Shown: one piece after another, positions 1-64,000 of the stretch | How positions within the stretch are numbered: position 1 is the stretch's first letter | Layout: every line of letters starts with the position of its first letter | Origin: an archaeon CG10_big_fil_rev_8_21_14_0_10_43_11 | GTDB lineage: Archaea > Nanobdellota > Nanobdellia > PEZQ01 | Length of the DNA stretch: 64,000 nucleotides | Direction of reading: 5' to 3' | Assembly: GCA_002763265.1 (NCBI GenBank) | Contig: PEZQ01000007.1 | Location: 63,368 to 127,367, forward strand | Notes under the pieces: generated by a model | The model's input: only the letters and a program-made list of their open reading frames with translations | What the model was told of the DNA's origin: nothing | Databases searched by the model: none | Translations under genes and position numbers: made by a program

Positions 1-1278
1 GTAATAGCGAAGCGCGCCAAGACCAATCTTTTCTGAGAGCACGCTCATTTGTTTTTTTGTGATGCCTTTGCGCTTTTCAAGCTCGACTTGCGCTTTTTTT
101 GCAAGCTCGTCAAGCAAGTCGTCTGCGTCCACAGTTGTTCCTTCACGTGATTTAATCCTGCCCGTTGGCAGGCCAATCATGCCGTAGCTTAAGTGGCGCA
201 CTCCTTTTGCTGCTTTGAGTTTGAGCATGTTGAGAATTTCAAACAAAACCTTGAAATGGTAATCCTGTTCATTTGCAACCACATACAGCGACTGGTCATA
301 ATGAAAGTCAGCATATTTTTGCTTTGCTAAATACAGGTCTTGTGTGATGTACACGCTTGTGCCATCTGCGCGCAACAACACTTTTTCGCCCAATGGTTTT
401 CCAAGGTCAATTATTACTGCACCATCCTCACGCTTTTTGAACACGCCTTTTTTGACCCCATCAAGAACGAGTTTTTTTCCACGTTCGTAGATATCGCTTT
501 CAAAATATTCTTTGTCAAACTTCAAGCCAAAGCGTTTGTATGTTTCATAAAATCCGTCAAGCGCCCACGCATTCATTTTCTTCCACAACGCGCGAACCTC
601 AGGGTCATTGTTTTCCCATTTGACAAGCATGTCTTGAGCTTCTTTTTGCAGTTCTTCATGTTCTTTTGCTTTTTGTGAAAACAAGACGTAATAATCGCCA
701 ACAAAGTGGTCTGACTTCTTATCCGGCTTCTTATTCTTGCCCCACAACTGGTAGGCAAGCATTGATTTGCAAATGTGAATGCCCCGGTCATTATTCAAAT
801 TCACCGGTTTGACGCGATAACCCTGGCTTTCAAGAATGCGGGAAACTGATTCGCTTAAGACCATGTTTCGCACGTGGCCAATGTGGAGTGGCTTATTTGT
901 GTTTGGCGAGGGCGACTCAAGAACAACCACTTTTTTGTTTGGTTTTTTAAACCCGAATCTTGATTTCTCTTTTGAAATGCAGGACAATACTTGTTTTGAA
1001 AATTCTGCTTTGTCAAAAAACAAATTCACATACGGGCCTTGGGGCTTTGCATCAATAAACAATGCACTCTTTGACACGTCAAGAGTATGAATAATGTCCA
1101 TTGCAATTTGCATAGGGCTTTTTTTGCGCTCTTTTGCTAAACTAAAACACGGAAATGCGATATTTCCAAGAGACTGGTCTGGTGGCGTTTCGAGCAGTGC
1201 AAAAACCTCTTTTGTTTTTAGACCAGTAGGTTTTGCTAAGAGCTTTGTAGCCTCATTAAAACCAAATTCCACACTCAT
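1..1278 (-). CDS. argS: Arginyl-tRNA synthetase (ArgRS), 3' end truncated by window edge
   Basis: Minus-strand translation from ATG at 1278 gives MSVEFGFNEATKLLAKP...; class I HIGH motif PLHIGHVRN verified at about 900-874; C-terminal anticodon-binding region ...KIGLGALRYY runs off position 1. Absent from ORF track because no stop lies in the window. Confidence 0.85.
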   Translation of the reverse strand, partial: MSVEFGFNEATKLLAKPTGLKTKEVFALLETPPDQSLGNIAFPCFSLAKERKKSPMQIAMDIIHTLDVSKSALFIDAKPQGPYVNLFFDKAEFSKQVLSCISKEKSRFGFKKPNKKVVVLESPSPNTNKPLHIGHVRNMVLSESVSRILESQGYRVKPVNLNNDRGIHICKSMLAYQLWGKNKKPDKKSDHFVGDYYVLFSQKAKEHEELQKEAQDMLVKWENNDPEVRALWKKMNAWALDGFYETYKRFGLKFDKEYFESDIYERGKKLVLDGVKKGVFKKREDGAVIIDLGKPLGEKVLLRADGTSVYITQDLYLAKQKYADFHYDQSLYVVANEQDYHFKVLFEILNMLKLKAAKGVRHLSYGMIGLPTGRIKSREGTTVDADDLLDELAKKAQVELEKRKGITKKQMSVLSEKIGLGALRYY

Positions 1279-1306
1279 ACTAAGACAGTCCCTCCCTTTA
1301 AATGAG

Positions 1307-1381
1307 TGGGCGTGGAGGGATTTGAACCCCCGATCCCCTGGTTAGAAGCCAGGTGCCTTATCCAGACTAGGCCACACGCCC
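1307..1381 (-). tRNA. tRNA-Arg (anticodon UCU)
   Basis: Minus-strand sequence GGGCGTGTGGCCTAGTCTGGATAAGGCACCTGGCTTCTAACCAGGGGATCGGGGGTTCAAATCCCTCCACGCCCA folds as a cloverleaf: 7-bp acceptor stem, anticodon stem CCTGG/CCAGG, loop CTTCTAA with anticodon TCT, T-loop TTCAAAT. CCA not encoded. Confidence 0.85.
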
Positions 1382-1500
1382 GTTTAGTATGAGTGCAACT
1401 AAAAAAGTCAGAAGTACTGGCGGTTTCTGGGACACTCACCATACATAACAACAGTTACACCCTTAAATGCCTTAAAAAAGTTTCCACCACCCCAAAAATC

Positions 1501-3126
1501 CTACTTGCGGTAAGGTGAGCTAAAACTCTTATTGCGGTAGAGAAGGTAGCCAACAATTCCTGCTGCTCCGACAAAAATGAAGATGATAAGCGCAGAGACA
1601 AGGGTAATTACCGACTCTTTTTGTGCTAGCGCGCACCCGCTTGTTGTGCATGATGTTTCACATACTTCAACAACAACCCAGGCAAGGCCATCACTTGAAC
1701 AGCGTTCAAGCACGTTGTCAGAACAGCGTGGCTGATTTGGCGTGCAGGCTAAACTCGCTTCTTCAATGAGCGCGTCAGCAAACAATTCTGAGGAAAACCC
1801 GTTTACAAGCGTGTTAAGCACGCTTGAAGAATTAGATATTTCGCGCGAAACCGTGTAGTTTACCACAAACTCGTCACCAGGCTCAACAGAATCGTAGGTA
1901 ATAAGGTATTCAGGGTCTGCAGTAACCACTTGAATAGAACGCGCGCCACGCGCGCTTACGATAATGCTTCCCGCGTGCTCTGCAAACGTTTTTGGAACGC
2001 GCTCGTAGATGGTGAAGTTTTGAACAGAATGATTTCCCGCATAGCGTATTCGTGTGCTCACTACGGTCCTTCCGGGTTCAGCGCGTGCGCTGCGGTCAAT
2101 ACTTGTTTGTGAAGTGATAAGTTGTGAGAGCTGCAATAAGTTCTGCTGAGCAGGGTCTGCAAGCTTATCTGCTGCAAGCACGTTTTCGAGTGCGCCAAGG
2201 AGTTTTGTGTTATTGATAATGCCCCGCGGTGCGATGGTTCGTTGCGTGCGCGCCATTGATTGAGTAACATTACTTAGTGCTTCCTCTTCTGTTTCATTCG
2301 TTGTGGCTGATTGAGTTTGGTTTGTTTGCGTTTCGTTTATTGTCTGCGTCTGGTTCGTGCTGGATGATGGCGTATCATACGATACTACTGTAGTAGTCGT
2401 GCTTGAAGAAGATGCAGTCACCGTAAGAGACGTGTACTCAACAAGCGTTTGCCCGTTGCCACCCGTAATAGTTGTGCTCACGTTATACGTATTAGCTGAT
2501 GATGCTGAAAGCGAGTAATTAAGGTCAATAACTGAACCCCCCGTAATAGAGCCGCTTACAGAGCCTGACACAAGTGACGCACTCACGCCAGAGGGAGATG
2601 AGGAAACACTTACTGAATAATTTGTTGTTTCTCCCCCCGTGTTGTGAACGCTTACTGCCCAATAGGACGCAGCACTTGCAGTAACACTTGAGGCTGAAAG
2701 CGCTGATGAGGACGCAGCCAGACTCGCAGGAGCAGGAACAATAAGCCCGGTTTGCTGACTGTCTGAAAGGCTTCCGCCCGTACCTGAATCAGTGCCTGAA
2801 AGGCTTGCCGTGATTTGACCGGTGTAATCGCCTGCAAGACTAGCAGAACACGACCAGCTGGCAGAACCAGTGCCTGACGCACTTAATGAAACATCTTGAG
2901 GCGTTGAGGGTGAACATGACACGCCTGAAGGCAGGGTGAGTGATGCTTTAACACTTGACACTTGCGAGCCTGAAGCATATAATGAAATTGTGAAAGAAGA
3001 CGCTTGTGACGCGCTGTCAGGAATACTGATGCTCGTAATTGAAAGCGAACCTGCTGCGTGCGCGGGAAGCGCAAACACACTAAACGCTACAAAAAGGGCT
3101 GCAATCAGTAATGCGTTTCGTTTCAT
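1501..3126 (-). CDS. Ser/Thr-rich secreted cell-surface protein with C-terminal Cys cluster and single TM anchor
   Basis: 541-aa ORF; N-terminal signal peptide MKRNALLIAALFVAFSVFALPAHA; very high Ser/Thr content; C-terminal CTPNQPRCSDNVLERCSS...CETSCTTSGCA followed by TM helix and YRNK tail. Start abuts the stop of the upstream 1732-aa gene. Confidence 0.6.
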   Translation of the reverse strand: MKRNALLIAALFVAFSVFALPAHAAGSLSITSISIPDSASQASSFTISLYASGSQVSSVKASLTLPSGVSCSPSTPQDVSLSASGTGSASWSCSASLAGDYTGQITASLSGTDSGTGGSLSDSQQTGLIVPAPASLAASSSALSASSVTASAASYWAVSVHNTGGETTNYSVSVSSSPSGVSASLVSGSVSGSITGGSVIDLNYSLSASSANTYNVSTTITGGNGQTLVEYTSLTVTASSSSTTTTVVSYDTPSSSTNQTQTINETQTNQTQSATTNETEEEALSNVTQSMARTQRTIAPRGIINNTKLLGALENVLAADKLADPAQQNLLQLSQLITSQTSIDRSARAEPGRTVVSTRIRYAGNHSVQNFTIYERVPKTFAEHAGSIIVSARGARSIQVVTADPEYLITYDSVEPGDEFVVNYTVSREISNSSSVLNTLVNGFSSELFADALIEEASLACTPNQPRCSDNVLERCSSDGLAWVVVEVCETSCTTSGCALAQKESVITLVSALIIFIFVGAAGIVGYLLYRNKSFSSPYRK

Positions 3127-6100
3127 TTATGACACCGAAAATATGTTTGTTGCAACTGCAGTTGCTGAAGATATGTCAAGGCGGACAAAGTAATTACCAC
3201 TCATCGTATTCGTGCTGTTGAGCACGCCATAATAATTACTGCCTGATACTTGGTTGAGCGGAGTTGAAAACGAGGTGGTCTCGTTTGATGTTGCATTAAA
3301 CGTAATGGTAGTTGCCGTTGCATTTGCTTCATTAGTCAAAAGATACACGTCTTCGTTACTTGCAAAGCGTGTCGCGTTAGTTGACACACTTGAACCTGTC
3401 CAGATAATTGGAACTGACCCTGACGCAGGCGCAACGCTTACAACTTTTGTCTCGCTTCCCACACCAGGAACAAACGCTTTGAACACGTACAAGCCAGGAC
3501 TTGCAAGGGTGATATTAACAGGCGTGACTTGTGAAATGCCGCCACTCAAAACCACACTTCCATTATCATAAGCAAGGTTTTTTGCTGCAGGCGAGAACAC
3601 AGTAAGATTTGCTGTCGTGCTCGCGCTTGAACTGAGATTTGCAAGGAAACTTTCTCCTGCAACAATTGATGGAACGGAGAGATTGATTTGGGCGCCTGCA
3701 CTCTTTATGCTAATAAACGCAAAGCCAAAACCAACTGACTGGTTTACAAACATGCGCACACCAACAGGGTAGTCGCCAAGAACGCTTGTTTCATTAGGAA
3801 TTGAAATATTTATTATGTATGGCTGGCTTCTACCTGTAGTATTAAATGCCTGTTTGATTTCTCCTTTTGGCGTGAAAATTGAAATTGAACTGCTTGAAGC
3901 ATTAACCTCGCCACCAAGGGTTACATTAATGACCTGCACATTAAGCGTAATGTTCTCGCCTGGCGCGTACTGAGGTTTTGATGAATTAACCACCACTTTT
4001 AAGCGGCTGACTGCAAATCCTGAGTAGAATTGCACACTTGGACTGTTCGTAAGAAAGGCATGGATGAAATAATCGCCGTCAGTGTTGTTTGCAGTTATGT
4101 TGTATGTTATTTTTGCAACACCTGACGCGCCAGTTATTGCCGTTCCAACCGTGGTTGGCTTAAGCGTTTTTGAACCGATTTCAAATGTCACGTTCTTTCC
4201 AGCAATAGCAGTGTTATTCGAGAATGATACGAGTGCACTAAACGTAGCAACATCACCGGGACGGTATGGGTTTTGGAAAGGCTTGTCTGATTTTGCATCA
4301 ATGTTGAGTGCAGTGCCACCGGTAACAACAAAGTGTACTGGCGGCGCAAACCCGCGCTCGCCGCTTGGCGTTGTCACACTCACTTCAAGGTCGTAGCTGT
4401 GTGTTGGCGCGTCTTGCGGGATTGGAAAGCTGATTGTTGCGTTTCCGTCAGTTGTCGTGTTTGATGGAAGCTCAATGCGGTTTCCAAACGCCCAGATAAT
4501 ACCATCAACAACAGAATCGTCTGGCACGTTTCCACTGTTTGACGCATTAATAAAGAGCGTTACAAAAGAGCCCGGTGTTGCGTTGTATGACGTGACTTCG
4601 CTTCCCGCAGTAGCGTTAAGCAAGCTCACTTTAAGCGAAGATACCTGCAATCCAATGAATTGTGATTGACCGCCAACAACGATTCGCACGTAGTTGAAAC
4701 CGGGTTTTGACGCGTTCAAAAGCACGCTTGCCCGACCGGCTTCGTTTGTAGTGCTCACATTCGCGCTTACGTTAATATCATTTGGCGGTTGGGCTTTAAA
4801 GAGCGTTGCTGCAACGGCAGTTGCGTCAATAGCGGTGCCGTTTGGATAACTTACACTAATCGTGACATTCACGTGTTCGTTGGTATCATAACTGAATTTG
4901 TCTGTTTGCGCGTGTATGATGTACGCGTTCACGTCAAAGCCGGTGAAGAATTTTTGAGAATTTGCATTTGCATCAGTAACCGTAAGCTTAACATCGTGAT
5001 GGCCTACCGCATGACTGCTCAAATTAACGTGCCAAAAACCGCCATCAACTTGTTCGCCAGCAAATGAAACTGAATCGTTTCCGTCAACAACGGCGCTTAT
5101 CGAACTTATTGACACGTCAGGCGGGAAGAACATGTTAATGAACACGTCATCAGTAGCTTCGTACACAGGACGATCAGGGTGGACAAAAGAATCAAGACCG
5201 CGAATATCAAAGCCATAGAATGTTTCAATCCGCACCACGTCAGTTCCTGTATCACGCGAGATTTTGAGTTGCACGTTATGGAAGCCAAAACTCCACTGCC
5301 CGTTCGTGCCAAGACTTGCTGGGTCAAGTGAAATACTTGTTTTTCCATCACTGCCCGTGAGATTAATAATTGGCGTATTACTATTATCAACTACTGCCTC
5401 AACAGTTGCATTCACAAGCGGGTCGTTGTCTGCAGCGTTCAATACTTCAACATTCAGCTTGACTATGTCTTCTGGTTTGTATTTTTGGCGTTCTGATTCA
5501 ACTTTGATGTTAAGATTGCTGACTTGAATCCACCGGTTTGAAACACCATACCGTCCGTCTGCTTCAATTTTCACGGTAAGTTCGTAGAAACCCACTGAGG
5601 AAGGCATAGTGAGGTTAAGTGTTCCTTCACCATCAGCAATGCCTGAAGACGCGTTTACGATGCTCACTGCGTTGCCGTTTGCGTCATGCATTTCAACAAT
5701 GATGGCTGACGTGTTTTGCGCAACAGGTCCTGTTGCGTTGAACGCGAATATTTTTGCCGAAACGCTTTGTCCCGTGCCAAAACTAAAGCCCGGTAGGTCA
5801 AGACCAAGCACGAAGTCAAAAAGATTGATAGGAAAAATCGTGGTTGAAGAGAACGTCACGCCGTCAGTACTGTTTGTTGCATTAAGCAGCAACCAGTACT
5901 TGTCACCAATAAGACCGAGTTCGCTTGCGTTAAGGGTTGCATTAAAACTGTTTGCCCCCGGACCGGTTGGGTCAAAGGTGAAATTGATTGGGCTGTCTGT
6001 TGCAGAAGATTTGTTGACAAAAAGTATGTGGCCGGTGAGGTTAACAAAGGTGCTGTTTAATGGTCCGGTGCTGCCCATAACTGATGCAAAGAGTGTATTA

Positions 6101-8325
6101 TTGTCTGAGAGCGTCATTGAGTCAGGAAACATTGGCTGCACCTGCCACGCGTTTCCTCTTCGCAGGTTAACATTTGTTGTTGCTCCTGCAGTAATTGTAA
6201 ATGCTGTGCTGTTATACACACCAAGAAAACGACTCATTTCAAAGCGAGGCGCGAGCTCAATTGTGTAGGAGCCTGCTGGAAGCGGGATGCTGATATTTAG
6301 GTCAGGATTTTGGCCAAAACCAAGAATGTCTTGGAGTATTGTGCCATCAGGGTTGAGGTAGTAGATAGTTTTCCCGTTTACTGAATTTCTAATGACAATG
6401 TTTGTTTCAAACCAGAAATTGAACTGCGAAATGAGTTGCGGACTTCCCCCGGTTGGATTAAAAATATTTTGAAAATCAGTAACTGAAAGATTAAGTGAGC
6501 CCGGCTCTGAAAGATTGCAGGTGCTTGCTGTTGCACTTCCTTGCATAATTGTTACTTCGCTTTGACACACACCAATTGCAGGACTACTCCCCCCTGGCCC
6601 GCCGCCAAACGTGGAATTTTTTCCAAGCAAGTTGAAAAACACATCATCATTAGACACGGGTGCAAGCAGTGAGAGAATCAGGTTTTGCGGCAGCGACACA
6701 CCAGTAAAAATTGAAAGCATGTTGATTTTTCCTGCAACTGCGCTTCTCAAAAGACCGATACCATTTGTAACCACTTTACTTAACTCGCTTAACACAAGAG
6801 CCGCGCTGTTGAGCGTTACATTAATGTCAACGCGACCACCATCCTCGAGTTGAAGGGGTGAGAGAATTACTGTTGCGCTTTGCGCGAAGTAACCGCGGTT
6901 TCCATTTGTTTCCACCGTAGGGAAGTATATTGGCACGCCATCAGTAGTTTCATTGCTGATAATATAAAACTGGTAGATAGGGTATGGATAGGAACCAAAA
7001 TCATCTGAAATCATTTGCGTTGTTGGCACGCTTAAACTAAATCTTCCGTTTGCGTCAGTAACGGTTGAATTAATAAACGAGATACCAAAACCACCACCCC
7101 CTCCCTGATAGAGTTGGGCATAAACAATCGCGTTAGGAACGGCATTTTTTGTGCTGTTTATGACTTTGCCAATAAACGCGGTGTAATTAGTAGTAGTGTT
7201 CACAACAGTGATATCCGCGCCAGTCATGCCAGTTGACGGTGTCATGAACGGATACGAACGCAAGCCGACTCCTGACACGTTTGCTTGGATATTATAGAAG
7301 TGATTGTTTGCAATAAAAAAAGGAAAACCTCCTTTTGGTCCATCACCGCCGCCTTGCGGGGGTACGGAGTGGTAGACAAGTGCGTCGGTTTCATAATCGG
7401 TTAAGTTAAGTTCTGCAATGTTTGGCTGTGAGGGCATGCCTGGTGAAGTGCTGTACAATTGGGGCGAGACAAAACCCACTGCTGCGGGCGTTTGAAGAAT
7501 TACGTTAAGCGCGGTGCCCGGAGTGATATTGACAACCGCGGACGTGTTTGATGTAATAAAATCAAAAGCAAAAATGGATGCGGTCGCGTTTATCTGGCAA
7601 TCACTTGAAGGTCCTTCGCCTTCTGAAGGAAACGGTATGCCCCGCGTTACGCACATGTTATTGGATATGGCGGGTGTTGGGCTGATACAATCACCTGAAT
7701 CAACTTGTCCTAAACAATGAATTGCGTAATACCCTGAGGTATCTGTTGCTGCAGGACCTGACGCGATAAAAGATTTTGTGCCATTATTGTAGGTCATGAG
7801 CAGTGTGTTTTGAATTGGGTTATCATCTTCATCAAGCGCGTGCAACGCAACGTAGTTGATGGTAAACATGCTGCCGTTACAGCCCACGCCTTCGGCGCAT
7901 TCTGCAGCGGTAGTTGCGTAATTTGTTTTGTTAAAAAGCGTGGCATTAATTTGAATCGTACTGTTTGTAAATGGCGCGTTCGTAGCATTTAATACGAGGT
8001 CTACACAACCCCCTCCTGTTTCATTAGTGAGCCCGACTGCGTTGTCGAAGGGAGCACCATTAAGAAGCGTTGCGTTTGTTATGTTAAATTCAGGACTTGA
8101 GAAATTAAAAGGACCCGTGCCATCATACCAGAGGTTGAAATCCTTGACTGTTTGAAGCGTGCCCGCACAAATGGTTATGCTTTGGTTGCCAGCAGTATTG
8201 TACGCGTCAGAAAGACAAAACAGAGTTTGACACGAGTTTTGCAAAACAGCGTAAGACGACGCAGGCAAGAGCAGGATAGGTGCTAAAAACAACAAAACGT
8301 ATACTGCCCCCTTCCCACCCAACAT
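3127..8325 (-). CDS. Giant secreted surface protein (1732 aa), sequon-rich, probable S-layer or adhesin-like glycoprotein
   Basis: Uninterrupted 5.2-kb ORF; signal peptide MLGGKGAVYVLLFLAPILLLPASSYA; many N-x-S/T sequons (NQS, NFS, NIT, NAT, NLT...); no recognisable enzymatic motifs. Confidence 0.6.
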   Translation of the reverse strand: MLGGKGAVYVLLFLAPILLLPASSYAVLQNSCQTLFCLSDAYNTAGNQSITICAGTLQTVKDFNLWYDGTGPFNFSSPEFNITNATLLNGAPFDNAVGLTNETGGGCVDLVLNATNAPFTNSTIQINATLFNKTNYATTAAECAEGVGCNGSMFTINYVALHALDEDDNPIQNTLLMTYNNGTKSFIASGPAATDTSGYYAIHCLGQVDSGDCISPTPAISNNMCVTRGIPFPSEGEGPSSDCQINATASIFAFDFITSNTSAVVNITPGTALNVILQTPAAVGFVSPQLYSTSPGMPSQPNIAELNLTDYETDALVYHSVPPQGGGDGPKGGFPFFIANNHFYNIQANVSGVGLRSYPFMTPSTGMTGADITVVNTTTNYTAFIGKVINSTKNAVPNAIVYAQLYQGGGGGFGISFINSTVTDANGRFSLSVPTTQMISDDFGSYPYPIYQFYIISNETTDGVPIYFPTVETNGNRGYFAQSATVILSPLQLEDGGRVDINVTLNSAALVLSELSKVVTNGIGLLRSAVAGKINMLSIFTGVSLPQNLILSLLAPVSNDDVFFNLLGKNSTFGGGPGGSSPAIGVCQSEVTIMQGSATASTCNLSEPGSLNLSVTDFQNIFNPTGGSPQLISQFNFWFETNIVIRNSVNGKTIYYLNPDGTILQDILGFGQNPDLNISIPLPAGSYTIELAPRFEMSRFLGVYNSTAFTITAGATTNVNLRRGNAWQVQPMFPDSMTLSDNNTLFASVMGSTGPLNSTFVNLTGHILFVNKSSATDSPINFTFDPTGPGANSFNATLNASELGLIGDKYWLLLNATNSTDGVTFSSTTIFPINLFDFVLGLDLPGFSFGTGQSVSAKIFAFNATGPVAQNTSAIIVEMHDANGNAVSIVNASSGIADGEGTLNLTMPSSVGFYELTVKIEADGRYGVSNRWIQVSNLNIKVESERQKYKPEDIVKLNVEVLNAADNDPLVNATVEAVVDNSNTPIINLTGSDGKTSISLDPASLGTNGQWSFGFHNVQLKISRDTGTDVVRIETFYGFDIRGLDSFVHPDRPVYEATDDVFINMFFPPDVSISSISAVVDGNDSVSFAGEQVDGGFWHVNLSSHAVGHHDVKLTVTDANANSQKFFTGFDVNAYIIHAQTDKFSYDTNEHVNVTISVSYPNGTAIDATAVAATLFKAQPPNDINVSANVSTTNEAGRASVLLNASKPGFNYVRIVVGGQSQFIGLQVSSLKVSLLNATAGSEVTSYNATPGSFVTLFINASNSGNVPDDSVVDGIIWAFGNRIELPSNTTTDGNATISFPIPQDAPTHSYDLEVSVTTPSGERGFAPPVHFVVTGGTALNIDAKSDKPFQNPYRPGDVATFSALVSFSNNTAIAGKNVTFEIGSKTLKPTTVGTAITGASGVAKITYNITANNTDGDYFIHAFLTNSPSVQFYSGFAVSRLKVVVNSSKPQYAPGENITLNVQVINVTLGGEVNASSSSISIFTPKGEIKQAFNTTGRSQPYIINISIPNETSVLGDYPVGVRMFVNQSVGFGFAFISIKSAGAQINLSVPSIVAGESFLANLSSSASTTANLTVFSPAAKNLAYDNGSVVLSGGISQVTPVNITLASPGLYVFKAFVPGVGSETKVVSVAPASGSVPIIWTGSSVSTNATRFASNEDVYLLTNEANATATTITFNATSNETTSFSTPLNQVSGSNYYGVLNSTNTMSGNYFVRLDISSATAVATNIFSVS

Positions 8326-8341
8326 TATAACATATTACACT

Positions 8342-8357
8342 GTTAAATATATATAAA
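8342..8357 (-). promoter_or_regulatory. TATA-like promoter element (GTTAAATATATATAAA on + strand) 17 nt upstream of the 1732-aa gene start
   Basis: AT-rich element read on minus strand as TTTATATATATTTAAC; the identical 16-mer recurs at the same spacing upstream of the 544-aa surface protein gene (16795-16810). Confidence 0.5.
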
Positions 8358-8411
8358 CTTGCTTGAAAAAGAGCACAACATTATAATGCATGCACGCGCA
8401 CAAGACACGGT

Positions 8412-9059
8412 ATGGAGCAAGAATTGCGCATCGTTGTTGACCATCGCGAGCTCAAAAGTGGAGTTGTCAAAGAATTGTTTCGAAACAAGGTACATATCAT
8501 AACTGAACAACTCGCGATTGGTGATTTCATTCTTGGCGAGCATGTAGTGTGCGAGCGAAAAGGCGTGGAAGATTTTGTAAACAGCCTACTTGACGGAAGA
8601 CTCTTCAAACAAGTCAAACAGCTTAAAGACGCGTACAAAAAACCGTTTCTTATTATTGAAGGCACGCGAGACATGTACTCGGTTCGAAACGTGCACGCAA
8701 ATGCAATACGCGGGGCAATGGCAAGCCTTGCTCTTGACTTCTCATTACCCATTATTTTTACAAAAGATGAAAAAGATACGGCTCACTTTTTTATCACCAT
8801 TCTCAAGCGCGAAAAAACTGACACGCAGGCAAACCTGCGTGCAGCACCAAAACCTTTAACGGACGTTGAATTGATGGAATACATCGTGTCCTCGTTTCCG
8901 GGAGTGGGAAGACGAACTGCGCAAAATATTCTCTTACAATTCAAAACCATTCATTCATTTGTCACAAGCGAACATGAACAGCTTACAAGCGTTGAGGGTG
9001 TGGGAAAAATCACGGCAGAACGCATTAAAGACATTATACAAAAGAGGTATAAACAATAA
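8412..9059 (+). CDS. XPF/Hef-type structure-specific nuclease (ERCC4 nuclease domain plus C-terminal HhH2)
   Basis: 215 aa; ERCC4 signature VVDHRE...GDFILGEHVVCERKGVEDFVNSLLDGRLFKQ (GDF...ERK...D); C-terminal helix-hairpin-helix FPGVGRRTAQNIL...VEGVGKITAERI. Confidence 0.75.
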   Translation: MEQELRIVVDHRELKSGVVKELFRNKVHIITEQLAIGDFILGEHVVCERKGVEDFVNSLLDGRLFKQVKQLKDAYKKPFLIIEGTRDMYSVRNVHANAIRGAMASLALDFSLPIIFTKDEKDTAHFFITILKREKTDTQANLRAAPKPLTDVELMEYIVSSFPGVGRRTAQNILLQFKTIHSFVTSEHEQLTSVEGVGKITAERIKDIIQKRYKQ

Positions 9060-9373
9060 AAAAATAGCGGGGGGATAGGAGAAAATGCTCTAAATACACG
9101 ACATCCACACTATATGTGAAACGCTATGAATGTTATCAAAAACAAAAGCATCAGGGCTTGAAAAAGATTGAAAACTATGAAAAAACTTGAACCTAAAGTA
9201 ACCAATCAGGAAAACAGGCACGCCTTTATTACGTATTGGTCTGAATACGTGCGAACGCACCCTGATGGAAAACGCAAAACACTTTCCCTTAACTGCAGAA
9301 CAATATTTAACCCTCAAAAAAGAGCCCTACAGCAAGCGCGCGCAAAGATTAAAGATAGCACCACACCTAAAAA

Positions 9374-9997
9374 ATGAGTATGGCATCAAAAAAATGGCAC
9401 GCGTTGTGGACTCCGCAAAACAAAAAACGCCTGCGCGTACTCGAATTCTTCACCCGATTTCTTCTCCTTGCCATCCCGCTCTATCTTATCATGTACTCCC
9501 CACTCTCGCTTTATTTTGCTGAAGACCTTATTGCAAATATCAGCGAATACGCCCTCACTATAAGCGGAAAAGCAGTGTTGAGAAGCGAAGGGGTCGAATA
9601 CAACGGGCTTGCCATGCCCCTACTCTACGTGCAGGGCATTGAAAAAGGCGTGGGAATCGCGCGCGCATGCACGGGCTACCGCTCATTTATCGCGCTTGCT
9701 GCGCTTATCTTCGCGGTGCCGCGCATACCAAACAAGAAACGACTCTTAGGGCTCATAGTCTTTGCACCCATTCTCTTTTTTACAAACATTGTTCGGGTTG
9801 TCTCAACTATCTGGATTGGCGCAACCTTCGGGCTTGACTGGTTTGAGCTCACGCACACATTCTTGTGGAGAGAAGGGCTTATCGCGCTCATCCTGCTCAT
9901 GTGGGTGGTGTGGCTGCTTCGCGTGCAAAACATCTCGATGAGAAGCGTTTGGCGCAGGGCAAAAATGAACGTGACGGGTTTTATACAGAAAATATGA
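9374..9997 (+). CDS. Exosortase/archaeosortase-family membrane protein (short form)
   Basis: 207-aa polytopic membrane protein; ARACTGYRS followed about 35 aa later by TNIVRVVSTIW resembles the Cys-Ser/Thr-Gly and Asn-x-x-Arg signatures of the exosortase/archaeosortase (EpsH) family as recalled from memory. Start codon uncertain. Confidence 0.5.
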   Translation: MSMASKKWHALWTPQNKKRLRVLEFFTRFLLLAIPLYLIMYSPLSLYFAEDLIANISEYALTISGKAVLRSEGVEYNGLAMPLLYVQGIEKGVGIARACTGYRSFIALAALIFAVPRIPNKKRLLGLIVFAPILFFTNIVRVVSTIWIGATFGLDWFELTHTFLWREGLIALILLMWVVWLLRVQNISMRSVWRRAKMNVTGFIQKI

Positions 9998-10024
9998 AAT
10001 ACCCACGCCACATCAAAAACGAGT

Positions 10025-10879
10025 ATGAATGAAAGGGAAGCGCGTGTTGTACAGTACTTGCGAACAAACGGACCAAGCCTGCCAGTACAAGTGTCAAAAG
10101 CACTAGAAGAAAATGTGATGTTTGCTTCAGCACTGCTTGGCGGGCTTGTGGCTACAAAACAAATCAGGCTTACGCGAAAAAAAATCGGCAACTCACCGCT
10201 CTACTTTCTGCCAGAACACATTAATCACGCACGAAGAATCATTTATGACCGACTTGACCCTCGAGAAAAAGAATTAGTTGATTTTGTCACTAAAAAAGGC
10301 GTGGTGCGCGAGGACGAGCTCACCCCAACTGAGCGGTTTTTTATCAAGGACTTGGTTGATTTTTTTGAATCAGAACAAGAAAACAACCAAACGTACTGGA
10401 AAGTGCCCGGAACAAATGCAAAACCAACGCTTGAACCGCCAAAACCTCTTGTGTCAAAACCAGAGCCGAGCGCGCGAAGAGAGGAACAGCAACCCTTTAT
10501 CAAACAAGAAGCAGAACCCCACGAGGAGAAAAAACCCATCCATCTCAAAGATTCAGGTGATGATGAGTTCACGCGCAAAGTAAAACACTTCTTTGTCAAG
10601 CGGGGTATTCGCATTCTCAACACGGATGTGGTGCGAAGCAATGCGGAAATAAACTTTACTGTGCAAATCCAGGGAGACTTGATTCCCCAAACCTATTTTG
10701 TAAAAGCGCGCAAGAAAAAGAAAATCAACGACAACGACCTTATTGCTGCATGGTTTGAGGGACGAAAGCAAAAAGCACCCATACTCTATCTCGCAACAGG
10801 AGAGCTCACTAAAAAAGCGGAAAAATTCTTAAAAGAAGAGTTTGGCGAAAACTTCACGTTTCTCAAAGTAAGCGTGTAG
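10025..10879 (+). CDS. Hypothetical protein, N-terminal winged-helix-like region, acidic linker and C-terminal alpha/beta domain
   Basis: 284-aa ORF with coding-like composition; no catalytic motif recognised with confidence. Confidence 0.35.
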   Translation: MNEREARVVQYLRTNGPSLPVQVSKALEENVMFASALLGGLVATKQIRLTRKKIGNSPLYFLPEHINHARRIIYDRLDPREKELVDFVTKKGVVREDELTPTERFFIKDLVDFFESEQENNQTYWKVPGTNAKPTLEPPKPLVSKPEPSARREEQQPFIKQEAEPHEEKKPIHLKDSGDDEFTRKVKHFFVKRGIRILNTDVVRSNAEINFTVQIQGDLIPQTYFVKARKKKKINDNDLIAAWFEGRKQKAPILYLATGELTKKAEKFLKEEFGENFTFLKVSV

Positions 10880-10916
10880 AAATCTTTAAAATCCAACATG
10901 CAATGTTCTTACATTC

Positions 10917-11894
10917 ATGGAATCAGATGCCAAAATCTATGTTGCAGGACACCGCGGACTTGTAGGCTCCGCGCTTGTGCGAAAACTTGAAGAGCGGGGC
11001 TACACCAATCTTGTGTACAAAACCTCACGCGAACTTGACTTGCGACGACAAAGCAGTGTTGAAGCATTCTTTCAAAAAGAAAAACCAGAGTATGTTATCA
11101 TTTCTGCAGCAAAAGTTGGCGGCATCATGGCAAATAAACAATCACCTGCAACCTTTCTTACTGACAATCTGCTTATTGAAACTAATCTTATCAAAACCGC
11201 GTACGAGACGGGCGTAAAAAAACTATTGTTTCTTGGAAGCTCGTGCGTTTACCCAAAATTCGCGCGCCAACCCATGCGAGAAGAATACTTTCTTACCGGT
11301 CCGCTTGAGCCAACCAATGAAGGGTATTCTGTTGCAAAAATTGCGGGCATGGAACTGTGCAAACACTACCACACCCAATACGGGGCGGAATTTTTCTCAG
11401 TCATGCCCACAAACCTATATGGCCCGCACGACAATTTTGACCTCACGTCTTCGCACGTGATTCCCGCGCTCATACGCCGATTTCACGAAGCAAAAGAGCG
11501 CGCAGACAAGACCGTGACGCTTTGGGGAACGGGCAGTGCAAAGCGCGAGTTCATGCACGTGGACAGCTTGGCAGATGCGCTCGTCTACGTGATGGAACGC
11601 GTGAGTCTCGAAGACATTGCACGCCTTGACTGGGAAGAAAACGCGCCAAACAAAACCTTTGTCAACATTGGCACGGGAACTGACATCAGCATCAAAGACC
11701 TTGCCTACAAGATAAAAGACATTGTCGGCTACTCGGGACGCATTGAACACGACCTTACCAAGCCTGACGGCACGCCACGAAAACTCTTGGACGTATCAAA
11801 ACTCTCACAACTTGGCTGGAAAGCAACCATTGATTTTGACGCAGGCCTTAAACAAACCTACGCATGGTATCTTGAAAACATAGCCTCACGCTAA
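10917..11894 (+). CDS. fcl: GDP-L-fucose synthase (GDP-4-keto-6-deoxy-D-mannose 3,5-epimerase/4-reductase)
   Basis: 325 aa; N-terminal Rossmann IYVAGHRGLVGSAL; SDR catalytic region GSSCVYP...YSVAK; overall collinear with bacterial Fcl/WcaG. Confidence 0.85.
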   Translation: MESDAKIYVAGHRGLVGSALVRKLEERGYTNLVYKTSRELDLRRQSSVEAFFQKEKPEYVIISAAKVGGIMANKQSPATFLTDNLLIETNLIKTAYETGVKKLLFLGSSCVYPKFARQPMREEYFLTGPLEPTNEGYSVAKIAGMELCKHYHTQYGAEFFSVMPTNLYGPHDNFDLTSSHVIPALIRRFHEAKERADKTVTLWGTGSAKREFMHVDSLADALVYVMERVSLEDIARLDWEENAPNKTFVNIGTGTDISIKDLAYKIKDIVGYSGRIEHDLTKPDGTPRKLLDVSKLSQLGWKATIDFDAGLKQTYAWYLENIASR

Positions 11895-12015
11895 AAGACG
11901 CAAGCGCAAATGGAGAGGATACTGAAGAAGCAAAAAGGAAAGATTAAATCTTTAAGTTGAGAACGTGTAGCTGATAATAAGAGTTATATGGCTCAAAGCA
12001 TTATACGTTTTTATA

Positions 12016-12225
12016 ATGAAAGAATTTAATATAATTATTGAAAAAGGTGAAGATGGTTATTTAATTTCTGAAGTAGTTGGACTTCCTGGATGCCATACAC
12101 AAGCAAAATCTATGGATGAATTGATTAAGAGAACTAAAGAAGCAATTTCATTATATCTTAAATCCAAAGATGACTCTGTTGACGTTACAGACACGTTCAT
12201 AGGTATGCAGAAAATAGCACTATAA
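12016..12225 (+). CDS. hicB: HicB-family antitoxin
   Basis: 69-aa protein MKEFNIIIEKGEDGYLISEVVGLPGCHTQAKSMDELIKRTKEAISLYL typical of HicB/UPF0150; immediately followed by hicA with a 1-nt gap. Confidence 0.6.
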   Translation: MKEFNIIIEKGEDGYLISEVVGLPGCHTQAKSMDELIKRTKEAISLYLKSKDDSVDVTDTFIGMQKIAL

Positions 12226-12226
12226 C

Positions 12227-12454
12227 ATGTCAAAATTGCCACTTTTATCCGCTAGAGTATTCTTTAAAGTTTTAAGTAAACTTGGGTTTGAAAAGATAAG
12301 GCAAGAAGGAAGCCACGTATTTTTTAGGCATCCAGACGGAAGAACAACGGTAGTACCGAATTACCCTAGAGAAAAACTGAATCGTGGACTTCTAAATAAA
12401 ATTGTAAAGAAGGATTTGGAAATTACAAGAGATGACTTAATGAAACACGTGTAG
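12227..12454 (+). CDS. hicA: HicA-family toxin (mRNA interferase)
   Basis: 75 aa; KVLSKLGFEKIRQEGSHVFFRHPDGRTTVVPNYP matches the HicA dsRBD-like motif (GSH...H). Confidence 0.7.
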   Translation: MSKLPLLSARVFFKVLSKLGFEKIRQEGSHVFFRHPDGRTTVVPNYPREKLNRGLLNKIVKKDLEITRDDLMKHV

Positions 12455-12584
12455 ACCAACTTTTTCGATTTCGTCTAACTGGGAGAAAAAAGTTAAGGAA
12501 TAGAATACCCTATACGGGTCTAATATAGAACCATCCTATTATTAGTCTGAAAGTACACGCGCGTTGTCATGCGTGTGCGCACGC

Positions 12585-13250
12585 TTAAAGAAGGTGACGC
12601 TGTGCGCGCATCACATATTCGCGCGCCTCGTCATGGCTTAGAAGCTCAATGCTGCCTTTTTTGGCAAGCGCAGTGAGCTCTTCTTTAAGCATGGAGTGAT
12701 AGTTGTCAAAGCCTTTTAGCGCAAGAAGAGCCGATGCATTGTGGCGCGGGTCTTTGATGAATAAGAAACTTTTTTTGTCTTTTGCAAGAAAGCGCGTCCA
12801 TAACCTGTTTTCGGGAATGAGCATGACGCCAATCTTAGCACGCTCAAACGCAATTTGTTCACGCGCATTAAAAAGCAGGGTGCCAAACGCGTTTTTGCCA
12901 ACGCGTGAGCGGCGCTCTTTTGGAATAACGGTAAGGTATTCTAAAAACAGTAAGCGTTTTATAATCGCATCAAGTTTTGGAATTGATAAAAAATCTTGGA
13001 CAAAACCCGCATGGCAGTTTTGAGAAAAGAGCGCGTAGCCAATAACGTGAAACCCGTGTTCTTCGCGTTTTGCAAGCAGTAATACTTCAAACTCGTTGAG
13101 CATGGAAAAAAACGCGCGCGCGTGTTTTTTATTAAACCAGTACCACGCGGCGCGAGCTTGTGCCGGGTTTTTCGCACACGCGAAACAAGTGTTCTTGCGG
13201 TTTTTTGCAATCCGTTGCGTATTCAAGATTTTCAAAAAGCACGTGCGCAT
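12585..13250 (-). CDS. Hypothetical protein, possibly frameshifted (overlapping ORF 13132-13368 in another frame)
   Basis: 221-aa ORF; a 78-aa ORF overlaps its 5' end in a different frame, suggesting a frameshift or alternative start; no confident family assignment. Confidence 0.3.
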   Translation of the reverse strand: MRTCFLKILNTQRIAKNRKNTCFACAKNPAQARAAWYWFNKKHARAFFSMLNEFEVLLLAKREEHGFHVIGYALFSQNCHAGFVQDFLSIPKLDAIIKRLLFLEYLTVIPKERRSRVGKNAFGTLLFNAREQIAFERAKIGVMLIPENRLWTRFLAKDKKSFLFIKDPRHNASALLALKGFDNYHSMLKEELTALAKKGSIELLSHDEAREYVMRAQRHLL

Positions 13251-13400
13251 CGTGGTCGTTTTTGAAGTGAAATACGTGGTAGGGCTCGCTTTGCCATAAC
13301 CGGTTGCGTGCGCATTCGCGCTCTTTTTTCCACACGTTCATACCCGTACGTAAAGCATGTGCGCGCATATAAGAATTGTTGAAAAAAAAGGTGGGGGGTA

Positions 13401-13475
13401 TAGCGGGAGGAGGATTTGAACCTCCGACCTCAGGGTTATGAGCCCTGCGAGCACTCCAAACTGCTCTATCCCGCT
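13401..13475 (-). tRNA. Initiator tRNA-Met (anticodon CAU)
   Basis: Minus-strand AGCGGGATAGAGCAGTTTGGAGTGCTCGCAGGGCTCATAACCCTGAGGTCGGAGGTTCAAATCCTCCTCCCGCTA: A1:U72 pair and three consecutive G:C pairs in the anticodon stem (GGG/CCC) are archaeal initiator hallmarks; loop CTCATAA. Confidence 0.85.
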
Positions 13476-13556
13476 ATCAATAGGTTCTCTAAGGGCTATA
13501 CCCTCGCCGTACTTGAAACATGAAAGCTCCTTTTAAAGTTAACTGAAACGTAGACG

Positions 13557-13587
13557 TTGCACATAACGTGACTATAGTTATGTGCAA
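13557..13587. repeat. Perfect inverted repeat TTGCACATAAC-(9 nt)-GTTATGTGCAA
   Basis: Seen directly: 11-nt arms separated by a 9-nt spacer, between tRNAi-Met and the RelE-like TA pair. Confidence 0.6.
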
Positions 13588-13725
13588 AGCCCAATTCTTA
13601 ATAACTTTTTTAAATGTGAACGACCATTTTAACAAATGTGTTGAGGGATTGAGGGGGAGTCGCATGCTAATTTATAATTCTAGTATTACAAAAAAGTTTA
13701 AAAAGACTTTAGCATTCGCTAACTC

Positions 13726-13965
13726 ATGCTTATGACAAATAAATCGTTCATAGATTCAGAAGATGTGTTGGATGTTGAATTCGCGATTAAGAACGCAGAA
13801 GAATATCAAACCATTGAAGAATTAGCAAATGAGATAAAGAAAAGTAAGAAACTTGTAGAGCGAATCGTCTTTTATTTGCAAGAAAAGAACAGAGTCATAC
13901 TAAACAAGGAGAAAAAGATTATCTGGATTTACCAGCCAGAACTAATAAAAAACGCGGTGTTTTAA
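13726..13965 (+). CDS. Putative antitoxin of RelE/ParE-type TA pair
   Basis: 79-aa ORF placed 3 nt upstream of a RelE-like toxin ORF; AT-rich; assignment by context only. Confidence 0.3.
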   Translation: MLMTNKSFIDSEDVLDVEFAIKNAEEYQTIEELANEIKKSKKLVERIVFYLQEKNRVILNKEKKIIWIYQPELIKNAVF

Positions 13966-13968
13966 AAA

Positions 13969-14307
13969 ATGGCTTGGTGGGAGGATAAGGAAATAAAAGT
14001 GGGTTTCTTAAACAAAGACGTTGAAAACCAGATTGAAGAATTCAACAACAGCAGTTTCAAAGCAATATATCATAAGATACAAGAAATTAAAAAATTGTTG
14101 AAAGACAATCCAGAAATGGGAAGAAACGTTAAAAAGAAGCTCATTCCCAAAAAATATAGGGGTTTTTCAAACCTTAACATAATCAATCTCCCCGACGGTT
14201 ATAGATTATTATACACCATTGGAGGTTCTAATGATATTGAAATTGTGGGCGTTTTGCTTGTAGATTGCTTATCCCACCCTGATTATGATACACTTTTTAA
14301 TTTCTAA
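13969..14307 (+). CDS. RelE/ParE-superfamily toxin (putative)
   Basis: 112 aa; C-terminal PDGYRLLYTIGGSNDIEIVGVLLVDCLSHPDYDTLF resembles the RelE/YoeB core (YR..Y ... I.H..DY). Confidence 0.45.
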   Translation: MAWWEDKEIKVGFLNKDVENQIEEFNNSSFKAIYHKIQEIKKLLKDNPEMGRNVKKKLIPKKYRGFSNLNIINLPDGYRLLYTIGGSNDIEIVGVLLVDCLSHPDYDTLFNF

Positions 14308-14467
14308 TACTGAGCGTTCCCCCTATTTTGGTGAGTTCTCTTAATTCTTTTGATGTCATTATCCAGAATGCGTCATTACTTTCTTTTATGTAGTTGAATA
14401 CGCGGTGAATTGCGCCCAGGCAGACCCCGCAAAAGAATGTGAAAAAAAAGAGTTGGTGATGAACCGT

Positions 14468-15154
14468 TTAGAGTTGGCTCATCATTTGTTTGCGGTACAG
14501 GTAGAGTGCAGCTGCAATAATCACAACTACAATGCCCGCAAGTCCAATCCAAAGCATCCAGTTCGTGCGTGGTTCTTCTTCGCTCACGCCGGTTTGAGCA
14601 GTTACGTTCTCTTCTGCAACCGGTGCTGAGATAACATCTGCTTCTGCACAGTCTGCTTCACAGCTTGCTGTAGTCTCGCTACCTTCACAGACGCCGTCTC
14701 CGCACGTGATGGTTCGTACCGTGACGGTTTGTGCCGCGCTTTCCTGACTGACTGAAGTTGGTGTTGATTGCGCGTACAAGTAGGGTCCAAACGAATAGCT
14801 GCCTTCAGTGATTGGCGCGAGCGTGGTGTACGAAAACGTGGCGCTCGTGAGGTTTTGAAGTGACGTGTCAAATTCAACGTCAATGTTTTGTCCGACAATC
14901 GTGACAGTAACGTAATCTTGTGAGAACCCGCTTACTGACCAGTCTTGCACGCTCCAGCCGTTTGGTAGTTTGTCTGAGAGCGCGAATCCTGCGGGGCTCT
15001 CGGTTACGATGCTAACACTTATAGTCACGATTTCTCCAGATGCTGCGCGCGCGGGGCTGATGCTTCTGCTCACGCTCTCAGCGTGTGCTGCACCTATGAA
15101 TAAGAGGAGTGCGAGTGCGAATACGATTTTTTTCATGATTTTTCTATCCTCCAA
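14468..15154 (-). CDS. Secreted surface protein with C-terminal Cys cluster and single TM anchor
   Basis: Signal peptide MKKIVFALALLLFIGAAHA (from the internal Met); C-terminal CGDGVCEGSETTASCEADC then TM helix and YRKQ tail; same topology as the 541-aa protein. Overlaps the stop of the upstream 544-aa gene. Confidence 0.5.
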   Translation of the reverse strand: MEDRKIMKKIVFALALLLFIGAAHAESVSRSISPARAASGEIVTISVSIVTESPAGFALSDKLPNGWSVQDWSVSGFSQDYVTVTIVGQNIDVEFDTSLQNLTSATFSYTTLAPITEGSYSFGPYLYAQSTPTSVSQESAAQTVTVRTITCGDGVCEGSETTASCEADCAEADVISAPVAEENVTAQTGVSEEEPRTNWMLWIGLAGIVVVIIAAALYLYRKQMMSQL

Positions 15155-16778
15155 AGTATGTTTCTATTGAGTCAAAGAGTTCTCTGAGCGTGAGCGCGCT
15201 TGAACCGCTAAAGTACGAGTCTATCAGGTCAAACAAGTCTCGAAGCGTGCTTATGGTGGTTTCAAGTTTTGCAAAGATTGCAAAGTACGAGAAGCCAGGC
15301 GTTTTTGCTTCAAAGTAGTAGTTCTCGCCGTCACTGCTCACAAGGGTTGTTGGCAACGTGCTCCACGCCCCGTTGTGGAAGCGGGTGAGCCTGATTTGAT
15401 TGGTTTTGTAGCCGTTTTCTTCAAGCCATGCTTTTGGCAGCTGGAATTCTACAACTGCTTCTTCAATGTCATCGTTGCTCACACTTGACGTAAATTCAAG
15501 GTAGCGGTAGATTTCTGAGAGTCCTGCAATTGCAAAGCCTGACGTTTCAGTTGGTTCTTCAGCGAGGGTTTGCACACTTATTGTGACGTTTGTTTGCGTG
15601 TTTTTTGTGGTAATGCTCAGTGATTTAATGTTCGTGCTGCTTGCATTTTCAAATTCAAGTTTTTTAGCAAGTCCCGGCGGCACGATTGGAAGCGTTTTGT
15701 TGACTTTAACCACGTTTACTTGTGCGGGCGTGTTTTTGGTCTTGTTTGTTGCAGGCGTGCTTGTTGAAACCGTGATGGTGACTCCTGCCCCCACTGCGTA
15801 ACTGAGGCTGAAGTATTGGGTTGATGACGTGCCGTAGTTTCCTGCAGCGTCACTGCACGTTACATTGATTGCGTGCTGTCCGTTTGCAAGGTCTGAGGTG
15901 TTGACTGACGTGGCCGTGTTGTTTGTTGCCGAGCCAATCGTAGTATTTGCGCCATCAAGCGTGTAGAGGCACGTGGAAGAGGTTGATATGTCATCCACTG
16001 CCGTGAACGTGACATTAACAAGCGTGGTGTTATAGGTAAGATTCAATGGATACGTCAAGCTCACGGTTGGAGCCACTGAGTCAATTGAGAATGATGTTTT
16101 ATTATTAATGTTAGAATAAATGAAATCACCCGTGCCATCTTGCGCGTGAGCGCTCAAGAATGCAGTATAGTTTCCTGTTGTCGCAAGCGTTTCAGCAGTG
16201 AGGTTCCAGGTAATATTATAGCGAAGTTCGCCTCCCGCATACAAACCAGAATCACTATATCCCGAAACATATCCATACCCATAGCCGTTAGCGAAAGATT
16301 CGTTGTTATTACCATACGACGTTGAGCTTATGTCGTATCCATATCCGTACCCATATAGATTCGTGCTTGACGCATAACCAACCGTGTAAATTGGGTAGAT
16401 AGTAAGATTTCCGCAACCAGAAACTGCAGTACCACCCGGCGTGAACACACACGTTTTGTTGACTTGACCACTAGAAATTGTAAGTGTCAAATTCTTAACA
16501 GGTATTCGCTCACCTGCATCAATATCAACGCCAACAGTAAAGTTTACGGGGTCAAGTGCTTTGTAGGTTGACTTATCTGCAGATGATGTGACGGTGACTG
16601 CCTGAGCTGGTCCTGAAAGAATTAACAAACTGAGTATGAGAAATGATACAATGAATGGACGCAGAATTTTTTTCTTGTCTTTTTTTGCGGGTCCTAGATA
16701 GATGCTCTTAACTTTGCCATCTACTCGTGCTGACTCGTAAAGATATTCCTTCCCATTAATGGTTCGTTTGAAAGCCAT
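15144..16778 (-). CDS. Cell-surface protein with Tyr/Gly repeats and a C-terminal PGF-pre-PGF-like region
   Basis: 544 aa; hydrophobic segment ILRPFIVSFLILSLLILSGPAQA; YGYGYGY and NGYGYGY repeats; near C-terminus ...NGAWSTLPTTLVSSDGENYYFEAKTPGFSYFAIFA followed by two tandem about 14-aa repeats (LRDLFDLIDSYFSG / LRELFDSIETYFGG). Confidence 0.5.
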   Translation of the reverse strand: MAFKRTINGKEYLYESARVDGKVKSIYLGPAKKDKKKILRPFIVSFLILSLLILSGPAQAVTVTSSADKSTYKALDPVNFTVGVDIDAGERIPVKNLTLTISSGQVNKTCVFTPGGTAVSGCGNLTIYPIYTVGYASSTNLYGYGYGYDISSTSYGNNNESFANGYGYGYVSGYSDSGLYAGGELRYNITWNLTAETLATTGNYTAFLSAHAQDGTGDFIYSNINNKTSFSIDSVAPTVSLTYPLNLTYNTTLVNVTFTAVDDISTSSTCLYTLDGANTTIGSATNNTATSVNTSDLANGQHAINVTCSDAAGNYGTSSTQYFSLSYAVGAGVTITVSTSTPATNKTKNTPAQVNVVKVNKTLPIVPPGLAKKLEFENASSTNIKSLSITTKNTQTNVTISVQTLAEEPTETSGFAIAGLSEIYRYLEFTSSVSNDDIEEAVVEFQLPKAWLEENGYKTNQIRLTRFHNGAWSTLPTTLVSSDGENYYFEAKTPGFSYFAIFAKLETTISTLRDLFDLIDSYFSGSSALTLRELFDSIETYFGG

Positions 16779-16794
16779 TACTTTTCATAAGCGT

Positions 16795-16810
16795 GTTAAA
16801 TATATATAAA
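16795..16810 (-). promoter_or_regulatory. TATA-like promoter element (GTTAAATATATATAAA), second copy
   Basis: Identical 16-mer and identical 17-nt spacing to the start codon as at 8342-8357. Confidence 0.5.
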
Positions 16811-16976
16811 GCTTTTTACATTACTCAATAAGGCATTTACACTACGCTAAAAATGTGTTACACTACAGAGTGAGAACGTGTTTATTTCTTTTTCAAGTTC
16901 TTTAAGCTCGTTTATTAACCCATTCCCCTGCGTGGTGTTTTTCAAGAAATTGTGCGGCATTGAAAGTATGTAACAA

Positions 16977-17789
16977 TTAGACTGCTTCTTGTTCTTCTGC
17001 TTCCCCGCTGTTAATCAGCAAACTTGAAATCAGTATGAGCAATCCGCCCGCAATGCTTATTCCAATCCCCAAAGCTCCAATGTCTCTGGTTTTAACGTAT
17101 AAAATTGCTACACCAATGAGCGAAAGCGCTGCACTAAGAAGGTAATCCCCTTTCGTTACTTTTTTTGTCTTCTCTTCTTGTTTGACGGGATGAAAAAAGG
17201 TTGCTGCGCCAAGAATGGATATGATGATTATAGCGTATGTGAAATTTATAGATAATTCTTTGAATTCATTTACGAGAAGTAAACACAAAAAGATAAGGAT
17301 GCTTAATTGAAATGCGTAGTTTATGAGGAGTTCTGTTTTTTGTTCGTGATGAGAATATTCGTGTAATTTTGTATGTGCGTAACGTCTAGTATGTTTGAAC
17401 TGTCTTGACAGGATTATTTTTATATGGTTAACCGTATTGAGAGGTATTCTTTTTTTGAAATACGCCATAGTTTTGCCCACTGTTTTTGCAAGCGCTCGTA
17501 CGTTGCGATTGAATGAAGTGAATGTTTTTTTGAGTAGTTTGCTTATTGTTTTTACGGGTTTTATTCTGTTAAGAAAACAGCGGATACTCACTACATTCCT
17601 GTGCCGTAAACGAAAGTTTATGCGCACAGCGAGTGTGAGTGTTGCAACACCCAGCGTTAAGAGCAGTATCCGTTCTGATAGGTTTTGCAGATACGTGCTT
17701 TCTCCTTTTACAAACCAAAGAACGAGGGTTACCAAAGTTAGGCTGCTTAATGTTTCTCCTAGTATTTGTTTTATTTTTTGTTTTTCCAT
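16977..17789 (-). CDS. Hypothetical polytopic membrane protein
   Basis: 270-aa ORF with several hydrophobic helices and a basic cytoplasmic loop; overlaps the next ORF by 19 nt in a different frame. Confidence 0.35.
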   Translation of the reverse strand: MEKQKIKQILGETLSSLTLVTLVLWFVKGESTYLQNLSERILLLTLGVATLTLAVRINFRLRHRNVVSIRCFLNRIKPVKTISKLLKKTFTSFNRNVRALAKTVGKTMAYFKKRIPLNTVNHIKIILSRQFKHTRRYAHTKLHEYSHHEQKTELLINYAFQLSILIFLCLLLVNEFKELSINFTYAIIIISILGAATFFHPVKQEEKTKKVTKGDYLLSAALSLIGVAILYVKTRDIGALGIGISIAGGLLILISSLLINSGEAEEQEAV

Positions 17790-18175
17790 AATATTTTATT
17801 TTTAAATCTTGACTCATACTTTTTGAAAACTAAAGGAAAGAGGATTATGAGAACGGATTGTATTAAAAGGTTTAACGCGCTTAACTCTATTCTCAAGTAG
17901 TAGTTTGTGAAAAAAGTTAACATTGTCATGCTTGCGATACTAAGTGCAACACTAATCACGAATGTTTCAAGTTTGTCAATTTTTTGGATGAATGTCCTTG
18001 TTATACTATATCCTGGAAGAAAGAGTATAAAGGGAATCCCGTACACCGCGCGTAATGATGAGGTTAACGTAAACGATGGCGTTAGGGCTAGGACTAGCGC
18101 GCATAGCGTTAGTATTACTATACTGGTTCCAGCAAGTACCCACTGCCTACGCAGACTTATTTCTTTCATTATCAA
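17771..18175 (-). CDS. Hypothetical small membrane protein (4 predicted TM)
   Basis: 134-aa hydrophobic ORF; could be the N-terminal part of a frameshifted gene together with 16977-17789. Confidence 0.3.
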   Translation of the reverse strand: MIMKEISLRRQWVLAGTSIVILTLCALVLALTPSFTLTSSLRAVYGIPFILFLPGYSITRTFIQKIDKLETFVISVALSIASMTMLTFFTNYYLRIELSALNLLIQSVLIILFPLVFKKYESRFKNKILWKNKK

Positions 18176-18255
18176 ACGTAAGTGTTGCTAAGTTTTTAAT
18201 GTTATTCAATACGTGACATATTAACTTTTAACTATGCAACCGCTTAGCTATTTGC

Positions 18256-19770
18256 ATGAAAGTGGGGCTTAATTTTTTGAAAAACAAGTATTTCTTACTC
18301 TTGCTCATTTTAGGTCTTGCCTTTGTGTTAAACTTTCATATGCGCCTTGACTACGAATTTCCAATTCATGTTGATGAATGGAAGTCTTGGGCAATTTCGC
18401 AACAAATAGAAAACGACGGCATCCCCTACACAGAACCGTATCTCCAACAAAATGTAGTCCATCGCGATTTAGAAATTGGTACATTCCTTTCCATAAGTAT
18501 AATACAACAGGTAACGGGCATCCCCTGGTTGAATATATTCAGGTTCATGCCCGTAGTACTCTTACTCTTAAGCACTCTCACCGTGTATTGCATTGGAAAA
18601 CGAGAAAATATAGGGTTAGAAAGCGCACTTGTCTACACGCTTATTCCTACAAGTGTACGTTTACTTGGCCCCGTATTTCTTGTTCCAGTTTCATTCACGC
18701 TTCTTTCTGTTCTTATTGGGATACTCTTATTGACGCGAGAATTAAAAACAAAACACATTCTTACAAGTGTAAGTATTATTACACTCTATCTCGCATATGC
18801 GTATCCTCCGGCACTAATCCTATTAGGTTTTATTGTCTTGCCATTTATCGTGTTTCAAAAAAGATTCTTATTAAGTATACCATTTTTTATAGCAATAGTG
18901 GTATCCATTCCACAACATCTTAGGTATGTTATAGAAACAGAGGGGCGAGCACTTTCATTTACAGTTATTCCTGTAGTTCTAGATGTGGCGCGAGAGTTTG
19001 GTGTGGTTCTTACTGCACTCTTTGTTATTGGAGTGTATCTTGTTTGGAAACATGAGAATAGACGACTCAAGTATTTCTCGATCACAAGCATGTTTCTCTT
19101 AGTGATTATCTTCTTGTTTCACATTCAAGATTTTTCGTTTCTCATTCCTCCAACGCGCGCGTATTTCTATCTAATGGTGCTCATGGTTTTTCCAATTGGT
19201 TATACAATAAAAAACCTCATTGAACAAAAGCATGCCGCCCTTACTATAACCCTCCTGATTTTTTTGCCATTTATTCTATTTCTGATTCGAACTAATCCCT
19301 TTACCAAACCAAGTGCGGATTGGATATTTCACATCACGTTCATTCCACTGTGTATAGGAATTGCAAGCATTATGGTCCCCTTGTCTCTTCGTAAAAGAAA
19401 ACACGCGCTTACTATTCTCTGTCTTACTACCCTCATTATTGCTATTGTTATTCCTGCGTTTCAACGGAATTTAGACATGCCATACTACAATGTTATTGAT
19501 GAGCATGAATATACAACATTTCTCTCATTAAAAGAGCAATACACTGGCGGTGTTGTTGCAATTGACCCGTGGAAAGCACTTGCATTTACCCCGTTAACAG
19601 GACTTCCAGTATATTCACGAATTGGTGACGGACCAAATGAATTTTTGGCAGAACGGAATCAAGAGTTAAACTGGTTCTTTGAAGAGAACTGCGAGAATAC
19701 AACATTTATAGAAAACAATAATATTGGTTTATTCTATCCAGATACTTATTGCACACAGATTATTAAATAG
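18256..19770 (+). CDS. Large polytopic membrane protein, possible GT-C-type glycosyltransferase or glycan polymerase
   Basis: 504 aa, more than 10 hydrophobic helices, first gene of the glycan cluster; family not resolvable by eye. Confidence 0.4.
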   Translation: MKVGLNFLKNKYFLLLLILGLAFVLNFHMRLDYEFPIHVDEWKSWAISQQIENDGIPYTEPYLQQNVVHRDLEIGTFLSISIIQQVTGIPWLNIFRFMPVVLLLLSTLTVYCIGKRENIGLESALVYTLIPTSVRLLGPVFLVPVSFTLLSVLIGILLLTRELKTKHILTSVSIITLYLAYAYPPALILLGFIVLPFIVFQKRFLLSIPFFIAIVVSIPQHLRYVIETEGRALSFTVIPVVLDVAREFGVVLTALFVIGVYLVWKHENRRLKYFSITSMFLLVIIFLFHIQDFSFLIPPTRAYFYLMVLMVFPIGYTIKNLIEQKHAALTITLLIFLPFILFLIRTNPFTKPSADWIFHITFIPLCIGIASIMVPLSLRKRKHALTILCLTTLIIAIVIPAFQRNLDMPYYNVIDEHEYTTFLSLKEQYTGGVVAIDPWKALAFTPLTGLPVYSRIGDGPNEFLAERNQELNWFFEENCENTTFIENNNIGLFYPDTYCTQIIK

Positions 19771-19810
19771 ATAGAGTATGGGAGTATAAAACACGGTTAG
19801 TATTATAATC

Positions 19811-21277
19811 ATGAGAATAGATGAAATTATATCAATTAAGAATTCAAACATAGCTAAGGCTTCTATTTTCATATTGTCAAGTAAAATTATCACAATCCCG
19901 ATAGGGATGCTGCTTTTGAGCATTTTAGGAAGAAATTTATCAACGACTGAATTTGGTTTGCTTTCATTTGTACTTTCATCTGCAGTAATAATTTCATCGG
20001 TACTCGAACTGAATATTAACACGGCTATTACCGTGATAAGCTCTTCACATTTTGGGAAAAAAATGAATAAAAACGGATTCGCTGTCTTAAAACTCGGATT
20101 ATTAGCAAAATTAGCTGTTACAATGATATCTTTACCAGTAGGAGTATCACTCTCAGGCCTACTCGCGAATAACGTGTTTCATAATGCTTCATTTGAACTT
20201 CCCTTAGTTTACACGATGATACTTGCCACTGCAATTAACTTAAACAATTATTTATCCACAATTGTTAGAACATTACACAAATTTCGATCAATCTCTCTTA
20301 TTCGAGTGACCGAAGACATCATAAGAATTCTATTAATTTCATTATTCATCATCAAAGCGGATCTTACTGTTAGTAACACTATCATCTCATATATAATAGC
20401 ACTGCTCTTATCAGGGGTAGCCTATGCAAGTATTTCACCAGTAATCAACATATTGACCGCACGGATATCAAAGCGGATTACTCTAGAAGTTATTAATTTT
20501 AATAAATGGTTGATGTTTGGTCTCGCCATAAGTACAATTGGGCACAACATCGCGGCACCAATAATAACTTATTTCATTAGTGTTGAATCTGCAGGGCTAT
20601 TCTATGCTGCATTCAAAATATTAAGCCTTATGTTCCTACTATCCAACTCTTTGTCATTTATACTCCTCCCAACTTTTTCTAGACTTGAAAATGAGGAACG
20701 CTTAAAGAATACACTTAAACTATTAATAGAACGCATGAGCTTAATTGCATTTCCCATTGCTTTTGGTGTCATTGCTATTTCCAAGAATATTATATTAATT
20801 ATCTTTGGAAAAAATTATTTGGCAGCCAGCTCTGTGCTTAACTTATTGATTCCAGGATTGATTGCAGGACTTTTAACTACTGGAGCCGGACAAGCATTAT
20901 TAAGTATTAAACGCGTAAGGGAAGTTCAAATTATCCCCTTAGTTAATCTAATCTCAAATACAATAATCAGTATAGCACTAATCTCTCTTTTTGGTCTAAA
21001 TGGAGCAGCAATAGCCCTTAGCATCGGTTATGTTCTAGAGTTCTTAGTAGCATGGGGCCTAGTGTTTGTATACATACGACCAAATATAGATATACTTAAC
21101 ATTTCCAAATACTTCATCGTTTCGTTGCTTATGTATACATTTGTGTCAAAGATAGTAATTTCAAATATCGTTCTTGACATGATAATAAGTATCCTAGCGG
21201 GGATAATTATATATTCTATTGGCGTTTTCGTACTATTCAATTACCCGAGCAAAAAAAATGAAAGTTGGCCTACTTAG
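19811..21277 (+). CDS. Oligosaccharide flippase (Wzx-like, MOP superfamily polysaccharide biosynthesis protein)
   Basis: 488 aa with about 12-14 TM helices and composition typical of Wzx/polysaccharide-biosynthesis transporters; sits among glycosyltransferases. Confidence 0.65.
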   Translation: MRIDEIISIKNSNIAKASIFILSSKIITIPIGMLLLSILGRNLSTTEFGLLSFVLSSAVIISSVLELNINTAITVISSSHFGKKMNKNGFAVLKLGLLAKLAVTMISLPVGVSLSGLLANNVFHNASFELPLVYTMILATAINLNNYLSTIVRTLHKFRSISLIRVTEDIIRILLISLFIIKADLTVSNTIISYIIALLLSGVAYASISPVINILTARISKRITLEVINFNKWLMFGLAISTIGHNIAAPIITYFISVESAGLFYAAFKILSLMFLLSNSLSFILLPTFSRLENEERLKNTLKLLIERMSLIAFPIAFGVIAISKNIILIIFGKNYLAASSVLNLLIPGLIAGLLTTGAGQALLSIKRVREVQIIPLVNLISNTIISIALISLFGLNGAAIALSIGYVLEFLVAWGLVFVYIRPNIDILNISKYFIVSLLMYTFVSKIVISNIVLDMIISILAGIIIYSIGVFVLFNYPSKKNESWPT

Positions 21278-22358
21278 AGGACCTTATCTCCGCGCGAATG
21301 GGGTACTTCCATGGGAATATCTACATAACCATTCTAACATAGCTGTGACTGCCTACGCTAGCAAACCCAAACGATTTGAATATTCATCTCTTAATATGCC
21401 AGTAAAAGAATTGTTCTGGCCCGAAGGCTATTCAAAGGCTGTTAGATTCGCACTAACTAAATTAAAATTTCCAAGAAATCTGCTTTTCGATATTAAACAA
21501 GTAGTTAACGAAAATGATATTCTACATGTAAGCGAAAACTACCATCTTTTCTCCTATCAGACAGCAAAATATTGTAAGCGAAAACGATTTTTTTTTGCAC
21601 AAGGTGAAAACATCCCGCACCCCTCATCCCAGAACAGTTATTTAATAAAACACATTAAACGGTTTGTTAATAAGAACGCAGAGAAGATAACAACAACCAC
21701 AGAATTAGCAAAGAAAGCATTAATTCATGAAGGAGTAAATGATGAAAAGATATTCATTGTCCCAAACGCAACAGACACGAACCTCTTCACACCAGAACCC
21801 AAAAGAACAAGTGGAACAGACTTACCCAAAGAGCTAGAAACCACATTCAACATTATTTTTGTTGGTCGCCTGAGCGAACAGAAGGGAATACCTTGGCTAC
21901 TAGATGCTTTCAAAAGAATCAAAAAAGAAGATGTGCGACTTATTCTTATTGGAAAAAATGTTGAGCATTTCAATGTACGACATAAGCACATCTATCACAT
22001 CCCTTATGTCGAACATCAACAGTTACCAAGAATTTATAACTTAGCAGACATAGGGATATTACCAAGTATACCTACCAAAAACAATGAAGAACAGTTCGGT
22101 CAAGTTGTGCATGAAGCCATGGCATGCGGAAAGCCTACACTTGTGACAAATGTGGGGGGTATGCCTGAGATAGTTACTGAAAAAACAAGCTTTGTAATAA
22201 ATTATAAATCACCACAGGATATTAAAGAGAATATCTTATACTTTTACCAAAATGAAACGGAAAAGAAAAGAATGGGTCAAGCTGCAAGACAGCATATAGA
22301 AAGAGAATATACTCCACGCATCATCGCAAACAAACTAAAGAGGCTATATCATGAATAA
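21258..22358 (+). CDS. Glycosyltransferase family 4 (GT-B fold)
   Basis: C-terminal GT4 signature EQFGQVVHEAMACGKPTLVTNVGGMPEIV. ORF track starts at 21219; internal Met at 21258 chosen to avoid a 59-nt overlap with the flippase. Confidence 0.75.
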   Translation: MKVGLLRGPYLRANGVLPWEYLHNHSNIAVTAYASKPKRFEYSSLNMPVKELFWPEGYSKAVRFALTKLKFPRNLLFDIKQVVNENDILHVSENYHLFSYQTAKYCKRKRFFFAQGENIPHPSSQNSYLIKHIKRFVNKNAEKITTTTELAKKALIHEGVNDEKIFIVPNATDTNLFTPEPKRTSGTDLPKELETTFNIIFVGRLSEQKGIPWLLDAFKRIKKEDVRLILIGKNVEHFNVRHKHIYHIPYVEHQQLPRIYNLADIGILPSIPTKNNEEQFGQVVHEAMACGKPTLVTNVGGMPEIVTEKTSFVINYKSPQDIKENILYFYQNETEKKRMGQAARQHIEREYTPRIIANKLKRLYHE

Positions 22359-23127
22359 CCAACTTCATGAAACAATATGCAAATTCTCTGAGGTAAACAA
22401 AGAATATAGCCCCGATGAAGTAACGCAAAAATTCTTTCCACAGACAGTATTTCCATCAGCAAAACTGCGAATTAAAGTAATACAGAAATATTCACGAGAA
22501 AGAAGTTTTTTGCTTGATGCAGGATGTGGAACAGGATGGGTTTCTTCTGAGCTTTCGAAAAATAGGAAAATTATATCTCTAGATTTATCAGACTCTGCGC
22601 TGGGAGAAGCTAAAATGCTGAAAACATTCACAAAATCAACAAATACCTTAGTAAAAGCGGATGTTCAAAAAATTCCAATTAAAAATAAAAGCATAGATAC
22701 CATTTTTTCTTTTTCGATGATTGAGCATATACCTAATGTTAATAATGCTCTTGGTGAGTTTAAACGAATTTTAAAAAAAGATGGAAAGATAATAATACTC
22801 GTTCCAAACAAGTATGGCGCTTATTGCGTGCTCTATGATATATTGATGAATAGAGGCGGACAACACAATTATGGGAACATACGCACAGATCATGAGAACT
22901 TACAGGGCTTTTCCGCATGGAAAAATGTCTTTGAAGAGAACAATCTTAAACTATTAGAAACGCTGAATACAGAATTTCTCACACCATTCATCGCATACAT
23001 TTTCAAGAGGAGTAATAAACAACAAAAATCAACAAAAACTCTAAGGAAAATTGACTCTTTCATCGCGAAGTTCGTGCCAAAACATATTGCTTCTGCATGG
23101 ATCTTTATTTTAGAGGAGAGAAAATGA
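22351..23127 (+). CDS. Class I SAM-dependent methyltransferase
   Basis: Motif I LLDAGCGTGWVSSEL; post-I acidic residue; DTIFSFSMIEH. Confidence 0.7.
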   Translation: MNNQLHETICKFSEVNKEYSPDEVTQKFFPQTVFPSAKLRIKVIQKYSRERSFLLDAGCGTGWVSSELSKNRKIISLDLSDSALGEAKMLKTFTKSTNTLVKADVQKIPIKNKSIDTIFSFSMIEHIPNVNNALGEFKRILKKDGKIIILVPNKYGAYCVLYDILMNRGGQHNYGNIRTDHENLQGFSAWKNVFEENNLKLLETLNTEFLTPFIAYIFKRSNKQQKSTKTLRKIDSFIAKFVPKHIASAWIFILEERK

Positions 23128-23912
23128 TCTGCTTAACCGGAGACGTTCACCACATCATAAATTCAAAAGAACAACAAATCTGTGATAAAACTGAACAAGA
23201 ACTTGCAATTACTTACACAGAAATCGCAAGAAAAAATGGACTCAAAATCACACTGTTCCTAACTGGAAAATGCGCGAAGGACAAAGAATTTATTCAAACA
23301 TTACAAAACTTTGAGAACCTAGAAATTGGGGGTCACACATATAGTGCGTTCCGCCCGACAATACTATACAAATTCATGAAAAAGATGAGCGGAAAAACGT
23401 ATGGCCCGTATTTCAATCAGGCACTTGATATTTCTTGGACGATAAAAGCGTTCAAAAAGAGAGGAGTAGACATCACTTCATGGCGCACACACGCCTACGC
23501 ATCTGATGCTAACACAGTGAAAATATTACAAGAACAAGGAATAAAAGTCATATCAGATATCGTTAAACCAAATATTGAACCAAAAGAAGAAAACGGGGTA
23601 ATGATTTTACCAATTAATGTGCTGCCTGACCATGAGCATTTATATCATGGATTTAGAACAAAGACAGTTGTAACTAATTTTCTTAAAACAGGATGGACAG
23701 ATTCCTTCACCAATAAATCATTCAGTGGAGATCAATGGCTCAAACAAGTTAAGGAACAAATAAGAGAAAATGAAAAACAAGGAATTGTTTCTACATTAAT
23801 TGTCCATCCACAATGCATGTACAATCTTAACAAATTTAGCACATTTAAGCAATTATGCAAGACGTTAAAAGGATACGGAACAAGCAATGCACGGGATATC
23901 ATATGCGACTAG
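23124..23912 (+). CDS. Putative polysaccharide deacetylase-like hydrolase
   Basis: Resembles divergent carbohydrate deacetylases (MICLTGDVHH..., GGHTYSAFRP); weak assignment. Start set at the internal Met (ORF track 23097). Confidence 0.35.
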   Translation: MICLTGDVHHIINSKEQQICDKTEQELAITYTEIARKNGLKITLFLTGKCAKDKEFIQTLQNFENLEIGGHTYSAFRPTILYKFMKKMSGKTYGPYFNQALDISWTIKAFKKRGVDITSWRTHAYASDANTVKILQEQGIKVISDIVKPNIEPKEENGVMILPINVLPDHEHLYHGFRTKTVVTNFLKTGWTDSFTNKSFSGDQWLKQVKEQIRENEKQGIVSTLIVHPQCMYNLNKFSTFKQLCKTLKGYGTSNARDIICD

Positions 23913-24868
23913 ATATAATAACTGAATTCACTGAAAAAACTAAAAAACAATGGGATAATCTAATATATCATTCAAAAACAGGCACTTTCTTCCAAACAAC
24001 AGAATGGCTTGAAAGTGTACAAGCAGGATTAAACCTACCAGCAAAGCATCTAGTTGCTTACGAAACAGATAGGTTAATAGGCGTTTTCCCCAACTTCATC
24101 AAAAACAAGAGGGCAAATATCAAGAAAAACGTGTCGATACCTCTTGGCAGTGGAGGACCTGTGATCATCAAAGATGAAAAAAAAATAATACATCTCATGC
24201 TAAAATTACTTGACAAGAACCTATACTCCCAACATAAAATAATCTGTCATGACCACGCATATCTCAGATATAATGATTTTTTTAAGTTGTTTGATTACAA
24301 ATTAGACATGGATAGTTGTAGATTCATTATCGATCTTGATTCCTATAATATTAATAAAGACGTGAAACCTTCAAGAAAGCGAAAGATAAAAAACGCAAAT
24401 AAAAAGATTCAGATTTCAATCCTTCCTTTAACTGAAGATAACCTACGCACTTTTTACGCGCTCTACAGTTCATTAGTAAAAAAATTTGGTTCAACTGCTC
24501 TCCCCTTCAATTTTTTTAGTGTATTATTAGAAAAATGCGCATCAAACATTCTCTTAGTTGGCGCTTCGCTTGAAAAAATTATCATTGGCAGTCACCTGTA
24601 CATACTTGATAACTCGCGTTCAACAATATTTCACTTCCTAAGTGGGATTGAAAAAGGATATACAAATGACCATATATCTGATATACTACACAAGTATGCC
24701 CTTAACTGGAGCGTACAAAACGGATACCGGTACTATGATTTTGGTAATGCTCGCACAAATTTCGAGGATGGGTTATTCAGATACAAAGAAAGCTTTGGCG
24801 GTAGACCTGTACCAACAATCACATGGACGAAAAATTCAAAACTATATAAATTACTGAAAATAAAGTGA
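23900..24868 (+). CDS. FemAB-like / GNAT-fold acyltransferase (Acetyltransf_6-like)
   Basis: About 320 aa two-lobed GNAT-like protein (TEWLESVQAG..., ...LYILDNSRSTIFHFLSGIEKGY...YYDFG) typical of FemAB-related proteins associated with polysaccharide loci. Confidence 0.5.
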   Translation, partial: HMRLDIITEFTEKTKKQWDNLIYHSKTGTFFQTTEWLESVQAGLNLPAKHLVAYETDRLIGVFPNFIKNKRANIKKNVSIPLGSGGPVIIKDEKKIIHLMLKLLDKNLYSQHKIICHDHAYLRYNDFFKLFDYKLDMDSCRFIIDLDSYNINKDVKPSRKRKIKNANKKIQISILPLTEDNLRTFYALYSSLVKKFGSTALPFNFFSVLLEKCASNILLVGASLEKIIIGSHLYILDNSRSTIFHFLSGIEKGYTNDHISDILHKYALNWSVQNGYRYYDFGNARTNFEDGLFRYKESFGGRPVPTITWTKNSKLYKLLKIK

Positions 24869-25470
24869 TAACAATGAAAAGTATAGACTGGACATCTCTA
24901 ACCCGATATTCAAAAGAATTCAAACCAATACGGAGATATCCTCTCATATATGGCAATATCAAAGAGTTTATTGCAAGAGAAGCTCTACCTAACGCAAAAA
25001 TTCTTGACATAGGTGGGGCCGACAAAAATATGAAAAAAACAATGAAAAATAAGATATGTGTTTATAAGTCCTTTGACATCGACAAAAGAAATACGCATGA
25101 CTTCTATTCCATACATAAAATAAACGGCAGATATAACATAGTTCTAATGATTGGGATATTAGACCATTTGGAACTATCTGATGTTTACACTTACCTTAAA
25201 AAAAGTTATGATGTGCTAGACGATAACGGGTTATTGTTCATTCAAGTGAGCAATGTGTACCATCCAACAAGTCAACGACATGATCCGCAACACAGAACCT
25301 ATCTTCCTGGAAAGAACTTATATTCTCTACTAAAAATCTTAGGGTTCAAAAACATAACAATAATTAGAAACGGCGTCCATAAAAATTTTAAACTCCCATT
25401 AAAGAGAATATTGTCTTGGGCGCTTGACATAGATTACGCACCATATTTACTCATAGAAGCTAAAAAATAA
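24865..25470 (+). CDS. SAM-dependent methyltransferase (putative)
   Basis: 201 aa; AKILDIGGADKNM glycine-rich motif I-like; MIGILDHLE. Confidence 0.5.
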   Translation: MITMKSIDWTSLTRYSKEFKPIRRYPLIYGNIKEFIAREALPNAKILDIGGADKNMKKTMKNKICVYKSFDIDKRNTHDFYSIHKINGRYNIVLMIGILDHLELSDVYTYLKKSYDVLDDNGLLFIQVSNVYHPTSQRHDPQHRTYLPGKNLYSLLKILGFKNITIIRNGVHKNFKLPLKRILSWALDIDYAPYLLIEAKK

Positions 25471-25525
25471 AGACAACATCAAATTCACAAAACTATTTAT
25501 ATGATTATCAATTGTTATCTTTCAA

Positions 25526-26923
25526 ATGAAAGTTTTGCTTGTTAATCCCTACTATCCTGAAGATGTACGACGCGAAGAAGATTGGAACGGATTATGTCCC
25601 GGAAGTAAAGTAGTGCCAGAACATATGCTCCAAATAGCAGCAGAAATAAGGAAGGTGCATGACCTAAAAGTTATTGATTGCCTTATAACAAAAACAACTG
25701 TTGATGACATCAATATGCACAATTTTGATGTTGTAATTTCTATGGCCTCTTACAAATTAAAACTTGAGTATGAACTTGCCTATTTAGAGAAAGCAAAGGA
25801 AAGTGGAGCCATTACTATCCTTGTTTTAAATGACGCATATGCAGGGGGTCTTGTTATGAATGAACATCATTTCATTGATATTCTTATGAGAGAAGAGAAA
25901 GAGTTTGTCATAGAGGAATTACTTGACGCAATAGAAAAAGAACGTGACCTAAAGAACATAAAAGGCATATTATTCAGACGAAACGGGCAAATCATTTCAA
26001 CACCAAAATATGTTACAATAGATTTTTCTAAACTGCAATTTCCTGCTTATGATTTAATTGACATGAAAAAATATACTTTTTCACCTGTTCGATCAGCAAA
26101 AGGCTGTCCCTTTAAATGCACTTTTTGCCATCAAGGAGCGTTACATGGAAACCAAGCGAAGTTCGTACCTATGGAAAAGATAATTAAAACGTTATCATAC
26201 ATTAATGAATACAAAAACATCAAGAGAGTTCTTCTTCTCAATGAAGATTTTGCAGTTAATGATCAATATGTTCATGACTTATCAGAACAAATAATTAATA
26301 ATGATATTAATTTAAAATTGACAACATCATTACGAGCATACATGCTAAAGAATGAAACATTATACACATTCAGAAAAGCAGGATTTGACTTGTTGCATCT
26401 TGGTCTTGAAAGTGCAAATGACTTTATACTAAAGAAGATTAAAAAAGGTATTAATAAAAGCATGATTGAACGCGGATTAAAAAAATTGAAGAAATTCAAT
26501 TTTATAATTCATGCTTCAATGATTGTTGGATTTCCGTGGGACAGCAGAGAAACATTATTAGAAATGGAACAGTTTCTTAATGAGTTCTTTCCTAGATATA
26601 TACAAAATTTCGGTGTAAATTTTCTTGTCCCAGAACCTGGAACAGAAATATATACAACGATGAGAGAAATGAAACTAATTAACGGTCCACTACGTGGAGG
26701 TCAACGTGGCTCATTTTTATTTTTAAAACCAAACGCAAAAACACTGTACCTATCCAAAGACGAACTTGCAAGATTAAGAGAACAAATTATTCGTAATGTA
26801 CGATATAACCCTAAAAAAAGACTGCAGGTGTTTCTTAAGCAACAAACTAATGATGTGCAATTTAAAATAAGCGACGCACTAAATATATACGAACAATACA
26901 AACTTCATAAGAGCGAGGTATAA
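25526..26923 (+). CDS. B12-binding radical SAM enzyme (class B radical SAM, probable methyltransferase)
   Basis: N-terminal cobalamin-binding-like domain followed by radical SAM cluster motif CPFKCTFC (CxxxCxxC); 465 aa. Confidence 0.75.
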   Translation: MKVLLVNPYYPEDVRREEDWNGLCPGSKVVPEHMLQIAAEIRKVHDLKVIDCLITKTTVDDINMHNFDVVISMASYKLKLEYELAYLEKAKESGAITILVLNDAYAGGLVMNEHHFIDILMREEKEFVIEELLDAIEKERDLKNIKGILFRRNGQIISTPKYVTIDFSKLQFPAYDLIDMKKYTFSPVRSAKGCPFKCTFCHQGALHGNQAKFVPMEKIIKTLSYINEYKNIKRVLLLNEDFAVNDQYVHDLSEQIINNDINLKLTTSLRAYMLKNETLYTFRKAGFDLLHLGLESANDFILKKIKKGINKSMIERGLKKLKKFNFIIHASMIVGFPWDSRETLLEMEQFLNEFFPRYIQNFGVNFLVPEPGTEIYTTMREMKLINGPLRGGQRGSFLFLKPNAKTLYLSKDELARLREQIIRNVRYNPKKRLQVFLKQQTNDVQFKISDALNIYEQYKLHKSEV

Positions 26924-27963
26924 ACCTGCTTTGTTTTTTCAAAAACAATACTTGGCTTATGCTTTTTAAAATCATATTGGGGTATATTTGATTTCAGAGA
27001 GTTAACAATCGAGGAGGAAAGACCTCTTGGTGTAAAATCAGTAATGCGCGATTCTTTAGGAAAGTATGAAAATTCTGAGATAAAGTCTGGAACCAGAACT
27101 TGTGTTCCACAAAAAAGCGCCTCTAATACAACCCGACCTAACGCCTCTCTCTTTGAGGGAAGGATGAGCATTTTTGCTACGCTAATTAATGATAAAACAG
27201 CAGGAGGGTCTAATTGATCTAAATAATGGATTCTTTGATTTTTACGTGTGTACTTGGCTAAGACTTCTCCAAGAGAATTCTTGCCAATAATAACAAGATG
27301 TAATTTATCCTTTTCAAGAAATTTCATTGCTTTTATCAAATTCAAAAGACCTTTATCATTAGAGGCATCGCCAACAAAAATCAAAAAATTGACTCCATTC
27401 AATCCATAGGTAGAAATTACCTTCTCAACAAAGGACTTTTTAGGAAGCTGCGCCTCAAAAGGCAAGGGTATATAGTTTACTTTTTCTTTGTTAAGTGAGT
27501 TTACGTGTTTTTTGGTATTTTCTGACATTACGATCACTCTATCTCCTTTCGAAAAAATCTTTCTCTCACAACCTGTGTCCCTAACGTCAGTAATTAACGG
27601 CTTTCCTAAAAGTTTAGCAGCAAGGATAGTTCCATAACAGTCAACATGTGAATGCGCATGAACTATTGAAGGATTAAAAAAAGAAATAACAAAGAAAGAT
27701 AAAACAAAAGAAAGAAGATATTTTGTTCGTTCTGCTAAAGCACCAATATATCTAGTTTTCCGCAGATAATTTTTTGGTAAAACTCTAAGAAAAATAATCT
27801 TGCCACGTTTCTCAACGATTTTGGCATGTTTATTAAAAACGGTAAGCAAACAAATAGCATCTACGTCAGGATCATGCGTAAAATAGCCTACAAGCATAGC
27901 AAAGTATATACTGGCTCCGCCTCTTGTCGGTTCAAAAATAGGGCTTACCAACAGCAGTTTCAT
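26905..27963 (-). CDS. Glycosyltransferase family 4
   Basis: GT-B C-terminal motif EALGRVVLEALFCGTQVLV. Confidence 0.65.
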   Translation of the reverse strand: MKLLLVSPIFEPTRGGASIYFAMLVGYFTHDPDVDAICLLTVFNKHAKIVEKRGKIIFLRVLPKNYLRKTRYIGALAERTKYLLSFVLSFFVISFFNPSIVHAHSHVDCYGTILAAKLLGKPLITDVRDTGCERKIFSKGDRVIVMSENTKKHVNSLNKEKVNYIPLPFEAQLPKKSFVEKVISTYGLNGVNFLIFVGDASNDKGLLNLIKAMKFLEKDKLHLVIIGKNSLGEVLAKYTRKNQRIHYLDQLDPPAVLSLISVAKMLILPSKREALGRVVLEALFCGTQVLVPDFISEFSYFPKESRITDFTPRGLSSSIVNSLKSNIPQYDFKKHKPSIVFEKTKQVYTSLL

Positions 27964-29144
27964 CTAACCACTCTTAACTTCGTATAAAATATGTGCAAAG
28001 AAGATTTGTGTTTGTTCCACAGATATTTTGATTCCAAAAGTGATTTCCCATTTTTTGAAAGTAACGCTCGTAGCTTTCTATTACGCGCAAGTTGTCTAAT
28101 TTTTTTTCGAAAATTGGACCAGGTGTCTGCTATTAGAATATTTTTACCATCAGTATAGTCAAGTCCTTCTGCTCCAACTTTTGTAGAGATAACAGGAAGA
28201 GCTGCATTCCAGTAATCAAGAATCTTAAATCTCGTACCCCCTCCTTGTAACAAAGGAACGATAGCTATATCGCACCGAGATAAAAAACTGTATATATCTT
28301 CAACAAAGCCAACAACTTCAACATTTTTAGATGAGACGGAAACCTCACCCGAACCAACAACTACAAACTTAAACTCAGGCATTCTTCTTGCAATATACCG
28401 ATCAATAATCGAAATCGCTTCAAAATTTGGATAGTAGTTTAATGAACCATGAAATATGATAGTACAACCAGTCTTATCAATATTCTTAATTTCATACGAA
28501 GACGCCAACGCATTAGGAATTACCAAAATGTAATCTTTGAGGCCATGCTTTTGTAAAATCGTTTTATCAAGATTAGATGGAACAATAACACCATCAGCTA
28601 ACTTCAAACAAAATAGTTCCCAACTCTTAAGAAGAGATGCTGCTGGCGATTTTCCCTTGCTTCTTAGAACCTTATGAAACTCAATATTATGTTCATCAAC
28701 AACCAGTTTTAATCCTAAAAGACGTGTTAGAAAAAAAGCACCTACAGATAATGCGGGAAATTCAACTTGAATGATATCGAGTTTATGTTTCTTAGCAACA
28801 TATAATACTTTTAAAAAAAGATCTATCCTATACGAAAAAGAGATGTGCGCGGCTTCTGAAAGCGGGAAAGAATTAGAACCACCCAGTATAAAAAATAGAA
28901 ACGAAATTATATTATCAAAAAGAAAGTAAATTGGCAGAAAAAGATAATAAGACATAAAAAGTGGAGTTGGATATTTTAACCTATCAGAATTAGCATAGTA
29001 AAAATTATTTTTATGCACTATGAAAGAATCTACCTGCTTAGATAGTCCACTAATACGAGCAATAGCTCCCGCACTAGAATTTTTTCCAGCAGTATTCTCA
29101 AGATTTAAGTATGTTAAAAAAGCAACTCTCATGACCGCACACAC
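27960..29144 (-). CDS. Glycosyltransferase family 4
   Basis: GT-B organisation; LLQGGGTRFKILDYWNAALPVISTKVGAEG; 4-nt overlap with downstream gene. Confidence 0.65.
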   Translation of the reverse strand: MCAVMRVAFLTYLNLENTAGKNSSAGAIARISGLSKQVDSFIVHKNNFYYANSDRLKYPTPLFMSYYLFLPIYFLFDNIISFLFFILGGSNSFPLSEAAHISFSYRIDLFLKVLYVAKKHKLDIIQVEFPALSVGAFFLTRLLGLKLVVDEHNIEFHKVLRSKGKSPAASLLKSWELFCLKLADGVIVPSNLDKTILQKHGLKDYILVIPNALASSYEIKNIDKTGCTIIFHGSLNYYPNFEAISIIDRYIARRMPEFKFVVVGSGEVSVSSKNVEVVGFVEDIYSFLSRCDIAIVPLLQGGGTRFKILDYWNAALPVISTKVGAEGLDYTDGKNILIADTWSNFRKKIRQLARNRKLRALLSKNGKSLLESKYLWNKHKSSLHIFYTKLRVVR

Positions 29145-29229
29145 AACTTTTTAGTATGGAATACACTATTAAGGATTCTGATATCACAGATGAAAAAAAA
29201 TAGTGCGAGTTCAACAAGAAACGATAGCT

Positions 29230-30297
29230 CTACTGGTCAGACTTAAATACACCCTGTAGCAGATTATGTAAGCTCTCGCCAACAGAACTAAAAGAATAGT
29301 TTTTTAAAACAGTTTTCCGTGCATTAGAACCCGTTTTGTGAAACTTGGAGAAATTTTTTGACATCTTGTTGATATAATTGACGATCTCATCATTATTTAG
29401 CAAGATAATATCGCTATCTAAATTGAACTCATTAAGACCTTCAACACCCTTATCATTAGTGATGGTTGGAATCTCACAAGCAGCTGCTTCTAGAATCTTA
29501 TTAAGACTACCTGAGGTCTTAAATAATGGGATTACTAATAGAACATGATTAGATGCCAAAATATCTGCGTAATTTTCCACATAACCCAAGTAATGAATAG
29601 TTTTAGAGTCAGATTTTTGAGGTGATTTTCCTATAACAAAAAACTCGATATTAGAAGAAAAACATGCCACGTTTTCCTCAACAAAATTAAGCGTGTTTTT
29701 ATTATACACAGAATCGAAAGGACCAACAAGTGCTACTCTAAACACATCATTGTTTTTTCTTTTTGGATAGAAAACGCTTTCATCAATAATATTATTTATT
29801 GTTTGAATCTTTTTAACACCATATTCCCTACGATAATACTTAGTAATATTTCTTGAAGCACAAATAACAAAATCACTCTGCCTAATTATAAATCTCTCAA
29901 GTAATGACTTTCTTCTGGTAACATGAAACTCCCTTGATTCTTCGGAGATGATCCCATGAAAATCGTATATCAATCTTATTCTCTTAAGTTTTGCCACTAC
30001 TGCGATTAAGAAAAAGCCATGTAAAACGCCTGAAACAAGAAATACGTCATAAGTTCGTGACATAAAGAGCAATATTTTCAAATACCATAAGAGACTATAC
30101 AATGGATAAAGAAAAGATTTAAACATTGGGGGGATTCTAGAAAGCAAAAAAGGAGTCTTTTCAAACGTAGACAAGACTTTGACATTATATGAGGGTTCTA
30201 ACATAGATGCAAAATTCTTAGGCCTAACAATATTACCACAATTTTTACTCCAATCTCCAAACACAATAAGCCCTATCTTCACAAAATGAGTATACAA
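29230..30297 (-). CDS. Glycosyltransferase (GT4-like)
   Basis: SGSLNKILEAAACEIPTITNDKGVEGL C-terminal sugar-donor binding motif. Confidence 0.6.
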   Translation of the reverse strand: MYTHFVKIGLIVFGDWSKNCGNIVRPKNFASMLEPSYNVKVLSTFEKTPFLLSRIPPMFKSFLYPLYSLLWYLKILLFMSRTYDVFLVSGVLHGFFLIAVVAKLKRIRLIYDFHGIISEESREFHVTRRKSLLERFIIRQSDFVICASRNITKYYRREYGVKKIQTINNIIDESVFYPKRKNNDVFRVALVGPFDSVYNKNTLNFVEENVACFSSNIEFFVIGKSPQKSDSKTIHYLGYVENYADILASNHVLLVIPLFKTSGSLNKILEAAACEIPTITNDKGVEGLNEFNLDSDIILLNNDEIVNYINKMSKNFSKFHKTGSNARKTVLKNYSFSSVGESLHNLLQGVFKSDQ

Positions 30298-30323
30298 GAA
30301 TTAAAAATAAAAAGTAATAGGTA

Positions 30324-31958
30324 CTACTCTACTTTATATACAGAAATTATTTGAGAAAACACCTTTGTTGTCGGGTCTTTGCCACTTTTTGTGTAAACTA
30401 AATCTAAATGTGAATCATTCGATTCGCTTGCTATATAGTCTGAAAGATAAGGCCACCGCTCATAATGACGTAAAGGATATAAGTGAAGAACAATCAGATA
30501 GTCAACTGAATGATTTTCTATCAATCGCTCAAATTCTATTCTTCTTCTTGGAACGCTTGTTATTTCTTGATTCGCATATACGGTAAGCGCAGTATACGCA
30601 TTAGAGAGGATACTATCAGACGAATTCGTATTTTGGAATATCCAGCTAGCAGCATCTGATAAAAACTCGTCAGATTGAACAGGAAAAAACAGAGATGAAA
30701 AACTAATTAAAACAACAAAGAGGAGGGTTACTGCTAAGAAAAATATACGAGGAGTAAAGACTTTTTTGAAGCTGTACACTACAAGAAAAGAAAATATTGG
30801 TAAAACAAACAGAAGATGTCTTGTTCCATGAGCCCAGTAGACTAAAATAAAAGCAAAGACAGAATAATAAAAAATAAGAATCGCTAATAATATTTGTTTT
30901 GGTATTTTACGCTTACCCAGAAATATAAGAAGTGGTAATCCTATCAACAGAGCAGTGTGACCAAATAGAGAGGCTAGCCTATTTTGAATTATTCCGAGAT
31001 TATCTGATAACGAACGCAAAAATTCAAAGGAGTCTGTTACTAAAAAACTTAAACTCGGCAAGGAAAAAACAAGTAAAACAAAACTCATAATTAAAAAAAG
31101 TTTTATTTTTTTGGAACGGGAAAAGAAGAATAAAGGGAAGAAAATAAAGGAAGATTGTTTAATCAAAAAAGAAAGGGTAAGAAAAATATATGAACTAAAC
31201 AAGAGCGATCTATTCCTTTCTTTGCTATATCTTAAGAATAAGAATAAGCTAAAAGATAATGTAATCGCTAAAAAAATATCAGAGTATAAACGTGGTGAGT
31301 TAAACCATACTGTAGGAAAAACAACTACCAGTAAAGAAGCAAACCACGCTAAACGTTTTGAAAAAAGTGAGCCGATAAGATAGGTAACTATTGGTAATAG
31401 AGATGATAAAAAAATCATCACATAACGCAAAAATAGAAGAGAAAAATGAAGTTCACCGAAAAAAGCAAGAACAAGAGAGAAGAATACACGGAAAATATTT
31501 GAAAGGGCTAAAAAAGTGGAAGGGTGTAAAATAGACCAGGCGTAAGCATATTCATCCTCGGTACCCATCATATGTAAGTTCCGCGTCAGTTGTAAAACTA
31601 AAAAAATAAAAGAAAGGCAGATTATAAAAAGTTCCGATTTCTCAGGATTCACCTGTTTATTGAAGTCTAAAAGGTGCAAGATTGTAAGAACAACAATAAA
31701 CAAGTTGCAAAATAGTAGAGCGCTAATACTAATAAAGTAACTTAAAAACTGTATAATTGAAAAAATACTCAACACTCCTAAAATACCAGCAATCAAAAGC
31801 TCAAGAAAAGAAAAGAGTTTATTAAATGGTTTAAACAAGGTTGCAAAACCAATACCAATAAAGGGTAGTGACAGAACTACAAGAAAGAGAGTATTCTCCT
31901 CTAGTAAGCCTATGTTTAATAAAACCAACCCTATAAGCGGATAAAGCCAAATACGCAT
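30324..31958 (-). CDS. GT-C-type membrane glycosyltransferase or glycan polymerase (ArnT/PMT-like)
   Basis: 544 aa; more than 10 N-terminal TM helices followed by a roughly 120-aa soluble C-terminal domain, the topology of GT39/GT83-like enzymes. Confidence 0.4.
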   Translation of the reverse strand: MRIWLYPLIGLVLLNIGLLEENTLFLVVLSLPFIGIGFATLFKPFNKLFSFLELLIAGILGVLSIFSIIQFLSYFISISALLFCNLFIVVLTILHLLDFNKQVNPEKSELFIICLSFIFLVLQLTRNLHMMGTEDEYAYAWSILHPSTFLALSNIFRVFFSLVLAFFGELHFSLLFLRYVMIFLSSLLPIVTYLIGSLFSKRLAWFASLLVVVFPTVWFNSPRLYSDIFLAITLSFSLFLFLRYSKERNRSLLFSSYIFLTLSFLIKQSSFIFFPLFFFSRSKKIKLFLIMSFVLLVFSLPSLSFLVTDSFEFLRSLSDNLGIIQNRLASLFGHTALLIGLPLLIFLGKRKIPKQILLAILIFYYSVFAFILVYWAHGTRHLLFVLPIFSFLVVYSFKKVFTPRIFFLAVTLLFVVLISFSSLFFPVQSDEFLSDAASWIFQNTNSSDSILSNAYTALTVYANQEITSVPRRRIEFERLIENHSVDYLIVLHLYPLRHYERWPYLSDYIASESNDSHLDLVYTKSGKDPTTKVFSQIISVYKVE

Positions 31959-32020
31959 AAGAAAAGATTACCTAACAGCAGAATTTAAAGTTATTATCAA
32001 TCAAAACTATAGAGAAATCA

Positions 32021-33076
32021 CTAACAAATCTGTTCATATAACTGAGAAACTCTCTGCAAAATAAGAGACCACGAATGATTCTTCATTACGAAATTCCTAC
32101 CGTTTCTTTTAAGCTTTAAACGTAACTCCTTGTTTATAATAATATCAAACATTGCAGCTTCTAATGAATCAATATCTCCAGAATCAATAATCATGGCAGA
32201 ATGCTCTTCCTCAAGAATTCTATGACCCCCAACAGCAGTAGTGATGACTGGAAGCCCAGCTGATAAAGCTTCTAACACTGTTAGTGAAAATCCTTCAAAG
32301 TATGAGGGGTTAAGAAGAACATCTGCTTTATTAAAGACAGTAGGCATGTTAGCATGCGAAATGCTGCCCAAATAAGTAACACCTTCAGTTTCTTTTGCAA
32401 GAGACAAGAGGGATCCCTTACCTGCAACTAAGAGTTGAACAGTTTTATATTTAGCATGCACGCGTTCAAATGCAGAAATTACATCATGAAATCCCTTTGC
32501 TTTTGTCAGACTTGACGCAAAAAGAAACGTGTTTGAAAAACGCTTTTGAACAGGGTAAAAAAGCTCAGTATCAACTGGATTCGGCAGATATGAAGAGGAA
32601 ACTTTGTTAATTTCGCTCTGGTAGCTTCTCTGTGAATTCCTATCACAAAACGCAACGTGATCTGGAGAGAAAAGTGACAACATGATTTTTTTATAGTGGT
32701 TAGAACCTGCGTTTGGCGTTTTAAGAGAATTGAGGGAATGAAAAAGAAAAGGAACTTTTGTTTTTAGAGAGACAACTCGAAGTGCTGGTATTGAAGACCA
32801 AGAAACGGAATGAATGATATCACATTCTTTGAAATATGCGACATGTTTCAAGATAGATCTGCTATTCTTAAAAAAACGAATCGGAAACGACGCAGTAGTG
32901 TTTGAAAGCGCATTCGTAAATGCAGCTTTGATTTTTTCTTCATTATTAGAAAAAGAAAAAATAGTGGTTTCAATACCCTTTTTTTGCAAAGAAACAGCTA
33001 AATCATGGATATGATTAGTTCCACCATAGTTATGGTCAGAAAGATTCATATCATCAATAATAAGACAAGCTTTCAT
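32021..33076 (-). CDS. Glycosyltransferase family 4
   Basis: YFEGFSLTVLEALSAGLPVITTAVGG motif. Confidence 0.7.
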   Translation of the reverse strand: MKACLIIDDMNLSDHNYGGTNHIHDLAVSLQKKGIETTIFSFSNNEEKIKAAFTNALSNTTASFPIRFFKNSRSILKHVAYFKECDIIHSVSWSSIPALRVVSLKTKVPFLFHSLNSLKTPNAGSNHYKKIMLSLFSPDHVAFCDRNSQRSYQSEINKVSSSYLPNPVDTELFYPVQKRFSNTFLFASSLTKAKGFHDVISAFERVHAKYKTVQLLVAGKGSLLSLAKETEGVTYLGSISHANMPTVFNKADVLLNPSYFEGFSLTVLEALSAGLPVITTAVGGHRILEEEHSAMIIDSGDIDSLEAAMFDIIINKELRLKLKRNGRNFVMKNHSWSLILQRVSQLYEQIC

Positions 33077-33720
33077 TATCTCACTCCTACCTTCTTTGCT
33101 ATCACTACAGTATAGGGTGCAATAAGTTTAAGAGGGAATCCTATTCCCTTTGTCCGGATAATTTCAAAACCACTATCTTGAAGTAATTTTTGTATCGTGG
33201 CAAAGGACCTACTGCATAACAGAAATTCATCACTGCTTTTTTTTCGATATCTCCACCACAAGAGGGGGTTACATGAATTTTTGAACTCAAAAATTAGAAT
33301 TCCTTCTTTCTTAAGAACGGCGTGCATTTGTTTAAGAGAGTTGACAACAACATCATCGGGAAGGTGGTGCATCACATCCACACAAAGAACAAAATCGAAG
33401 GAACTGTCCCTGAACGGTAAATTTTCCGCATCAGCATTAACGGGGCAGGGTGGAAACTGAACAGTCTTCTTAAAAAATTGCAACATATTAAATGAAAAAT
33501 CAACTGAAACAACAGATAAGCCGCGTTTAAGTAGTTGCGAAGAGTAAATACCAGGACCACAACCAAGGTCAAGTAACGTGCCTGAACGATTTTCTAAAAA
33601 ATCAAGCACGTAAGATAGTTCTCTTTTTTTAAGACGACCCCATGGTTTTGAGTCATCAAACATAGCCATAGGGGGGTCATTATCATAATGTTTTCTAATA
33701 TTATCTTTAGCGATTACCAT
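33076..33720 (-). CDS. Class I SAM-dependent methyltransferase
   Basis: LLDLGCGPGIYSSQL motif I; CVDVMHHL. Confidence 0.7.
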   Translation of the reverse strand: MVIAKDNIRKHYDNDPPMAMFDDSKPWGRLKKRELSYVLDFLENRSGTLLDLGCGPGIYSSQLLKRGLSVVSVDFSFNMLQFFKKTVQFPPCPVNADAENLPFRDSSFDFVLCVDVMHHLPDDVVVNSLKQMHAVLKKEGILIFEFKNSCNPLLWWRYRKKSSDEFLLCSRSFATIQKLLQDSGFEIIRTKGIGFPLKLIAPYTVVIAKKVGVR

Positions 33721-34327
33721 TTTTTATCACAGCGATATAAAAATGTCTAAATGGCTTAGAATAGTTCTCATACAACACTTTTGCCCCAGACTGCTCATAC
33801 AATTCATGCCATTCAGTTAATGTTCTATACTTTGTTCCCCCATCAAGACATTTCCACCATATATTCTTTATCAAACGCACAAACCCCTTGTTGGAATTAA
33901 TATTATCCAATATTAACGTGTAGCTTGAAACACGTAATGATTCCTCAATAGCATAAACTACTTTACCAATAGGTATATGATGCACAACCGATGACAAAAC
34001 GCTCAAATCAAAACTGTTATCACGGAAGGGAGCATTTTCTGCGCGACCTACGACAAATGACTTAGTTAGGTTAGATGCATGTTTAACCATTTCAAAACTT
34101 GGATCTATTCCATAAAATTTTTCAACATCCAATCCTAAATTCGTTTGTAAATCCCCCCGACCACAACCAAGATCAACAATAGAACGAACATTAAACCTTA
34201 AAACTATATCTTGAACGTCCCATGTCTTCTTAAAATAACGCTTAGCATATTTCCCTACTCTTGATAAAAGCACTATCTTCATTCGATAAAGTGAGGGTGT
34301 ATCAAATATCCTTTCTTGTAAACTCAT
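33707..34327 (-). CDS. Class I SAM-dependent methyltransferase
   Basis: IVDLGCGRGDL motif I; VLSSVVHHI. Confidence 0.7.
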   Translation of the reverse strand: MSLQERIFDTPSLYRMKIVLLSRVGKYAKRYFKKTWDVQDIVLRFNVRSIVDLGCGRGDLQTNLGLDVEKFYGIDPSFEMVKHASNLTKSFVVGRAENAPFRDNSFDLSVLSSVVHHIPIGKVVYAIEESLRVSSYTLILDNINSNKGFVRLIKNIWWKCLDGGTKYRTLTEWHELYEQSGAKVLYENYSKPFRHFYIAVIKNGNR

Positions 34328-35430
34328 TTTAATATCCCCTTATAAAAATTAATCGTAGCTAAACCAACATGTTTCCATGAATATTTTAAAGCTATAACCC
34401 CTTTTAATTTGTATCCTACCTGCGTAATATCTCTTTTATTGTTAATAAACTTCATAATAGCTCTACCCAACGCCTTACCCGAATAAGGTTCTATAACCAC
34501 TCCTAGTTTCTCCTTTAAAAATAATTCAGAAACACCCGCACCATACGTAACAATCACTGGTTTGCCCATAGCGCCGGCTTCAAGGGCAACCATACCAAAA
34601 CTTTCCTCAATCGACGGGGAGGGTAGCACGAACACATCACACTCTTCATACATCTTTAGAAGCTCTTTTTCTGGGAGAAAGTTCCGAAAAATTATTTTTC
34701 TCTCAAGACCAAGTTCAAGTACTTTTTTCTTAATCATTGCTTCTTGCGGACCATTGCCAACAATAGTAAAACTCACCTTTTCATTCTCGAGTAACTTTGC
34801 AGCGTCAACTAAATAGTCCAATCCCTTATAACGTCGTAAAGCACCCACAAACAAGACTTGTAACGGAGAATGAAGATTTCTCTTTTTGGCAACAAATTTT
34901 TTCGTGTCAACACCATGATAAATAACGTTTATTTTCTTCTTGTACCTTGAAAGAAATTTTGATGATTTAATTGCCTTACGCGAATTAACAATGATACCTG
35001 CAGCATGCTTCAAAATGAAAGTATAACAAAACTTATTATACAACGAAGAAGGCAATCCGAAAAACCAGTTCATGCGAATCTCTTTACCATGAGAATAGAC
35101 AACATAGGTCTTTCTCGCAATAATACATGCAAGAGCCCCAATATCTAAAAAAATAGGATGCGGATAATGGAGTTGCACGATATCCGCATCAGACTTCAAA
35201 ATTTCAAAGAAAATCCCTAAAGAAAAAGGCATACCAAGAATGGATAGTGATTTAACTCGCTTTATGGGAATTCCATCCATAACTTCAAAAGATTTTTTAG
35301 AGCCTAAAGTCGAGGTAAGCACTGAAACATCATGACCTTGTTTCATCATTTCTTTGCTCAAATAATACACGTAGTAAGGCACCCCACCTTTTCGTGGAAG
35401 AAACGTTGAAGGAACTTGCAATATCTTCAT
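34324..35430 (-). CDS. Glycosyltransferase family 4
   Basis: ESFGMVALEAGAMGKPVIVTYGAGVSE motif. Confidence 0.75.
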   Translation of the reverse strand: MKILQVPSTFLPRKGGVPYYVYYLSKEMMKQGHDVSVLTSTLGSKKSFEVMDGIPIKRVKSLSILGMPFSLGIFFEILKSDADIVQLHYPHPIFLDIGALACIIARKTYVVYSHGKEIRMNWFFGLPSSLYNKFCYTFILKHAAGIIVNSRKAIKSSKFLSRYKKKINVIYHGVDTKKFVAKKRNLHSPLQVLFVGALRRYKGLDYLVDAAKLLENEKVSFTIVGNGPQEAMIKKKVLELGLERKIIFRNFLPEKELLKMYEECDVFVLPSPSIEESFGMVALEAGAMGKPVIVTYGAGVSELFLKEKLGVVIEPYSGKALGRAIMKFINNKRDITQVGYKLKGVIALKYSWKHVGLATINFYKGILK

Positions 35431-36518
35431 CCAAACAATTCCTCCATTAGTGGTACGACACGCGCGTCAACAGGTATTCCCAAAACCCGCGAAGCCAGAC
35501 TATCCGAAACAGGACACACCCCTCTCTCAACAGGAAACCCACCAAACAAGGAAACTGCTTCAACCCCTTGCTTCTTTAGTCTGAGGATTGTATTCGCTTT
35601 ATAGTCTGTTGAAAACATAAGACGATTAAACGTGCTTTTTCCATTTTCTTTTTGCACAACAAAGCCGTGTTCACTTAGTTTTTTCCTCAAGAGAAGTGAC
35701 ACTTTTCGTCTATGCTCTAATTCAAGGGAAAAGTCACGCAATTTCACAATTCCCAGTGACGCGAGATACTGTGACGGATTCGCAGCTAATTGCGATGATA
35801 GATGGGCATATTGAGTTTTGAGACGTTTCTGTTTGACAAAATGTCCTGCATATGAATAGACTGTTTCATTAGTAAGGACAGACGCCACAAAATTTCGTAC
35901 GAAATTCGTTAGGCCTTGTGATGAAAAGGCAACACGCTGTTTTATGAATGAGTGCACCCCCTCATTATTTGTTGCAACAGATCCTAAACCACCAAGGGCA
36001 AGCGATTTTCCCAAACCAAAACTAAAAATAGTTGCATCAGCAAAAGAACCTACACACCTATTTTTGTATCGTGCACCAAATGCGGTTGCTGCATCATCAA
36101 TAAAAAAAAGTTCATTATCCTGACAAAAATCGTGCAACTCATCTAAGCGCGCAGGATTACCAAAAGGGTCAACTGAAATAAGAATCTTTGAACCAGTTTT
36201 TGCAAAATCCACATTTTCTGAGTCAAGCGCATAATCCTCACTACGCACGTCAGCAAGAACAGGTTTTGCCCCAGCATATTTCACAACGTCTGCAACAATG
36301 TCTGCAGTAAACGCGGGCATGACAACTTTTGACGGCGCGCCAGCGTACTTTAGTAGGTGAAACAATGCCTGTCTTCCAGATGCACAGAGCGCAACATATT
36401 TTACTCCCAAAAAGTCACTCAGTTCCTTCTCGAACTGGGATATGGATTGCTTGTTCATCCTAAAAAGTGCAGTGTATGCTTCGTTCAGACTTAATTGAGG
36501 TGTGTGAGCAGGAATCAA
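35427..36518 (-). CDS. DegT/DnrJ/EryC1/StrS-family PLP-dependent sugar aminotransferase
   Basis: 363 aa; fold-type I aminotransferase pattern with Asp (FFIDDAATAFGA) and Lys-containing loop (SFGLGKSLA). Confidence 0.7.
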   Translation of the reverse strand: MIPAHTPQLSLNEAYTALFRMNKQSISQFEKELSDFLGVKYVALCASGRQALFHLLKYAGAPSKVVMPAFTADIVADVVKYAGAKPVLADVRSEDYALDSENVDFAKTGSKILISVDPFGNPARLDELHDFCQDNELFFIDDAATAFGARYKNRCVGSFADATIFSFGLGKSLALGGLGSVATNNEGVHSFIKQRVAFSSQGLTNFVRNFVASVLTNETVYSYAGHFVKQKRLKTQYAHLSSQLAANPSQYLASLGIVKLRDFSLELEHRRKVSLLLRKKLSEHGFVVQKENGKSTFNRLMFSTDYKANTILRLKKQGVEAVSLFGGFPVERGVCPVSDSLASRVLGIPVDARVVPLMEELFG

Positions 36519-37535
36519 CTACGGAAACCTCCGTTTTATCTGAGGGCCGATATAGGGATTGCATAAGACTCTTTGAGCATGCTTGACAAGCGGAGAAAGA
36601 AAAAGAAATTTTTTCTTATCTATGCTCTCCCCTTTTACGTGCACGCTATTGAGAATGGCTTGTTTTGAACCCCACTTGCTTTTAAAACGCATATACGAAT
36701 CACGGGGTTGGGTTCTACCAAAATCTATGCGAGAACAGCCTACATCTAATGCATGTTTTATTTGTTCATTATACAGCACATCATTTGACATGCAAGAACT
36801 ATATGATAAGTTAGAGGCCATGTTCCACATAAGTGCTGTTTTTCCATGATAAAACGTAAGCATCACTCCAATAGGGATTTCATACGTATAGCACATGGTA
36901 AAACGGGCACAGTTCACATATGAGTTTATATTCGTAAATAATGACTTTGCATGCGGCGGACTTCCCAATTCTTTCATTCGTTTGATATAGAATGAATAGT
37001 ATGTATCAATATCCTTGGTTTCACACACATGAATGCCTGAATTATTTGCTTTACGGATTGCTTTTCGAATTCCAGATTTTTTTGTGTAAACACCATGCCA
37101 AATATCATTATCAAAATCTTTTCCAGCAATGTCAAGATAGTACAGGTAACCATTCAGTTTCTTGTTCTCATGGGCAATAGGATAAAATGGAGACTCTCTA
37201 AATTCGATAACGTCCGCATCAAATGACTTGTAAAATTCAATAAATTTTTGTATATCCTCAACTCTGTTGACAAGAGGATACCCGTACTCAGCAAAAGGCT
37301 GAGAAACAATAGAGTTACCCTTAATTGTTTTAACAAGAAAAGCAGGGCAAACACCAACAATCTTGCCTTTATCCTCGAGAATAGTGTAAAGTGGTTTGTA
37401 GCCATACGTTTCTTCTAACACTCGCTTCCAACCAAGCGTGTGAAAAATAGTGCTATGCGGATGTTTTTTGACATACTCATGATAGGTGCGTTCTTGTGCT
37501 GATTCCAGCAATTTTACCGGCATTGTATTTAACAA
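36519..37535 (-). CDS. FemAB-like / GNAT-fold acyltransferase (second copy)
   Basis: 338 aa, same two-lobed architecture as 23900-24868. Confidence 0.5.
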   Translation of the reverse strand: MLNTMPVKLLESAQERTYHEYVKKHPHSTIFHTLGWKRVLEETYGYKPLYTILEDKGKIVGVCPAFLVKTIKGNSIVSQPFAEYGYPLVNRVEDIQKFIEFYKSFDADVIEFRESPFYPIAHENKKLNGYLYYLDIAGKDFDNDIWHGVYTKKSGIRKAIRKANNSGIHVCETKDIDTYYSFYIKRMKELGSPPHAKSLFTNINSYVNCARFTMCYTYEIPIGVMLTFYHGKTALMWNMASNLSYSSCMSNDVLYNEQIKHALDVGCSRIDFGRTQPRDSYMRFKSKWGSKQAILNSVHVKGESIDKKKFLFLSPLVKHAQRVLCNPYIGPQIKRRFP

Positions 37536-38359
37536 CCTCCATGATATGTTATCACGTTCTTAGGATACAAGTTAAGCATATCACGAAAACAAGTGAAATT
37601 AAAATCTTCATCTTGCAACGTATCCAAAACAGAACCAAACACACTTTGATAATAGTTTCCTGTTCTCCAGCGAACTCTAAACGGGAGAGGTGTTGATGCC
37701 AGATTAAGAAATTCCCAAGGGTGAAAATACAAACAAATTGTCTGCGAGTGCGCAGTCAAACGTTGCACCCCATCTAAAACAAATTGTTTTCCAAGCAAGC
37801 GAACCCACGCACCACCCAAGGGCAATTTAAAAACAGGATGAACTGACAACGGAAATTCAGGAATACTCATATTTTGAGGAAATTTCTTACCGCCATAAAA
37901 AAAAGGTATTTTAATGCTTGGCATATAAGAGCTACTATACTGATACCCGGCTTGCTTAAGCAGGTGATAATCTTCGTGGTTCATGCTAAACGTTGGAGCT
38001 CGAAAGCCAATCACTTTTTTTCCTGAAATTTTTTCAAGCACCTTCTTAGATTCCACAACTTCTCGTCTAAAATCATCTTTTGTACAGCGGTTAAGAAACG
38101 GGTGCGTTTGAGAATGTGACGCGATTTCATGTTTTCGCGCAATTTCTTTGATTATATGTTGGTTCTTTTGGGCAAACTCACCTACCACGAAAAACGTTGC
38201 CAAAACATCGTGATTGGCCAACATATCAAGAATCAAACCAAGCGCGTGAGAAAGGTCTAGGTCAAGCTCATCTTTTCTCACGCCCCGTCTCAACGCTTTT
38301 TTTCCTGCAGGAATGTGATACAAGTTCTCAACATCAAAGGAAATAATTGCTTGTTTCAC
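37529..38359 (-). CDS. Polysaccharide deacetylase family protein
   Basis: N-terminal ISFDVEN...LATFFVVGEFAQKN...HEIASHSQTHP resembles NodB-type deacetylases (DVE in place of D-D, His-containing motif). Confidence 0.6.
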   Translation of the reverse strand: MKQAIISFDVENLYHIPAGKKALRRGVRKDELDLDLSHALGLILDMLANHDVLATFFVVGEFAQKNQHIIKEIARKHEIASHSQTHPFLNRCTKDDFRREVVESKKVLEKISGKKVIGFRAPTFSMNHEDYHLLKQAGYQYSSSYMPSIKIPFFYGGKKFPQNMSIPEFPLSVHPVFKLPLGGAWVRLLGKQFVLDGVQRLTAHSQTICLYFHPWEFLNLASTPLPFRVRWRTGNYYQSVFGSVLDTLQDEDFNFTCFRDMLNLYPKNVITYHGGC

Positions 38360-38607
38360 GTTTTCCCCTTCCTCCTCCTTGATTGAACGCGCACAAGACT
38401 CAACTCATCATTTAAGACAGAAAGTTTAACCTCAAGATTCTTAACTTCCTTAAACAACATGAACAGTAAGAACACAATAACAAGAATGCTAAAACCAAGA
38501 ATTGCATTTGTTCTCGTCCCAATACCCGTTATAACAAGGACATATTTAACAAAATCCACACCCACTGAATAGAGCAGCATTGCAAGACCAACAAGCGACC
38601 AGCTCAC
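38356..38607 (-). CDS. Small membrane protein with C-terminal coiled coil (DUF2304-like GT2 partner)
   Basis: 83 aa; two TM helices then EVKNLEVKLSVLNDELSLVRVQ. Confidence 0.35.
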   Translation of the reverse strand: MSWSLVGLAMLLYSVGVDFVKYVLVITGIGTRTNAILGFSILVIVFLLFMLFKEVKNLEVKLSVLNDELSLVRVQSRRRKGKT

Positions 38608-38702
38608 AAATTCAAAAAATTCAAGCTTACTTTTTCGCGCAAGCGTATAACTCTTAAAGAGAATAAAAATACCAAGAGCAAAACTGACAGCATAAAGGAG
38701 TG

Positions 38703-39401
38703 CTATTTTCTACCACCGCCAAATATAAGAAACGTAAAAATAATATTTGTCATGCGAACAGGATAAAAAAAGAAGCTCTTAAATGAATTGAGATGAGAAG
38801 AACCATGTTCGCGAAGCGTCATTTTTACTGATACCTCTTTTATCTTAAATCCTTTACGTGCCATCTCAAGCATTTGCTGAACAGCAGGATACATATCAGC
38901 ACAGCGTTCAAGTTTTTTCAGACTCGAAACCTTAAACACTTTATAACCTGAAGTAACATCAGTAATGTCAAGCTTGGCAAGATGCCTTACTACAAACGTG
39001 AACCACGCGATGCCGCAGCGACGAACAAAACTAAACTTTTTATGGCTGCCATTCAAAAACCTGCTACCAATAACTAAATCATATTTACCGCTCAAAGCAG
39101 GACGCAAAAGTTTAGGAATATATTTTGGGTTATGCTGAGCATCCCCATCTAATTGAATAACATAATTATATCCTTCACGAATAGCATACAAGTGACCTGT
39201 TCTTTGCGCAGCACCATAACCCCCCGCCCAAACACGCGAGATAACAAAGGCGCCTGCTTGGCGCGCTAATTGAGCAGTTCTGTCTCCTGACCCATCATCA
39301 ATTACAACCACGTCCCGCACGTATTTTTTGGTTTGAGAAACCACACCAGCTATGGTTGCTTCTTCATTATGCGCAGGAATAATCGCAAGTACGCGAGGCA
39401 T
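38703..39401 (-). CDS. Glycosyltransferase family 2 (dolichyl-phosphate sugar synthase-like)
   Basis: LAIIPAHNEEATIAGVV...VVVIDDGSGDRT (GT-A DxD region); 232 aa. Confidence 0.8.
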   Translation of the reverse strand: MPRVLAIIPAHNEEATIAGVVSQTKKYVRDVVVIDDGSGDRTAQLARQAGAFVISRVWAGGYGAAQRTGHLYAIREGYNYVIQLDGDAQHNPKYIPKLLRPALSGKYDLVIGSRFLNGSHKKFSFVRRCGIAWFTFVVRHLAKLDITDVTSGYKVFKVSSLKKLERCADMYPAVQQMLEMARKGFKIKEVSVKMTLREHGSSHLNSFKSFFFYPVRMTNIIFTFLIFGGGRK

Positions 39402-39454
39402 ACGTATGTAATGTTGCTAACTGTTTAAAAGAATTGTTTTCTCACAGAACGGAC

Positions 39455-39721
39455 TTACACATCCTCTTCTTCCACTAGCATGGGCGCAGCCAATGCAGGG
39501 GGTGAGAACGTAAAATAAACCGTGTCAAAAAAATTGATTCGCGCCCACACGCGTTCGTGCGCGTAATAGATAACAAGCGTGAGAAACAATTCTAACGCGC
39601 TCACAGACAATGCAAGCGTCATTTTTCTGGTGAATATAAATACAAGAAAAAACGTGGTAAGCGTTGCAACAAAACGCCAACTAATACTTTTTGCAATGCT
39701 CTTAACATGAGAATCACTCAT
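39455..39721 (-). CDS. Small membrane protein (DUF2061-like)
   Basis: 88 aa; KSISWRF...YYAHERVW motif recalled as characteristic of DUF2061. Confidence 0.35.
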   Translation of the reverse strand: MSDSHVKSIAKSISWRFVATLTTFFLVFIFTRKMTLALSVSALELFLTLVIYYAHERVWARINFFDTVYFTFSPPALAAPMLVEEEDV

Positions 39722-39723
39722 AA

Positions 39724-40953
39724 CTATAACACCACGCCAGCACCAATTGGTCTGCCGTTGCGCAACAAGACTAAGCGACCAAGACTCTCCACATCCGAGA
39801 ACTTCTCAAACGCAAGATTTTCACGCGTGGTTAATAACACCATGCCTGCCTCGTTCTCGGCTAACAGATTATTGTCAAGAACAGCATCTTCACCAGCGGT
39901 ATTGACTTTTTGCACGATACGCAAGACGCGGGCTTGAACTAAACGCGTGCCAAGGCGAATATCAATATCTTCACCTTCACGAAGTTCATTGTCAGTAAAC
40001 ACAATAACCTGCGAATTAATAGTATTGCTCACTGCAGTGAGGCTTTGCGTGTATGACACCGCACCAATAAGCTCAGACGTTACAAGCGCGCCATTGAGTT
40101 TTAAACCAACACTCTGACCCTCTCTTGCACTCATAAGCGAACCCGTAAAATCGCGCACATCAACCACTGTTGCAAAAAGACCGTGAGGCGCGATTCCCAC
40201 TTTCTCACCCACACGCAATGAACCGCTCACAACCGTTCCAAGCGCGTAGTTTTCACCATCAATGTCTATCACATCCTGAATTGGCATGCGAAAATGCTGT
40301 TCTTTTGCTTCTTTTTGTGCAGCCTTCTTGTCAAGAATTTGCATAAACGTTTTTGGATACCATGCCAAGTTTGCAGAGGGTTCAATCACATTATCCCCCA
40401 CTTTCGCTGAAAGCGGGACAAAGGTCATGTGCTGTTGTTCAAAACCAACAGAAGTCAAATATTCCCCCACAACACGCTTCACTTCATTAAAACGTGTCTG
40501 AGAGTAATCAACAAGGTCCATTTTGTTTACGGCAACAATGACTTTTTTGATGCCAAGAAAATTAAGCAAGAACGAGTGTCGCTTGGTTTGTTCTTCAACC
40601 CCCTCTTTTGCAGAAACAAGGAGCACTGCTGCTTCTGCCTGGCTCGCGCCTGAAATCATGTTTTTGATAAACTCTTTATGACCCGGACAGTCAATAATTT
40701 GATACTCATAGTTTTCACTCAAAAAAGGGATTCGAATAATGTCAATAGTGATGCCCTGTTCGCGCTCTTCTAAAAAACTGTCAAGCACAAATGAATACTC
40801 AATATCTTTTCCAAGCGCTTTGCTTTGAGCAAGGACTTCATTGACTTTTTCTGGTTTAAGAGAATTCGTGTCAAAAAGCAAACGACCAATGAGCGTTGAC
40901 TTCCCATGGTCAATGTGGCCTACAAATACCAAACGAATAACCGGCTTTTCCAT
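39724..40953 (-). CDS. cysN: Sulfate adenylyltransferase subunit 1 (GTPase, CysN-like)
   Basis: EF-Tu-like GTPase motifs GHIDHGKST, DCPGH, NKMD; 409 aa; directly downstream of cysD with a 6-nt gap. No APS-kinase domain fused. Confidence 0.8.
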   Translation of the reverse strand: MEKPVIRLVFVGHIDHGKSTLIGRLLFDTNSLKPEKVNEVLAQSKALGKDIEYSFVLDSFLEEREQGITIDIIRIPFLSENYEYQIIDCPGHKEFIKNMISGASQAEAAVLLVSAKEGVEEQTKRHSFLLNFLGIKKVIVAVNKMDLVDYSQTRFNEVKRVVGEYLTSVGFEQQHMTFVPLSAKVGDNVIEPSANLAWYPKTFMQILDKKAAQKEAKEQHFRMPIQDVIDIDGENYALGTVVSGSLRVGEKVGIAPHGLFATVVDVRDFTGSLMSAREGQSVGLKLNGALVTSELIGAVSYTQSLTAVSNTINSQVIVFTDNELREGEDIDIRLGTRLVQARVLRIVQKVNTAGEDAVLDNNLLAENEAGMVLLTTRENLAFEKFSDVESLGRLVLLRNGRPIGAGVVL

Positions 40954-40959
40954 TACGTA

Positions 40960-41754
40960 TCACATATATCCAAGACTGCGAAGCTTTTGCATCGTGTACG
41001 TGTCCTCTTTATCCTGCGCACGACCTGACCGCTCAGAAAGGTTGCTTGTCTTAAGCTCGTCAACAATCTCTTGTATACTGCTTGCTGTTGAATCAACAGG
41101 GAACGTGCAGGGTTGGCAGCCAAGACTTCGGTAGCGCTTGCCATTTTGTGCAAAATAAAGAGGGTTTGTTGGGATACCCTCCTGCAACACGTACTCCCAC
41201 ACATTTAACTCAGTCCAATCCAAGATAGGATGCACGCGCGTGTGCGTACCTTCATCAGTTGATTTCACAAACAAATCCCACATCTCAGCAGGCTGGTTTT
41301 GATAATCCCACTTAAACTCCTTATTGCGCGGTGAAAACACGCGCTCTTTTCCGCGAATGCCATGCTCATCACGTCTAATAGCAAGAATAAGCGCATCAAA
41401 CCCGTACTCTGCCATGCAATCTTTAAGCGCTTGCGTTTTAAGCGCGTTACAGCATTCAAACTTGCGCACGTTTGACATGCCATCAGCAAGTGCTTTTTTG
41501 TTTTGCGCAACAATCAAATCAAGATTCCACTCATCAACAAGCCGGTCACGAAACGCGTACATCTCCTTAAACTTGTAACTCGTATCAATATGAATAACTG
41601 GAAACGGGACTTTACCAAAGAATGCTTTTTTTGCAAGCCACACGTTTGCCGTAGAATCTTTTCCCACGCTCCACATCATAGCAGGGTTTTTGAATTGCTT
41701 TTTTGCTTCCCGAATAATATAAATGCTCTTATTTTCTAATTCCTTCAAATCCAT
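40960..41754 (-). CDS. cysD: Sulfate adenylyltransferase subunit 2 (CysD)
   Basis: PAPS-reductase-like fold with SVGKDS P-loop; collinear with E. coli CysD including the C-terminal ...LGY tail. Confidence 0.85.
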   Translation of the reverse strand: MDLKELENKSIYIIREAKKQFKNPAMMWSVGKDSTANVWLAKKAFFGKVPFPVIHIDTSYKFKEMYAFRDRLVDEWNLDLIVAQNKKALADGMSNVRKFECCNALKTQALKDCMAEYGFDALILAIRRDEHGIRGKERVFSPRNKEFKWDYQNQPAEMWDLFVKSTDEGTHTRVHPILDWTELNVWEYVLQEGIPTNPLYFAQNGKRYRSLGCQPCTFPVDSTASSIQEIVDELKTSNLSERSGRAQDKEDTYTMQKLRSLGYM

Positions 41755-41769
41755 GACATAACCACCAGT

Positions 41770-42018
41770 TTAATCTAAATAACCAAGAGAACGCAAACGC
41801 GCTTTCACTTCCTCCTCATCATCTTTTGAGGGGGTAGATGTTTGCTTGCCTTTGGGCAATACATCACTGTCTTTTCGTTCAAGCTCTGAAACAACTTGGC
41901 GCAACACATACGTTACGTAATCCGAAACACTTGTAAACCCGCTTCCCTCCAACCGTTTTTCAATGTTCTCATAGAGCTTTCGAGGAATCGAAACCGTTGT
42001 ATGTTTTCTCCCCAACAT
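41770..42018 (-). CDS. Ribbon-helix-helix (CopG-like) protein with CysD-like C-terminal tail
   Basis: 82 aa; N-terminal beta-strand and helices TTVSIPRKLYENIEKRL...SVSDYVTYVLRQ typical of RHH; C-terminus ...EEEVKARLRSLGYLD resembles the CysD tail ...MQKLRSLGYM. Confidence 0.5.
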   Translation of the reverse strand: MLGRKHTTVSIPRKLYENIEKRLEGSGFTSVSDYVTYVLRQVVSELERKDSDVLPKGKQTSTPSKDDEEEVKARLRSLGYLD

Positions 42019-42118
42019 AACACTGTGTTTTAATTAAACTGCATTAATAAGCATTACGCCTCTGAGCTGGAGTACTGACGAAATACTTTTATTATACTGC
42101 CCGTTAAAGTAGTGCGTT

Positions 42119-43399
42119 ATGCGTGGGAGAACCGTTATTTTTGGCATTGATGGCGTACCCTATGAACTCATGCAAGATTTATCAGATAGAGGAGTCATGC
42201 CTCACTTCAAAAAATTACGGGAACAAGGCACCTTCAAAAAATTGCGCTCAAGCATTCCTGACATTTCTTCTATTGCATGGAGTTCAATGATTACGGGGAA
42301 AAATGCAGGCGAGCACAACGTGTACGGTTTTATTGACTTAATTGAAGGAACCTACACCATGCGTTTTCCCAATTTTAAAAGCGTCATGCAACCTGCATTT
42401 TGGCAAGAAGATGATAAAAAGTACGTGATTTTGAACGTTCCCTCAACATATCCTGCAAAAGAAATCAATGGCCTGCATGTATCTGGATTTGTTGCAATTG
42501 ATATGGATAAAGCAGTCTATCCCGCAGACTATTTGCAAACACTCAACAATATAGACTACCGAATTGATGTTGACTCAATGCTTGGGCACGAAGCGCAGGA
42601 ATTATTTATCAAAGATTTGTTCTACACGCTTGAAAAACGAAAAGCACTACTCGATAAAACGTGGACAGAATTTGAGTGGGATACGTTCATGTATGTGGTC
42701 ACCGGCAGTGACCGGCTCGGCCATTTCTTATGGGAAGCATACCACAACGCAGAACACAAGCACCACCAAGATTTTTTAAATTTTTTCAAAAAAGTAGACG
42801 AACAAATTGGTGACGTGGTCTCGCGCATGCATGAAGATGATAAACTCCTCATGCTCTCAGACCATGGTATGGAACAGGTTAAAACAAACGTGTTCGTGAA
42901 TGCATTCCTGCGAGAAAAAGGATTTTTGAACGCGGATTATGACCTGCGCGCAGGCTACAATAATATCAAAGAAGGAACCAAGGCATTCTGTCTTGACCCA
43001 GGACGAATTTATCTGAATCGAAAAGGAAAATATCCAAAAGGTGAAGTACTTCTTGAAGAAGAAGCAGAAATTATTACTGAATTAATCAAAGCGTTTGAAT
43101 CGCTTGAATGGAACGCTCAAAAGGTCGTTGCAAAAATCTACAAACGAGATGACATCTATCATGGTCCCTACACGAAAAACGCGCCAGACCTTGTGATTGA
43201 GGGAGCGTCAGGTTTTAACATGCGAGGAAACATCATCAAAAAAGAAATCTTTGCAGACGAAATTTTCACGGGCAAACACACCCTCGAAAACGCGTTCATC
43301 TATGTTAACACAAAACAACCAAACATCATCCCAGAAAATCCCACCATTGAAGACGTGGTGGACATTATGAAAAAACTCCAACACGTGAATGAACAATGA
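42119..43399 (+). CDS. Alkaline-phosphatase-superfamily protein (type I phosphodiesterase / nucleotide pyrophosphatase family)
   Basis: VIFGIDGVPYEL...IPDISSIAWSSMITGKNAGEHNVYGF matches metal-site motifs of the phosphodiesterase/AlkP family. Confidence 0.65.
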   Translation: MRGRTVIFGIDGVPYELMQDLSDRGVMPHFKKLREQGTFKKLRSSIPDISSIAWSSMITGKNAGEHNVYGFIDLIEGTYTMRFPNFKSVMQPAFWQEDDKKYVILNVPSTYPAKEINGLHVSGFVAIDMDKAVYPADYLQTLNNIDYRIDVDSMLGHEAQELFIKDLFYTLEKRKALLDKTWTEFEWDTFMYVVTGSDRLGHFLWEAYHNAEHKHHQDFLNFFKKVDEQIGDVVSRMHEDDKLLMLSDHGMEQVKTNVFVNAFLREKGFLNADYDLRAGYNNIKEGTKAFCLDPGRIYLNRKGKYPKGEVLLEEEAEIITELIKAFESLEWNAQKVVAKIYKRDDIYHGPYTKNAPDLVIEGASGFNMRGNIIKKEIFADEIFTGKHTLENAFIYVNTKQPNIIPENPTIEDVVDIMKKLQHVNEQ

Positions 43400-44916
43400 A
43401 CTGCAAAAACGGAAACAAAACCTGCTGGAACTGTCCTGCCGCCGTATTCAAAGGAAATGTTGACTTTCGCGCGTGCGGACAATCAAAAGAAGACATCAAA
43501 TCAAAACAAGGCGACAAAGGCCAAATTATGATTGAATGCTCACGACGACCTGAACTTGGCTACTTTGAACCAAACTTGACATTTGAACAATGCAACCAAT
43601 GGGAAGAAAGCGAATACGGCTACAAACTAAAAGACATGCGCGTCATGATTCTTGGCATGGATGGCTACCTTGGCTGGAGTCTTGCCCTCAAACTCGCACG
43701 ACTCGGCTACAAAGTATCAGGGTTTGACAATTACTGGAGACGACGTTGCGTTGCAGAAAAAAATTCGCACTCAATCACGCCAATCCTCCCCATGCAAGAG
43801 CGCTTGCAAGCAGCAAAAGAAGTATTTGATGTTGACATCGCCTTTGCAGAAATTGATATTCGCGAGCGAGACAAACTCAAAAACTTTCTTAAAGAACACA
43901 AACCAGAAGTAATTATCCATTATGCAGAATGCCCAAGCGCACCCTACAGCATGGTAAACGCTGAGCACGCGATAAACGTACAAGACAATAACGTACTTGG
44001 CACACTCGGGCTACTCTTCTTAATTAAAGAACTTGTTCCAGAATCAACACTCATAAAACTTGGAACTATGGGCGAGTACGGAGCCCCCCTCACGGGCAGG
44101 CCAATTTTTGAGGGGCTCTTTCCTGCAGATGCTACAATTGAGTGGAAAGGGCAAACGTGGAGTCTTGGCGGGGAGATGACACCACGAGACCCCGTAAGCT
44201 TTTATCACGTTTCAAAAGTGCAAGACACGTTCAACGTATATGAAGCATGCAAGTACTGGTGGTTGCGCTCATATGATATCATGCAGGGCGTGATTTATGG
44301 CGTGCACACAAACGAAATCAGTAAAGATAAACGATTACTTACCCGTTTTGATGCTGATGAATGGTTTGGCACGGTAATAAACCGTTTTGTTGCTCAAGCA
44401 ATTCTTGGTATTCCCCTCACTATATATGGAAGCGGCGAACAAATACGCGGATTCATCGCGTTAGAAGACGCCATGCAGTGCATGGTGCGCCTCATCAATT
44501 CACCGCCAGAACCCGGACAATATGATGTAGTCAATCAAGTGTCTGGACTCTACAAAGTACGAGAACTTGCAGATACCGTAGCAAAGGTTGGCAAAGAATT
44601 TGGCTATACTGTTCGTATACAACGAATCGAAAATCCGCGAGTGGAAGCTGACAATCATCCCCTTGAAGTAGTGTCAACAAAACTTCCAAACACGTTTGGA
44701 TTCAAGACGCAAACTACGCTTGAGCAGGAAGTGCGACACATGTTTGAAATTCTCACACAACCCGAATCTCTTGAACGCCTTGAAGCAATGAAACATGCAA
44801 TCATCCCTGAAACACGCTGGGATGGGACTAAGAAAAAATCAGAAACGCTTGAACTCTACAATAACACAGTCAACACTAAAACAAGCAGATTCGAACCAAA
44901 GCTTCATGAAACATGA
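43396..44916 (+). CDS. UDP-sulfoquinovose synthase (SQD1/SqdB/Agl3-like) with about 80-aa Cys-containing N-terminal extension
   Basis: From internal Met at 43636: MRVMILGMDGYLGW...HYAECPSAPYSMVNAEHAINVQDNNVLGTLGLLFLIKE...KLGTMGEYGAP, near-collinear with plant SQD1 (...SAPYSM...HNNV.GTLNVLFAIKE...KLGTMGEYGTP). Upstream 80 codons in-frame contain CWNC...C...C. Confidence 0.8.
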   Translation: MNCKNGNKTCWNCPAAVFKGNVDFRACGQSKEDIKSKQGDKGQIMIECSRRPELGYFEPNLTFEQCNQWEESEYGYKLKDMRVMILGMDGYLGWSLALKLARLGYKVSGFDNYWRRRCVAEKNSHSITPILPMQERLQAAKEVFDVDIAFAEIDIRERDKLKNFLKEHKPEVIIHYAECPSAPYSMVNAEHAINVQDNNVLGTLGLLFLIKELVPESTLIKLGTMGEYGAPLTGRPIFEGLFPADATIEWKGQTWSLGGEMTPRDPVSFYHVSKVQDTFNVYEACKYWWLRSYDIMQGVIYGVHTNEISKDKRLLTRFDADEWFGTVINRFVAQAILGIPLTIYGSGEQIRGFIALEDAMQCMVRLINSPPEPGQYDVVNQVSGLYKVRELADTVAKVGKEFGYTVRIQRIENPRVEADNHPLEVVSTKLPNTFGFKTQTTLEQEVRHMFEILTQPESLERLEAMKHAIIPETRWDGTKKKSETLELYNNTVNTKTSRFEPKLHET

Positions 44917-45227
44917 CAAAAGAAATCAGCGATAAAACATTTAAACAAGAGGTTCTAGAGAAAACGCTTCCTGTTATTGTCAAGTTTTGGGCAAGCTGGT
45001 GTCCGCCATGCAAGGTAATGGAGCCCATGATAGAATCACTTGAAAAACAAATACGCGGACAAGCCATTATTGTGAACCTTAATGCTGACAAAAATCCTTT
45101 CACAACTGCCCACTACAACGTAAAAGGGTTGCCAACACTTATCTTTTTCAAAAACGGTGAAGAAAAAGCACGACTCATTGGCGCACAAGGACCACAAACT
45201 ATACTAAACACACTTGAAACAATATAA
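44913..45227 (+). CDS. Thioredoxin (CPPC active site)
   Basis: 104 aa; VKFWASWCPPCK active-site motif; thioredoxin-fold length; 4-nt overlap with the upstream synthase gene. Confidence 0.8.
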   Translation: MTKEISDKTFKQEVLEKTLPVIVKFWASWCPPCKVMEPMIESLEKQIRGQAIIVNLNADKNPFTTAHYNVKGLPTLIFFKNGEEKARLIGAQGPQTILNTLETI

Positions 45228-45229
45228 CC

Positions 45230-46177
45230 ATGAACATCTTGATTACCGGCGGACTGGGATTTATTGGTAGCAACTTCACCGAATACGTGCTCAAAAACAC
45301 AGACTGGACAGTGCGAATTTTTGACAATTCAACTGACACCGCTTTGCTTGAAAAAAATGAAGACACCGACAACAACAGGGTTACAATCATAGAGGGAGAC
45401 ATTAAAAACAAACAACAAATCGAAAACGCAGTTGAAGGATGCGACTTTGTTGTGCACCTCGCAGCACAAGTAGGCGTAATAGAATCAATAGAAGACCCTC
45501 TTTTTGATGCACACACCAACGTGATAGGAACCATTAACATGCTTAACGCATGCAAAAAATATGCCGTCAAACGTGTCGTGCTTGCCTCATCAGCCGCACC
45601 GCTTGGCGAACAAGAACCTCCCGTTCATGAACAAAAAGTGCCAAGACCACTCAGCCCTTATGGTGCGAGCAAACTTGCAAATGAAGCGTACGCAAGCGCG
45701 TTTGCAGGCTCATATGGACTTAGAACTATCGCATTACGATTCTCAAACGTGTATGGCCCAAAATCAACCAACAAAACAAGCGCTGTTTCAAAATTCATCA
45801 AACAAATCGTGGCAGGCGAACAAATCACCATATACGGAGATGGCAAGCAAACCCGCGACCTTATTCACACACACGACATCAGTACCGCAATTTACTTAGC
45901 GCTCACAAAAGAACTCAAAAACGCGTTCTCCCTTTTCCAGCTTGGAACAGGAAAAGAAACAAGTGTGAACACGCTTTTCTCGCTTATAGAAGAATCCTGC
46001 AAAAAACACGGAATCAGCGTAAAACCGCCTGTGCACGAGCCAGCGCGTGCAGGCGAGATTCTGCGCAATTATTCTGATATTTCTCTTGCAAGAAAAGAGC
46101 TTGGTTTTGAGCCGGATGTTAGTATTGAACAAGGCATTGACAGGACCGTTACCTGGTTTGTTCAAACAGCTACATGA
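45230..46177 (+). CDS. NAD-dependent sugar epimerase/dehydratase (SDR family)
   Basis: MNILITGGLGFIGSNF Rossmann motif; catalytic YGASK. Confidence 0.8.
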   Translation: MNILITGGLGFIGSNFTEYVLKNTDWTVRIFDNSTDTALLEKNEDTDNNRVTIIEGDIKNKQQIENAVEGCDFVVHLAAQVGVIESIEDPLFDAHTNVIGTINMLNACKKYAVKRVVLASSAAPLGEQEPPVHEQKVPRPLSPYGASKLANEAYASAFAGSYGLRTIALRFSNVYGPKSTNKTSAVSKFIKQIVAGEQITIYGDGKQTRDLIHTHDISTAIYLALTKELKNAFSLFQLGTGKETSVNTLFSLIEESCKKHGISVKPPVHEPARAGEILRNYSDISLARKELGFEPDVSIEQGIDRTVTWFVQTAT

Positions 46178-46644
46178 TTATTAAGCATTAAAAAAACAAG
46201 GCTTAGAAAAATAAAAACCATGTCAAGGGTGAGTTCTTCAAAACTTATGGGATACAGCCAGTGCCCTACTTTTACCAAACGCTCATGCGCCTTTCTAAAA
46301 TAGGTGTGGTCAAACAACCAGTGAGAAAGAGCCGCACAAAATACAATAACACCAGATACTGGTGAAAAAATCATGATAAAAGAGGAAACCACCATAAAAA
46401 AGAGAATGCCATACTTGCGATGCAAAAAGCTTCGTTCAAAACCCAAATGCTCAAACGCAGTATTCCACGCTTTTTGCACGCTTAATTCTCCTTTCACACG
46501 CCAAAAATTAATCACGTGGTCAAGGTCGATGATTGCTGCAACAAAACCTGCAAGCAAAAAATGCCACCATGCGAGCGGTAAAAAAAGATTGATAACTGCA
46601 GCTACACAAAAACCAATCAACACGTGCGTTCGAGGCATCATCAT
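46162..46644 (-). CDS. Membrane-bound metal-dependent hydrolase-like protein (DUF457/YdjM-like)
   Basis: 160-aa, 4-5 TM helices, AGFVAAIIDLDHV His/Asp motif. Confidence 0.45.
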   Translation of the reverse strand: MMMPRTHVLIGFCVAAVINLFLPLAWWHFLLAGFVAAIIDLDHVINFWRVKGELSVQKAWNTAFEHLGFERSFLHRKYGILFFMVVSSFIMIFSPVSGVIVFCAALSHWLFDHTYFRKAHERLVKVGHWLYPISFEELTLDMVFIFLSLVFLMLNNHVAV

Positions 46645-46889
46645 TTCACGTAAAGCGCGTCTATTTGTTTTGCAAGAGAATAATCCTTTTCGGTTACTCT
46701 CTTCTTGGCATGCGTAACTAACATAATACGCACCGTATTATATGAATAAATCAACACATCAGGATGATGATTTGCCTGCTCTGCTAGCAACCCAATATGA
46801 TTAACAAAACCAACTGCAGACATAAAATCCTCAAAAGAAAACTCTTTTACCAACTGCCCATTCTCAAGCTTCCATGCCATACCACACAT
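46641..46889 (-). CDS. Pterin-4a-carbinolamine dehydratase (PCD/DCoH)
   Basis: 82 aa; EQANHHPDV...VTH signature. Confidence 0.7.
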   Translation of the reverse strand: MCGMAWKLENGQLVKEFSFEDFMSAVGFVNHIGLLAEQANHHPDVLIYSYNTVRIMLVTHAKKRVTEKDYSLAKQIDALYVK

Positions 46890-46920
46890 GATAGGAACGC
46901 GTGTTTATTAAAAGCTGCGC

Positions 46921-48732
46921 TTACCCAGCTCCGCCTCCACCACCGCCAGCGCCGCCACCAAAACCCCCGCCGCCACCAAAACCGCCAGCGCCACCCGAAC
47001 TCTTGGGCGAACCAGCAGCATACGCGCTATTAAAACCAATATAAAACGCAGGATACCACAAAACAGGCCCAAGCGAACTTCTCTCAAAATCAGGCATAAA
47101 CAATTCCATTGCCTTAATCACGTTCTGCGCTTCGCCAAGGGCAATACCATACACCAAATATTGTTCCCAGAGCACAACTGATTGAGGAGGGTGTTCTTTT
47201 ATCAAGCTAAAATCTGACAAGAACTTCTTAAAATTATTCCACTTATAATAAAACAAGGCACCCTCAACAGTTCTGCGCCCCACAACCGCCATAGGCACGA
47301 CAAGCGTGAGTGCGCTTATCACCACAGAAAAAAGGGTTGCCCACCCAATACTAATTGCAGGATACGAATACGCGCTACTTGACACAAGCACAAAAAACAT
47401 AAGCGCGACAAAGATGGTAACAAGACTTGTGCCAAGAACAACGTGCACCCCTGTTGCGTCAAATAATTGTTTTTTTGAGAAGCGAGAACTCACCAAGTAT
47501 TTCCATTCTTTAAACACGCGGTCAAAAGCACGCCAATTTGTTTGATTCTGTATGTGGCCTTGAAACTCGCTCCACAACAATTCATTGCCTTGAGCCACGC
47601 TTTTCACGTATTCAAGAACCAACTCTTCAAAATCGCGCAACGGTTTTTTTGCGTGCACAAAGGTAAGTTTGAAATCCTTTTCAACCTTTTTTCCAAAAAG
47701 ACCCGCTTTCTTGTGTGACACGCGTGTGAGTTTGACAAAACCTTTTGTAACAAGGTCAAAAAGGGTTGCTAAAAACCCGTCAAGCGTAGGTTCACTACTC
47801 CTGCCAAGGCTTGCAAGAAACATCGCATTCACTTCAGCAGGCGCGTGCTCAGTTGGGGGTTCACGCTCGTACACGCCAAAATACTCAACGTCAGGCTCGC
47901 GACCAAATTTGAGATACACGAGCGCAAACACGAAAAGAGGGAGCAAAATCAAAAGAGGCATGAGTTGGAAAACATAAAACACGAGCGCGTTTTGTGTGTT
48001 ATGAGTGTTTTGCTGTGCAAGAATTTTTTCCTCTCCAAGACCCGGCATGCGCTGTGCAACATTAGGTTTGGTGAACGCTGCACCGGGCATAAGAGCGCGA
48101 AACTCAAGCCACTGCCCTTTTGGCAAATCCTTTGCGGTAATGGTGTACATGCTTTGTGAAGACGCGTAGCGCGCATTCACGCCATAATAGGGTTGAAGCC
48201 AGAAGTTACTAACAGGCGTCGAGAAATTAATTGTGGCATACACGTTTTCAAGTGCTTCCCACTCGCGACCCCACACCTGAAAATGAATGTCTGCTACATC
48301 ATCATACACGTACACCGCACCATTAAGCACGTAGTCAAAACTGACAACCTGTTTTTGATTACATACAGGATTTGTGAACGTGATTTTTCCCGTAGCCTGC
48401 GCTGATGAACCACCAATCAACACGGTGTTTGGTATGTTGGCGCTTGGCGCAAAGTTTGTAACACGCTGACCTTGCGCAAGCGGGATGGTACGGTACGCAA
48501 ACGTGTAGCACCCCGTAAAATCAAACATGATGTCTTCATGAACCGCAATAGAACCGTTTTGGAGCACGTTCACCGTCACGTTTGCGTCAGAAAGCGCGTA
48601 ATGCTTTTGTGAAAATGAGGAAATGACAAGAGTCGGATGAAAAACTGCAAGCAAAAAAAGAAAAACGCCTAGTGAAAATATAAAAAAAACAAAAACGCGT
48701 TCAAATGTGTTGCTTTGAATAATGCGTGCCAT
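46921..48732 (-). CDS. DUF2207-family membrane protein with C-terminal Gly-rich tail
   Basis: 603 aa; N-terminal signal/TM, large extracytoplasmic domain, central TM helices, cytoplasmic domain and SGGAGGFGGGGGFGGGAGGGGGGAG tail; located directly downstream of lemA. Confidence 0.55.
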   Translation of the reverse strand: MARIIQSNTFERVFVFFIFSLGVFLFLLAVFHPTLVISSFSQKHYALSDANVTVNVLQNGSIAVHEDIMFDFTGCYTFAYRTIPLAQGQRVTNFAPSANIPNTVLIGGSSAQATGKITFTNPVCNQKQVVSFDYVLNGAVYVYDDVADIHFQVWGREWEALENVYATINFSTPVSNFWLQPYYGVNARYASSQSMYTITAKDLPKGQWLEFRALMPGAAFTKPNVAQRMPGLGEEKILAQQNTHNTQNALVFYVFQLMPLLILLPLFVFALVYLKFGREPDVEYFGVYEREPPTEHAPAEVNAMFLASLGRSSEPTLDGFLATLFDLVTKGFVKLTRVSHKKAGLFGKKVEKDFKLTFVHAKKPLRDFEELVLEYVKSVAQGNELLWSEFQGHIQNQTNWRAFDRVFKEWKYLVSSRFSKKQLFDATGVHVVLGTSLVTIFVALMFFVLVSSSAYSYPAISIGWATLFSVVISALTLVVPMAVVGRRTVEGALFYYKWNNFKKFLSDFSLIKEHPPQSVVLWEQYLVYGIALGEAQNVIKAMELFMPDFERSSLGPVLWYPAFYIGFNSAYAAGSPKSSGGAGGFGGGGGFGGGAGGGGGGAG

Positions 48733-48738
48733 GCCTTT

Positions 48739-49320
48739 TTAAAATGATACTTTTGGCGCACCCTTCTCAGCTTCAGGCAGGTTGAACACGTCTTTTTGCG
48801 CAAACCCAAATAGTTTTGCAAACATGTTTGATGGAAACATTTGCACTTTATTGTTGTACATAAGCACTGTGTCGTTGTAGAACTGTCTTGCATACGCGAG
48901 TTTATCCTCAGTTTCTGCAAGTTGTGCTTGCAAGCTCACAAAATTCTCATTTGCACGAAGCTTTGGATAATTCTCTGCAACCGCAAACAACGTCTTAAGC
49001 GCAGAGGTTAACATATTATTTGCACTCAACTTATCCTCAGTTGATTGTGCAGACATCATGCTTGCACGCGCTTTTGTGACATTTTCAAACACACTTTTTT
49101 CATGCTTTGCATACCCCTTAACGGTCTCAACCAGATTTGGAATAAGGTCTGCTCGACGCTTGAGCTGCACGTTTATTTGACCAAGTGAATTCTCAACACG
49201 ATTTTTGAGCACGACAAGTGAATTGTACACGCTCCACGCCACAATGACAAGGAGCACAATTAACCCAATGGCAATAGCGCCAATCCACTCTAACATACTA
49301 TCACACAAGACCGAACACAC
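48739..49320 (-). CDS. lemA: LemA-family protein
   Basis: N-terminal TM then [44 protein letters not shown], characteristic of LemA. Confidence 0.8.
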
Positions 49321-49350
49321 TTAAAACCATTATGTTTTTCAAAAAAAGAA

Positions 49351-49782
49351 TTATATAAAACGGGTATATATCTTCGTGGTAAATTGTATAACTATCTCTG
49401 CATACTCTTTATCGAACTGTTTGCCATAATACAAAATACCATTTCTAAAATAGCGCAATTTATTCAAGAGGCGAACTTCTGTTTCAGAAAACTTAAGTTT
49501 TCTCGAAAAGGCAACTTCCGCTTCATGAGCGCCATGCCCTACACTTGAAAACCCTTGTTCATACATCTTTGCTCGTATTAAAAACATAATAATATTATAA
49601 CAGTATTCAACATAATCATTTGCATTCGTATCATCTATGCCAAGTCTATCTACCATGTTCTGTAAAATGAAGAATTTTCGCTTCGCTTCTGACAACATAC
49701 TTCGTGCTCGCTCTACATCGTTACTTCCTTTTTTTATAACCCCCTCTTCAAGAAATTCTTCAAAAGACTTTACTATTCTCAT
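49351..49782 (-). CDS. HEPN-like / nucleotidyltransferase substrate-binding protein (putative toxin partner)
   Basis: 143-aa all-helical ORF overlapping by 4 nt the upstream minimal nucleotidyltransferase gene; family inferred mostly from context. Confidence 0.4.
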   Translation of the reverse strand: MRIVKSFEEFLEEGVIKKGSNDVERARSMLSEAKRKFFILQNMVDRLGIDDTNANDYVEYCYNIIMFLIRAKMYEQGFSSVGHGAHEAEVAFSRKLKFSETEVRLLNKLRYFRNGILYYGKQFDKEYAEIVIQFTTKIYTRFI

Positions 49783-50318
49783 AACTCAACACCCCCCTCT
49801 AAAACAATGCCATTAAGAAGATTATTTTTAAGATGTTTGTGTATAGATTTCCAAGAATCATAAAAATTAATGTTTATCATCTTGTGTAATTCTTTTTCGT
49901 ATGCCGCAACATTAAGGTATTTTTCTTTTCTTCCAATCACTGCAATGTCAATGTCTGATCCTTTTGTATCTTCTCCTCTTGCATAACTACCAAAGAGAAT
50001 AATCGTTGCACCTGCAAGTTTTTCCTCAAGAAAATCAGATAAACCAGAAACATAGACCAATCTAAGATTTTCAACACGTTTAAGTTGAATCGCTCGTGGA
50101 TAGTTTATATTAAAAGACACGAAATGTGCAGTTCTAGTCTTTTCTCGCTTCGCGAGATTCTCATCTAAAAGCCGATGTACTGCTTTAGAAACAGCAGTAG
50201 GAGAAACGGATAATAAACCAGCTAGTTCTCGCTGACTTAATTTTTCTCCCGCCCGCTTGCACAACAAAGAAAATAATGCTGTTTCAAGTCGTGTAAACTC
50301 TTGTTTATACTTATCCAT
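49779..50318 (-). CDS. Minimal nucleotidyltransferase (MNT) with N-terminal HTH
   Basis: GSYARGEDTKGSDIDIAV (GS...DxD NTase motif); N-terminal HTH LSQRELAGLLSVSPTAVSKAVHRL. Confidence 0.7.
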   Translation of the reverse strand: MDKYKQEFTRLETALFSLLCKRAGEKLSQRELAGLLSVSPTAVSKAVHRLLDENLAKREKTRTAHFVSFNINYPRAIQLKRVENLRLVYVSGLSDFLEEKLAGATIILFGSYARGEDTKGSDIDIAVIGRKEKYLNVAAYEKELHKMININFYDSWKSIHKHLKNNLLNGIVLEGGVEL

Positions 50319-50654
50319 TTTAGTTTAAATGTGTCTATTTTAGTTTATATATGTTTTGATAGACAACCACTCAAAAAAAGAGAATTTTAAAAACTATGAG
50401 CAGGTGATAAAACACTATAAAAATCTGGACTGAAATTGGTTACGTTGCATACTACACTCAAAATCTCAGAAAGGACAAACAATTATTCAAACAAAAAAAA
50501 TTATAGACTCACAAATAAAAGCAAGCAGGGCGCTATGTAACAAACGCGTTACGCATAAAAATTATAAACCACAAGCACGAAACTATTTGCACTCAATCAA
50601 TCTCGTATAACCACCCCACCATTTAACAAAAAAAAAGCAAAAACTATTTATAAT

Positions 50655-50670
50655 GTTCGTATATACGAAC
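50655..50670. promoter_or_regulatory. Perfect 16-bp palindrome GTTCGTATATACGAAC, candidate DtxR-family operator
   Basis: Seen directly; ends 6 nt upstream of the likely DtxR start (ATG 50677). Confidence 0.45.
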
Positions 50671-50676
50671 AAAGTA

Positions 50677-51084
50677 ATGACTACTGAGACGCGTGAAGAC
50701 TACATTCGCGCCATCTGGAAACTCAAAGAAAAAAACGGCGCGGTCAAATCAAAAGACGTGGCAGAAATGACGGGTCTTGCAAAATCAACGATTTCTGAGC
50801 GCCTGCGCGGCCTCAAAGATGAGGGGCTTGTCACTTTCAAACCCTACACCGACATAACACTCACCAAAAAAGGAGAAGCGCTTGCAGCAGAGCTCACGTA
50901 CAAGCACAGGCTCATTGAAGTTTTTTTACACAAAACACTGGGCATGCCCATCAACAAGATTCATGACGAAGCAAACCGGCTTGAACACGCGTTTTCTGAC
51001 GAGTCAATCACGCATCTTGCGCGCTTTCTTGGCAACCCAAAAAAAGACCCGCACGGCAGCCCCCTACGAGGCAAAAAACCATGA
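50677..51084 (+). CDS. DtxR-family metal-dependent transcriptional repressor (MntR/SirR/TroR-like)
   Basis: TETREDYIRAIWKL...VKSKDVAEMTGLAKSTISERLRGLKDEGLV (wHTH) plus metal-binding helical domain. ORF track starts at 50653; internal Met 50677 preferred. Confidence 0.8.
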   Translation: MTTETREDYIRAIWKLKEKNGAVKSKDVAEMTGLAKSTISERLRGLKDEGLVTFKPYTDITLTKKGEALAAELTYKHRLIEVFLHKTLGMPINKIHDEANRLEHAFSDESITHLARFLGNPKKDPHGSPLRGKKP

Positions 51085-51992
51085 ACAAGCTCATCATCGC
51101 TCTGTTTGGGCTCCTGCTTTTGGGCGGGTGCACCGCGCAAACTACGACTGATGACGCGCGCATACGCGTCGTGACCACGATTGGCATGATTACTGACATC
51201 GTCCAAAACGTGGGCGGCGACTACGTACGCGTGACGGGTCTTATGGGTCCTGGCGTTGACCCGCACCTCTACAAAACAAGTGAAGGAGACGTGCGCGCCA
51301 TGAGCAGCACAGACATCATCTTCTACAACGGACTGCATCTGGAATCAAAAATGGGCGACGTGATTGAAGGCATGGAACAGCTCACGCACGTTGTTGCCGT
51401 TACTGACTACCTTAACAAAAGTGAACTGCTTGATTTTCCCGCGTTTCCCGGACAATACGACCCGCACGTCTGGTTTAACGTGAAATACTGGATGAACGCA
51501 ACACAAAAAGTCCGCGATGAACTCATCAGATACGACCCTGCACACGCGCAGTACTACAAAGACAACGCACAAACCTATCAGGCAGGTCTTGAAGCGCTTG
51601 ACGCGTACGTGACTGCCCAGATTCAGCGTGTACCCGAACAACAGCGCGTACTCATCACAGCCCATGACGCGTTTAGTTATTTTGGGCGCGAATACGGCCT
51701 TGACGTGCGCGGACTCCAAGGCATCAGCACTGAAGCTCAGGCAGGCACAGGCGACGTGCAAGAACTTGTTGACTTCATTGTTTTGCAAAAAATAAAAGCC
51801 ATCTTCATTGAATCATCTGTTCCTGAACGAAACATAAAAGCAGTGGAAGAAGCAGTTGAGGCAAAAGGCTGGAACGTGTCAATTGGCGGCGAACTCTTCT
51901 CTGACGCCATGGGTGACGCGGGCACGTTTGAAGGCACGTACATAGGCATGGTCACGCACAACGTGGATACCATCGTGGGCGCACTCTCGTGA
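51081..51992 (+). CDS. Metal ABC transporter substrate-binding lipoprotein (TroA/ZnuA/MntC family)
   Basis: Lipoprotein signal MNKLIIALFGLLLLGGC; cluster-9 SBP length and His/Asp-rich metal-site regions. Confidence 0.8.
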   Translation: MNKLIIALFGLLLLGGCTAQTTTDDARIRVVTTIGMITDIVQNVGGDYVRVTGLMGPGVDPHLYKTSEGDVRAMSSTDIIFYNGLHLESKMGDVIEGMEQLTHVVAVTDYLNKSELLDFPAFPGQYDPHVWFNVKYWMNATQKVRDELIRYDPAHAQYYKDNAQTYQAGLEALDAYVTAQIQRVPEQQRVLITAHDAFSYFGREYGLDVRGLQGISTEAQAGTGDVQELVDFIVLQKIKAIFIESSVPERNIKAVEEAVEAKGWNVSIGGELFSDAMGDAGTFEGTYIGMVTHNVDTIVGALS

Positions 51993-52735
51993 TTAGTATG
52001 AAAAAAGAATTAGCACTCAGCGTAGACGACTTAACCGTTGCGTACAACGAAAAACCAGTACTTTGGGACATTGACGCGCACGTGCCTCAAGGCGTGCTGC
52101 TTGCCATTGTCGGACCAAACGGGGCGGGAAAAACAACGTTTATCAAAAGCGTGCTTGGACTTATTAAACCCGCAGCGGGCACGGTCACGTTTTTTGCCAA
52201 ACCCTACCAGGCAAAACGAAAAAAAATAGCGTACGTGCCTCAGCGAACCAGCGTTGACTGGGATTTTCCCGCAACCGTGCTTGACGTGGTGCTTATGGGA
52301 ACGTACGGCCAGCTTGGCTGGATTCGCCGTGCTGGAAAAAAACAAAAACAACACGCATATCAAAGCCTTGAGCGCGTTGGCATGAGTAAATTTGCAGACC
52401 GCCACATCAGCCAACTCTCAGGCGGCCAACAACAACGCGTCTTTCTTGCGCGCGCACTTGTTCAAGACGCTGACGTGTATCTCATGGACGAACCCTTTGC
52501 AGGCGTTGACACAACCACTGAACAAGCAATTCTCGCACTCTTGCAAAACCTGCGAAAAAAAGGAAAAACCGTGATTGTTGTGCACCACGACTTGCAGACC
52601 GTGAAAAAATATTTCGACTGGGTCATGCTTCTTAACGTGCGAAAAATCGGTTTTGGACCAGTTGAAAGCGTGATGACAAACGAGAACTTGAAAAAAACGT
52701 ACGGGGGCACGGCTGCATTTCTAGAAAACGAGTGA
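51989..52735 (+). CDS. Metal ABC transporter ATP-binding protein
   Basis: Walker A GPNGAGKTT, signature LSGGQQQRV, Walker B DVYLMDEP. Confidence 0.85.
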   Translation: MISMKKELALSVDDLTVAYNEKPVLWDIDAHVPQGVLLAIVGPNGAGKTTFIKSVLGLIKPAAGTVTFFAKPYQAKRKKIAYVPQRTSVDWDFPATVLDVVLMGTYGQLGWIRRAGKKQKQHAYQSLERVGMSKFADRHISQLSGGQQQRVFLARALVQDADVYLMDEPFAGVDTTTEQAILALLQNLRKKGKTVIVVHHDLQTVKKYFDWVMLLNVRKIGFGPVESVMTNENLKKTYGGTAAFLENE

Positions 52736-52744
52736 AACCACACC

Positions 52745-53887
52745 ATGCTTGAACTCTTGTACAACCTTTTTTTTGATTACACACTTCGAAATGTGGCGCT
52801 TGGCTCTGCCACTATTGGGGTGCTCTCAGGCGTGCTTGGTAGCTTTGCTGTGCTTCGAAAAAAAAGCCTGCTTGGAGACGCAATCTCGCACGCAGCCCTT
52901 CCTGGCATTGCACTCGCATTTCTTTTTACCCTTAGCAAAAATTCGCTTGTACTCCTTTTTGGCGCCATGCTCGCCGGTCTTGCAGGCGCAAGCATCGTGC
53001 TTATCGTGCACAAAAACAGCAAGATAAGTGAAGACGCCGCGCTTGGCATTGTCCTCTCCTCATTTTTTGGGCTGGGTATTTTTCTTCTCACCATTATACA
53101 ACGCATTGCAAGCGCAAAAAAAGCAGGTCTTGAAACCTTCCTGTTTGGCAACGCATCAACCATGCTTGCAAGCGACGTGTACACCCTGCTCTTTTTTGCA
53201 GGCCTCGCGCTCGCGCTGACCGCGCTTTTTTGGAAAGAGTTCAAGCTCGTTTCCTTTGATTACGCGTACGCTAAAACCCTGGGGTTTCACACTCTTGGCA
53301 TTGAAGCGCTCATTACTGCGCTTATCGTGCTTGCTATTGTGATTGGACTCCAAACTGTTGGCGTCGTGCTTATGAGCGCGTTTATTATTGCGCCTGCAGT
53401 TGCAGCACGCCAATGGACTAAAACCCTCTTTGGCATGGTCACACTCTCAGCACTGTTTGGCGCCGTCTCAGGCGTGAGTGGCGCCATGATAAGCAGCGCT
53501 CAGCGAAACGTGCCAACAGGACCCGTTATCGTAATTGTCATGAGTTGCATTGTCTTTTTTTCCCTGCTCTTTTCTCCAACACGCGGCATTGTAAGCGAAA
53601 AAATCAAAGACGCAAAAAAACGAAAAAACCTTGACGTCAAAGGCGTGCTCATAGACGTGTTCTTACTCTCACACAATCACGCGAAACGAACCCACCCTCA
53701 CCACGTGAGCGCGATTCAGGCAGTGTCGCACGCGTCAGCAAAAAACAGTCTTGACGTGCTTGAACAACTCGGGCTTGTAACACAAGACGCGCACGAGTAT
53801 TGGCGCCTTACTCCTGCTGGCGTGCTGGAAGCAGAAAAAATACTGCAAAAAAAAGGAGGTGGTCCCTCACATGTTAGTGCAAGCTGA
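52745..53887 (+). CDS. Metal ABC transporter permease (ABC-3 family) with C-terminal winged-helix-like extension
   Basis: About 270-aa polytopic permease core followed by about 100-aa soluble tail (...LDVLEQLGLVTQDAHEYWRLTPAGVLEA...). Confidence 0.75.
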   Translation: MLELLYNLFFDYTLRNVALGSATIGVLSGVLGSFAVLRKKSLLGDAISHAALPGIALAFLFTLSKNSLVLLFGAMLAGLAGASIVLIVHKNSKISEDAALGIVLSSFFGLGIFLLTIIQRIASAKKAGLETFLFGNASTMLASDVYTLLFFAGLALALTALFWKEFKLVSFDYAYAKTLGFHTLGIEALITALIVLAIVIGLQTVGVVLMSAFIIAPAVAARQWTKTLFGMVTLSALFGAVSGVSGAMISSAQRNVPTGPVIVIVMSCIVFFSLLFSPTRGIVSEKIKDAKKRKNLDVKGVLIDVFLLSHNHAKRTHPHHVSAIQAVSHASAKNSLDVLEQLGLVTQDAHEYWRLTPAGVLEAEKILQKKGGGPSHVSAS

Positions 53888-54992
53888 AATCATCCTGCTT
53901 GCAAGCGTAGTCGCAAGCGCGTGCGCCATTCCCGGTGTGTTCTTGGTATTGCGAAAAATGAGCTTACTAAGCGACGCAATAGGCCATTCTATTCTTTTAG
54001 GAATCGTGCTCGGGTTTTTTATCTCACGCACCCTCAACTCACCGCTCCTCATTATAGGCGCAGCACTCATGGGCGTGTTCTCTGTTTTTTTAACCCAAAA
54101 AATCAAGAACACCGGCAGAGTTAAAGAAGACGCTTCAATTGGACTGGTGTTTCCCTTTCTCTTCTCGCTTGGCGTTATTCTTATCACGCGATTTGCAAGC
54201 AGAGTGCACATTGACACTGACGCAGTCCTGCTTGGAGAAATTGGGCTTGCACCATTCAACCGGCTCGTGCTTGGAGGCATTGACCTTGGACCCGTTTCAT
54301 TATGGATTATGAGCACAGTACTCGCGCTCAACGTGCTCTATGTTATCACATTCTACAAAGAGCTCAAGCTTGTAAGTTTTGACCAGGGACTTGCAAAAAG
54401 CCTTGGCTTCTCAACAGGATTTATCCATTACAGTCTTATGACTTTAGTAAGCATCACCACAGTAAGCGCGTTTGACTCAGTTGGCGCCGTGCTCGTTGTT
54501 GCCCTTATCATCGCGCCAGCTGCGAGCGCCTACCTTCTTGTTAATAGTGTGTCATCAATGCTTTTTTTGAGCGCGGTTTTTGGTGTGCTCTCAGCAGTCA
54601 CGGGCTACGCGCTTGCAAGCATGTTTAACGCATCTATCGCAGGCGCTATCGCAGTCATGACGGGCGTGTTCTTTTTGTGCGCATTTCTTTTCTCACCCCG
54701 CCACGGTGCGTTTTTCAGGCTTGCAAAGAAACGGGGGCAGAAAAAACTGTTTTCACTCCACATGCTGCTTGTGCACTTGCTTGACCATGAAAAAACACGT
54801 GATGAACCAGTGGAGAACACGATTGCAAACGCAGTAGAGCACATGAAATGGGCGCCTGCTTTTTCGCGCGAACTCGTCTTGCTTGGCACAAAAAAAGACT
54901 GGCTCTACGAAAAAAAACAGCGCCTCTACCTCACCTCCACGGGCAGAAGCGTTGCAAAACAGGTCATGCAAACGACAAGAATGGAGTATTAA
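53859..54992 (+). CDS. Metal ABC transporter permease (ABC-3 family) with C-terminal winged-helix-like extension
   Basis: Second permease paralogue; tail ...LVLLGTKKDWLYEKKQRLYLTSTGRSVAKQV... Confidence 0.75.
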   Translation: MVPHMLVQAEIILLASVVASACAIPGVFLVLRKMSLLSDAIGHSILLGIVLGFFISRTLNSPLLIIGAALMGVFSVFLTQKIKNTGRVKEDASIGLVFPFLFSLGVILITRFASRVHIDTDAVLLGEIGLAPFNRLVLGGIDLGPVSLWIMSTVLALNVLYVITFYKELKLVSFDQGLAKSLGFSTGFIHYSLMTLVSITTVSAFDSVGAVLVVALIIAPAASAYLLVNSVSSMLFLSAVFGVLSAVTGYALASMFNASIAGAIAVMTGVFFLCAFLFSPRHGAFFRLAKKRGQKKLFSLHMLLVHLLDHEKTRDEPVENTIANAVEHMKWAPAFSRELVLLGTKKDWLYEKKQRLYLTSTGRSVAKQVMQTTRMEY

Positions 54993-56278
54993 GCAATAAA
55001 CTGCATGCCCTTAAACAAAATAAGCGGAGCAATAAATGCTGATTTTTGAATTGGCTCACTGCCGATTGCGTTGATTTTCTTGATTGTATCAAACACGTTT
55101 CCGCTTATCATGCCTGACGAAATCGCGTGCGTTACCTCACCATTCTCAATTGCATACGCTTTTGCAAGCTCATTGCTAAAATCGCCTGACACGGGATTGC
55201 TCATGTGCGCGCCAGACACGCTTGACACGAGCACGCCTTTTTTAATTCCTGAAATAATATCGCTGCGCGATGCTGTTCCTCGCGCGATTACCACATTTGA
55301 TGCACCAATTGCAGGACGAGCAGTAAGTGATGAACAATTGCCTGTTGATTTTCTCTTTGCCAGATTTGCAGTGTAATAATCGTAGAGTCCTGACTTGAGC
55401 ACGCCTTTTTCAATAAGCACCGTCTTTTTTGCGCCAACACCTTCACTGTCAGACTCGTACGAGCCAAGACCATACTCAATTGTGGCATCATCAACAATGG
55501 AGAGTTTTGGTGACGCAACTTTTTCGCCAATCTTATGCGAAAAAAACGAATCTCCTTTGTGCAGAGCATACCCGTTGAGCGCTGAAACAAGGGTTTCACC
55601 AATCACATCCTGCAACGCCTCATGCTCCAAAACAACCGGGTACGTGCCGGTTTGGATTGGCTTTGGGTTTTGACTCTTGAGACATTCATCAATTGCTTCT
55701 TTTGCCACTTTTCCCGGGTTTGGTTGTTTTACAAACATATGACCTGACGAGCCAGTAATGTTGTTTTTGATAACATCCAGGCTCATTGAAACACCTGCAC
55801 GTATGTGCGAGTTTGACACGCCATTTGAATTTGCAACCAAGACCCGATGATGGCCTGTGCCCAGCCAAAGACCATGCATGCTCACCTTTGCGTGTTTTAC
55901 CATATCAAGCATGAGTTTTGCGTGCGCACCCAAATCCTCAACACTCATATCAAGGAGCGCAGGCTCAAAGAGCTTGACTGACGCTTTTGTGTCCTCAACA
56001 GGCAACCCCTTGAAGTGCCGGTCTTTTTCTGAGATGCGCGCAAGCTTTGTTGCCTGTTTGAGCGTTTCCTCCCACGTATCAGTGCGCGACGTGGTTGCAA
56101 CACCAGTTCTGCCATCAGGAAGCGTGACGCGAATAATCATGCGCTTTGAGTGCGAAAAATGAGGATAGAGAAGTTTATCTTTTTCATATACAAGCGACGT
56201 TTGCGTGCTCTCAGTAATACCCAGTTCTATATTATTGCGTTTATCACGTTTAATGATTTTATTACTCAGCTCTTCCAC
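54989..56278 (-). CDS. PmbA/TldE-family protein (TldD/PmbA metalloprotease partner)
   Basis: TldD/PmbA-fold protein immediately downstream of TldD. ORF track start 56395 overlaps tldD by 134 nt; GTG at 56278 (or TTG at 56281) just after the TldD stop is the more plausible start. Confidence 0.65.
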   Translation of the reverse strand: MEELSNKIIKRDKRNNIELGITESTQTSLVYEKDKLLYPHFSHSKRMIIRVTLPDGRTGVATTSRTDTWEETLKQATKLARISEKDRHFKGLPVEDTKASVKLFEPALLDMSVEDLGAHAKLMLDMVKHAKVSMHGLWLGTGHHRVLVANSNGVSNSHIRAGVSMSLDVIKNNITGSSGHMFVKQPNPGKVAKEAIDECLKSQNPKPIQTGTYPVVLEHEALQDVIGETLVSALNGYALHKGDSFFSHKIGEKVASPKLSIVDDATIEYGLGSYESDSEGVGAKKTVLIEKGVLKSGLYDYYTANLAKRKSTGNCSSLTARPAIGASNVVIARGTASRSDIISGIKKGVLVSSVSGAHMSNPVSGDFSNELAKAYAIENGEVTHAISSGMISGNVFDTIKKINAIGSEPIQKSAFIAPLILFKGMQFIA

Positions 56279-57635
56279 CAACAACCACCTTACTAATACG
56301 CATGTGCGGCGCAAACTCGCCAACAGGCACGCTTTGACCTGCTTTTCCGCAAAAACCTCCTTCTGAGAGCACACTCTTTTTGCCAATACCATCAATAAGT
56401 TGCAGAGTTTTGAGAATGTTTCCTGTCAAACTCACATCGCGAAGCGGTGTCGTTATCTCGCCATCCTTGATGAGCCATGCTTCTTGCGCGCCAAACACGA
56501 ATTTTCCCTCAGTGGGAATGACTTGGCCGCCACTTGAACCTGCCGCGTACACTCCCTCTTTTATGTCACGTATGAGTTCGTCTTTTGTGAACGTTCCCGG
56601 TCTAAGAATAGACGTGCTCATGCGAGGAATGGGAAAATGATAGACTGACTGGCTTCTGCCATTACCGGTTGGCTCTGCTTTCATTTTTGATGCGGTATCA
56701 AGTGAGTGCAAATAACCCGTGAGCACGCCATCCTTGATAAGCGGAGTCGTGGTTTTTTTCACCCCCTCACTATCATACTGGTACGAGCCAAAACTATGCT
56801 GGACCAGGCCGTCGCTAAAACTCACCAAAGGGCTTGCAACCGCTTTGCCCATCATGCCTTTCATCACTGACGCACCCTCCAAAATTGCATCAGCCTCGCA
56901 GGCGTGGCCTACTGCTTCATGAAAAAACACGCCAGAAAGTGCGCCATCACACACAAGCGGAAGCGTTTTTGCCGGCGCGTGTTTTGCATGCAATAAGCGA
57001 AGCGCCATAGCAACCGTATCTTGGGCAAGACCAACAATGCCCTTGTCATAAAACACTTCCAAACCCCCCGTGCGCGCATCACCTTTGTGCGCGCGCTGCA
57101 TAACATCTCCTTCGCGCGCAAGCGCGCTTACGCTATACATGGTTTTGTAATCAGTCTCAAAGAGCATACTTCCTTCACTGTCATAAAACTCGTTTTTTGA
57201 TTTCACACTTGCAAGCGTTGCAAACACGCGTCTGACGCGTTTGTCAACACCTTTTGTTGTTTTTGAAAGTAAGAGTACGCGTTTGAGTTGCTTTTCAAGG
57301 TCTTCGCCAAACGGGTTTTTCTCAGGAGTAACGGTTACGCTGTCTTTAACGCGCTGTTTTTTAATATGCACGTTTGCGCCGCGAACGCGGCCAAGCTTGA
57401 GTGCTTCACGAAACGCGTCTTGAAGGTTTTTCGTGTTTTGGGATGATACCATAACCCATGAGCCCTTATACACGCCGCGAACCCACAATGCTTTTGCATT
57501 ATGTGCACCAAGCGATTTTACGGACTGGTCTTCAACTGCAAGGTTTTGCGCAATTGAATCAGAAATAAGCATATCCCAATAATCAAACTCGTTTGCAATG
57601 CGTGGAATCTTCATCAAAACAATACTATGGTTCAA
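56262..57635 (-). CDS. tldD: TldD-family metalloprotease
   Basis: 457 aa with HEAVGH zinc-binding motif and C-terminal Gly-rich region typical of TldD. Confidence 0.8.
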   Translation of the reverse strand: MNHSIVLMKIPRIANEFDYWDMLISDSIAQNLAVEDQSVKSLGAHNAKALWVRGVYKGSWVMVSSQNTKNLQDAFREALKLGRVRGANVHIKKQRVKDSVTVTPEKNPFGEDLEKQLKRVLLLSKTTKGVDKRVRRVFATLASVKSKNEFYDSEGSMLFETDYKTMYSVSALAREGDVMQRAHKGDARTGGLEVFYDKGIVGLAQDTVAMALRLLHAKHAPAKTLPLVCDGALSGVFFHEAVGHACEADAILEGASVMKGMMGKAVASPLVSFSDGLVQHSFGSYQYDSEGVKKTTTPLIKDGVLTGYLHSLDTASKMKAEPTGNGRSQSVYHFPIPRMSTSILRPGTFTKDELIRDIKEGVYAAGSSGGQVIPTEGKFVFGAQEAWLIKDGEITTPLRDVSLTGNILKTLQLIDGIGKKSVLSEGGFCGKAGQSVPVGEFAPHMRISKVVVGGRAE

Positions 57636-57648
57636 ACGTTATTAAGGT

Positions 57649-59013
57649 TTACTTCACCACGCTGCTAATCTTCTTGCTCACATCCTGACTGTTTTTTAGC
57701 GCGTGCTTAACCACTTCAGAAATAGTCTTAACCGGAATAATTCTTATGCCCTGCAATTCCTTTTTTGAGAGCACCACATCTTTTTCGTTCATAGCAGGAA
57801 TAATCACCGTTTTGTATCCTGCGCGCACTGCTGCTTCTATTTTTTCGTTCACGCCGCCAACAGGCATGACCTCACCAGAAATTGACAAGCTGCCGGTCAT
57901 TGCTATTTCCTGTTTGACTGGCAATTTTTCAAGAGAAGAAATAATCGCGGTTGCAATGCTAATTGACGCGCTATCGCCTTCAACACCCTCATACGTTTGC
58001 AAGAACTGGATGTGAATATCATAATTCTCAATATTTTTTGACGAGTACTGTTTGATGACTGCGCTCACGTTTTGCACTGCCTCTTTTGCAATATCTCCAA
58101 GCCGTCCGGTTGCAATAATTTGTGACTCGCTCTTGCCAAACGAGCGGGCAACAACCGCTTCAATAGGCAGCACGATTCCTGAATGCGTTTCAGCACTGCC
58201 CAACACGGCAAGACCATTCACGCGGCCAACTTCTGCACCCTTGTTTCGAAGGATTTGATAGTCTTTCTTTTCAGTGGTGAATTTCTCAGTCATTTGCTGT
58301 TCAAGAGAACGCGCATACGTTTTTGCAGAGGTCACATCTTCTGGCTGTACATGTGTATGCTTTTTTTCGCGCGCAATATCACCTGCAACACGGATAAGAC
58401 CGCCAAGGTCGCGAAGTTTGAGCGTGAGATGTCCTTTTCTTCCTGCACGGCGTCGTGATTCATTAACAATTTCAAGCACAGCATCACGCGTGAAATGAGG
58501 AATTTTTGTGTCCTTAACTACTTCCTGAGCTACAAATCTAGCGAGGTATTCGCGGTTTTCTGGCGTGTCTGGCATCGTGTCATTCATGAATACTTCATAT
58601 CCATATCCGCGGATACGCGAGCGAAGCGCAGGATGCATTTTCTGCGTGGTTTCAGCATTTCCTGCAGCAACAAGAATAAAATCGCAGGGAGCGGGCTCGG
58701 TTTGAATCATGGCGCCGCTTGAACGTTCGCTTCTTCCAGTGATTGTCATTCTCTTTTCCTGCATGGCAGTCAAGAGTTCAATTTGCGTTTTTGGGCTCAT
58801 AGTTGCGATTTCATCAACAAACAAGACGCCCTTGTTTGCTTTGTGAATCGCGCCTGCAACCACTAACTCGTGGGCGGGCGTACCAAGACCGCCAGAATTA
58901 GTGGCTAACACGTCGCTTGCGATAACATTACCCGATTCAGTAGTAATATTATAGATATGCTCATCAACATCAATTTCACGAATTGATGTAATCTTATCCT
59001 CTTTCAAACTCAT
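57649..59013 (-). CDS. lonB: Split LonB protease, C-terminal half: intein C-fragment (39 aa) fused to LonB C-extein (Walker B and Ser-Lys protease domain)
   Basis: Begins [39 protein letters not shown] (intein blocks F/G, terminal Asn) then [10 protein letters not shown]...VLFVDEI (Walker B)...GDSASISIA (catalytic Ser region). Confidence 0.8.
58897..59013 (-). other. Intein C-terminal fragment (IntC, 39 aa) of split LonB intein
   Basis: Own ATG; block F-like [18 protein letters not shown]; terminal Asn followed by +1 Ser of the extein; same size class as known IntC fragments. Confidence 0.7.
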
Positions 59014-59036
59014 CTAGAATTGATAGGTCCGCTATC

Positions 59037-59054
59037 TTTAAAATAGTTTTTATA
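59037..59054 (-). promoter_or_regulatory. AT-rich TATA-like element (TATAAAAACTATTTTAAA on minus strand) 24-41 nt upstream of the IntC-LonB start
   Basis: Lies inside the 57-nt spacer between the two intein halves, which also carries four in-frame stop codons. Confidence 0.4.
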
Positions 59055-59070
59055 CGATGTGCAGAAAGAA

Positions 59071-60081
59071 TCATGCCACAAGAATAGTGTTTCCTACTCT
59101 TAAATCACGCGCAGCTACTTGTCCGTTATTTGTAAATATCTTATGTTCTGGGGTAACGGTTACTTTTTTCCCGCTCTCTGTTTTTATTTCAAACATTTTT
59201 CCACAATAGGGTCTCCTGTTTACTGCCACTACACCAACAGGTGCAACCATGTCCTCCTTAGCTCCAAGAATTGAATACTCTTTTTTTGGAAGGAAAACAG
59301 CCTCATAGCCTTCATCATTCCTTTCAACTGAATCTTTGTATTTTAATAAAATATCATCTACAAATTCCTTTATTTCAACAACCTTCTCTTCTTCTTTATC
59401 TCTTAAGGTTACATAATTAGAAGCCAAAAAACATTGAAACGGATCGTGCTTGACATCTCCTAAAAGCGCACCCTCATGACTGCCAGTTGCATCAACAAAG
59501 GGAGCCATTGCTTTTCCGGTGTTGTCTACCACGATTTTTGGCGCAAGCACTTGCACGCGCTGTTTTCGAAGCTGGTAGGATGCTAAATACACCATAAACA
59601 CAATAAGAAGCGCAAGCGTGGTAATCGTGCTTGCAATGCGGTTTGCTGCTTGCAGCACATCACTCTCACCCCTGCTTAAAAAGTCAAAAACAAAACCAAC
59701 AAGATTGATAACAAGAAGCATGCCAATCAGAATAAAGAGCGTTCTGTCGCGCCCGCTTGTCATGCTGCGCACTTGCTCTTTTATGCGCATTGTTCTTCCT
59801 TCACCTGCAGGAACCGTGGTGATAAGCGGGTGGTCTGTGTCTTTATCATTTGGAAGGCTGAGGATGTCAACAAGCTTTTCTTTTGACAATAATTCAGCAA
59901 GCGCTTGACCAAGCATTGACTTTCCGGTTCCCGGAGAACCAATAAGAAGGATATTTCTTCGCTGACGCGCTGCTTTTTGCACGATTTCAACTGCTTTTTC
60001 CTGACCAATAACTTGGTTAAGCGTTTGCTTGTCAACGCTAATCTCGCTTGTTGTTTTAAAGCCAAACTCTTTAGACACCAT
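59071..60081 (-). CDS. lonB: Split LonB protease, N-terminal half: LonB N-extein (Walker A and membrane anchor) fused to intein N-fragment (about 120 aa)
   Basis: GSPGTGKS Walker A; two TM helices inserted in the ATPase domain (LonB hallmark); extein ends ...GDVKHDPFQ, then CFLASNYVTL... (intein block A, Cys1) ...VTVTPEHKIFT (block B TxxH)...NTILVA followed by stop. Confidence 0.8.
   Translation of the reverse strand: MVSKEFGFKTTSEISVDKQTLNQVIGQEKAVEIVQKAARQRRNILLIGSPGTGKSMLGQALAELLSKEKLVDILSLPNDKDTDHPLITTVPAGEGRTMRIKEQVRSMTSGRDRTLFILIGMLLVINLVGFVFDFLSRGESDVLQAANRIASTITTLALLIVFMVYLASYQLRKQRVQVLAPKIVVDNTGKAMAPFVDATGSHEGALLGDVKHDPFQCFLASNYVTLRDKEEEKVVEIKEFVDDILLKYKDSVERNDEGYEAVFLPKKEYSILGAKEDMVAPVGVVAVNRRPYCGKMFEIKTESGKKVTVTPEHKIFTNNGQVAARDLRVGNTILVA
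59074..59433 (-). other. Intein N-terminal fragment (IntN, about 120 aa) of split LonB intein
   Basis: Starts with Cys codon TGT at 59433-59431 immediately after the extein Gln; block B TPEH present; ends at TGA 59071-59073. Confidence 0.7.
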
Positions 60082-60126
60082 GCACTAGTGATAGATACCG
60101 TTCTATTTTATATATCGTTCGAAACT

Positions 60127-61323
60127 TCAAAGACCATCATCAACACTTTTGAGAATAATATCATCATCAATGCGAAGACCAAGCGCGGGAATAATAGACA
60201 AACTAATGAGCGCAACAAGCAACACCCCCGCGCCAAGACCAAACAATTCGCTTGCCAACCCCACAGGAATAATTATTAACACAAAAATAAAGCTGTTTAC
60301 AATCGCGCTAAACGAACCAATAGTTGCGCGCGTCATTGACGGAACAAACCGGTTTTGGTAATCGGCAAACACCGCGCCAAAAAGCCCGCTTACAAACATG
60401 AACAGGTGCGCGTTTACCAAAAAGAACACAAGCGAGTCTGAAATGCCAAGAAGCCCAAGAGACGCAGCATACAATATCATCACAAGAATTGAGAAATATT
60501 TTGGTTTCAAAAACGTTTCAATAAAAGAACCCACCTTAACACCAACTCCCTGCATAATGGCAAGCGCGGCGTACACAAACCCAAACAAGAACAAATTTAC
60601 GCCAAATCCCGCAAGATAAAACTGGATGTAGATAAGAATAACAAGGCTGATATTGCTAAGCACCGCAAGCGCGAGCATGAGAATCACATAGGGGCGAACA
60701 TGCAGCATCAGCGTGATTGCATTAATGGTTTCCTTCCACACCGTTTTTGCTTTGATGCGCGCAGTTGATTCAGGCTCTTTGAATTTAAGAGCAACAAAAA
60801 GCGCGATAAGAGATATTACACTCATAAGCGCAAAATTGAGGCGATAATTGATTGACGCAATAAACGCGCCAAGAATAACTGCACTTCCAAGACCAATAAG
60901 ACGAAAAAGCGCGTTGTTGCTAAACGCGAGTTTTGCAAAGCGCGTTCTGCGTTCCTCACGAAGCGAATCATACATAAGCGCGTCACCTGACCCGCTATAA
61001 AACGTGCTGCCAAACGCGGCTAGAGAGAGCACAAAAAGAAATGAGAAAAAAGAGTGGGAAAAAATAGTAAGAAACGAGGCAAGCCCAAAGAGCACGCACG
61101 CAACCACAATTGACTTTTTTCTTCCTGAAACATCAGCAAACACGCCGGTTGGAAGCTCGCTTAAAAGAATAACAAGAGGACCTATTGCCTGAAGAATAAA
61201 GATTTGTGCAACAGACAAACCATTATCCTGCAAGAACACGACAATTGTTGACGCAGCGAGATTTGCAAATAAAAAGAATGAAAGAATATAATTGAGCCCA
61301 ATGTTTCTTCGATATGCACTCAT
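60127..61323 (-). CDS. MFS transporter
   Basis: 398 aa, 12 predicted TM helices, MFS signature GVFADVSGRKK between TM2 and TM3. Confidence 0.75.
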   Translation of the reverse strand: MSAYRRNIGLNYILSFFLFANLAASTIVVFLQDNGLSVAQIFILQAIGPLVILLSELPTGVFADVSGRKKSIVVACVLFGLASFLTIFSHSFFSFLFVLSLAAFGSTFYSGSGDALMYDSLREERRTRFAKLAFSNNALFRLIGLGSAVILGAFIASINYRLNFALMSVISLIALFVALKFKEPESTARIKAKTVWKETINAITLMLHVRPYVILMLALAVLSNISLVILIYIQFYLAGFGVNLFLFGFVYAALAIMQGVGVKVGSFIETFLKPKYFSILVMILYAASLGLLGISDSLVFFLVNAHLFMFVSGLFGAVFADYQNRFVPSMTRATIGSFSAIVNSFIFVLIIIPVGLASELFGLGAGVLLVALISLSIIPALGLRIDDDIILKSVDDGL

Positions 61324-61361
61324 TGCGTATCAAGTGAAAGGAGGGCAAAACACTAAAAGGT

Positions 61362-61652
61362 TTACTCAAAAGCGTCTTCAAATTCAACTGACGGCCGGTC
61401 ACCAACACTGGGGACCGCTGCTTTTGAGATAATCATGATATCAGAGATTGCTCGAACCATTTGGTGCGGAACAATGACGCCACGAGCGCCGCGCAATACC
61501 TTGAAAATAGGGCTTTCAGGGGTTGCATTAATCTTCCATCCCAGTACTTTATTCTGCTGAACAATCGCGTCATCAACTTCTCCAAAGAACTCTCCAGCAT
61601 CAGTGTAGACAGGAATGTTCCAGACGCTGCTTACAATTTTAGTTTGAATCAA
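61362..61652 (-). CDS. PRC-barrel domain protein
   Basis: 96 aa; ...TDAGEFFGEVDDAIV...GVIVPHQMVRAISD pattern typical of PRC barrels. Confidence 0.45.
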   Translation of the reverse strand: MIQTKIVSSVWNIPVYTDAGEFFGEVDDAIVQQNKVLGWKINATPESPIFKVLRGARGVIVPHQMVRAISDIMIISKAAVPSVGDRPSVEFEDAFE

Positions 61653-61729
61653 TTAACCGTCACCTACGCATATGATATCAGACCGCATTTAATTAAGTTT
61701 TCTCTTATCCTAATATACTATTAAGGGCG

Positions 61730-62410
61730 CTAGCTTGAAAAAAAGTCATTTGCCGTGTTTCTATCCCCTTCCTGCACGGTTTTAATAGGTTCAGGCTCTG
61801 ATTTTTTAGGCTCAGCAGTTTTTTCTTCTTGTTTTGGCTGCTTGACTGCTTTTGGTTTTTTTGGAGATTTTTGCTTTTGTTCAGGCTCAGCCACGGGTTC
61901 AACGAGTTTTTGCTGGGTTTCTCCGGGTGTTTTAGTAAACGCTTGTTTGAGCTGTTTTTCTGTAACATTAAAATATTTAAAAAATTTGGGCGTGAGACGC
62001 AAAAGCTTTGTTTTACCATACTCTTCTGCCTGCACCAAGCCAAGAGCAATTAATTCATTTACGTGACTATAACTCTTGTTTCCGCGCGCCTTGATAATGT
62101 CTGACTGCGTGATTGGCGAGCGGTACGCAACAATAGCAAGCGTCTTGAGAAGCGTGCTTGAAAATTCTGCTTCCAAAAAATTCTTGATTTCAGGAACAAA
62201 CTCATCTTCAACATTGAGTATGACCTGCTGGCTCGTGCTTGAAATTTTAAACGACGAGTTGGTTTGCACATACTTTTTTTGCAAACCAGACACTAACTCA
62301 TCTAGTTGCTGGTCGTTTAATGACATAAAACGCTTTATTTTCTGGCGTGCGAGCGCTCCTTCGCTTGCAAAAAGCAATGCTTCTAAAAACCGTTGTTTTT
62401 TTTCTGACAC
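61730..62410 (-). CDS. scpB: Segregation and condensation protein B (ScpB) with Lys/Pro/Glu-rich C-terminal tail
   Basis: LEALLFASEGALARQKIKRFMS N-terminal wHTH; second wHTH LKTLAIVAYRSPITQSDIIKARG; downstream of scpA. Confidence 0.7.
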   Translation of the reverse strand: MSEKKQRFLEALLFASEGALARQKIKRFMSLNDQQLDELVSGLQKKYVQTNSSFKISSTSQQVILNVEDEFVPEIKNFLEAEFSSTLLKTLAIVAYRSPITQSDIIKARGNKSYSHVNELIALGLVQAEEYGKTKLLRLTPKFFKYFNVTEKQLKQAFTKTPGETQQKLVEPVAEPEQKQKSPKKPKAVKQPKQEEKTAEPKKSEPEPIKTVQEGDRNTANDFFSS

Positions 62411-62469
62411 GTCTCAAAATCCTCCCTCTCTGCTAATGCAAGACTGTAGTATGCGATGCGCGTTTAAAA

Positions 62470-63243
62470 TCATTGTTGTTCATCGTTCTCGTTTAACTCT
62501 TCTTTGGCAAGGTCAGAATCATCAACAATCTCAACCATGATGTCGCCAAAACTTTTTTCTTGCAAAAGGTTCACCCGACCCCGGTTTGAGAGAATAATAA
62601 GCGGGATAAATGTCCAGATAATATCCTCACGCGACTGCGAGGGCGTGAGTTTTGAAAAGGGCAAGGTGCGCTTTTTTAACGTAGAAAAAAGGCTTCGCAA
62701 ACGGTCAAACACAAGAGTCAATTTTTGGCTGATTTTCATTTCTTTAAACGTGTGCTCAAACTTTTTTCGCTCTTGAAGTGCGTGCATGCGCTCGTGGCGC
62801 GCTTCTTTTCTATTTTTTACGGTGAGTGCGGAATCAAGCGCGCCCATGAGCTCTTGGAGCGTGACTTTGCGCGTTTTTGGTAAGGGAATTCGTGGCTCCA
62901 AATCCCGCACTTCAAGGGTAATGTCTTCTAGCAGGGAAACATGTTCTTGTTGTTCTTGCTCGTTTTTGTCTTCTTTGAACGCAAAATGTTTGCTTTTCAT
63001 GCGCAAAAGAATGGCAGCAATAAGAAGGATTTTTCCAGATAGCCTGAAATTGAGGTCTTTTAATTCTTTGATTTTTGCAAGGTACGCTTTTGTGAGTTTT
63101 GAAACGTCAATGTTCCACGGGTCAATGCCCTGCTCGCGCACAATATCAATAACCAAATTCTCCCACGTGAGTTCGTCATTGAGAATTTTTTGGTATAAAT
63201 CTTCACGTTTTTGCTCTTGACCATTCTCACTCATAGATAACAC
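62470..63243 (-). CDS. scpA: Segregation and condensation protein A (ScpA, kleisin)
   Basis: N-terminal ...IDIVREQGIDPWNIDVSKLTKAYL and C-terminal winged helix typical of ScpA. Confidence 0.75.
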   Translation of the reverse strand: MLSMSENGQEQKREDLYQKILNDELTWENLVIDIVREQGIDPWNIDVSKLTKAYLAKIKELKDLNFRLSGKILLIAAILLRMKSKHFAFKEDKNEQEQQEHVSLLEDITLEVRDLEPRIPLPKTRKVTLQELMGALDSALTVKNRKEARHERMHALQERKKFEHTFKEMKISQKLTLVFDRLRSLFSTLKKRTLPFSKLTPSQSREDIIWTFIPLIILSNRGRVNLLQEKSFGDIMVEIVDDSDLAKEELNENDEQQ

Positions 63244-63381
63244 ACGTGCATGCGGGAAATAAAAAGAATGTGCTACTTAGTCCTACTTGTAGTTGTCGCA
63301 CGCGTAGCCGTCTCCACTATTGAAGAGTTCAGTGATTTCTGTTGCATTCAAGGTTTTGTTAAACACCATGAACTCGTCAAT

Positions 63382-63789
63382 CTATCCGCTTGAACAAACC
63401 GCAGCATCAATAGTCACTTTCTCTCCAGATACAAGAAACACATGACAGGGCGAGCCACCTGTTATGATTGTGTCATAACAATGATCAACATCAGTTGAGT
63501 TACCATCTTCGCTAATACTGAACGTGGTGGCACAATAGGGGAGACTCTTTGCATCATCAGTATTATTAATGAAATTGTCCATTGACAAACAATGCTGAGC
63601 ACACTGATTACGGAGATTTACAATAGCGGGGCTTGTAACCGCTTCAGGTGAACTTGCAGTCGAAGATGATGGAAACAAAATATCATGCAATACAGGGTAT
63701 AGAACAAACAGGGATACGGCAAAACTCAAACCTAACAATACTCCAACACCAAGCAAGAAATATTTGTTTGCGAGTAAGCGCCCCTTCAC
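63382..63789 (-). CDS. Hypothetical membrane-anchored Cys-containing protein
   Basis: 135 aa; N-terminal TM/signal then Ser-rich linker and a domain with 6 Cys. Confidence 0.3.
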   Translation of the reverse strand: MKGRLLANKYFLLGVGVLLGLSFAVSLFVLYPVLHDILFPSSSTASSPEAVTSPAIVNLRNQCAQHCLSMDNFINNTDDAKSLPYCATTFSISEDGNSTDVDHCYDTIITGGSPCHVFLVSGEKVTIDAAVCSSG

Positions 63790-64000
63790 AAGTACTTACC
63801 ATTCACACGTGATTATAAAATTTTCTCAACTAACTTGTGAAAACCGTTGCGGTAATGACAGAAAAAAGGAGCACAGAAATTGATAGAAGAAAAATGAACA
63901 GATACTTCTTCTGATTCACGCAAGCCCTCCACTAGGGTACGGGCAAAGCAAGTATATAAAATGATAAGGAAATCTTGGAAAAAAGAGACAACAGAAATCC

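Follow-up and report, generated by a model that had tools for sequence, protein, structure and literature searches.

What is made by an archaeal locus that combines two FemAB-like acyltransferases, two polysaccharide deacetylases and a DegT-family aminotransferase? The original prediction for these genes, which lie in a 64,000-nucleotide stretch of DNA from a member of the Nanobdellota (hereafter, the window), was an aminoacylated amino sugar, produced by a cluster resembling exosortase-associated exopolysaccharide (EPS) loci. All five genes are present, at coordinates exact or within a few bases of those predicted. The span had been begun at 23900, however, and most of deacetylase 1 lies just to the left of that point. 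The CE4 deacetylase, FemAB-like and DegT genes are real and not chance ORFs: exactly the same DNA is found on four further metagenome contigs, and their homologs are conserved. Taken together, sequence, structural models and analogy indicate that an aminoacylated amino sugar is the likely product of the locus.

A Variable Surface-Glycan Island

Pfam and NCBIfam scans place the genes in an island of ~33 kb, bordered by a tRNA-Met gene on one side and the backbone gene DUF2207 on the other, with a GC content of 0.32–0.39 vs. 0.44–0.47 in the flanks. In a Nanoarchaeota MAG, tRNA-Met and DUF2207 are 1.4 kb apart. The region is a variable surface-glycan island of a DPANN-type archaeon, and its main landmarks are as follows.

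13477..46920: surface-glycan island
19811..21277, + strand: MOP/Wzx-type flippase (PF13440 52.9, PF01943 41.4, PF03023 38.4 bits)
30324..31958, − strand: PMT_2-type GT-C membrane glycosyltransferase, ArnT/AglS-like (PF13231 27.9 bits, cut-off 26.1)

The island encodes seven GT4, one GT2 and one GT-C glycosyltransferase, the flippase, five SAM methyltransferases, a B12-radical SAM enzyme, SDR sugar enzymes, CysD/CysN and a sulfoquinovose synthase-like protein. The GT-C enzyme, whose homolog in the sister genome L005 is 40% identical, is a candidate for the transfer of lipid-linked sugar at the outer face of the membrane. The proposed resemblance to EPS loci was not borne out, as the locus carries no EPS marker; because of its AglJ/PpgS-like GT2, Wzx-type flippase, PMT_2 GT-C, methyltransferases and sulfoquinovose synthase-like gene, the island looks like an agl-type protein- and surface-glycan cluster rather than an EPS locus.

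Two Deacetylase–Transferase Gene Pairs

The central genes form two pairs, the second of which is part of a larger operon.

23124..23912, + strand: deacetylase 1, divergent CE4/NodB protein of 262 aa (family profile evidence)
23903..24868, + strand: FemAB-like 1 (PF04339 34.6 bits, cut-off 27; PF13480 26.3 bits, cut-off 22)
34324..35430, − strand: GT4 glycosyltransferase, part of the conserved block (PF00534 131 bits)
35427..36518, − strand: DegT/DnrJ/EryC1-family PLP sugar aminotransferase (PF01041 143.5 bits)
36519..37535, − strand: FemAB-like 2 (PF13480 39.7 bits, cut-off 22; PF02388 30.3 bits, cut-off 24)
37529..38359, − strand: deacetylase 2, CE4/NodB with a C-terminal DUF3473 (PF01522 81 bits; PF11959, DUF3473, 42.6 bits)
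38356..38607, − strand: small membrane protein, DUF2304-like by synteny (53% identical to the PF10066 gene of L005)
38703..39401, − strand: GT2 of the polyprenyl-phosphate-sugar synthase type, AglJ/PpgS/ArnC-like (PF00535 79.5 bits)

In both pairs the deacetylase gene is directly upstream of the FemAB-like gene and overlaps it, by 10 nt in the first (deacetylase 1 ORF 23097–23912, true start 23124; FemAB-like 1 ORF 23855–24868, likely start ATG 23903) and by about 7 nt in the second, where FemAB-like 2 starts at TTG 37535 or ATG 37523. The nearest homolog of FemAB-like 1, P0047, likewise has an overlapping CE4 gene just upstream. Another homolog, P0048, has a non-glycan gene context.

The operon around the second pair runs in the order GT2, small membrane protein, CE4, FemAB-like, DegT and GT4. 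The GT2 scores 102 bits against AglJ, 96 against PpgS and 33 against ArnC, and both L005 and Methanoperedens L010 have a GT2 at the equivalent place. The stop of the small membrane protein gene overlaps the start of deacetylase 2, and ahead of the first canonical start its frame remains open and conserved over ~33 codons. DegT begins one base past the FemAB-like 2 stop codon, leaving no gap, and its own stop is overlapped by 4 nt by the GT4, which is syntenic and 60% identical in L005. The best NCBIfam matches of DegT (PseC, LegC, DesI, WecE and ArnB) are all far under their cut-offs; its SFGLGK motif contains K171, which, from knowledge of the family, we take to be the PLP lysine.

Deacetylase 2 carries the motifs FDVEN (residues 8–12), HSQTH (82–86), RAP (120–122) and FHPWE (212–216), and because it has no signal peptide and its first motif begins at residue 8, it is predicted to be cytoplasmic. 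Deacetylase 1 alone falls under the Pfam cut-offs (PF01522 20.1 vs. 23.1 bits; DUF2334 24.1 vs. 26 bits). Its family comprises 233 representatives at E ≤ 1e-3, 28 of the 30 scanned members match PF01522, and among CE4 enzymes of solved structure the family profile matches 27 (best E 1.4e-7); judged by these profiles, the family is clearly NodB/CE4. Conserved residues in deacetylase 1 are D7, H9, H71, R121, H123 and H228, with GHTYxxF in place of the metal-binding HxxxH, and since the second His of the canonical motif is missing the protein could be inactive or altered in activity. Neither the two CE4 enzymes nor the two FemAB-like proteins show a signal peptide or TM segment in their sequences, consistent with work on precursors inside the cytoplasm. 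On balance, we favor the view that the pairs are two copies of one module, in which a FemABX-fold transferase comes directly after a cytoplasmic CE4 de-N-acetylase.

A FemABX Fold with the Catalytic Lysine Motif

FemAB-like 1 and 2 are distant paralogs (16% identity). Their AlphaFold2 models, of moderate confidence for the first (pLDDT 76, <50 around the Lys motif) and with a pLDDT of 86.4 for the second, adopt the double-GNAT fold of FemX from W. viridescens (E 1e-16 and 3e-14, TM ~0.7). FemX (TM 0.70–0.73) and Sba18/Sbb17 are the top PDB matches of the first model, and the best 11 PDB matches of the second, including FemX at TM 0.69–0.73, are all aminoacyl-tRNA-dependent enzymes; Sba18/Sbb17 give the highest structural matches, at target-normalized TM 0.74–0.79. 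When FemX_Wv, FemA, FemX_Sa and four archaeal proteins are aligned, the catalytic residue of FemX, Lys305, is the sole invariant column of the C-terminal segment, and the residue before it is aromatic. The motif is conserved as Y294–K295 in FemAB-like 1 and as F280–K281, aligned to FemX F304–K305, in FemAB-like 2. An hhalign comparison of the profile with FemA was not significant (probability 1%), and thus the link to FemX rests on Pfam, fold and this one motif. FemAB-like 2 is predicted to be an aminoacyl-tRNA:sugar-amine aminoacyltransferase.

These proteins might instead be acyl-CoA-dependent N-acyltransferases that place another kind of short acyl group on the sugar amine once it has been freed. 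The strongest Pfam match of FemAB-like 2 is Acetyltransf_6 (GNAT), the fold lists contain VipF, Eis, the clavulanate GNAT and a glucosamine N-acetyltransferase at probability 1.0, and the related Porphyromonas protein VimA was formerly described as a putative acetyl-CoA transferase (PMC7468200). We nevertheless consider such a role unlikely: the acetyl-CoA GNATs reach TM values of only 0.33–0.59 (0.33–0.47 for the tandem GNATs VipF and Eis, up to 0.59 for the clavulanate tandem GNAT) vs. 0.65–0.79 for FemX/Sba18, the Lys305/aromatic motif is kept, and the CoA-pyrophosphate motif [QR]xxGx[GA] is found in neither protein. Moreover, exchanging vimA exchanges the amino acid of the sugar in vivo, from Ser to Gly (PMC7468200).

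Recurrence in Archaea and the Exosortase Connection

The combination had been thought unusual for an archaeon, but deacetylase, FemAB and DegT genes are not rarely combined in this domain. FemAB-like 2 has 45 homolog clusters, the named ones from Methanosarcinales-type archaea, and the deacetylase–FemAB(–DegT) block is found again in Methanosarcinales, Methanoperedens, Methanothrix and Woesearchaeota, with related blocks in Haloferax. In 13 related loci the FemAB gene has a CE4 gene no more than 1.5 kb away, and the pairing is also seen in a second pair in L009 and in L027/L028; DegT follows FemAB in 7 of the 10 related loci that have room downstream.

A tie to XrtA/PEP-CTERM loci had also been proposed, and at the level of family kinship it stands. 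These loci reportedly carry, as described by Haft et al. in 2006, the deacetylase TIGR03006 paired with the FemAB family TIGR03019. Both models, correctly numbered in the original prediction, are the top NCBIfam matches of the respective window proteins, the genes are likewise adjacent, and the best or near-best matches of some island GT4 genes include the XrtA-system families stp1 and stp2. The scores, however, amount to 25–49% of the trusted cut-offs (TIGR03019, 64.4 and 123.6 bits for FemAB-like 1 and 2 vs. 260.35; TIGR03006, 134 bits for deacetylase 2 vs. 276.2), and these three proteins are, by sequence, relatives of the XrtA-locus families rather than members. Unlike XrtA loci, the window has no chain-length/tyrosine-kinase genes and no asparagine synthase (TIGR03108) partner; XrtA, EpsI and PEP-CTERM proteins are absent from it as well. 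A genuine PEP-CTERM/exosortase/EpsI locus does house a relative of the block in the Methanosarcinales MAG L008/L009, where the CE4–FemAB–DegT genes are <2 kb from a PEP-CTERM protein (TIGR02595 23 bits, cut-off 16), an XrtA-like exosortase (TIGR02602 145 bits, cut-off 105.6) and EpsI, and where the CE4 passes TIGR03006 (281.9 vs. 276.2 bits).

The window does encode an enzyme of this kind, which the original prediction had linked to the glycan genes.

9374..9997, + strand: small exosortase/archaeosortase-family protein (TIGR04178 61.3 bits, cut-off 23)

Its catalytic-motif Cys and Arg align with those of an XrtA-like enzyme, no subfamily model reaches its cut-off in the NCBIfam scan, its homologs are from DPANN archaea, and XPF always precedes the gene in related loci. 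As an island component it was rejected, being a backbone gene that adjoins XPF, outside the ~33-kb island, and ~57 kb away from the FemAB block in L005.

Could the aminoacyl sugar nonetheless be the amine acceptor for an exosortase/archaeosortase-type transpeptidase that ligates the C-termini of sorted proteins, as modeled on PorU and the seryl sugar in type IX secretion (T9SS)? The proximity of the block to three sorting genes in L008/L009 and the Cys and Arg motifs of the window's own enzyme would suit this idea, and Veith et al. suggested the same possibility for bacterial TIGR03019 loci (PMC7468200). Given the backbone position of the sortase gene, we rate it as rather improbable; an exosortase is nearby in just one of the six related lineages whose upstream sequence extends for 3 kb or more, and no shared PEP-CTERM-like signal was found among the window proteins, the only such tails being the unrelated C-terminal TM-plus-basic tails of two proteins. 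In addition, ArtA, to our knowledge the one archaeosortase that has been studied, uses a lipid amine.

A Proposed Pathway and Its Precedents

The closest tested system is the Wbp/Vim pathway of Porphyromonas gingivalis and Tannerella forsythia (VimE, VimA, WbpE; Veith et al. 2020, PMC7468200). In P. gingivalis, genetics and mass spectrometry indicate that 2-N-seryl or 2-N-glycyl sugars arise through VimE, a CE4 enzyme, and the TIGR03019-matching VimA, although VimA is said only to "presumably transfer" the amino acid (PMC7468200). By family and description, the archaeal locus shares with it a CE4 deacetylase, a TIGR03019-related double-GNAT, which in Wbp/Vim decides the amino acid on the sugar amine, a DegT-family aminotransferase (WbpE) and a surface-glycan pathway whose enzymes are cytoplasmic and act before export. 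The original expectation of an aminoacylated sugar is thus supported by FemX/Sba18-like folds, a Lys305 equivalent, the missing acetyl-CoA P-loop motif and this precedent, and HMM searches did not assign the transferases to unrelated GNAT families.

The two systems also differ. Homologs of WbpA, WbpB, WbpD and WbpS are absent from the island, among whose scanned ORFs no UDP-GlcNAc dehydrogenase, WbpB-type oxidase or WbpD acetyltransferase was found, so the sugar must be a different one from 2-N-seryl-3-N-acetylglucuronamide. The host is an archaeon, and the carrier should therefore be dolichol; the module is present twice, a GT2 of the polyprenyl-phosphate-sugar synthase type is a conserved neighbor, and T9SS and PorU are absent.

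We propose, with moderate confidence in the scheme as a whole, that a CE4 enzyme would de-N-acetylate an N-acetylated amino sugar precursor on the cytoplasmic side of the membrane. The precursor may be nucleotide-linked or, as the GT2/CE4/GT-C gene set would suggest from its likeness to ArnC/ArnD/ArnT and PpgS, bound to dolichol phosphate. The FemAB-like enzyme would then transfer an amino acid from charged tRNA to the freed amine, giving an N-aminoacyl amino sugar, while DegT and an SDR enzyme would add a second amino group to the same or a neighboring sugar. After flipping, the modified sugar would become part of a surface glycan that is heavily methylated and probably contains sulfo-sugars.

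The Arn system (ArnB/ArnC/ArnD/ArnT) and mycobacterial PpgS/Rv3779 are lipid-linked amino-sugar routes, and they share with the locus a DegT enzyme, a polyprenyl-phosphate-sugar GT2, a CE4 acting on lipid-linked sugar and a PMT_2 GT-C. This resemblance is one of gene content and order, not orthology (the ArnC match is only 33 bits), and we know of no aminoacylation step in these routes. For the transferase, FemX, FemA, FemB and MurM have in common with the archaeal proteins the double-GNAT fold at TM ~0.7, the aromatic–Lys catalytic motif and Pfam FemAB/FemAB_like/Acetyltransf_6 matches above gathering scores. The archaeal proteins, however, are only 10–17% identical to them, lack the coiled-coil insertion and belong to a host without murein, and their predicted acceptor is a sugar amine, not a peptide. 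That they act on the amine of a peptide or protein, in a wall cross-bridge or surface protein, with the sugar genes unrelated, is highly improbable: although peptide extension on the precursors of peptidoglycan is the activity of every structurally characterized FemA/FemX enzyme and P0048 occurs in a non-glycan setting, translational coupling ties the genes to sugar de-N-acetylases in the two pairs and in many other genomes, they lie within a glycan operon, Mur-type peptide ligases are absent from the window, and Sba18/Sbb17 and VimA show the fold at work on sugar amines as well. Streptothrisamine is glycylated in the BD-12 pathway by Orf11, which is described as FemX-like and Gly-tRNA-dependent, and Orf11/Sba18/Sbb17 pass an amino acid from tRNA to an amino group of this amino-sugar-containing substrate. 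In contrast to the archaeal proteins, to which identity is ~14%, they serve Streptomyces secondary metabolism and a small-molecule acceptor.

An archaeal surface polymer with the predicted linkage is already on record. The sulfated wall heteropolysaccharide of Halococcus morrhuae contains N-glycyl-glucosamine bridges, according to the citation of Steber & Schleifer 1979 in PMC4187196. As cited there, it is from another organism and known from chemistry alone, and it has in common with the chemistry predicted here an amide of an amino acid with a hexosamine N in a sulfated polymer, the island also carrying sulfate-activation and sulfo-sugar genes. For the two archaeal pairs, the proposed N-aminoacyl amino sugar does not stand by itself: they are related to a bacterial module that makes an amino-acid-bearing sugar that tethers surface proteins, and this kinship makes the finding credible and testable rather than unprecedented.

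Two deacetylase–FemAB-like modules

The original prediction proposed that two FemAB-like acyltransferases, two polysaccharide deacetylases and a DegT aminotransferase together make an amino acid-decorated amino sugar. Pfam and family evidence places all five genes in the window, as follows.

23124-23912 (listed as 23097-23912), + strand: deacetylase #1, CE4/NodB by family and below Pfam cut-offs when scanned alone
23855-24868 (ORF; probable start 23903), + strand: FemAB-like #1, PF04339 34.6 bits (cut-off 27), PF13480 26.3 bits (cut-off 22)
35427-36518, - strand: DegT aminotransferase, PF01041 143.5 bits
36519-37535, - strand: FemAB-like #2, PF13480 39.7 bits (cut-off 22), PF02388 30.3 bits (cut-off 24)
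37529-38359, - strand: deacetylase #2, PF01522 81 bits, DUF3473 42.6 bits

Each deacetylase gene lies directly upstream of a FemAB-like gene, and the module thus occurs twice. The genes of the first pair overlap by 10 nt; those of the second overlap by ~7 nt, or are separated by 5 nt if FemAB-like #2 starts at ATG 37523. The DegT gene begins on the base after the FemAB-like #2 stop codon and is itself overlapped, by 4 nt, by the next gene, a GT4 glycosyltransferase. A small membrane ORF precedes deacetylase #2, its stop codon overlapping the deacetylase start, and ahead of that ORF lies a GT2 enzyme of the polyprenyl-phosphate-sugar synthase type (AglJ 102 bits, PpgS 96, ArnC 33). At 38608-38706, the frame of this DUF2304-like small ORF stays open for ~33 codons upstream of its first ATG, GTG or TTG, and this extension also resembles the 117-aa homologue in the sister genome; translation may start at a noncanonical ATA or ATT that overlaps the GT2 stop codon.

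The family of deacetylase #1 is clearly NodB/CE4: it has 233 representatives, 28 of 30 scanned members match PF01522, and its profile matches 27 solved CE4 structures. Of the five CE4 motifs, which include DxxD(W/Y), the comparison covered Asp-Asp, HxxxH, RxPY and LxH in both deacetylases. Deacetylase #1 keeps D7, H9, H71, R121 and H228 and lacks the second metal-binding His of motif 2. In deacetylase #2 the motifs read FDVEN, HSQTH, RAP and FHPWE, which we judged compatible with the DUF3473/TIGR03006 type. Because the catalytic motif starts within the first ten residues of both deacetylases, which have no signal peptide, and no membrane segment was found in either FemAB-like protein, all four proteins should act in the cytoplasm on precursors rather than on an exported polymer.

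FemX-like fold and a shared lysine

Both FemAB-like proteins exceed Pfam gathering scores for the FemABX superfamily. In the proposed check against FemAB (PF02388) and Acetyltransf_6 (PF13480), FemAB-like #2 scored above the gathering threshold for both and FemAB-like #1 for PF13480. The identifiers proposed for the FemAB family and the deacetylase of XrtA/PEP-CTERM loci, TIGR03019 and TIGR03006, proved correct and were the top curated matches, but every score fell far below the trusted cut-offs. In the NCBIfam scan, FemAB-like #1 and #2 reached 64.4 and 123.6 bits against the TIGR03019 equivalog cut-off of 260.35, which a Methanosarcinales homologue inside an exosortase locus also misses (152.4 bits); deacetylase #2 reached 134 bits against the TIGR03006 cut-off of 276.2, and deacetylase #1 gave no match.

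Sequence comparison with proteins of known structure was less informative. A PDB search with the FemAB-like #2 profile matched only Sbb17 (E 0.028), FemAB-like #1 alone matched nothing relevant, and hhalign of the profile against FemA gave a probability of only 1%; the comparison was therefore made by fold search and motif alignment. AlphaFold2 models of FemAB-like #2 (pLDDT 86.4) and #1 (pLDDT 76) were compared with the PDB by Foldseek. Both have a two-GNAT-domain fold closest to FemX/FemA, with FemX of Weissella viridescens (FemX_Wv) as the best match (E 1.2e-16 for #2 and 2.8e-14 for #1; TM 0.69-0.73). Other top matches of both were the aminoacyl-tRNA-dependent Sba18/Sbb17, crystallized with the amino-sugar compound streptothrisamine; those of #2 additionally include FemA and aminoacyl-phosphatidylglycerol synthases. 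The acetyl-CoA tandem GNATs VipF and Eis gave TM values of 0.33-0.47 in the same search, and a clavulanate-pathway tandem GNAT up to 0.59. A motif scan found the Q/RxxGxG/A acetyl-CoA P-loop motif in neither protein, at most an indirect sign that the acyl donor would be aminoacyl-tRNA.

For the motif alignment, FemA and part of FemX were rebuilt from the PDB search and the C-terminal segments aligned. Across FemX_Wv, FemA, FemX_Sa and four archaeal proteins, a single column is invariant, that of FemX Lys305, which follows an aromatic residue: F304-K305 in FemX_Wv, F280-K281 in FemAB-like #2 and Y294-K295 in #1. K305 of FemX_Wv is the catalytic lysine according to the literature. A peptidoglycan precursor peptide, the acceptor that such enzymes might suggest, was rejected: the host is archaeal, as judged by LonB and by DPANN-type relatives, no Mur genes occur in the window, and the FemAB-like genes are coupled to, and embedded among, sugar-modifying genes.

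Conservation of the block in archaea

The original prediction regarded this gene combination as unusual in an archaeon, a view that the homologues do not bear out: FemAB-like #2 has 45 homologue clusters, and the named ones come from Methanosarcinales-type archaea (Argoarchaeum, Methanothrix and Methanoperedens). The copy in the sister genome is 60% identical. Gene co-occurrence was counted by a tblastn survey over all fetched loci. A deacetylase #2-type gene lies within 1.5 kb of a FemAB-like #2-type gene in 13 related loci, DegT is immediately downstream in 7 of the 10 loci with room downstream, and an exosortase plus EpsI is nearby in one of the six lineages whose upstream sequence spans at least 3 kb. 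These counts are small because the profile scans that feed them yielded few loci, 3 from genome contigs (alignment A2) and 10 from metagenomes.

FemAB-like #1 has few relatives. The closest, P0047, is also directly preceded by an overlapping CE4 gene, and another, P0048, lies outside any glycan context. A further relative belongs to a glycan cluster of Haloferax sp. MBLA0076 (L013, 5994-15819) with two tandem FemAB-like genes, a CE4 gene, a Phosphodiest protein, DegT and a flippase.

A glycan island in a conserved backbone

In the window, ~33 kb of glycan genes separate tRNA-Met(CAT) (13400-13476) from DUF2207 (46921). The same two markers are only 1.4 kb apart in a Nanoarchaeota MAG (L015, 12554-15808), in which the XPF–exosortase pair, tRNA-Met, DUF2207, LemA, TldD/PmbA and LonB share a 10-kb stretch that lacks glycan genes. 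The glycan region is thus an island in a conserved backbone. Its sugar-metabolism genes are densely packed, and its GC content is 0.32-0.39 against 0.44-0.47 in the flanks. The sister genome shares the part at 32.0-46.6 kb, with the second pair; for the part at 13.9-30.3 kb, with the first pair and the lowest GC, the 21 kb fetched from the sister contig contained no counterpart. In the backbone, archaeal LonB is split into two ORFs (57649-60081), the upstream one ending in an intein splicing domain; lonB either contains an intein or is possibly disrupted.

The island also encodes seven GT4 enzymes, some with weak best matches to the XrtA-system families stp1/stp2, a Wzx-type flippase, a PMT_2 GT-C enzyme and two SDRs, one GDP-fucose-synthase-like and one dehydratase/epimerase-like. 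Comparison with exosortase-associated EPS loci, which the original prediction had drawn, found no support at the level of the locus, as Pfam and NCBIfam scans of the island ORFs found no chain-length determinant or tyrosine kinase, EpsB-type priming transferase or TIGR03108 amidotransferase. From the Agl pathways, we take the gene content to be closer to archaeal protein and surface-glycan (agl-type) clusters than to an EPS locus. A scan for promoters and terminators gave about the shuffled expectation (25 sites versus 24.3; 11 versus 8.9); its consensus sequences are bacterial, which makes the scan uninformative in an archaeal host.

For a single glycan cluster, the island is unusually rich in methylation genes (22351-26923 and 33076-34327). 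These encode four to five SAM methyltransferases, five in the tally of the whole island, along with a B12-binding radical SAM enzyme that best matches BchE/PhpK/HpnJ-type methylases. Genes for sulfo-sugar supply lie at 39724-45227 and are syntenic in the sister genome (L005): a CysN-like GTPase (39724-40953; TIGR02034 300.6 bits, below 336; EF-1alpha model 327 bits, below 502), CysD (NF003587 341 bits, above 195) and a 506-aa UDP-sulfoquinovose-synthase-like enzyme (425.7 bits, cut-off 575), together with an alkaline-phosphatase-superfamily Phosphodiest protein and a thioredoxin. The window showed no APS/PAPS reductase or kinase. The CysN-like GTPase was considered as an EF-1alpha-like aminoacyl-tRNA carrier for the FemAB-like enzymes and discarded, since its neighbor passes the CysD model and the pair sits beside the sulfoquinovose-synthase-like gene.

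The exosortase-family gene of the window

The product of 9374-9997 is a genuine member of the exosortase/archaeosortase family (TIGR04178 61 bits, with Cys and Arg motifs that align), and it reaches no subfamily cut-off (XrtA 16.3 bits against 208; EpsH subfamily 20.8 against 105.55). Its relatives are found in DPANN archaea (Nanoarchaeota, Parvarchaeota and Aenigmatarchaeota). DPANN-type genomes keep such a small sortase gene (~205-216 aa) next to a short XPF/ERCC4 nuclease gene, the pair lying at 8412-9997 in the window, 9252-10651 in locus L014 and 9263-10615 in L015. In the sister genome and the Nanoarchaeota MAG the exosortase gene always follows the XPF nuclease gene, and in the sister genome it lies ~57 kb from the FemAB block. 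Synteny thus identifies this gene as part of the backbone, a neighbor of XPF outside the glycan island; that it lies near the island does not argue for a shared function, and it was rejected as a component of the system. No EpsI or PEP-CTERM match occurs in the window, the XrtA/EpsI/PEP-CTERM set being present only in the related Methanosarcinales loci L008/L009.

Large predicted surface proteins flank the island (1501-8325 and 14468-16778), among them one of 1732 aa with an MG2 domain and one of 544 aa with Ig-like domains. No shared C-terminal sorting signal or PEP-CTERM-like motif was found among the window proteins; the search returned two unrelated tails of a transmembrane segment plus basic residues, on ORFs 1501-3126 and 14468-15154 (541 and 228 aa). 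These two tailed proteins could be archaeosortase substrates, although no motif is common to them.

A Methanosarcinales locus with a PEP-CTERM system

In a Methanosarcinales MAG (GCA_023139555.1, L009), the CE4–FemAB block directly follows genes for a PEP-CTERM protein, an exosortase and EpsI. The PEP-CTERM protein (5801-6295) has VPEP, a transmembrane segment and SRKKE (TIGR02595 23 bits, cut-off 16), and the exosortase scores 145 bits with TIGR02602 (cut-off 105.6) and 148.6 bits with XrtA, below 208. Positions 5801-8140 thus hold a bacterial-type PEP-CTERM system, with an XrtA-like exosortase, in an archaeon; the deacetylase that comes next passes TIGR03006 (281.9 bits versus 276.2). This PEP-CTERM locus was probably acquired horizontally. 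A second CE4-like and FemAB-like pair also lies in the locus; its FemAB shares 24% identity with FemAB-like #1 of the window. BLASTP detected no similarity between its CE4-like protein and deacetylase #1, which indicates that this pair and the first pair of the window are not simply orthologous.

Directly after DegT in L009 is a tRNA-Thr(CGT) gene (12267-12341). Staphylococcal Fem enzymes use dedicated tRNA isoacceptors; the position of this tRNA gene may be chance. In three Methanosarcinales-type lineages, CPBP/Rce1-like intramembrane proteases, which weakly match the MrtS/MrtJ CTERM-sorting proteases, are encoded a few kb from the deacetylase–FemAB block (L006 1-748; L008/L009 4503-5246; L010, Methanoperedens, 3765-4520).

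Predicted pathway and its implications

The best-supported reading of the block is a four-step scheme. A CE4 enzyme would de-N-acetylate an amino-sugar precursor in the cytoplasm, the coupled FemAB-like enzyme would move an amino acid from aminoacyl-tRNA, its predicted donor, to the freed amine, DegT would supply a further amino group, and the product would be exported and built into a surface glycan. By analogy with the ArnC/ArnD/ArnT and PpgS/Rv3779 routes, the conserved gene order GT2, CE4, FemAB and the island's PMT_2 GT-C enzyme suggest a lipid-linked route; deacetylation and aminoacylation of a Dol-P-HexNAc would then precede flipping. Every protein of the set belongs to a known family, and the predicted chemistry has bacterial precedent.

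Among systems tested experimentally, the Wbp/Vim pathway of P. gingivalis and T. forsythia comes closest; the window resembles it in having a CE4 deacetylase, a TIGR03019-related transferase and DegT together. There, VimE, a CE4 enzyme, and VimA, a match to TIGR03019, yield 2-N-seryl or 2-N-glycyl sugars, and exchange of vimA swaps the amino acid; cargo C termini are attached to the Vim-made sugar by the PorU sortase (PMC7468200). The di-N-acetyl uronic acid of that pathway is made by the dehydrogenase WbpA, the oxidase WbpB and the acetyltransferase WbpD. No UDP-sugar dehydrogenase, GFO/IDH/MocA or hexapeptide-repeat protein of these types was found in the scanned island ORFs, so the sugar would have to differ from that of Wbp/Vim; such genes could lie elsewhere in the genome. 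An archaeal chemical precedent is N-glycyl-glucosamine in Halococcus walls (1979, as cited in PMC4187196). Collectively, the Pfam matches, the FemX-like fold, the lysine motif and the Wbp/Vim precedent support the predicted aminoacylated amino sugar and the kinship of its enzymes to exosortase-locus proteins.

For the window, the link to exosortases is circumstantial. The authors of PMC7468200 had already suggested, as a speculation, that the acceptor is produced by the TIGR03019 proteins of exosortase loci. That the free alpha-amine of the CE4-to-FemAB sugar is the exosortase/archaeosortase acceptor, and that the same enzyme pair lies behind the Halococcus N-glycyl-glucosamine bridges, strikes us as a long shot. 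If this acceptor reading is true, then archaea and bacteria would tether sorted surface proteins to glycan through an amino acid-bearing linking sugar, as T9SS bacteria do. The Methanosarcinales module beside a PEP-CTERM protein, exosortase and EpsI makes it testable what exosortases attach their substrates to.

Our literature search found no described role of FemABX proteins in archaea, no link between FemAB and archaeal glycosylation, and a single paper that names TIGR03019; the absence of a described archaeal role, the double occurrence of the module in the window and the informative Methanosarcinales loci heighten its interest. Haloferax sp. MBLA0076 is a cultured carrier in which the aminoacyl-sugar prediction and the Halococcus link can be tested. 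If the prediction is true, charged tRNAs would feed amino acids into archaeal surface glycans, which would constitute a new class of archaeal glycan modification and provide a gene-level explanation for the N-glycyl-glucosamine of Halococcus.

Follow-up and report, generated by a model that had tools for sequence, protein, structure and literature searches.

The window, i.e., the whole 64-kb stretch of DNA analysed here, carries at positions 39724-45227 CysD and a CysN-type GTPase on the minus strand, divergent from an AlkP-superfamily enzyme, an SQD1-family synthase and a thioredoxin on the plus strand (Table 1). All five genes were confirmed on the strands originally assigned, and their identities as cysD, cysN, AlkP, UDP-sulfoquinovose synthase homologue and CPPC thioredoxin hold. 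The 4-nt overlaps that had been reported in the AlkP-synthase-thioredoxin run were both read directly in the sequence: a start and a stop codon share ATGA at 43396-43399 and again at 44913-44916. The module exceeds this interval and adds a ribbon-helix-helix (RHH) protein, a DUF2061 protein, a small GT2 glycosyltransferase and a GalE-like SDR. The intergenic region between the divergent genes may contain their promoters, to judge from its position and base composition. The gene arrangement is far from chance; dozens of unrelated genomes have it too.

Table 1. Features of the sulfate-activation and sulfosugar module (window coordinates)
Feature	Coordinates	Strand	Length	Basis and remarks
Small GT2 glycosyltransferase, AglJ/polyprenyl-phosphate sugar synthase-like	38703..39401	-	232 aa	PF00535
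DUF2061 small membrane protein	39455..39721	-		PF09834
CysN-type GTPase subunit of ATP sulfurylase	39724..40953	-	409 aa	GTP_EFTU, domain 2 and C-terminal domain
CysD, catalytic small subunit of ATP sulfurylase	40960..41754	-	264 aa	PF01507
Small RHH protein	41770..42018	-	82 aa	homologue weakly like NikR RHH domain
AT-rich divergent intergenic region	42019..42118	.	100 bp	separates two operons; TATA-like stretches either side
AlkP-superfamily enzyme, NPP/PhnA type, cytosolic	42119..43399	+	426 aa	PF01663, 123 bits; first cassette gene
Long-form SQD1-family UDP-sulfoquinovose synthase homologue	43396..44916	+	506 aa	N-domain, SDR body, conserved C-terminal extension
Cys-rich N-terminal domain of synthase (residues 1-80)	43396..43635	+	80 aa	homologue alignments
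Dedicated thioredoxin, WCPPC	44913..45227	+	104 aa	PF00085; TIGR01068
GalE-like SDR	45230..46177	+	315 aa	PF01370; galE and dTDP-glucose dehydratase models under cut-off

The synthase groups with SQD1 and not with ordinary epimerases, as the original prediction held, and sequence and fold matches agree on this. In a sequence search of the PDB, it matched Arabidopsis SQD1 (1i24) at E=6e-78, compared to 6.7e-4 for the best GalE; in a Foldseek search, the fold matched SQD1 at E=7e-35 (TMt 0.83), compared to about 1e-16 for GalE. The NCBIfam model UDPsulfquin_syn scored 425.7 bits, under its equivalog cut-off of 575. Across 60 long-form sequences, H95, T145, E148, S180, Y182, H183, K186 and Q209 were invariant, M146 was Leu in 16/60 and Y149 was Phe in 3/60; several of these catalytic residues are essential in Agl3 (PMC4388408). 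Substitutions R235, W289, Y293 and D377, along with an insertion at about residues 236-262, are specific to the long form, which occurs among anaerobic archaea and bacteria (224 GTDB species) and constitutes one tight clade (65-76% identity), sharply set apart by scores of about 800 bits within the clade and no more than 319 bits to any short form.

The synthase had originally been placed at 43636-44916; the true start is 43396, and conservation of the first 80 residues extends to every homologue. Since the start was set 240 nt too far downstream, the Cys-rich N-terminal domain (N-domain) was missed. In long-form alignments, this domain contains five invariant cysteines (C10, C13, C27, C48 and C66) and the further invariant residues N5, W11, D23, F24, G28, Q29 and R50, with N12, E47 and R51 nearly invariant. 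It is confined to the long-form clade, and searches against Pfam families and solved structures (PDB) yielded no matches. The AF2 model has a pLDDT of 38-56 in this part and is therefore uninformative for it. A plain structural or regulatory role is also conceivable, with the domain holding zinc or an Fe-S cluster.

The most informative feature of the region is that AlkP, synthase and thioredoxin form a near-invariant cassette. The thioredoxin, which scored 99.6 with TIGR01068 (cut-off 96.8), has its counterpart immediately downstream of the long-form synthase in 74/75 loci, AlkP lies directly upstream in 63/68 loci, and the two flank the synthase together in 60/66; start/stop overlaps were seen in the window and in locus L002. 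The WCxxC motif was found in 63/63 clustered thioredoxin sequences checked. Neither neighbour was present beside the three closest short-form relatives. In four bacterial loci, the cassette thioredoxin terminates in a CysD-type C-terminal tail motif, as the synthase does in L074, and this shared tail hints at a physical association. The three-gene cassette is widely shared yet undescribed.

AlkP had no relatives in a sequence search of solved structures and no NCBIfam family. Its AF2 model (pLDDT 95.4) is closest in fold to phosphonoacetate hydrolase (PhnA) and NPP/ENPP1, with TM about 0.6-0.67 at 12-15% identity, and the metal ligands D11, S50, D198, H202, D248, H249 and H387 are invariant in the homologue alignment. 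Substrates of NPP/ENPP1 and PhnA are nucleotide diesters and anhydrides. A second AlkP, a mini-AlkP, adjoins CysD/CysN in three loci (L004, L006 and L015). It should be noted that three synthase loci (L023, L064 and L070) contain no AlkP nearby, and therefore AlkP may be accessory.

The assignment of CysD is clear (NCBIfam PRK05253, 341 bits with a cut-off of 195), and its closest solved relative is 1zun_A, also a CysD (E=9e-68). The GTPase is built of three EF-Tu-type domains and lacks an APS-kinase domain, as expected from the original description of an ATP sulfurylase without one. It scored 300.6 bits with TIGR02034 CysN, under the cut-off of 336.1, and 300-318 bits over the CysN models, under their cut-offs; among solved structures, it matched 1zun_B at E=1e-58 and aEF-1alpha about equally or better. 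Its assignment as CysN depends on adjacency to CysD, a pairing found in 8/8 related CysDN loci. No Pfam match was obtained for the RHH protein, one of whose homologues is weakly similar to the NikR RHH domain (E=3.5e-4). The C-terminal tail of the RHH protein mimics the CysD C-terminus, and at least 10 loci have a homologue of the protein immediately 5' of CysD or Sat; it is a probable regulator of the sulfate-activation genes. The DUF2061 protein goes with sulfate activation by virtue of its gene neighbourhood (it separates or adjoins CysD and CysN in L005, L008 and L013) and its fusion to APS kinase in L022.

An ATP sulfurylase lies within 10 kb of the cassette in about 14/80 related loci. 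In 8 of them, CysD and CysN follow right after the cassette on the same strand, with a shared small RHH gene in between, and 6 further loci have a Sat-type enzyme; thus, two non-homologous ATP sulfurylases were recruited to one cassette. In some loci, the set is extended by APS kinase, a DHH phosphoesterase, a Na/sulfate-symporter-like permease or a TauE permease. Sulfate activation is genuinely linked to the synthase, and this part of the proposed in-operon route from sulfate through sulfite to UDP-sulfoquinovose stood. The sulfite-forming part did not: searches of the 64-kb window yielded no CysH/APS reductase, APS kinase or sulfotransferase, and no PAPS_reduct-family proteins beyond CysD and CysD-like ones were found in the 80 related loci, so that the simple route is left without its middle enzyme.

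Genes for sugar handling flank the module. The GT2 matched the NCBIfam AglJ and PpgS-like models under their cut-offs. A GT2 of the same family, about 205-218 aa in length, comes directly 3' of the thioredoxin gene in about 15 of the related loci; a member of this family is near the cassette in 34 loci; the GT2 of the window is a candidate for the enzyme moving the sulfosugar onto a lipid carrier. The GalE-like SDR, which has the sequence SSAAPLG and no dehydratase Asp-Glu pair, occurs directly 3' of the thioredoxin in about 11 loci and is a candidate 4-epimerase for UDP-Glc/Gal or UDP-sulfoquinovose.

We tentatively read the region, at a confidence just short of probable, as a sulfate-fed sulfosugar module of the adjacent glycan pathway, in which APS is reduced to sulfite within the cassette. 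Four steps can be envisaged: (i) CysD/CysN, judging by family membership, would carry out the ATP sulfurylase reaction, in which sulfate and ATP yield APS; (ii) the cassette of AlkP, long-form SQD1 and thioredoxin would make UDP-6-sulfoquinovose from a UDP-hexose (UDP-glucose being the likeliest) by the chemistry of SQD1, i.e., NAD+-dependent 4-oxidation, 5,6-dehydration, sulfite addition at C6 and re-reduction, as is suggested by the full conservation of the catalytic residues; (iii) the source of sulfite, as comparative genomics suggests, may be the cassette itself and not the free pool of a CysH-type reductase; (iv) UDP-sulfoquinovose, possibly 4-epimerised by the GalE-like SDR, would be transferred by the GT2 to polyprenyl phosphate, and the lipid-linked sulfosugar would join the glycan made by the transferases encoded in the gene neighbourhood. 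In step (iii), a cysteine thiol of the N-domain or the thioredoxin would accept the sulfo group from APS, or from PAPS in some lineages, as a thiosulfonate, with the NPP-like AlkP as candidate nucleotide binder and cleaver. Thioredoxin is the reductant of CysH-type enzymes; by analogy with CysH and plant APR, it would reduce the thiosulfonate and free sulfite in or close to the active site of SQD1. Against this role of AlkP, an NPP-type nucleophile is expected to attack the phosphorus of APS, giving AMP-enzyme and sulfate and destroying APS. On this scheme, sulfate could be turned into a sulfonated sugar within the module itself, without the usual sulfite-forming enzyme.

The alternatives differ in where the sulfite comes from and in what the thioredoxin does. 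Under an ordinary pathway, which we consider rather unlikely, free sulfite would come from a remote reductase (CysH/APR or AprAB-like) or another source, the thioredoxin would serve that reductase or general redox upkeep, and AlkP would have an unrelated job, such as hydrolysis of a nucleotide by-product or surplus UDP-sugar. The canonical catalytic residues of the synthase fit this explanation, as do the absence of sulfate-activation genes from the 10-kb surroundings of about 80% of loci and the coverage of only 64 kb of this genome; also, SQD1 and Agl3 are active in vitro with free sulfite (PMC4388408). However, it leaves unexplained both the coupling of thioredoxin to synthase in nearly all loci of two domains and the invariant five-Cys domain of the clade, and loci with their own ATP sulfurylase, including those in reduced CPR and DPANN genomes, never carry CysH. 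Less likely still, the N-domain would be a regulatory or structural metal or disulfide module and the thioredoxin would toggle the synthase or keep it reduced, with no sulfur transfer. The five cysteines do form a separate domain that resembles no catalytic family, and enzymes under thioredoxin control are common, but a private, translationally coupled thioredoxin gene is rare for regulatory targets, the invariant polar and charged residues (N5, D23, Q29 and R50, with N12, E47 and R51 nearly so) suggest ligand binding, and neither a role for AlkP nor the repeated recruitment of sulfate-activation genes is accounted for.

The products may also differ. Two independent functions, an explanation we regard as improbable, would have CysDN (Sat/CysC elsewhere) supply a sulfotransferase for O-sulfation, with the SQD1 cassette as a separate glycan-modification set. 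Sulfated archaeal glycans are known, and since a small sulfotransferase-like protein occurs in six related loci (three with a PAPS supply and two also with a DHH phosphoesterase), PAPS-dependent O-sulfation may explain the nearby sulfate-activation genes; in L002, a Sulfotransfer_1 protein of 644 aa lies 5 kb away. Yet glycan O-sulfation, the other outcome that had been predicted, finds no support in the window, where neither a sulfotransferase nor a PAPS supply is present in 64 kb; 7/8 CysDN loci likewise lack APS kinase and sulfotransferase (the exception, L012, has a CysN-APS kinase fusion), and the placement of CysD/CysN directly behind the cassette and the shared RHH gene argues against separate sets. 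To our knowledge, sulfotransferases do not usually take APS as their donor. A different sulfur sugar is the least credible and very improbable: another nucleophile, e.g., a protein persulfide or thiol, would add to the 5,6-ene, and the thioredoxin would then yield a 6-thio sugar. A Cys-rich domain with a thioredoxin is typical persulfide-relay equipment, and the long-form substitutions and insertion could be seen in the same light, but His183 and every other SQD1-specific residue are retained, and the genes that repeatedly lie nearby encode sulfate-activating enzymes rather than cysteine desulfurases or rhodaneses.

Among known systems, SQD1 (Arabidopsis), SqdB (cyanobacteria) and Agl3 (Sulfolobus acidocaldarius) share with the long-form synthase the SDR fold, GxxGxxG, T145, Y182, H183 and K186, and equivalents of H95, M146, E148 and Y149. 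Identity to SQD1, the top match in sequence and fold searches, is 35-43%, and the glycan-locus setting is common to Agl3. Unlike these enzymes, the long form has the 80-residue five-Cys N-domain, a conserved C-terminal extension and R235/W289/Y293/D377, and its near-constant thioredoxin and AlkP neighbours are absent from the three short-form relatives checked. CysH and plant APR convert activated sulfate to sulfite through a Cys thiosulfonate in a thioredoxin-dependent, two-electron reaction, which is the activity missing from the module, where the sole PAPS_reduct domain is CysD. The thioredoxin-like domain fused to plant APR is a precedent for a private thioredoxin-type module at the sulfite-forming step. 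The five cysteines of the N-domain echo the four cluster ligands and one nucleophile of Fe-S-type APS reductases, a resemblance only, as Pfam and PDB searches detected no homology to CysH/APR. Xac NPP, ENPP1 and PhnA are the top structural matches to the AlkP model, in which the two-metal ligands and the Ser/Thr nucleophile position are kept, whereas the cassette AlkP is cytosolic and usually coupled to the synthase; we know of no precedent for an AlkP-superfamily enzyme as nucleotide-binding partner in sulfite formation. Compared to CysDN of P. syringae (1ZUN) and E. coli, the CysD of the window is a clear orthologue, though shorter, and the adjacent CysN has the three EF-Tu-like domains, no APS-kinase domain and a sequence equally near to bacterial CysN and archaeal EF-1alpha; unlike those pairs, this one is preceded by an RHH protein with a CysD-like tail. 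According to work cited in PMC4388408, spinach SQD1 works with a partner in vivo, in a complex with ferredoxin-glutamate synthase (GOGAT), and its in vivo sulfur donor is unsettled; in the cassette, GOGAT is absent and the synthase is partnered by a thioredoxin and an AlkP-type enzyme, with the Cys-rich domain fused to it.

Using ORF listing and translation, we found that two divergent gene sets flank a 100-bp AT-rich spacer (42019-42118). One set opens with an AlkP-family protein, a homologue of the UDP-sulfoquinovose synthase SQD1 and a thioredoxin, hereafter the cassette; the other carries sulfate activation genes followed by a long run of glycan genes, which includes DUF2304, polysaccharide deacetylase, FemAB-like GNAT, DegT aminotransferase, several GT4, methyltransferases and a PMT_2-like membrane protein. 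The 4-nt overlaps that had been proposed within the cassette are directly visible in the sequence, as ATGA at 43396-43399 and 44913-44916. Scans for promoter and terminator consensus sequences near the module gave results that were matched by shuffled sequence. The G+C content is 0.32-0.38 over the glycan cluster (window 16000-36000), compared to 0.41-0.49 elsewhere, and such a low value is typical for horizontally exchanged surface-glycan loci.

Features of the two divergent gene sets, with the evidence used for each assignment
Feature	Coordinates	Strand	Evidence
Glycan gene run, after the small GT2	down to 26905	-	Pfam
Small GT2	38703-39401	-	Pfam
DUF2061	39455-39721	-	Pfam
CysN-type GTPase	39724-40953	-	architecture and pairing with CysD
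CysD	40960-41754	-	NCBIfam, PDB
82-aa ORF, RHH-type	41770-42018	-	ORF listing
AlkP (PF01663)	42119-43399	+	Pfam
SQD1 homologue	43396-44916	+	PDB, Foldseek
WCPPC thioredoxin	44913-45227	+	PF00085, TIGR01068
GalE-like SDR	45230-46177	+	sequence

Several large ORFs of the low-G+C region (15144-16778, 16977-17789 and 18256-19770) have no Pfam match. Elsewhere, a very large ORF of 1732 aa (3127-8325, reverse strand) is adjoined by one of 541 aa. The forward-strand genes at 50653-54992, i.e., a DtxR-type metal-dependent repressor, a ZnuA-type binding protein, an ABC ATPase and two ABC-3 permeases, are a Zn/Mn uptake operon with no relation to the sulfosugar module. An archaeal LonB-type protease is present as two ORFs (57649-60081, reverse strand), the upstream of which ends in an Intein_splicing match; judging from this arrangement, the gene may be intein-containing or interrupted.

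The original prediction of a UDP-sulfoquinovose synthase homologue, as opposed to an ordinary epimerase, is borne out by sequence and fold searches alike. Among PDB sequences, Arabidopsis SQD1 is matched with E=6e-78 (266 bits), and the best GalE (UDP-glucose 4-epimerase) with 6.7e-4 (21.5 bits); SQD1 is also the top Foldseek match of the AF2 model, which is confident in the SDR body (E=7e-35, TMt 0.83, with epimerases at about 1e-16). The protein matches PF01370, and the NAD-binding motif GxxGxxG (G87, G90, G93) is kept in long forms, which carry an additional N-terminal domain, and in short forms, which do not. SQD1 was compared in one alignment with 60 long-form and 91 short-form members of the family. 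Residues T224, Y270, H271 and K274, corresponding to Thr145, Tyr182, His183 and Lys186, whose roles are described in the Agl3/SQD1 literature (PMC4388408), are invariant in 60/60 long-form sequences; in SQD1 numbering, the invariant catalytic and family-specific positions of the long form (n=60) are H95, T145, E148, S180, Y182, H183, K186 and Q209. Mutagenesis of Agl3 identified H95, R101, M145, E147, Y148 and S180 as essential or important (PMC4388408). The equivalents of Agl3 H95, E147 and S180 are invariant in the long form. At the position of M145 (M146 in SQD1), 44 sequences have M and 16 have L; at that of Y148 (Y149), 57 have Y and three have F. We considered the replacement of Arg101, which is essential in Agl3 (PMC4388408), as a sign of altered chemistry. 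All long forms have Pro at this position, yet so do 75 of the 91 short forms; the substitution is thus non-discriminating, and we rejected this reading. The NCBIfam equivalog NF041015 is matched with 425.7 bits, under its cut-off of 575, consistent with a separate subfamily. By fold and catalytic residues, the synthase is a member of the SQD1/SqdB/Agl3 family and forms a distinct subfamily of it; on this basis, UDP-sulfoquinovose synthase activity of the long form is likely.

The start of the synthase had been placed at 43636 and is corrected here to 43396, the first 80 residues being conserved in every close homologue. This N-domain contains eleven invariant residues (C10, C13, C27, C48, C66, W11, D23, F24, G28, Q29 and R50) and two nearly invariant ones (N12 and E47). 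Comparison of its profile with the PDB yielded chance-level matches only (LynD, E=0.7), and Pfam gave none at E<=10 save one chance-level match with E=0.32. The AF2 pLDDT of the domain, 38-56, is too low to read metal or cluster binding, or placement near the active site. Residues R235, W289, Y293 and D377 of the SDR body are specific to the clade, which also has an insertion and an extended, conserved C-terminus. In an exhaustive HMMER search over 1.84 billion representatives at 50% identity, the long form was matched over its full length by essentially a single representative, with 796 bits; the next scores, of at most 319 bits, belong to proteins of about 380-410 aa that are aligned only from residue 81. 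Therefore, given this drop, the long form is a tight and sharply bounded clade. One protein (P0121) and many 700-850-aa SQD1-family proteins from this search match the synthase in two stretches. The break lies in several cases at residue 222/223 (KLG/TMGEYG, the catalytic Thr) and in others near 257-273, the pattern that inteins inserted into the active-site motif would be expected to give.

Scanning one genome per GTDB species, we detected the long form in 224 species and analyzed the best 80 of the 224 loci, including flanks of at most 10 kb on either side. About 60 of the 80 loci are archaeal (Iainarchaeia, Woesearchaeota, Aenigmatarchaeota, several Asgard lineages, Bathyarchaeia, Thermoplasmatota, Hadarchaeota, Theionarchaea and Altiarchaeales) and about 20 are bacterial (Saccharibacteria/Patescibacteria, Armatimonadota, Planctomycetota, Omnitrophota, Chloroflexota, Spirochaetes and others). 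Archaeal copies have a median identity of 67.5% to bacterial ones, equal to the within-domain values, which points to strong constraint combined with horizontal spread; an identity of 65-70% over two domains of life is an unusually strong signal of this kind for a glycan gene. The thioredoxin is located directly 3' of the synthase, on the same strand, in 74 of the 75 loci with room for it, the sole exception being an ORF-calling artefact. AlkP is directly 5' of the synthase in 63/68 loci and just downstream in two more, three loci have no AlkP, and both partners are present in 60/66. In a small control, neither a thioredoxin nor an AlkP neighbour was found for the three closest short-form relatives. 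A TrmB-like regulator of about 275 aa, which the window does not have, adjoins the cassette in ten of the numbered loci, mostly divergently upstream of AlkP (L004, L006, L008, L009, L015, L024, L033, L043, L045 and L054).

The thioredoxin matches PF00085 (E=1.7e-27) and TIGR01068 (99.6, cut-off 96.8), its motif is WCPPC, and WCxxC is kept in 63/63 clustered cassette thioredoxins checked. AlkP matches PF01663 with 123 bits, and its bimetal ligands and nucleophile position (D11, S50, D198, H202, D248, H249 and H387) are invariant (n=60). Searches of AlkP against PDB sequences gave no match at E<0.01, and against NCBIfam no family, with only two chance-level phosphopentomutase matches (E about 0.005). 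In its AF2 model (pLDDT 95.4), the closest folds are phosphonoacetate hydrolase (PhnA) and NPP/ENPP1, with TM of about 0.6-0.67 and identity of 12-15%, so that the modelled fold suggests a placement in the NPP/PhnA clade and at clade level only, short of a characterised subfamily.

Sulfate activation genes recur next to the cassette. The window CysD scores 341 bits with PRK05253 (cut-off 195) and 263 with TIGR02039 (under 396.6), and its best solved relative is the CysD of the CysDN complex (1zun_A, E=9e-68). The 409-aa GTPase scores 300.6 with the CysN model (cut-off 336.1) and slightly higher with archaeal EF-1alpha; it has the expected architecture, and we assign it as a probable CysN because it is paired with CysD and this pairing recurs in eight related loci. 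As originally suggested, it has no APS-kinase domain (no PF01583 match), and an APS-kinase homologue is found nowhere in the window. CysD and CysN occur within 10 kb in 8/80 loci (L004, L005, L006, L008, L012, L013, L042 and L043), downstream of the cassette on the same strand in seven and preceding it in L042. The order in the seven is AlkP, synthase, thioredoxin, (SDR), small RHH, CysD, (DUF2061/HIT/TauE), CysN; the window has the same gene set, inverted into a divergent pair. Six further loci (L017, L022, L033, L054, L057 and L065) contain the non-homologous Sat-type ATP sulfurylase, some with APS kinase, DHH phosphoesterase, a sulfate-symporter-like permease or a small sulfotransferase-like protein. 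Proteins of the length expected for APS kinase fusions are present in L012 (647 aa, CysN) and in L017 and L022 (622-627 aa, Sat). That two unrelated ATP sulfurylases were recruited to the same cassette in distant lineages argues strongly, on comparative grounds, for the use of activated sulfate by the cassette.

Further genes are interleaved with these: a HIT-family gene between CysD and CysN (L005, L013), a mini PF01663 protein of 257-262 aa among the CysD/CysN genes (L004, L006, L015), and a TauE permease gene (L043); in L022, a DUF2061 domain is fused to APS kinase. All of them suggest that APS handling involves an accessory gene set that is still to be explored. The 82-aa RHH-type ORF has no Pfam match, and a homologue is weakly similar to the NikR N-terminal domain. 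In at least 10 related loci, homologues are located directly 5' of CysD or Sat, and they are duplicated in L005, L013 and L043; the protein is probably a dedicated sulfate-activation regulator.

The RHH protein ends in an acidic stretch and RLRSLGYLD, nearly identical to the CysD C-terminus, KLRSLGYM. The general pattern, L[KR]xLGY[LIM](D)-COOH preceded by acidic residues, is native to the CysD terminus, and it also ends the cassette thioredoxin in four bacterial loci and the synthase in L074. We found it on 38/1289 neighbourhood genes, compared to about 0.8 expected from our rough estimate based on amino acid composition. Judging from the sequence pattern, the shared tail may be a docking peptide. 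As evidence that cassette and sulfate activation proteins are physically linked, it is indirect but independent. The tail is present in L007, L017, L022 and L032 (thioredoxin), L033, L057 and L065 (APS kinase) and L013 (DUF2061); it further ends AlkP in L048 and a sulfatase-family protein in L042. A CysD-type tail is likewise present on two PAPS_reduct-family proteins of about 280 aa that are intermediate in type between CysD and PAPS reductase (L015, 6368-7213, reverse strand; L031, 2536-3375, forward strand). Both are under all NCBIfam cut-offs and have no CysN partner, and the gene in L031 overlaps the AlkP start by 4 nt.

The reduction of APS or PAPS to sulfite is normally carried out by a thioredoxin-dependent reductase of the CysH/APR type or by an AprAB-like enzyme. 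Across the 80 loci, an HMM based on CysD detected only CysD and two CysD-like proteins, with no distinct CysH-type PAPS_reduct protein. The window was covered by Pfam searches of the genes at 18-63 kb and two upstream ORFs and by a six-frame homology search of its whole length, which found no CysH, APS kinase, Sat, sulfotransferase, DHH, HIT, sulfatase-family, TauE or SulP/sulfate permease gene. The window is thus predicted to make APS, to use a sulfite equivalent and to carry the reductant of the missing step without the enzyme of that step. An in-operon route from sulfate through sulfite to UDP-sulfoquinovose, or glycan sulfation, had been proposed. The simplest explanation would be a reduction performed by the cassette itself. 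We advance this internal reduction of APS to sulfite tentatively, as an idea whose chances range from doubtful to somewhat short of even. The sulfo group of APS/PAPS would be accepted, as a thiosulfonate, by a cysteine in either the N-domain or the thioredoxin, and the thioredoxin would resolve it to sulfite, which would then be used immediately by the SQD1 active site. Resolution of a thiosulfonate by thioredoxin is the chemistry of CysH and plant APR. AlkP would be the sole cassette member with a plausible nucleotide site, and a second, mini-AlkP lies beside CysD/CysN in three loci; nevertheless, the role of AlkP is the weakest part of the proposal, because an NPP nucleophile is expected to act at phosphorus, not sulfur, and because three loci have no AlkP.

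Several alternatives would account for the same gene content. Free sulfite could be supplied by a remote reductase, with thioredoxin and AlkP incidental; such a gene could lie elsewhere in the genome, and the near-constant presence of the thioredoxin beside the long form is to be set against this reading, which we consider rather unlikely. The five invariant cysteines next to a thioredoxin gene could also belong to a redox-regulatory N-domain, an improbable assignment in our estimate. Sulfate activation might serve O-sulfation independently of the synthase, for which the sulfotransferase-like protein of some Sat loci speaks and the window, where none was found, does not; we regard this as quite improbable. 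It is very improbable that another sulfur nucleophile is used to yield a thio-sugar, given the catalytic residues held in common with SQD1. Returning to internal reduction, it is possible, if on balance doubtful, that AlkP, the five-Cys N-domain and the thioredoxin constitute an unrecognised APS/PAPS-to-sulfite reductase that is non-homologous to CysH/APR and AprAB. That such a reductase is physically joined to the enzyme that uses its product, by fusion or coupling, so that no toxic sulfite is ever free, is again a possibility short of a probability, and we would only speculatively view the cassette as a portable sulfate-to-sulfonate unit that spread among anaerobic archaea and bacteria, including the minimal genomes of CPR and DPANN.

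Downstream of the thioredoxin, the GalE-like SDR, which does not have the dehydratase Asp-Glu pair, occupies the same position in the window and in about 11 loci, and could be a 4-epimerase converting UDP-sulfoquinovose to UDP-sulfofucose. Sulfofucose has no known biosynthetic pathway (mBio 2025, PMC12421959). The family of the small GT2 is represented directly after the thioredoxin in about 15 loci and nearby in 34, and it is plausible that GT2 and the glycan pathway use the synthase product. From the cassette, we would predict that the surface glycans of Asgard, Bathyarchaeia, Thermoplasmatota, DPANN and CPR organisms commonly contain sulfoquinovose or sulfofucose, its 4-epimer, and this prediction bears on sulfosugar cycling in anoxic sediments.

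To our knowledge, the in vivo sulfur source of SQD1-type enzymes has been unsettled since the structure of SQD1. The Agl3 study likewise describes the in vivo mechanism as still open (PMC4388408). A clade with its own thioredoxin, a Cys-rich domain and, in reduced genomes, ATP sulfurylase, and never CysH, makes the question of the sulfur source directly testable. As far as we know, C-sulfonate synthesis in sulfite-sensitive strict anaerobes is poorly understood, and a channelled route would explain it. If internal reduction is true, AlkP, the N-domain and the thioredoxin would represent a new kind of (P)APS reductase. A search of full-text, open-access papers found no description of the cassette; what is new relative to that literature is the fused domain and the two obligate partners of the synthase. 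The fold and catalytic residues of the window synthase are common to SQD1, SqdB and Agl3, whereas the fused domain and the two obligate partners distinguish the window type.

What the first reader, a model, noticed from the sequence alone, without database searches (positions are those of the whole stretch)
52745..54992. Both metal-ABC permeases carry about 100-aa C-terminal winged-helix-like extensions
ABC-3 permeases are normally about 270-290 aa; here both are about 380 aa, with soluble tails having wHTH-like patterns (...LEQLGLV...YWRLTPAG... and ...YLTSTGRSVA...). This may be a permease-fused regulatory or DNA-binding module working with the separate DtxR regulator encoded at the operon head.
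Basis: partly seen in the sequence, partly recalled or inferred. Interest (0 to 1): 0.45.

Follow-up and report, generated by a model that had tools for sequence, protein, structure and literature searches.

The report
Repressor-derived tails on metal-importer permeases
Both membrane subunits of this Tro-type metal ABC importer end in a cytoplasmic winged-helix domain that descends from a fused DtxR-type repressor, has lost the repressor's metal-binding half and carries its own conserved histidine cluster; the feature is widespread in bacteria, undescribed in the papers I could search, and may be a built-in metal sensor.

Summary
Permease 1 (52745-53887, 380 aa) and permease 2 (53859-54992, 377 aa) each have an ABC-3 domain that ends near residue 277, followed by a soluble tail of about 100 aa.

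Both tails are related to the DNA-binding domain of DtxR/MntR repressors. A bridging homologue, P0270, is a permease-1 orthologue whose tail is a complete DtxR, as in Chlamydia YtgC-YtgR.

The tails here lack the DtxR dimerisation and metal-binding domain. Instead they carry nearly invariant clusters: H312/H317/H319 in tail 1, and H306/H310/E311/E319/H328 in tail 2.

Their winged-helix cores are net acidic, and their "recognition helices" tolerate acidic residues, unlike those of the free DtxRs in these operons. This weakens the DNA-binding reading.

The architecture is not an archaeal speciality. It recurs in at least 580 genome loci, and the 80 best come from more than 15 bacterial phyla. 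The binding protein is about 60% identical to Treponema TroA, and Treponema TroD (367 aa) has the same length as permease 2.

My preferred reading is inferred, not shown: a built-in cytoplasmic metal sensor, analogous to the ZnuC zinc-sensing domain. This is a new variant of a known kind, of moderate interest.

The parts
50645..50671 (.). TATA-like TTTATAA followed by a perfect 18-bp palindrome, TGTTCGTATATACGAACA. Candidate promoter and operator of the operon.
   Evidence: one exact match in the window, 0.04 expected by chance. It overlaps the first ATG of the regulator ORF; a second in-frame ATG at 50677 is the likelier start. Its function is inferred only.
50653..51084 (+). Free DtxR/MntR-type regulator (143 aa from the first ATG; two domains, no SH3 domain).
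   Evidence: PF01325 E 5.9e-14 and PF02742 E 1.7e-25. MntR/DtxR NCBIfam models match below their cut-offs.
51081..51992 (+). TroA-like substrate-binding protein (ZnuA family).
   Evidence: PF01297 E 8.4e-80. T. pallidum TroA (1toa) E 1.2e-92, far better than any other solved binding protein.
51989..52735 (+). ABC ATPase (248 aa) with no extra C-terminal sensor domain.
   Evidence: ABC_tran over residues 27-171. The sequence contains no cysteine, so the ZnuC CxxxHxCC zinc-sensing motif (PMC12236471) is absent.
52745..53572 (+). Permease 1 (TroC-like) transmembrane domain, residues 1-276.
   Evidence: ABC-3 residues 12-276; aligns to PsaC 7kyp, including the GDAISHA metal-site motif (D45/H49).
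53573..53887 (+). Tail 1, residues 277-380. A basic helix continues from the last TM and is followed by a winged-helix core (residues 299-371, nt 53639-53857). The His cluster H312/H317/H319, plus the window-specific H310 and H320, lies at nt 53672-53704.
53859..54692 (+). Permease 2 (TroD-like) transmembrane domain, residues 1-278. The start is uncertain: GTG at 53859 or ATG at 53871. Either overlaps the end of permease 1.
   Evidence: ABC-3 residues 11-278; aligns to PsaC; homologues align from residue 8 onward.
54693..54992 (+). Tail 2, residues 279-377. A basic helix is followed by a winged-helix core (residues 301-374, nt 54759-54980). The His/Glu cluster H306, H310, E311, E319, (N324), H328 and W331 lies at nt 54774-54851.

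Best explanation
What it is (shown). The region is a Tro-type metal ABC importer operon: DtxR/MntR regulator, TroA-like binding protein, ATPase, and two permeases.

Each permease ends in a cytoplasmic tail of about 100 residues. A basic helix continues from the last TM helix and is followed by a winged-helix (wH) domain.

The wH domains descend from the N-terminal DNA-binding domain of a DtxR-family repressor that was fused to the permease, as in Chlamydia YtgC-YtgR. Here the repressor's dimerisation and metal-binding half is missing. Each wH carries its own nearly invariant His/Glu cluster at the end of helix 1 and in strand 1.

How it most likely works (inferred). The tails no longer act as DNA binders; transcriptional control rests with the separate DtxR and its candidate operator. 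Instead, the two tails reach about 50 A down beside the ATPase dimer and bind the imported metal through their His/Glu clusters when the cytoplasm is replete. That binding restrains the transporter, giving post-translational feedback inhibition.

I put identity and descent at about 0.9 and the sensor mechanism at about 0.4.
For: - Tail boundaries and solubility.
- Tail 2: hhalign to tail 1 gives 97.3%, E 2e-11. In a profile search of the PDB, most of the 29 weak hits are MntR/IdeR/DtxR.
- DtxR descent: hhalign of tail 1 against the operon DtxR wHTH gives 93.4%, E 2.5e-7. P0270 is a permease-1 orthologue (42% identity, with the alignment running through into the wH). Its tail is a complete DtxR: PF02742 E 2e-25 and 33% identity over 131 aa to the window's DtxR, E 2e-20.
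- A core-only tail-1 HMM scores P0270 at 35 bits and free DtxRs at a median of 9.7 bits, against a maximum of 7.9 bits in 772 shuffles.
- Conserved clusters in 74 paired loci: tail 1 H312 70/74, H317 51/74, H319 72/74; tail 2 H306 74/74, H310 71/74, E311 63/74, E319 74/74, H324 63/74, H328 66/74. Overall tail identity is only about 30%.
- Against DNA binding: acidic wH cores and relaxed helix-3 charge compared with free DtxRs.
- Coupling hints: clade-specific changes at cluster positions occur jointly in both tails. In L081, where permease 1 keeps a full DtxR, both clusters are largely absent.
- Precedent within the same transporter family: the ZnuC zinc-sensing domain locks ZnuBC when zinc is bound (PMC12236471). 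The window's ATPase lacks that domain.
- The short cytoplasmic C-terminal helix of B. anthracis MntC is essential for activity (PMC8487065).
Against: - No metal binding, tail-tail contact or tail-ATPase contact was shown.
- H317 is replaced by Arg or Tyr in about a quarter of homologues. The window has N324 where 86% of homologues have His.
- The covariation signals are probably single events within clades.
- Tail 1 is absent in L069 and, judging by length, in Treponema TroC (298-304 aa), so it is dispensable in some lineages.
- An acidic wH does not strictly exclude DNA binding; P0270's bona fide DtxR wH is itself net neutral.
- The tail-2 fold rests on remote homology plus a low-confidence model (pLDDT 52).
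Confidence: 0.42

Rival explanations
1. DNA-binding module. The tails bind operator DNA, either tethered to the membrane or after proteolytic release, and co-regulate the operon with the free DtxR.
For: - The tails are homologous to the DtxR wHTH.
- The full-length fusion YtgC-YtgR is cleaved and represses transcription (PMC5599777, PMC7755916).
- Helix 2, helix 3 and the wing keep canonical lengths.
- A palindrome lies at the operon head.
Against: - There is no dimerisation or metal-binding domain.
- The wH cores are net acidic. Helix 3 has a mean charge of +0.5 and +0.36, with about 25% of homologues at -1 or below, against +1.68 (never -1 or below) in free DtxRs. The window's tails are at -1 and 0.
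- A complete free DtxR is already encoded in the operon.
- The most conserved residues are His/Glu at the helix-1/strand-1 end, not in the recognition helix.
Confidence: 0.15
2. Structural remnant. The wH domains are what is left of an ancient repressor fusion and are kept as a scaffold that stabilises TMD-NBD assembly. The conserved His/Glu/Trp residues serve folding or packing, not sensing.
For: - The short cytoplasmic C-terminal helix of B. anthracis MntC is needed for activity (PMC8487065).
- The tail-1 family occurs only on these permeases.
- W353 and W331 and the hydrophobic core positions are as conserved as the His residues.
- Tail 1 can be lost (L069; Treponema TroC at 298-304 aa, PMC2628430).
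Against: Invariant clusters of three to six His/Glu residues on a cytoplasmic domain of a metal importer are unusual for a purely structural role. Both clusters are largely lost exactly where a full DtxR metal site is present, although that is a single case.
Confidence: 0.25
3. Docking platform. The tails recruit a soluble partner to the transporter, such as the free DtxR/TroR, a metallochaperone or a protease. This would couple transport to regulation by sequestration, as MalK does with MalT.
Against: DtxR proteins dimerise through domain 2, which the tails lack. No conserved third partner gene appears in the loci. There is no direct evidence.
Confidence: 0.1

Closest known systems
Treponema pallidum / T. 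denticola TroABCD-TroR metal importer
   Same: - The binding protein is about 60% identical to TroA (E 1e-92).
- The gene set is the same: binding protein, ATPase, two different permeases and a DtxR-like regulator.
- TroD is 366-367 aa (PMC2628430, Table 1), the length of permease 2 with its tail.
- T. pallidum TroR (153 aa) also lacks the SH3 domain, like the window's regulator.
- Both have an 18-bp dyad operator.
   Different: - Treponema TroC is only 298-304 aa, so judging by length it has no tail 1; here both permeases are long.
- The regulator gene is at the head of the operon rather than the end.
- The host is a DPANN archaeon.
- The papers I could read on the Tro system do not comment on the TroD tail.
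Chlamydia trachomatis YtgC-YtgR (permease-repressor fusion)
   Same: - An ABC-3 permease of the TroC type is fused at its cytoplasmic C-terminus to a DtxR-family domain (PMC5599777).
- A metagenomic permease-1 orthologue with this full architecture (P0270) matches the tail-1 profile at E 4.5e-12 (35 bits for the core alone).
   Different: - YtgR is a complete repressor (about 28-30 kDa as the cleaved product) with conserved DtxR metal ligands. It is cleaved off and binds DNA.
- The tails here keep only the wH, lack PF02742, carry a different His/Glu cluster, occur on both permeases, and coexist with a free DtxR.
E. coli ZnuC C-terminal zinc-sensing domain
   Same: It belongs to the same transporter family (ABC-3 permease ZnuB; one search hits 9oko). 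It is an extra cytoplasmic domain with conserved metal ligands that locks the importer when the metal is plentiful (PMC12236471).
   Different: It sits on the ATPase, not the permeases. It has an unrelated fold and motif (CxxxHxCC). Its function is demonstrated experimentally, whereas the function proposed here is only inferred.
DtxR/MntR/IdeR metalloregulators (N-terminal wHTH domain)
   Same: The fold and sequence pattern match: helix 1 (..VL.DLY.L), helix 3 (..L..L...GLV), wing (W.LT..G..A) and helix 4.
   Different: The tails have no dimerisation or metal-binding domain, are membrane-anchored, have an acidic rather than basic surface, and carry a new His/Glu cluster.
S. pneumoniae PsaBC (solved Mn importer, 7kyp)
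   Same: The transmembrane domain is homologous, with the conserved Asp/His translocation site (PMC8346216).
   Different: PsaC is a homodimer of 282-290 aa with only a short C-terminal extension and no wH tail.

Membership tests
ABC-3 / cluster A-I metal ABC importer permeases (TroCD, PsaC, ZnuB) | ABC-3 transmembrane domain (PF00950) | tested here: met
   E 1.7e-65 and 2.3e-45, both well above the cut-off.
ABC-3 / cluster A-I metal ABC importer permeases (TroCD, PsaC, ZnuB) | Conserved Asp/His pair in the translocation pathway (PsaC D46/H50, ZnuB D36/H40) | tested here: met
   Permease 1 has LLGDAISHAALPG (D45 and H49 invariant in A1), aligned to PsaC GDAISHA. Permease 2 has LLSDAIGHSILLG.
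ABC-3 / cluster A-I metal ABC importer permeases (TroCD, PsaC, ZnuB) | Operon with a ZnuA/TroA-type binding protein and an ABC ATPase | tested here: met
   The same gene order is seen in the related loci wherever they are complete.
YtgC-YtgR-type permease-repressor fusion | C-terminal DtxR-like wHTH fused to an ABC-3 permease | tested here: met
   Remote but consistent homology, bridged by P0270.
YtgC-YtgR-type permease-repressor fusion | DtxR dimerisation and metal-binding domain (PF02742) with the canonical metal ligands | tested here: not met
   There is no PF02742 hit in either permease. The tails end about 15-20 residues after the wing. Only 1 of 270 collected homologues has the domain.
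YtgC-YtgR-type permease-repressor fusion | Proteolytic release and metal-dependent operator binding | not testable with these tools
   This needs immunoblots and gel-shift assays.
DtxR/MntR family transcription factors | Basic recognition helix able to contact DNA | tested here: inconclusive
   Helix-3 net charge is -1 (tail 1) and 0 (tail 2) in the window. Family means are +0.5 and +0.36, against +1.68 for free DtxRs. This suggests loss of DNA binding but does not prove it.
DtxR/MntR family transcription factors | Homodimer formed through domain 2 | tested here: not met
   Domain 2 is absent.
ABC importers with a built-in cytoplasmic substrate sensor (ZnuC ZSD, MetN C2, ModC) | Extra cytoplasmic domain on a transporter subunit | tested here: met
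   The domain sits on the permeases, however, not on the ATPase.
ABC importers with a built-in cytoplasmic substrate sensor (ZnuC ZSD, MetN C2, ModC) | Conserved ligand-binding residues in that domain | tested here: inconclusive
   Nearly invariant His/Glu clusters are present. Metal binding itself was not tested.
ABC importers with a built-in cytoplasmic substrate sensor (ZnuC ZSD, MetN C2, ModC) | ZnuC-type CxxxHxCC motif at the ATPase C-terminus | tested here: not met
   The ATPase sequence contains no cysteine.
ABC importers with a built-in cytoplasmic substrate sensor (ZnuC ZSD, MetN C2, ModC) | Substrate-dependent inhibition of transport (trans-inhibition) | not testable with these tools
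   This needs transport assays.

The most novel reading that the evidence does not exclude
The DNA-binding domain of a DtxR repressor has been turned into an allosteric regulator of the transporter. On this reading, the two winged-helix tails of TroC and TroD together form a composite cytoplasmic metal site from their His/Glu clusters beneath or beside the ATPase dimer, and shut the importer when the metal is replete. That would be a second, independently evolved built-in sensor in the ABC-3 importer family, placed on the membrane subunits.
Probability: 0.3. Interest if true: 0.65.

Novelty: new variant of a known kind. Interest (0 to 1): 0.42.

Why it matters
- High-affinity Mn/Fe/Zn ABC importers are central to metal homeostasis and to virulence. 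How they are switched off after translation was unknown until the ZnuC zinc sensor was reported in 2025.
- If the Tro-type tails are metal sensors, a large and phylogenetically broad group of importers has its own feedback switch, built from a recycled repressor domain. The group includes the Treponema Tro system, judging by the length of TroD.
- The finding also places Chlamydia's unusual YtgC-YtgR fusion in an evolutionary series: full repressor fusion, degenerate fusion (P0255), and winged-helix-only tails.
- For annotation, it defines two uncatalogued domain families at the C-termini of proteins now labelled only "metal ABC transporter permease".

Tried and rejected
- Tail-only searches of the word-indexed protein database found nothing. 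The full-length search and the exhaustive profile search were needed instead.
- The afdb50 fold library was unavailable.
- Neither window tail has a significant Pfam hit on its own. The best is WH_AprA for tail 2, at E 0.0098 on the full-length protein and 0.00088 on the tail alone.
- The resemblance of the tail-2 motif E..V.HL.EHL.W to the MntR metal-binding helix (E99/E102/H103) scores only 4.4 bits. I rejected it as evidence.
- The primary YtgR papers (PMC3387080, PMC3209234) are not held, so the statement that fusions occur in 11 phyla is cited second-hand from PMC5599777.
- Literature searches for a described winged-helix tail on TroD/MntC-type permeases found nothing.
- I considered and rejected the idea that the tails are an archaeal invention: the 80 best genome loci are all bacterial.
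- I also rejected an ORF-fusion artefact, because the architecture is conserved across phyla.
Full report
**1. The observation**

The region 50653-54992 holds five co-directional, tightly packed genes:
- a DtxR/MntR-type regulator (PF01325 and PF02742);
- a ZnuA/TroA-type binding protein;
- an ABC ATPase;
- two ABC-3 permeases of 380 and 377 aa.

In both permeases the ABC-3 domain ends at residue 276-278. The solved relatives PsaC (282-290 aa) and ZnuB (260 aa) align no further than residues 288-291. The last 100 or so residues of each protein are therefore extra.

These tails have no hydrophobic segment. Each starts with a very basic stretch, with mean net charge +5.9 and +4.4 over 22 residues across homologues.

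**2. The fold of the tails**

Neither window tail has a significant Pfam hit on its own, and tail-only word searches found nothing. A full-length search with permease 1 showed that the 120 best hits are all 357-408 aa and align over 94-99% of the query. That gave an alignment of tails (A2).

With A2, AlphaFold2 predicts tail 1 with pLDDT above 90 over residues 20-90. The order of elements is:
- a 33-residue helix continuing from the membrane;
- a loop and a short strand;
- two helices;
- a beta-hairpin;
- a final helix.

For tail 2 I took 75 homologues from related genome loci.
- Its profile matches the tail-1 profile at 97.3% probability, E 2e-11.
- Most of its 29 weak PDB hits are MntR, IdeR or DtxR, aligned on their wHTH.

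Both tails are therefore winged helices. The evidence is strong for tail 1 and rests on homology for tail 2.

**3. Cytoplasmic location**

Four points support a cytoplasmic position:
- the positive-inside signal;
- the use of a C-terminal GFP fusion on PsaC (PMC8346216), which by established knowledge reports a cytoplasmic C-terminus;
- the modelling and truncation of the cytoplasmic C-terminal helix of B. anthracis MntC (PMC8487065);
- the fact that the homologous position in P0270 and YtgC holds a cytoplasmic repressor.

**4. Where the tails come from**

hhalign of tail 1 against the DtxR proteins encoded in these same operons gives 93.4%, E 2.5e-7 over 72 columns, matching helix 1, helix 3, the wing and helix 4. 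Tail 2 gives 79.9%.

An exhaustive profile search of 1.84 billion representative proteins found only 358 clusters. As far as the listed hits show, all are C-termini of ABC-3 permeases.

One of them, P0270 (431 aa), is a permease-1 orthologue: 42% identity, with the alignment running uninterrupted from the membrane domain into the winged helix. Its tail is a complete DtxR, with PF02742 at E 2e-25 and 33% identity over 131 residues to the window's own regulator, E 2e-20.

A tail-1 HMM stripped of the membrane-proximal residues gave these scores:

| Target | Score (bits) |
|---|---|
| P0270 tail | 35 |
| P0255 tail (a degenerate intermediate) | 37 |
| Free DtxRs | median 9.7 |
| 772 shuffled controls | maximum 7.9 |

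P0270 is the architecture known from Chlamydia YtgC-YtgR, where the repressor half is cleaved off and represses the ytg and trp operons (PMC5599777, PMC7755916). The tails in the window are the winged-helix half of such a fusion without the dimerisation and metal-binding half. Only 1 of the 270 collected homologues retains that half.

**5. What system this is**

The binding protein is about 60% identical to Treponema pallidum TroA (E 1.2e-92), far closer than to any other solved binding protein.

In Treponema, TroC is 298-304 aa and TroD is 366-367 aa (PMC2628430, Table 1). By length, TroD has tail 2 and TroC has no tail 1.

A scan of species-representative genomes found at least 580 related loci. 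The 80 best come from Chloroflexota, Poribacteria, Spirochaetia, Leptospirales, Ignavibacteria, Actinomycetota (including Varibaculum timonense), Gemmatimonadota, Omnitrophota, Rhodothermales, Flavobacteriaceae (including Aequorivita aquimaris), Tissierella, Pelagibacterium and others.

Wherever the contig allows, these loci show the order binding protein, ATPase, long permease 1, long permease 2. A DtxR gene is adjacent in about 35 of them. L069 is an exception, with a 303-aa permease 1.

The window itself matches a protein annotated from "archaeon CG10_big_fil_rev_8_21_14_0_10_43_11". Apart from one Woesearchaeota hit, its named relatives are bacterial. The operon's GC content (0.48-0.53) is above the window mean of about 0.42. 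Acquisition from bacteria is plausible but not shown.

**6. What the tails do**

Against an overall tail identity of about 30%, a few polar residues are nearly invariant in 74 paired loci:

| Tail | Residue | Conserved in |
|---|---|---|
| 1 | H312 | 70/74 |
| 1 | H317 | 51/74 |
| 1 | H319 | 72/74 |
| 2 | H306 | 74/74 |
| 2 | H310 | 71/74 |
| 2 | E311 | 63/74 |
| 2 | E319 | 74/74 |
| 2 | H324 (N in the window) | 63/74 |
| 2 | H328 | 66/74 |

They lie at the end of helix 1 and in strand 1. In the tail-1 model this region is predicted with pLDDT above 90, so it is not a floppy His-rich loop.

By contrast, the putative recognition helix is variable and often acidic:

| Region | Tail 1 | Tail 2 | Free operon DtxRs |
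|---|---|---|---|
| Helix 3, mean net charge | +0.5 | +0.36 | +1.68 (SD 0.53) |
| Helix 3, share at -1 or below | about 25% | about 25% | none |
| Helix 3 in the window | -1 | 0 | |
| Whole wH core, mean net charge | -1.2 | -2.5 | +2.85 |

Two hints link the two clusters.
- Clade-specific substitutions occur jointly in both tails. In Omnitrophota, H312 to N/Q goes with H310 to A. In Flavobacteriia, D304 to F goes with deletion of E311. In Tissierellia and Varibaculum, D304N goes with H324T.
- In L081, where permease 1 keeps a full DtxR, that protein lacks the tail-1 cluster, and its partner permease keeps only H306 and W331 of the tail-2 cluster.

Each of these is probably a single evolutionary event, so they are hints and not proof.

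A close functional precedent exists in the same transporter family. [quoted passage not shown] The window's ATPase has no such domain and no cysteine at all.

I therefore favour a built-in cytoplasmic metal sensor that restrains the importer, at a probability of about 0.4. The alternatives are:
- a structural remnant (0.25);
- a DNA-binding or releasable co-repressor (0.15);
- a docking site for a partner protein (0.1).

None of the mechanistic steps is shown. What is shown is the fold, the descent, the location, the conservation pattern and the loss of DtxR-like electrostatics.

**7. Novelty**

Permease-DtxR fusions are known (YtgC-YtgR), as are ABC importers with built-in sensors.

A winged-helix-only tail with its own His/Glu cluster, present on both permeases of Tro-type importers, is not covered by any Pfam or NCBIfam model that reached significance here. 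I found no description of it in the searchable literature.

The window's copy is an ordinary member of a very large family. The family-level feature is a new variant of a known kind. Interest is moderate: a specialist would find the exaptation hypothesis worth testing, and it is directly testable.

Noticed in passing
window 50645-50677: A perfect 18-bp palindrome, TGTTCGTATATACGAACA (50654-50671), follows a TATA-like TTTATAA directly and overlaps the first ATG of the DtxR ORF. A second in-frame ATG lies at 50677. The site is unique in the window (0.04 expected by chance). It is a candidate operator for the DtxR-like regulator and suggests the gene really starts at 50677.
   Followed up: partly
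window 51000-55000 compared with the whole window: The operon's GC content (0.48-0.53) is above the window mean of about 0.42, and 20-36 kb is at 0.33-0.37. The nearest relatives of the operon proteins are mostly bacterial. Horizontal acquisition by the DPANN archaeon is possible.
   Followed up: partly
L081:116-2526: In this metagenomic contig the permease-1 orthologue (P0270) carries a complete DtxR (wHTH plus PF02742) and lacks the tail-1 His cluster. The downstream 372-aa permease 2 keeps only H306 and W331 of the tail-2 cluster.
   Followed up: partly
L017, L029, L032 (Omnitrophota); L068, L073-L079 (Flavobacteriia); L023, L049, L056, L062 (Tissierellia/Varibaculum): Clade-specific substitutions at the conserved cluster positions occur jointly in the two tails: H312 to N/Q with H310 to A, D304 to F with loss of E311, and D304N with H324T. 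This suggests the two clusters are functionally coupled, although each case is probably a single event.
   Followed up: partly
L069:5001-7123: Permease 1 is only 303 aa, with no tail and only 99 nt before the next gene, while permease 2 is 370 aa. This is the arrangement that the Treponema TroC and TroD lengths imply.
   Followed up: no
L073-L079 permease 2 (Flavobacteriaceae): Tail 2 carries about 25 further C-terminal residues, ending in a conserved ...FFLFRG.
   Followed up: no
window 49351-50318 (- strand): A wHTH plus nucleotidyltransferase protein (PF01909, MarR-like N-terminus) overlaps by 4 nt with a 143-aa ORF that has no Pfam hit. Together they look like an MNT/HEPN-type pair. LemA lies next to them (48739-49320).
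   Followed up: partly
window 54989-59013 (- strand): A PmbA/TldD metallopeptidase pair, as called, overlaps by 134 nt (56262-56395), so the start of the downstream gene is probably later. The stop codon of the PmbA-like gene overlaps the stop codon of permease 2 (convergent genes with no spacer). An archaeal LonB ORF follows and looks short at its N-terminus (454 aa).
   Followed up: no
P0255 (440 aa): This permease-1 homologue has a winged helix followed by about 45 residues (RKLYWEVYQQHYQELPEVEIDY...). The stretch resembles a decayed DtxR domain 2 but has no PF02742 hit. It may be an intermediate between the full fusion and the winged-helix-only tail.
   Followed up: partly
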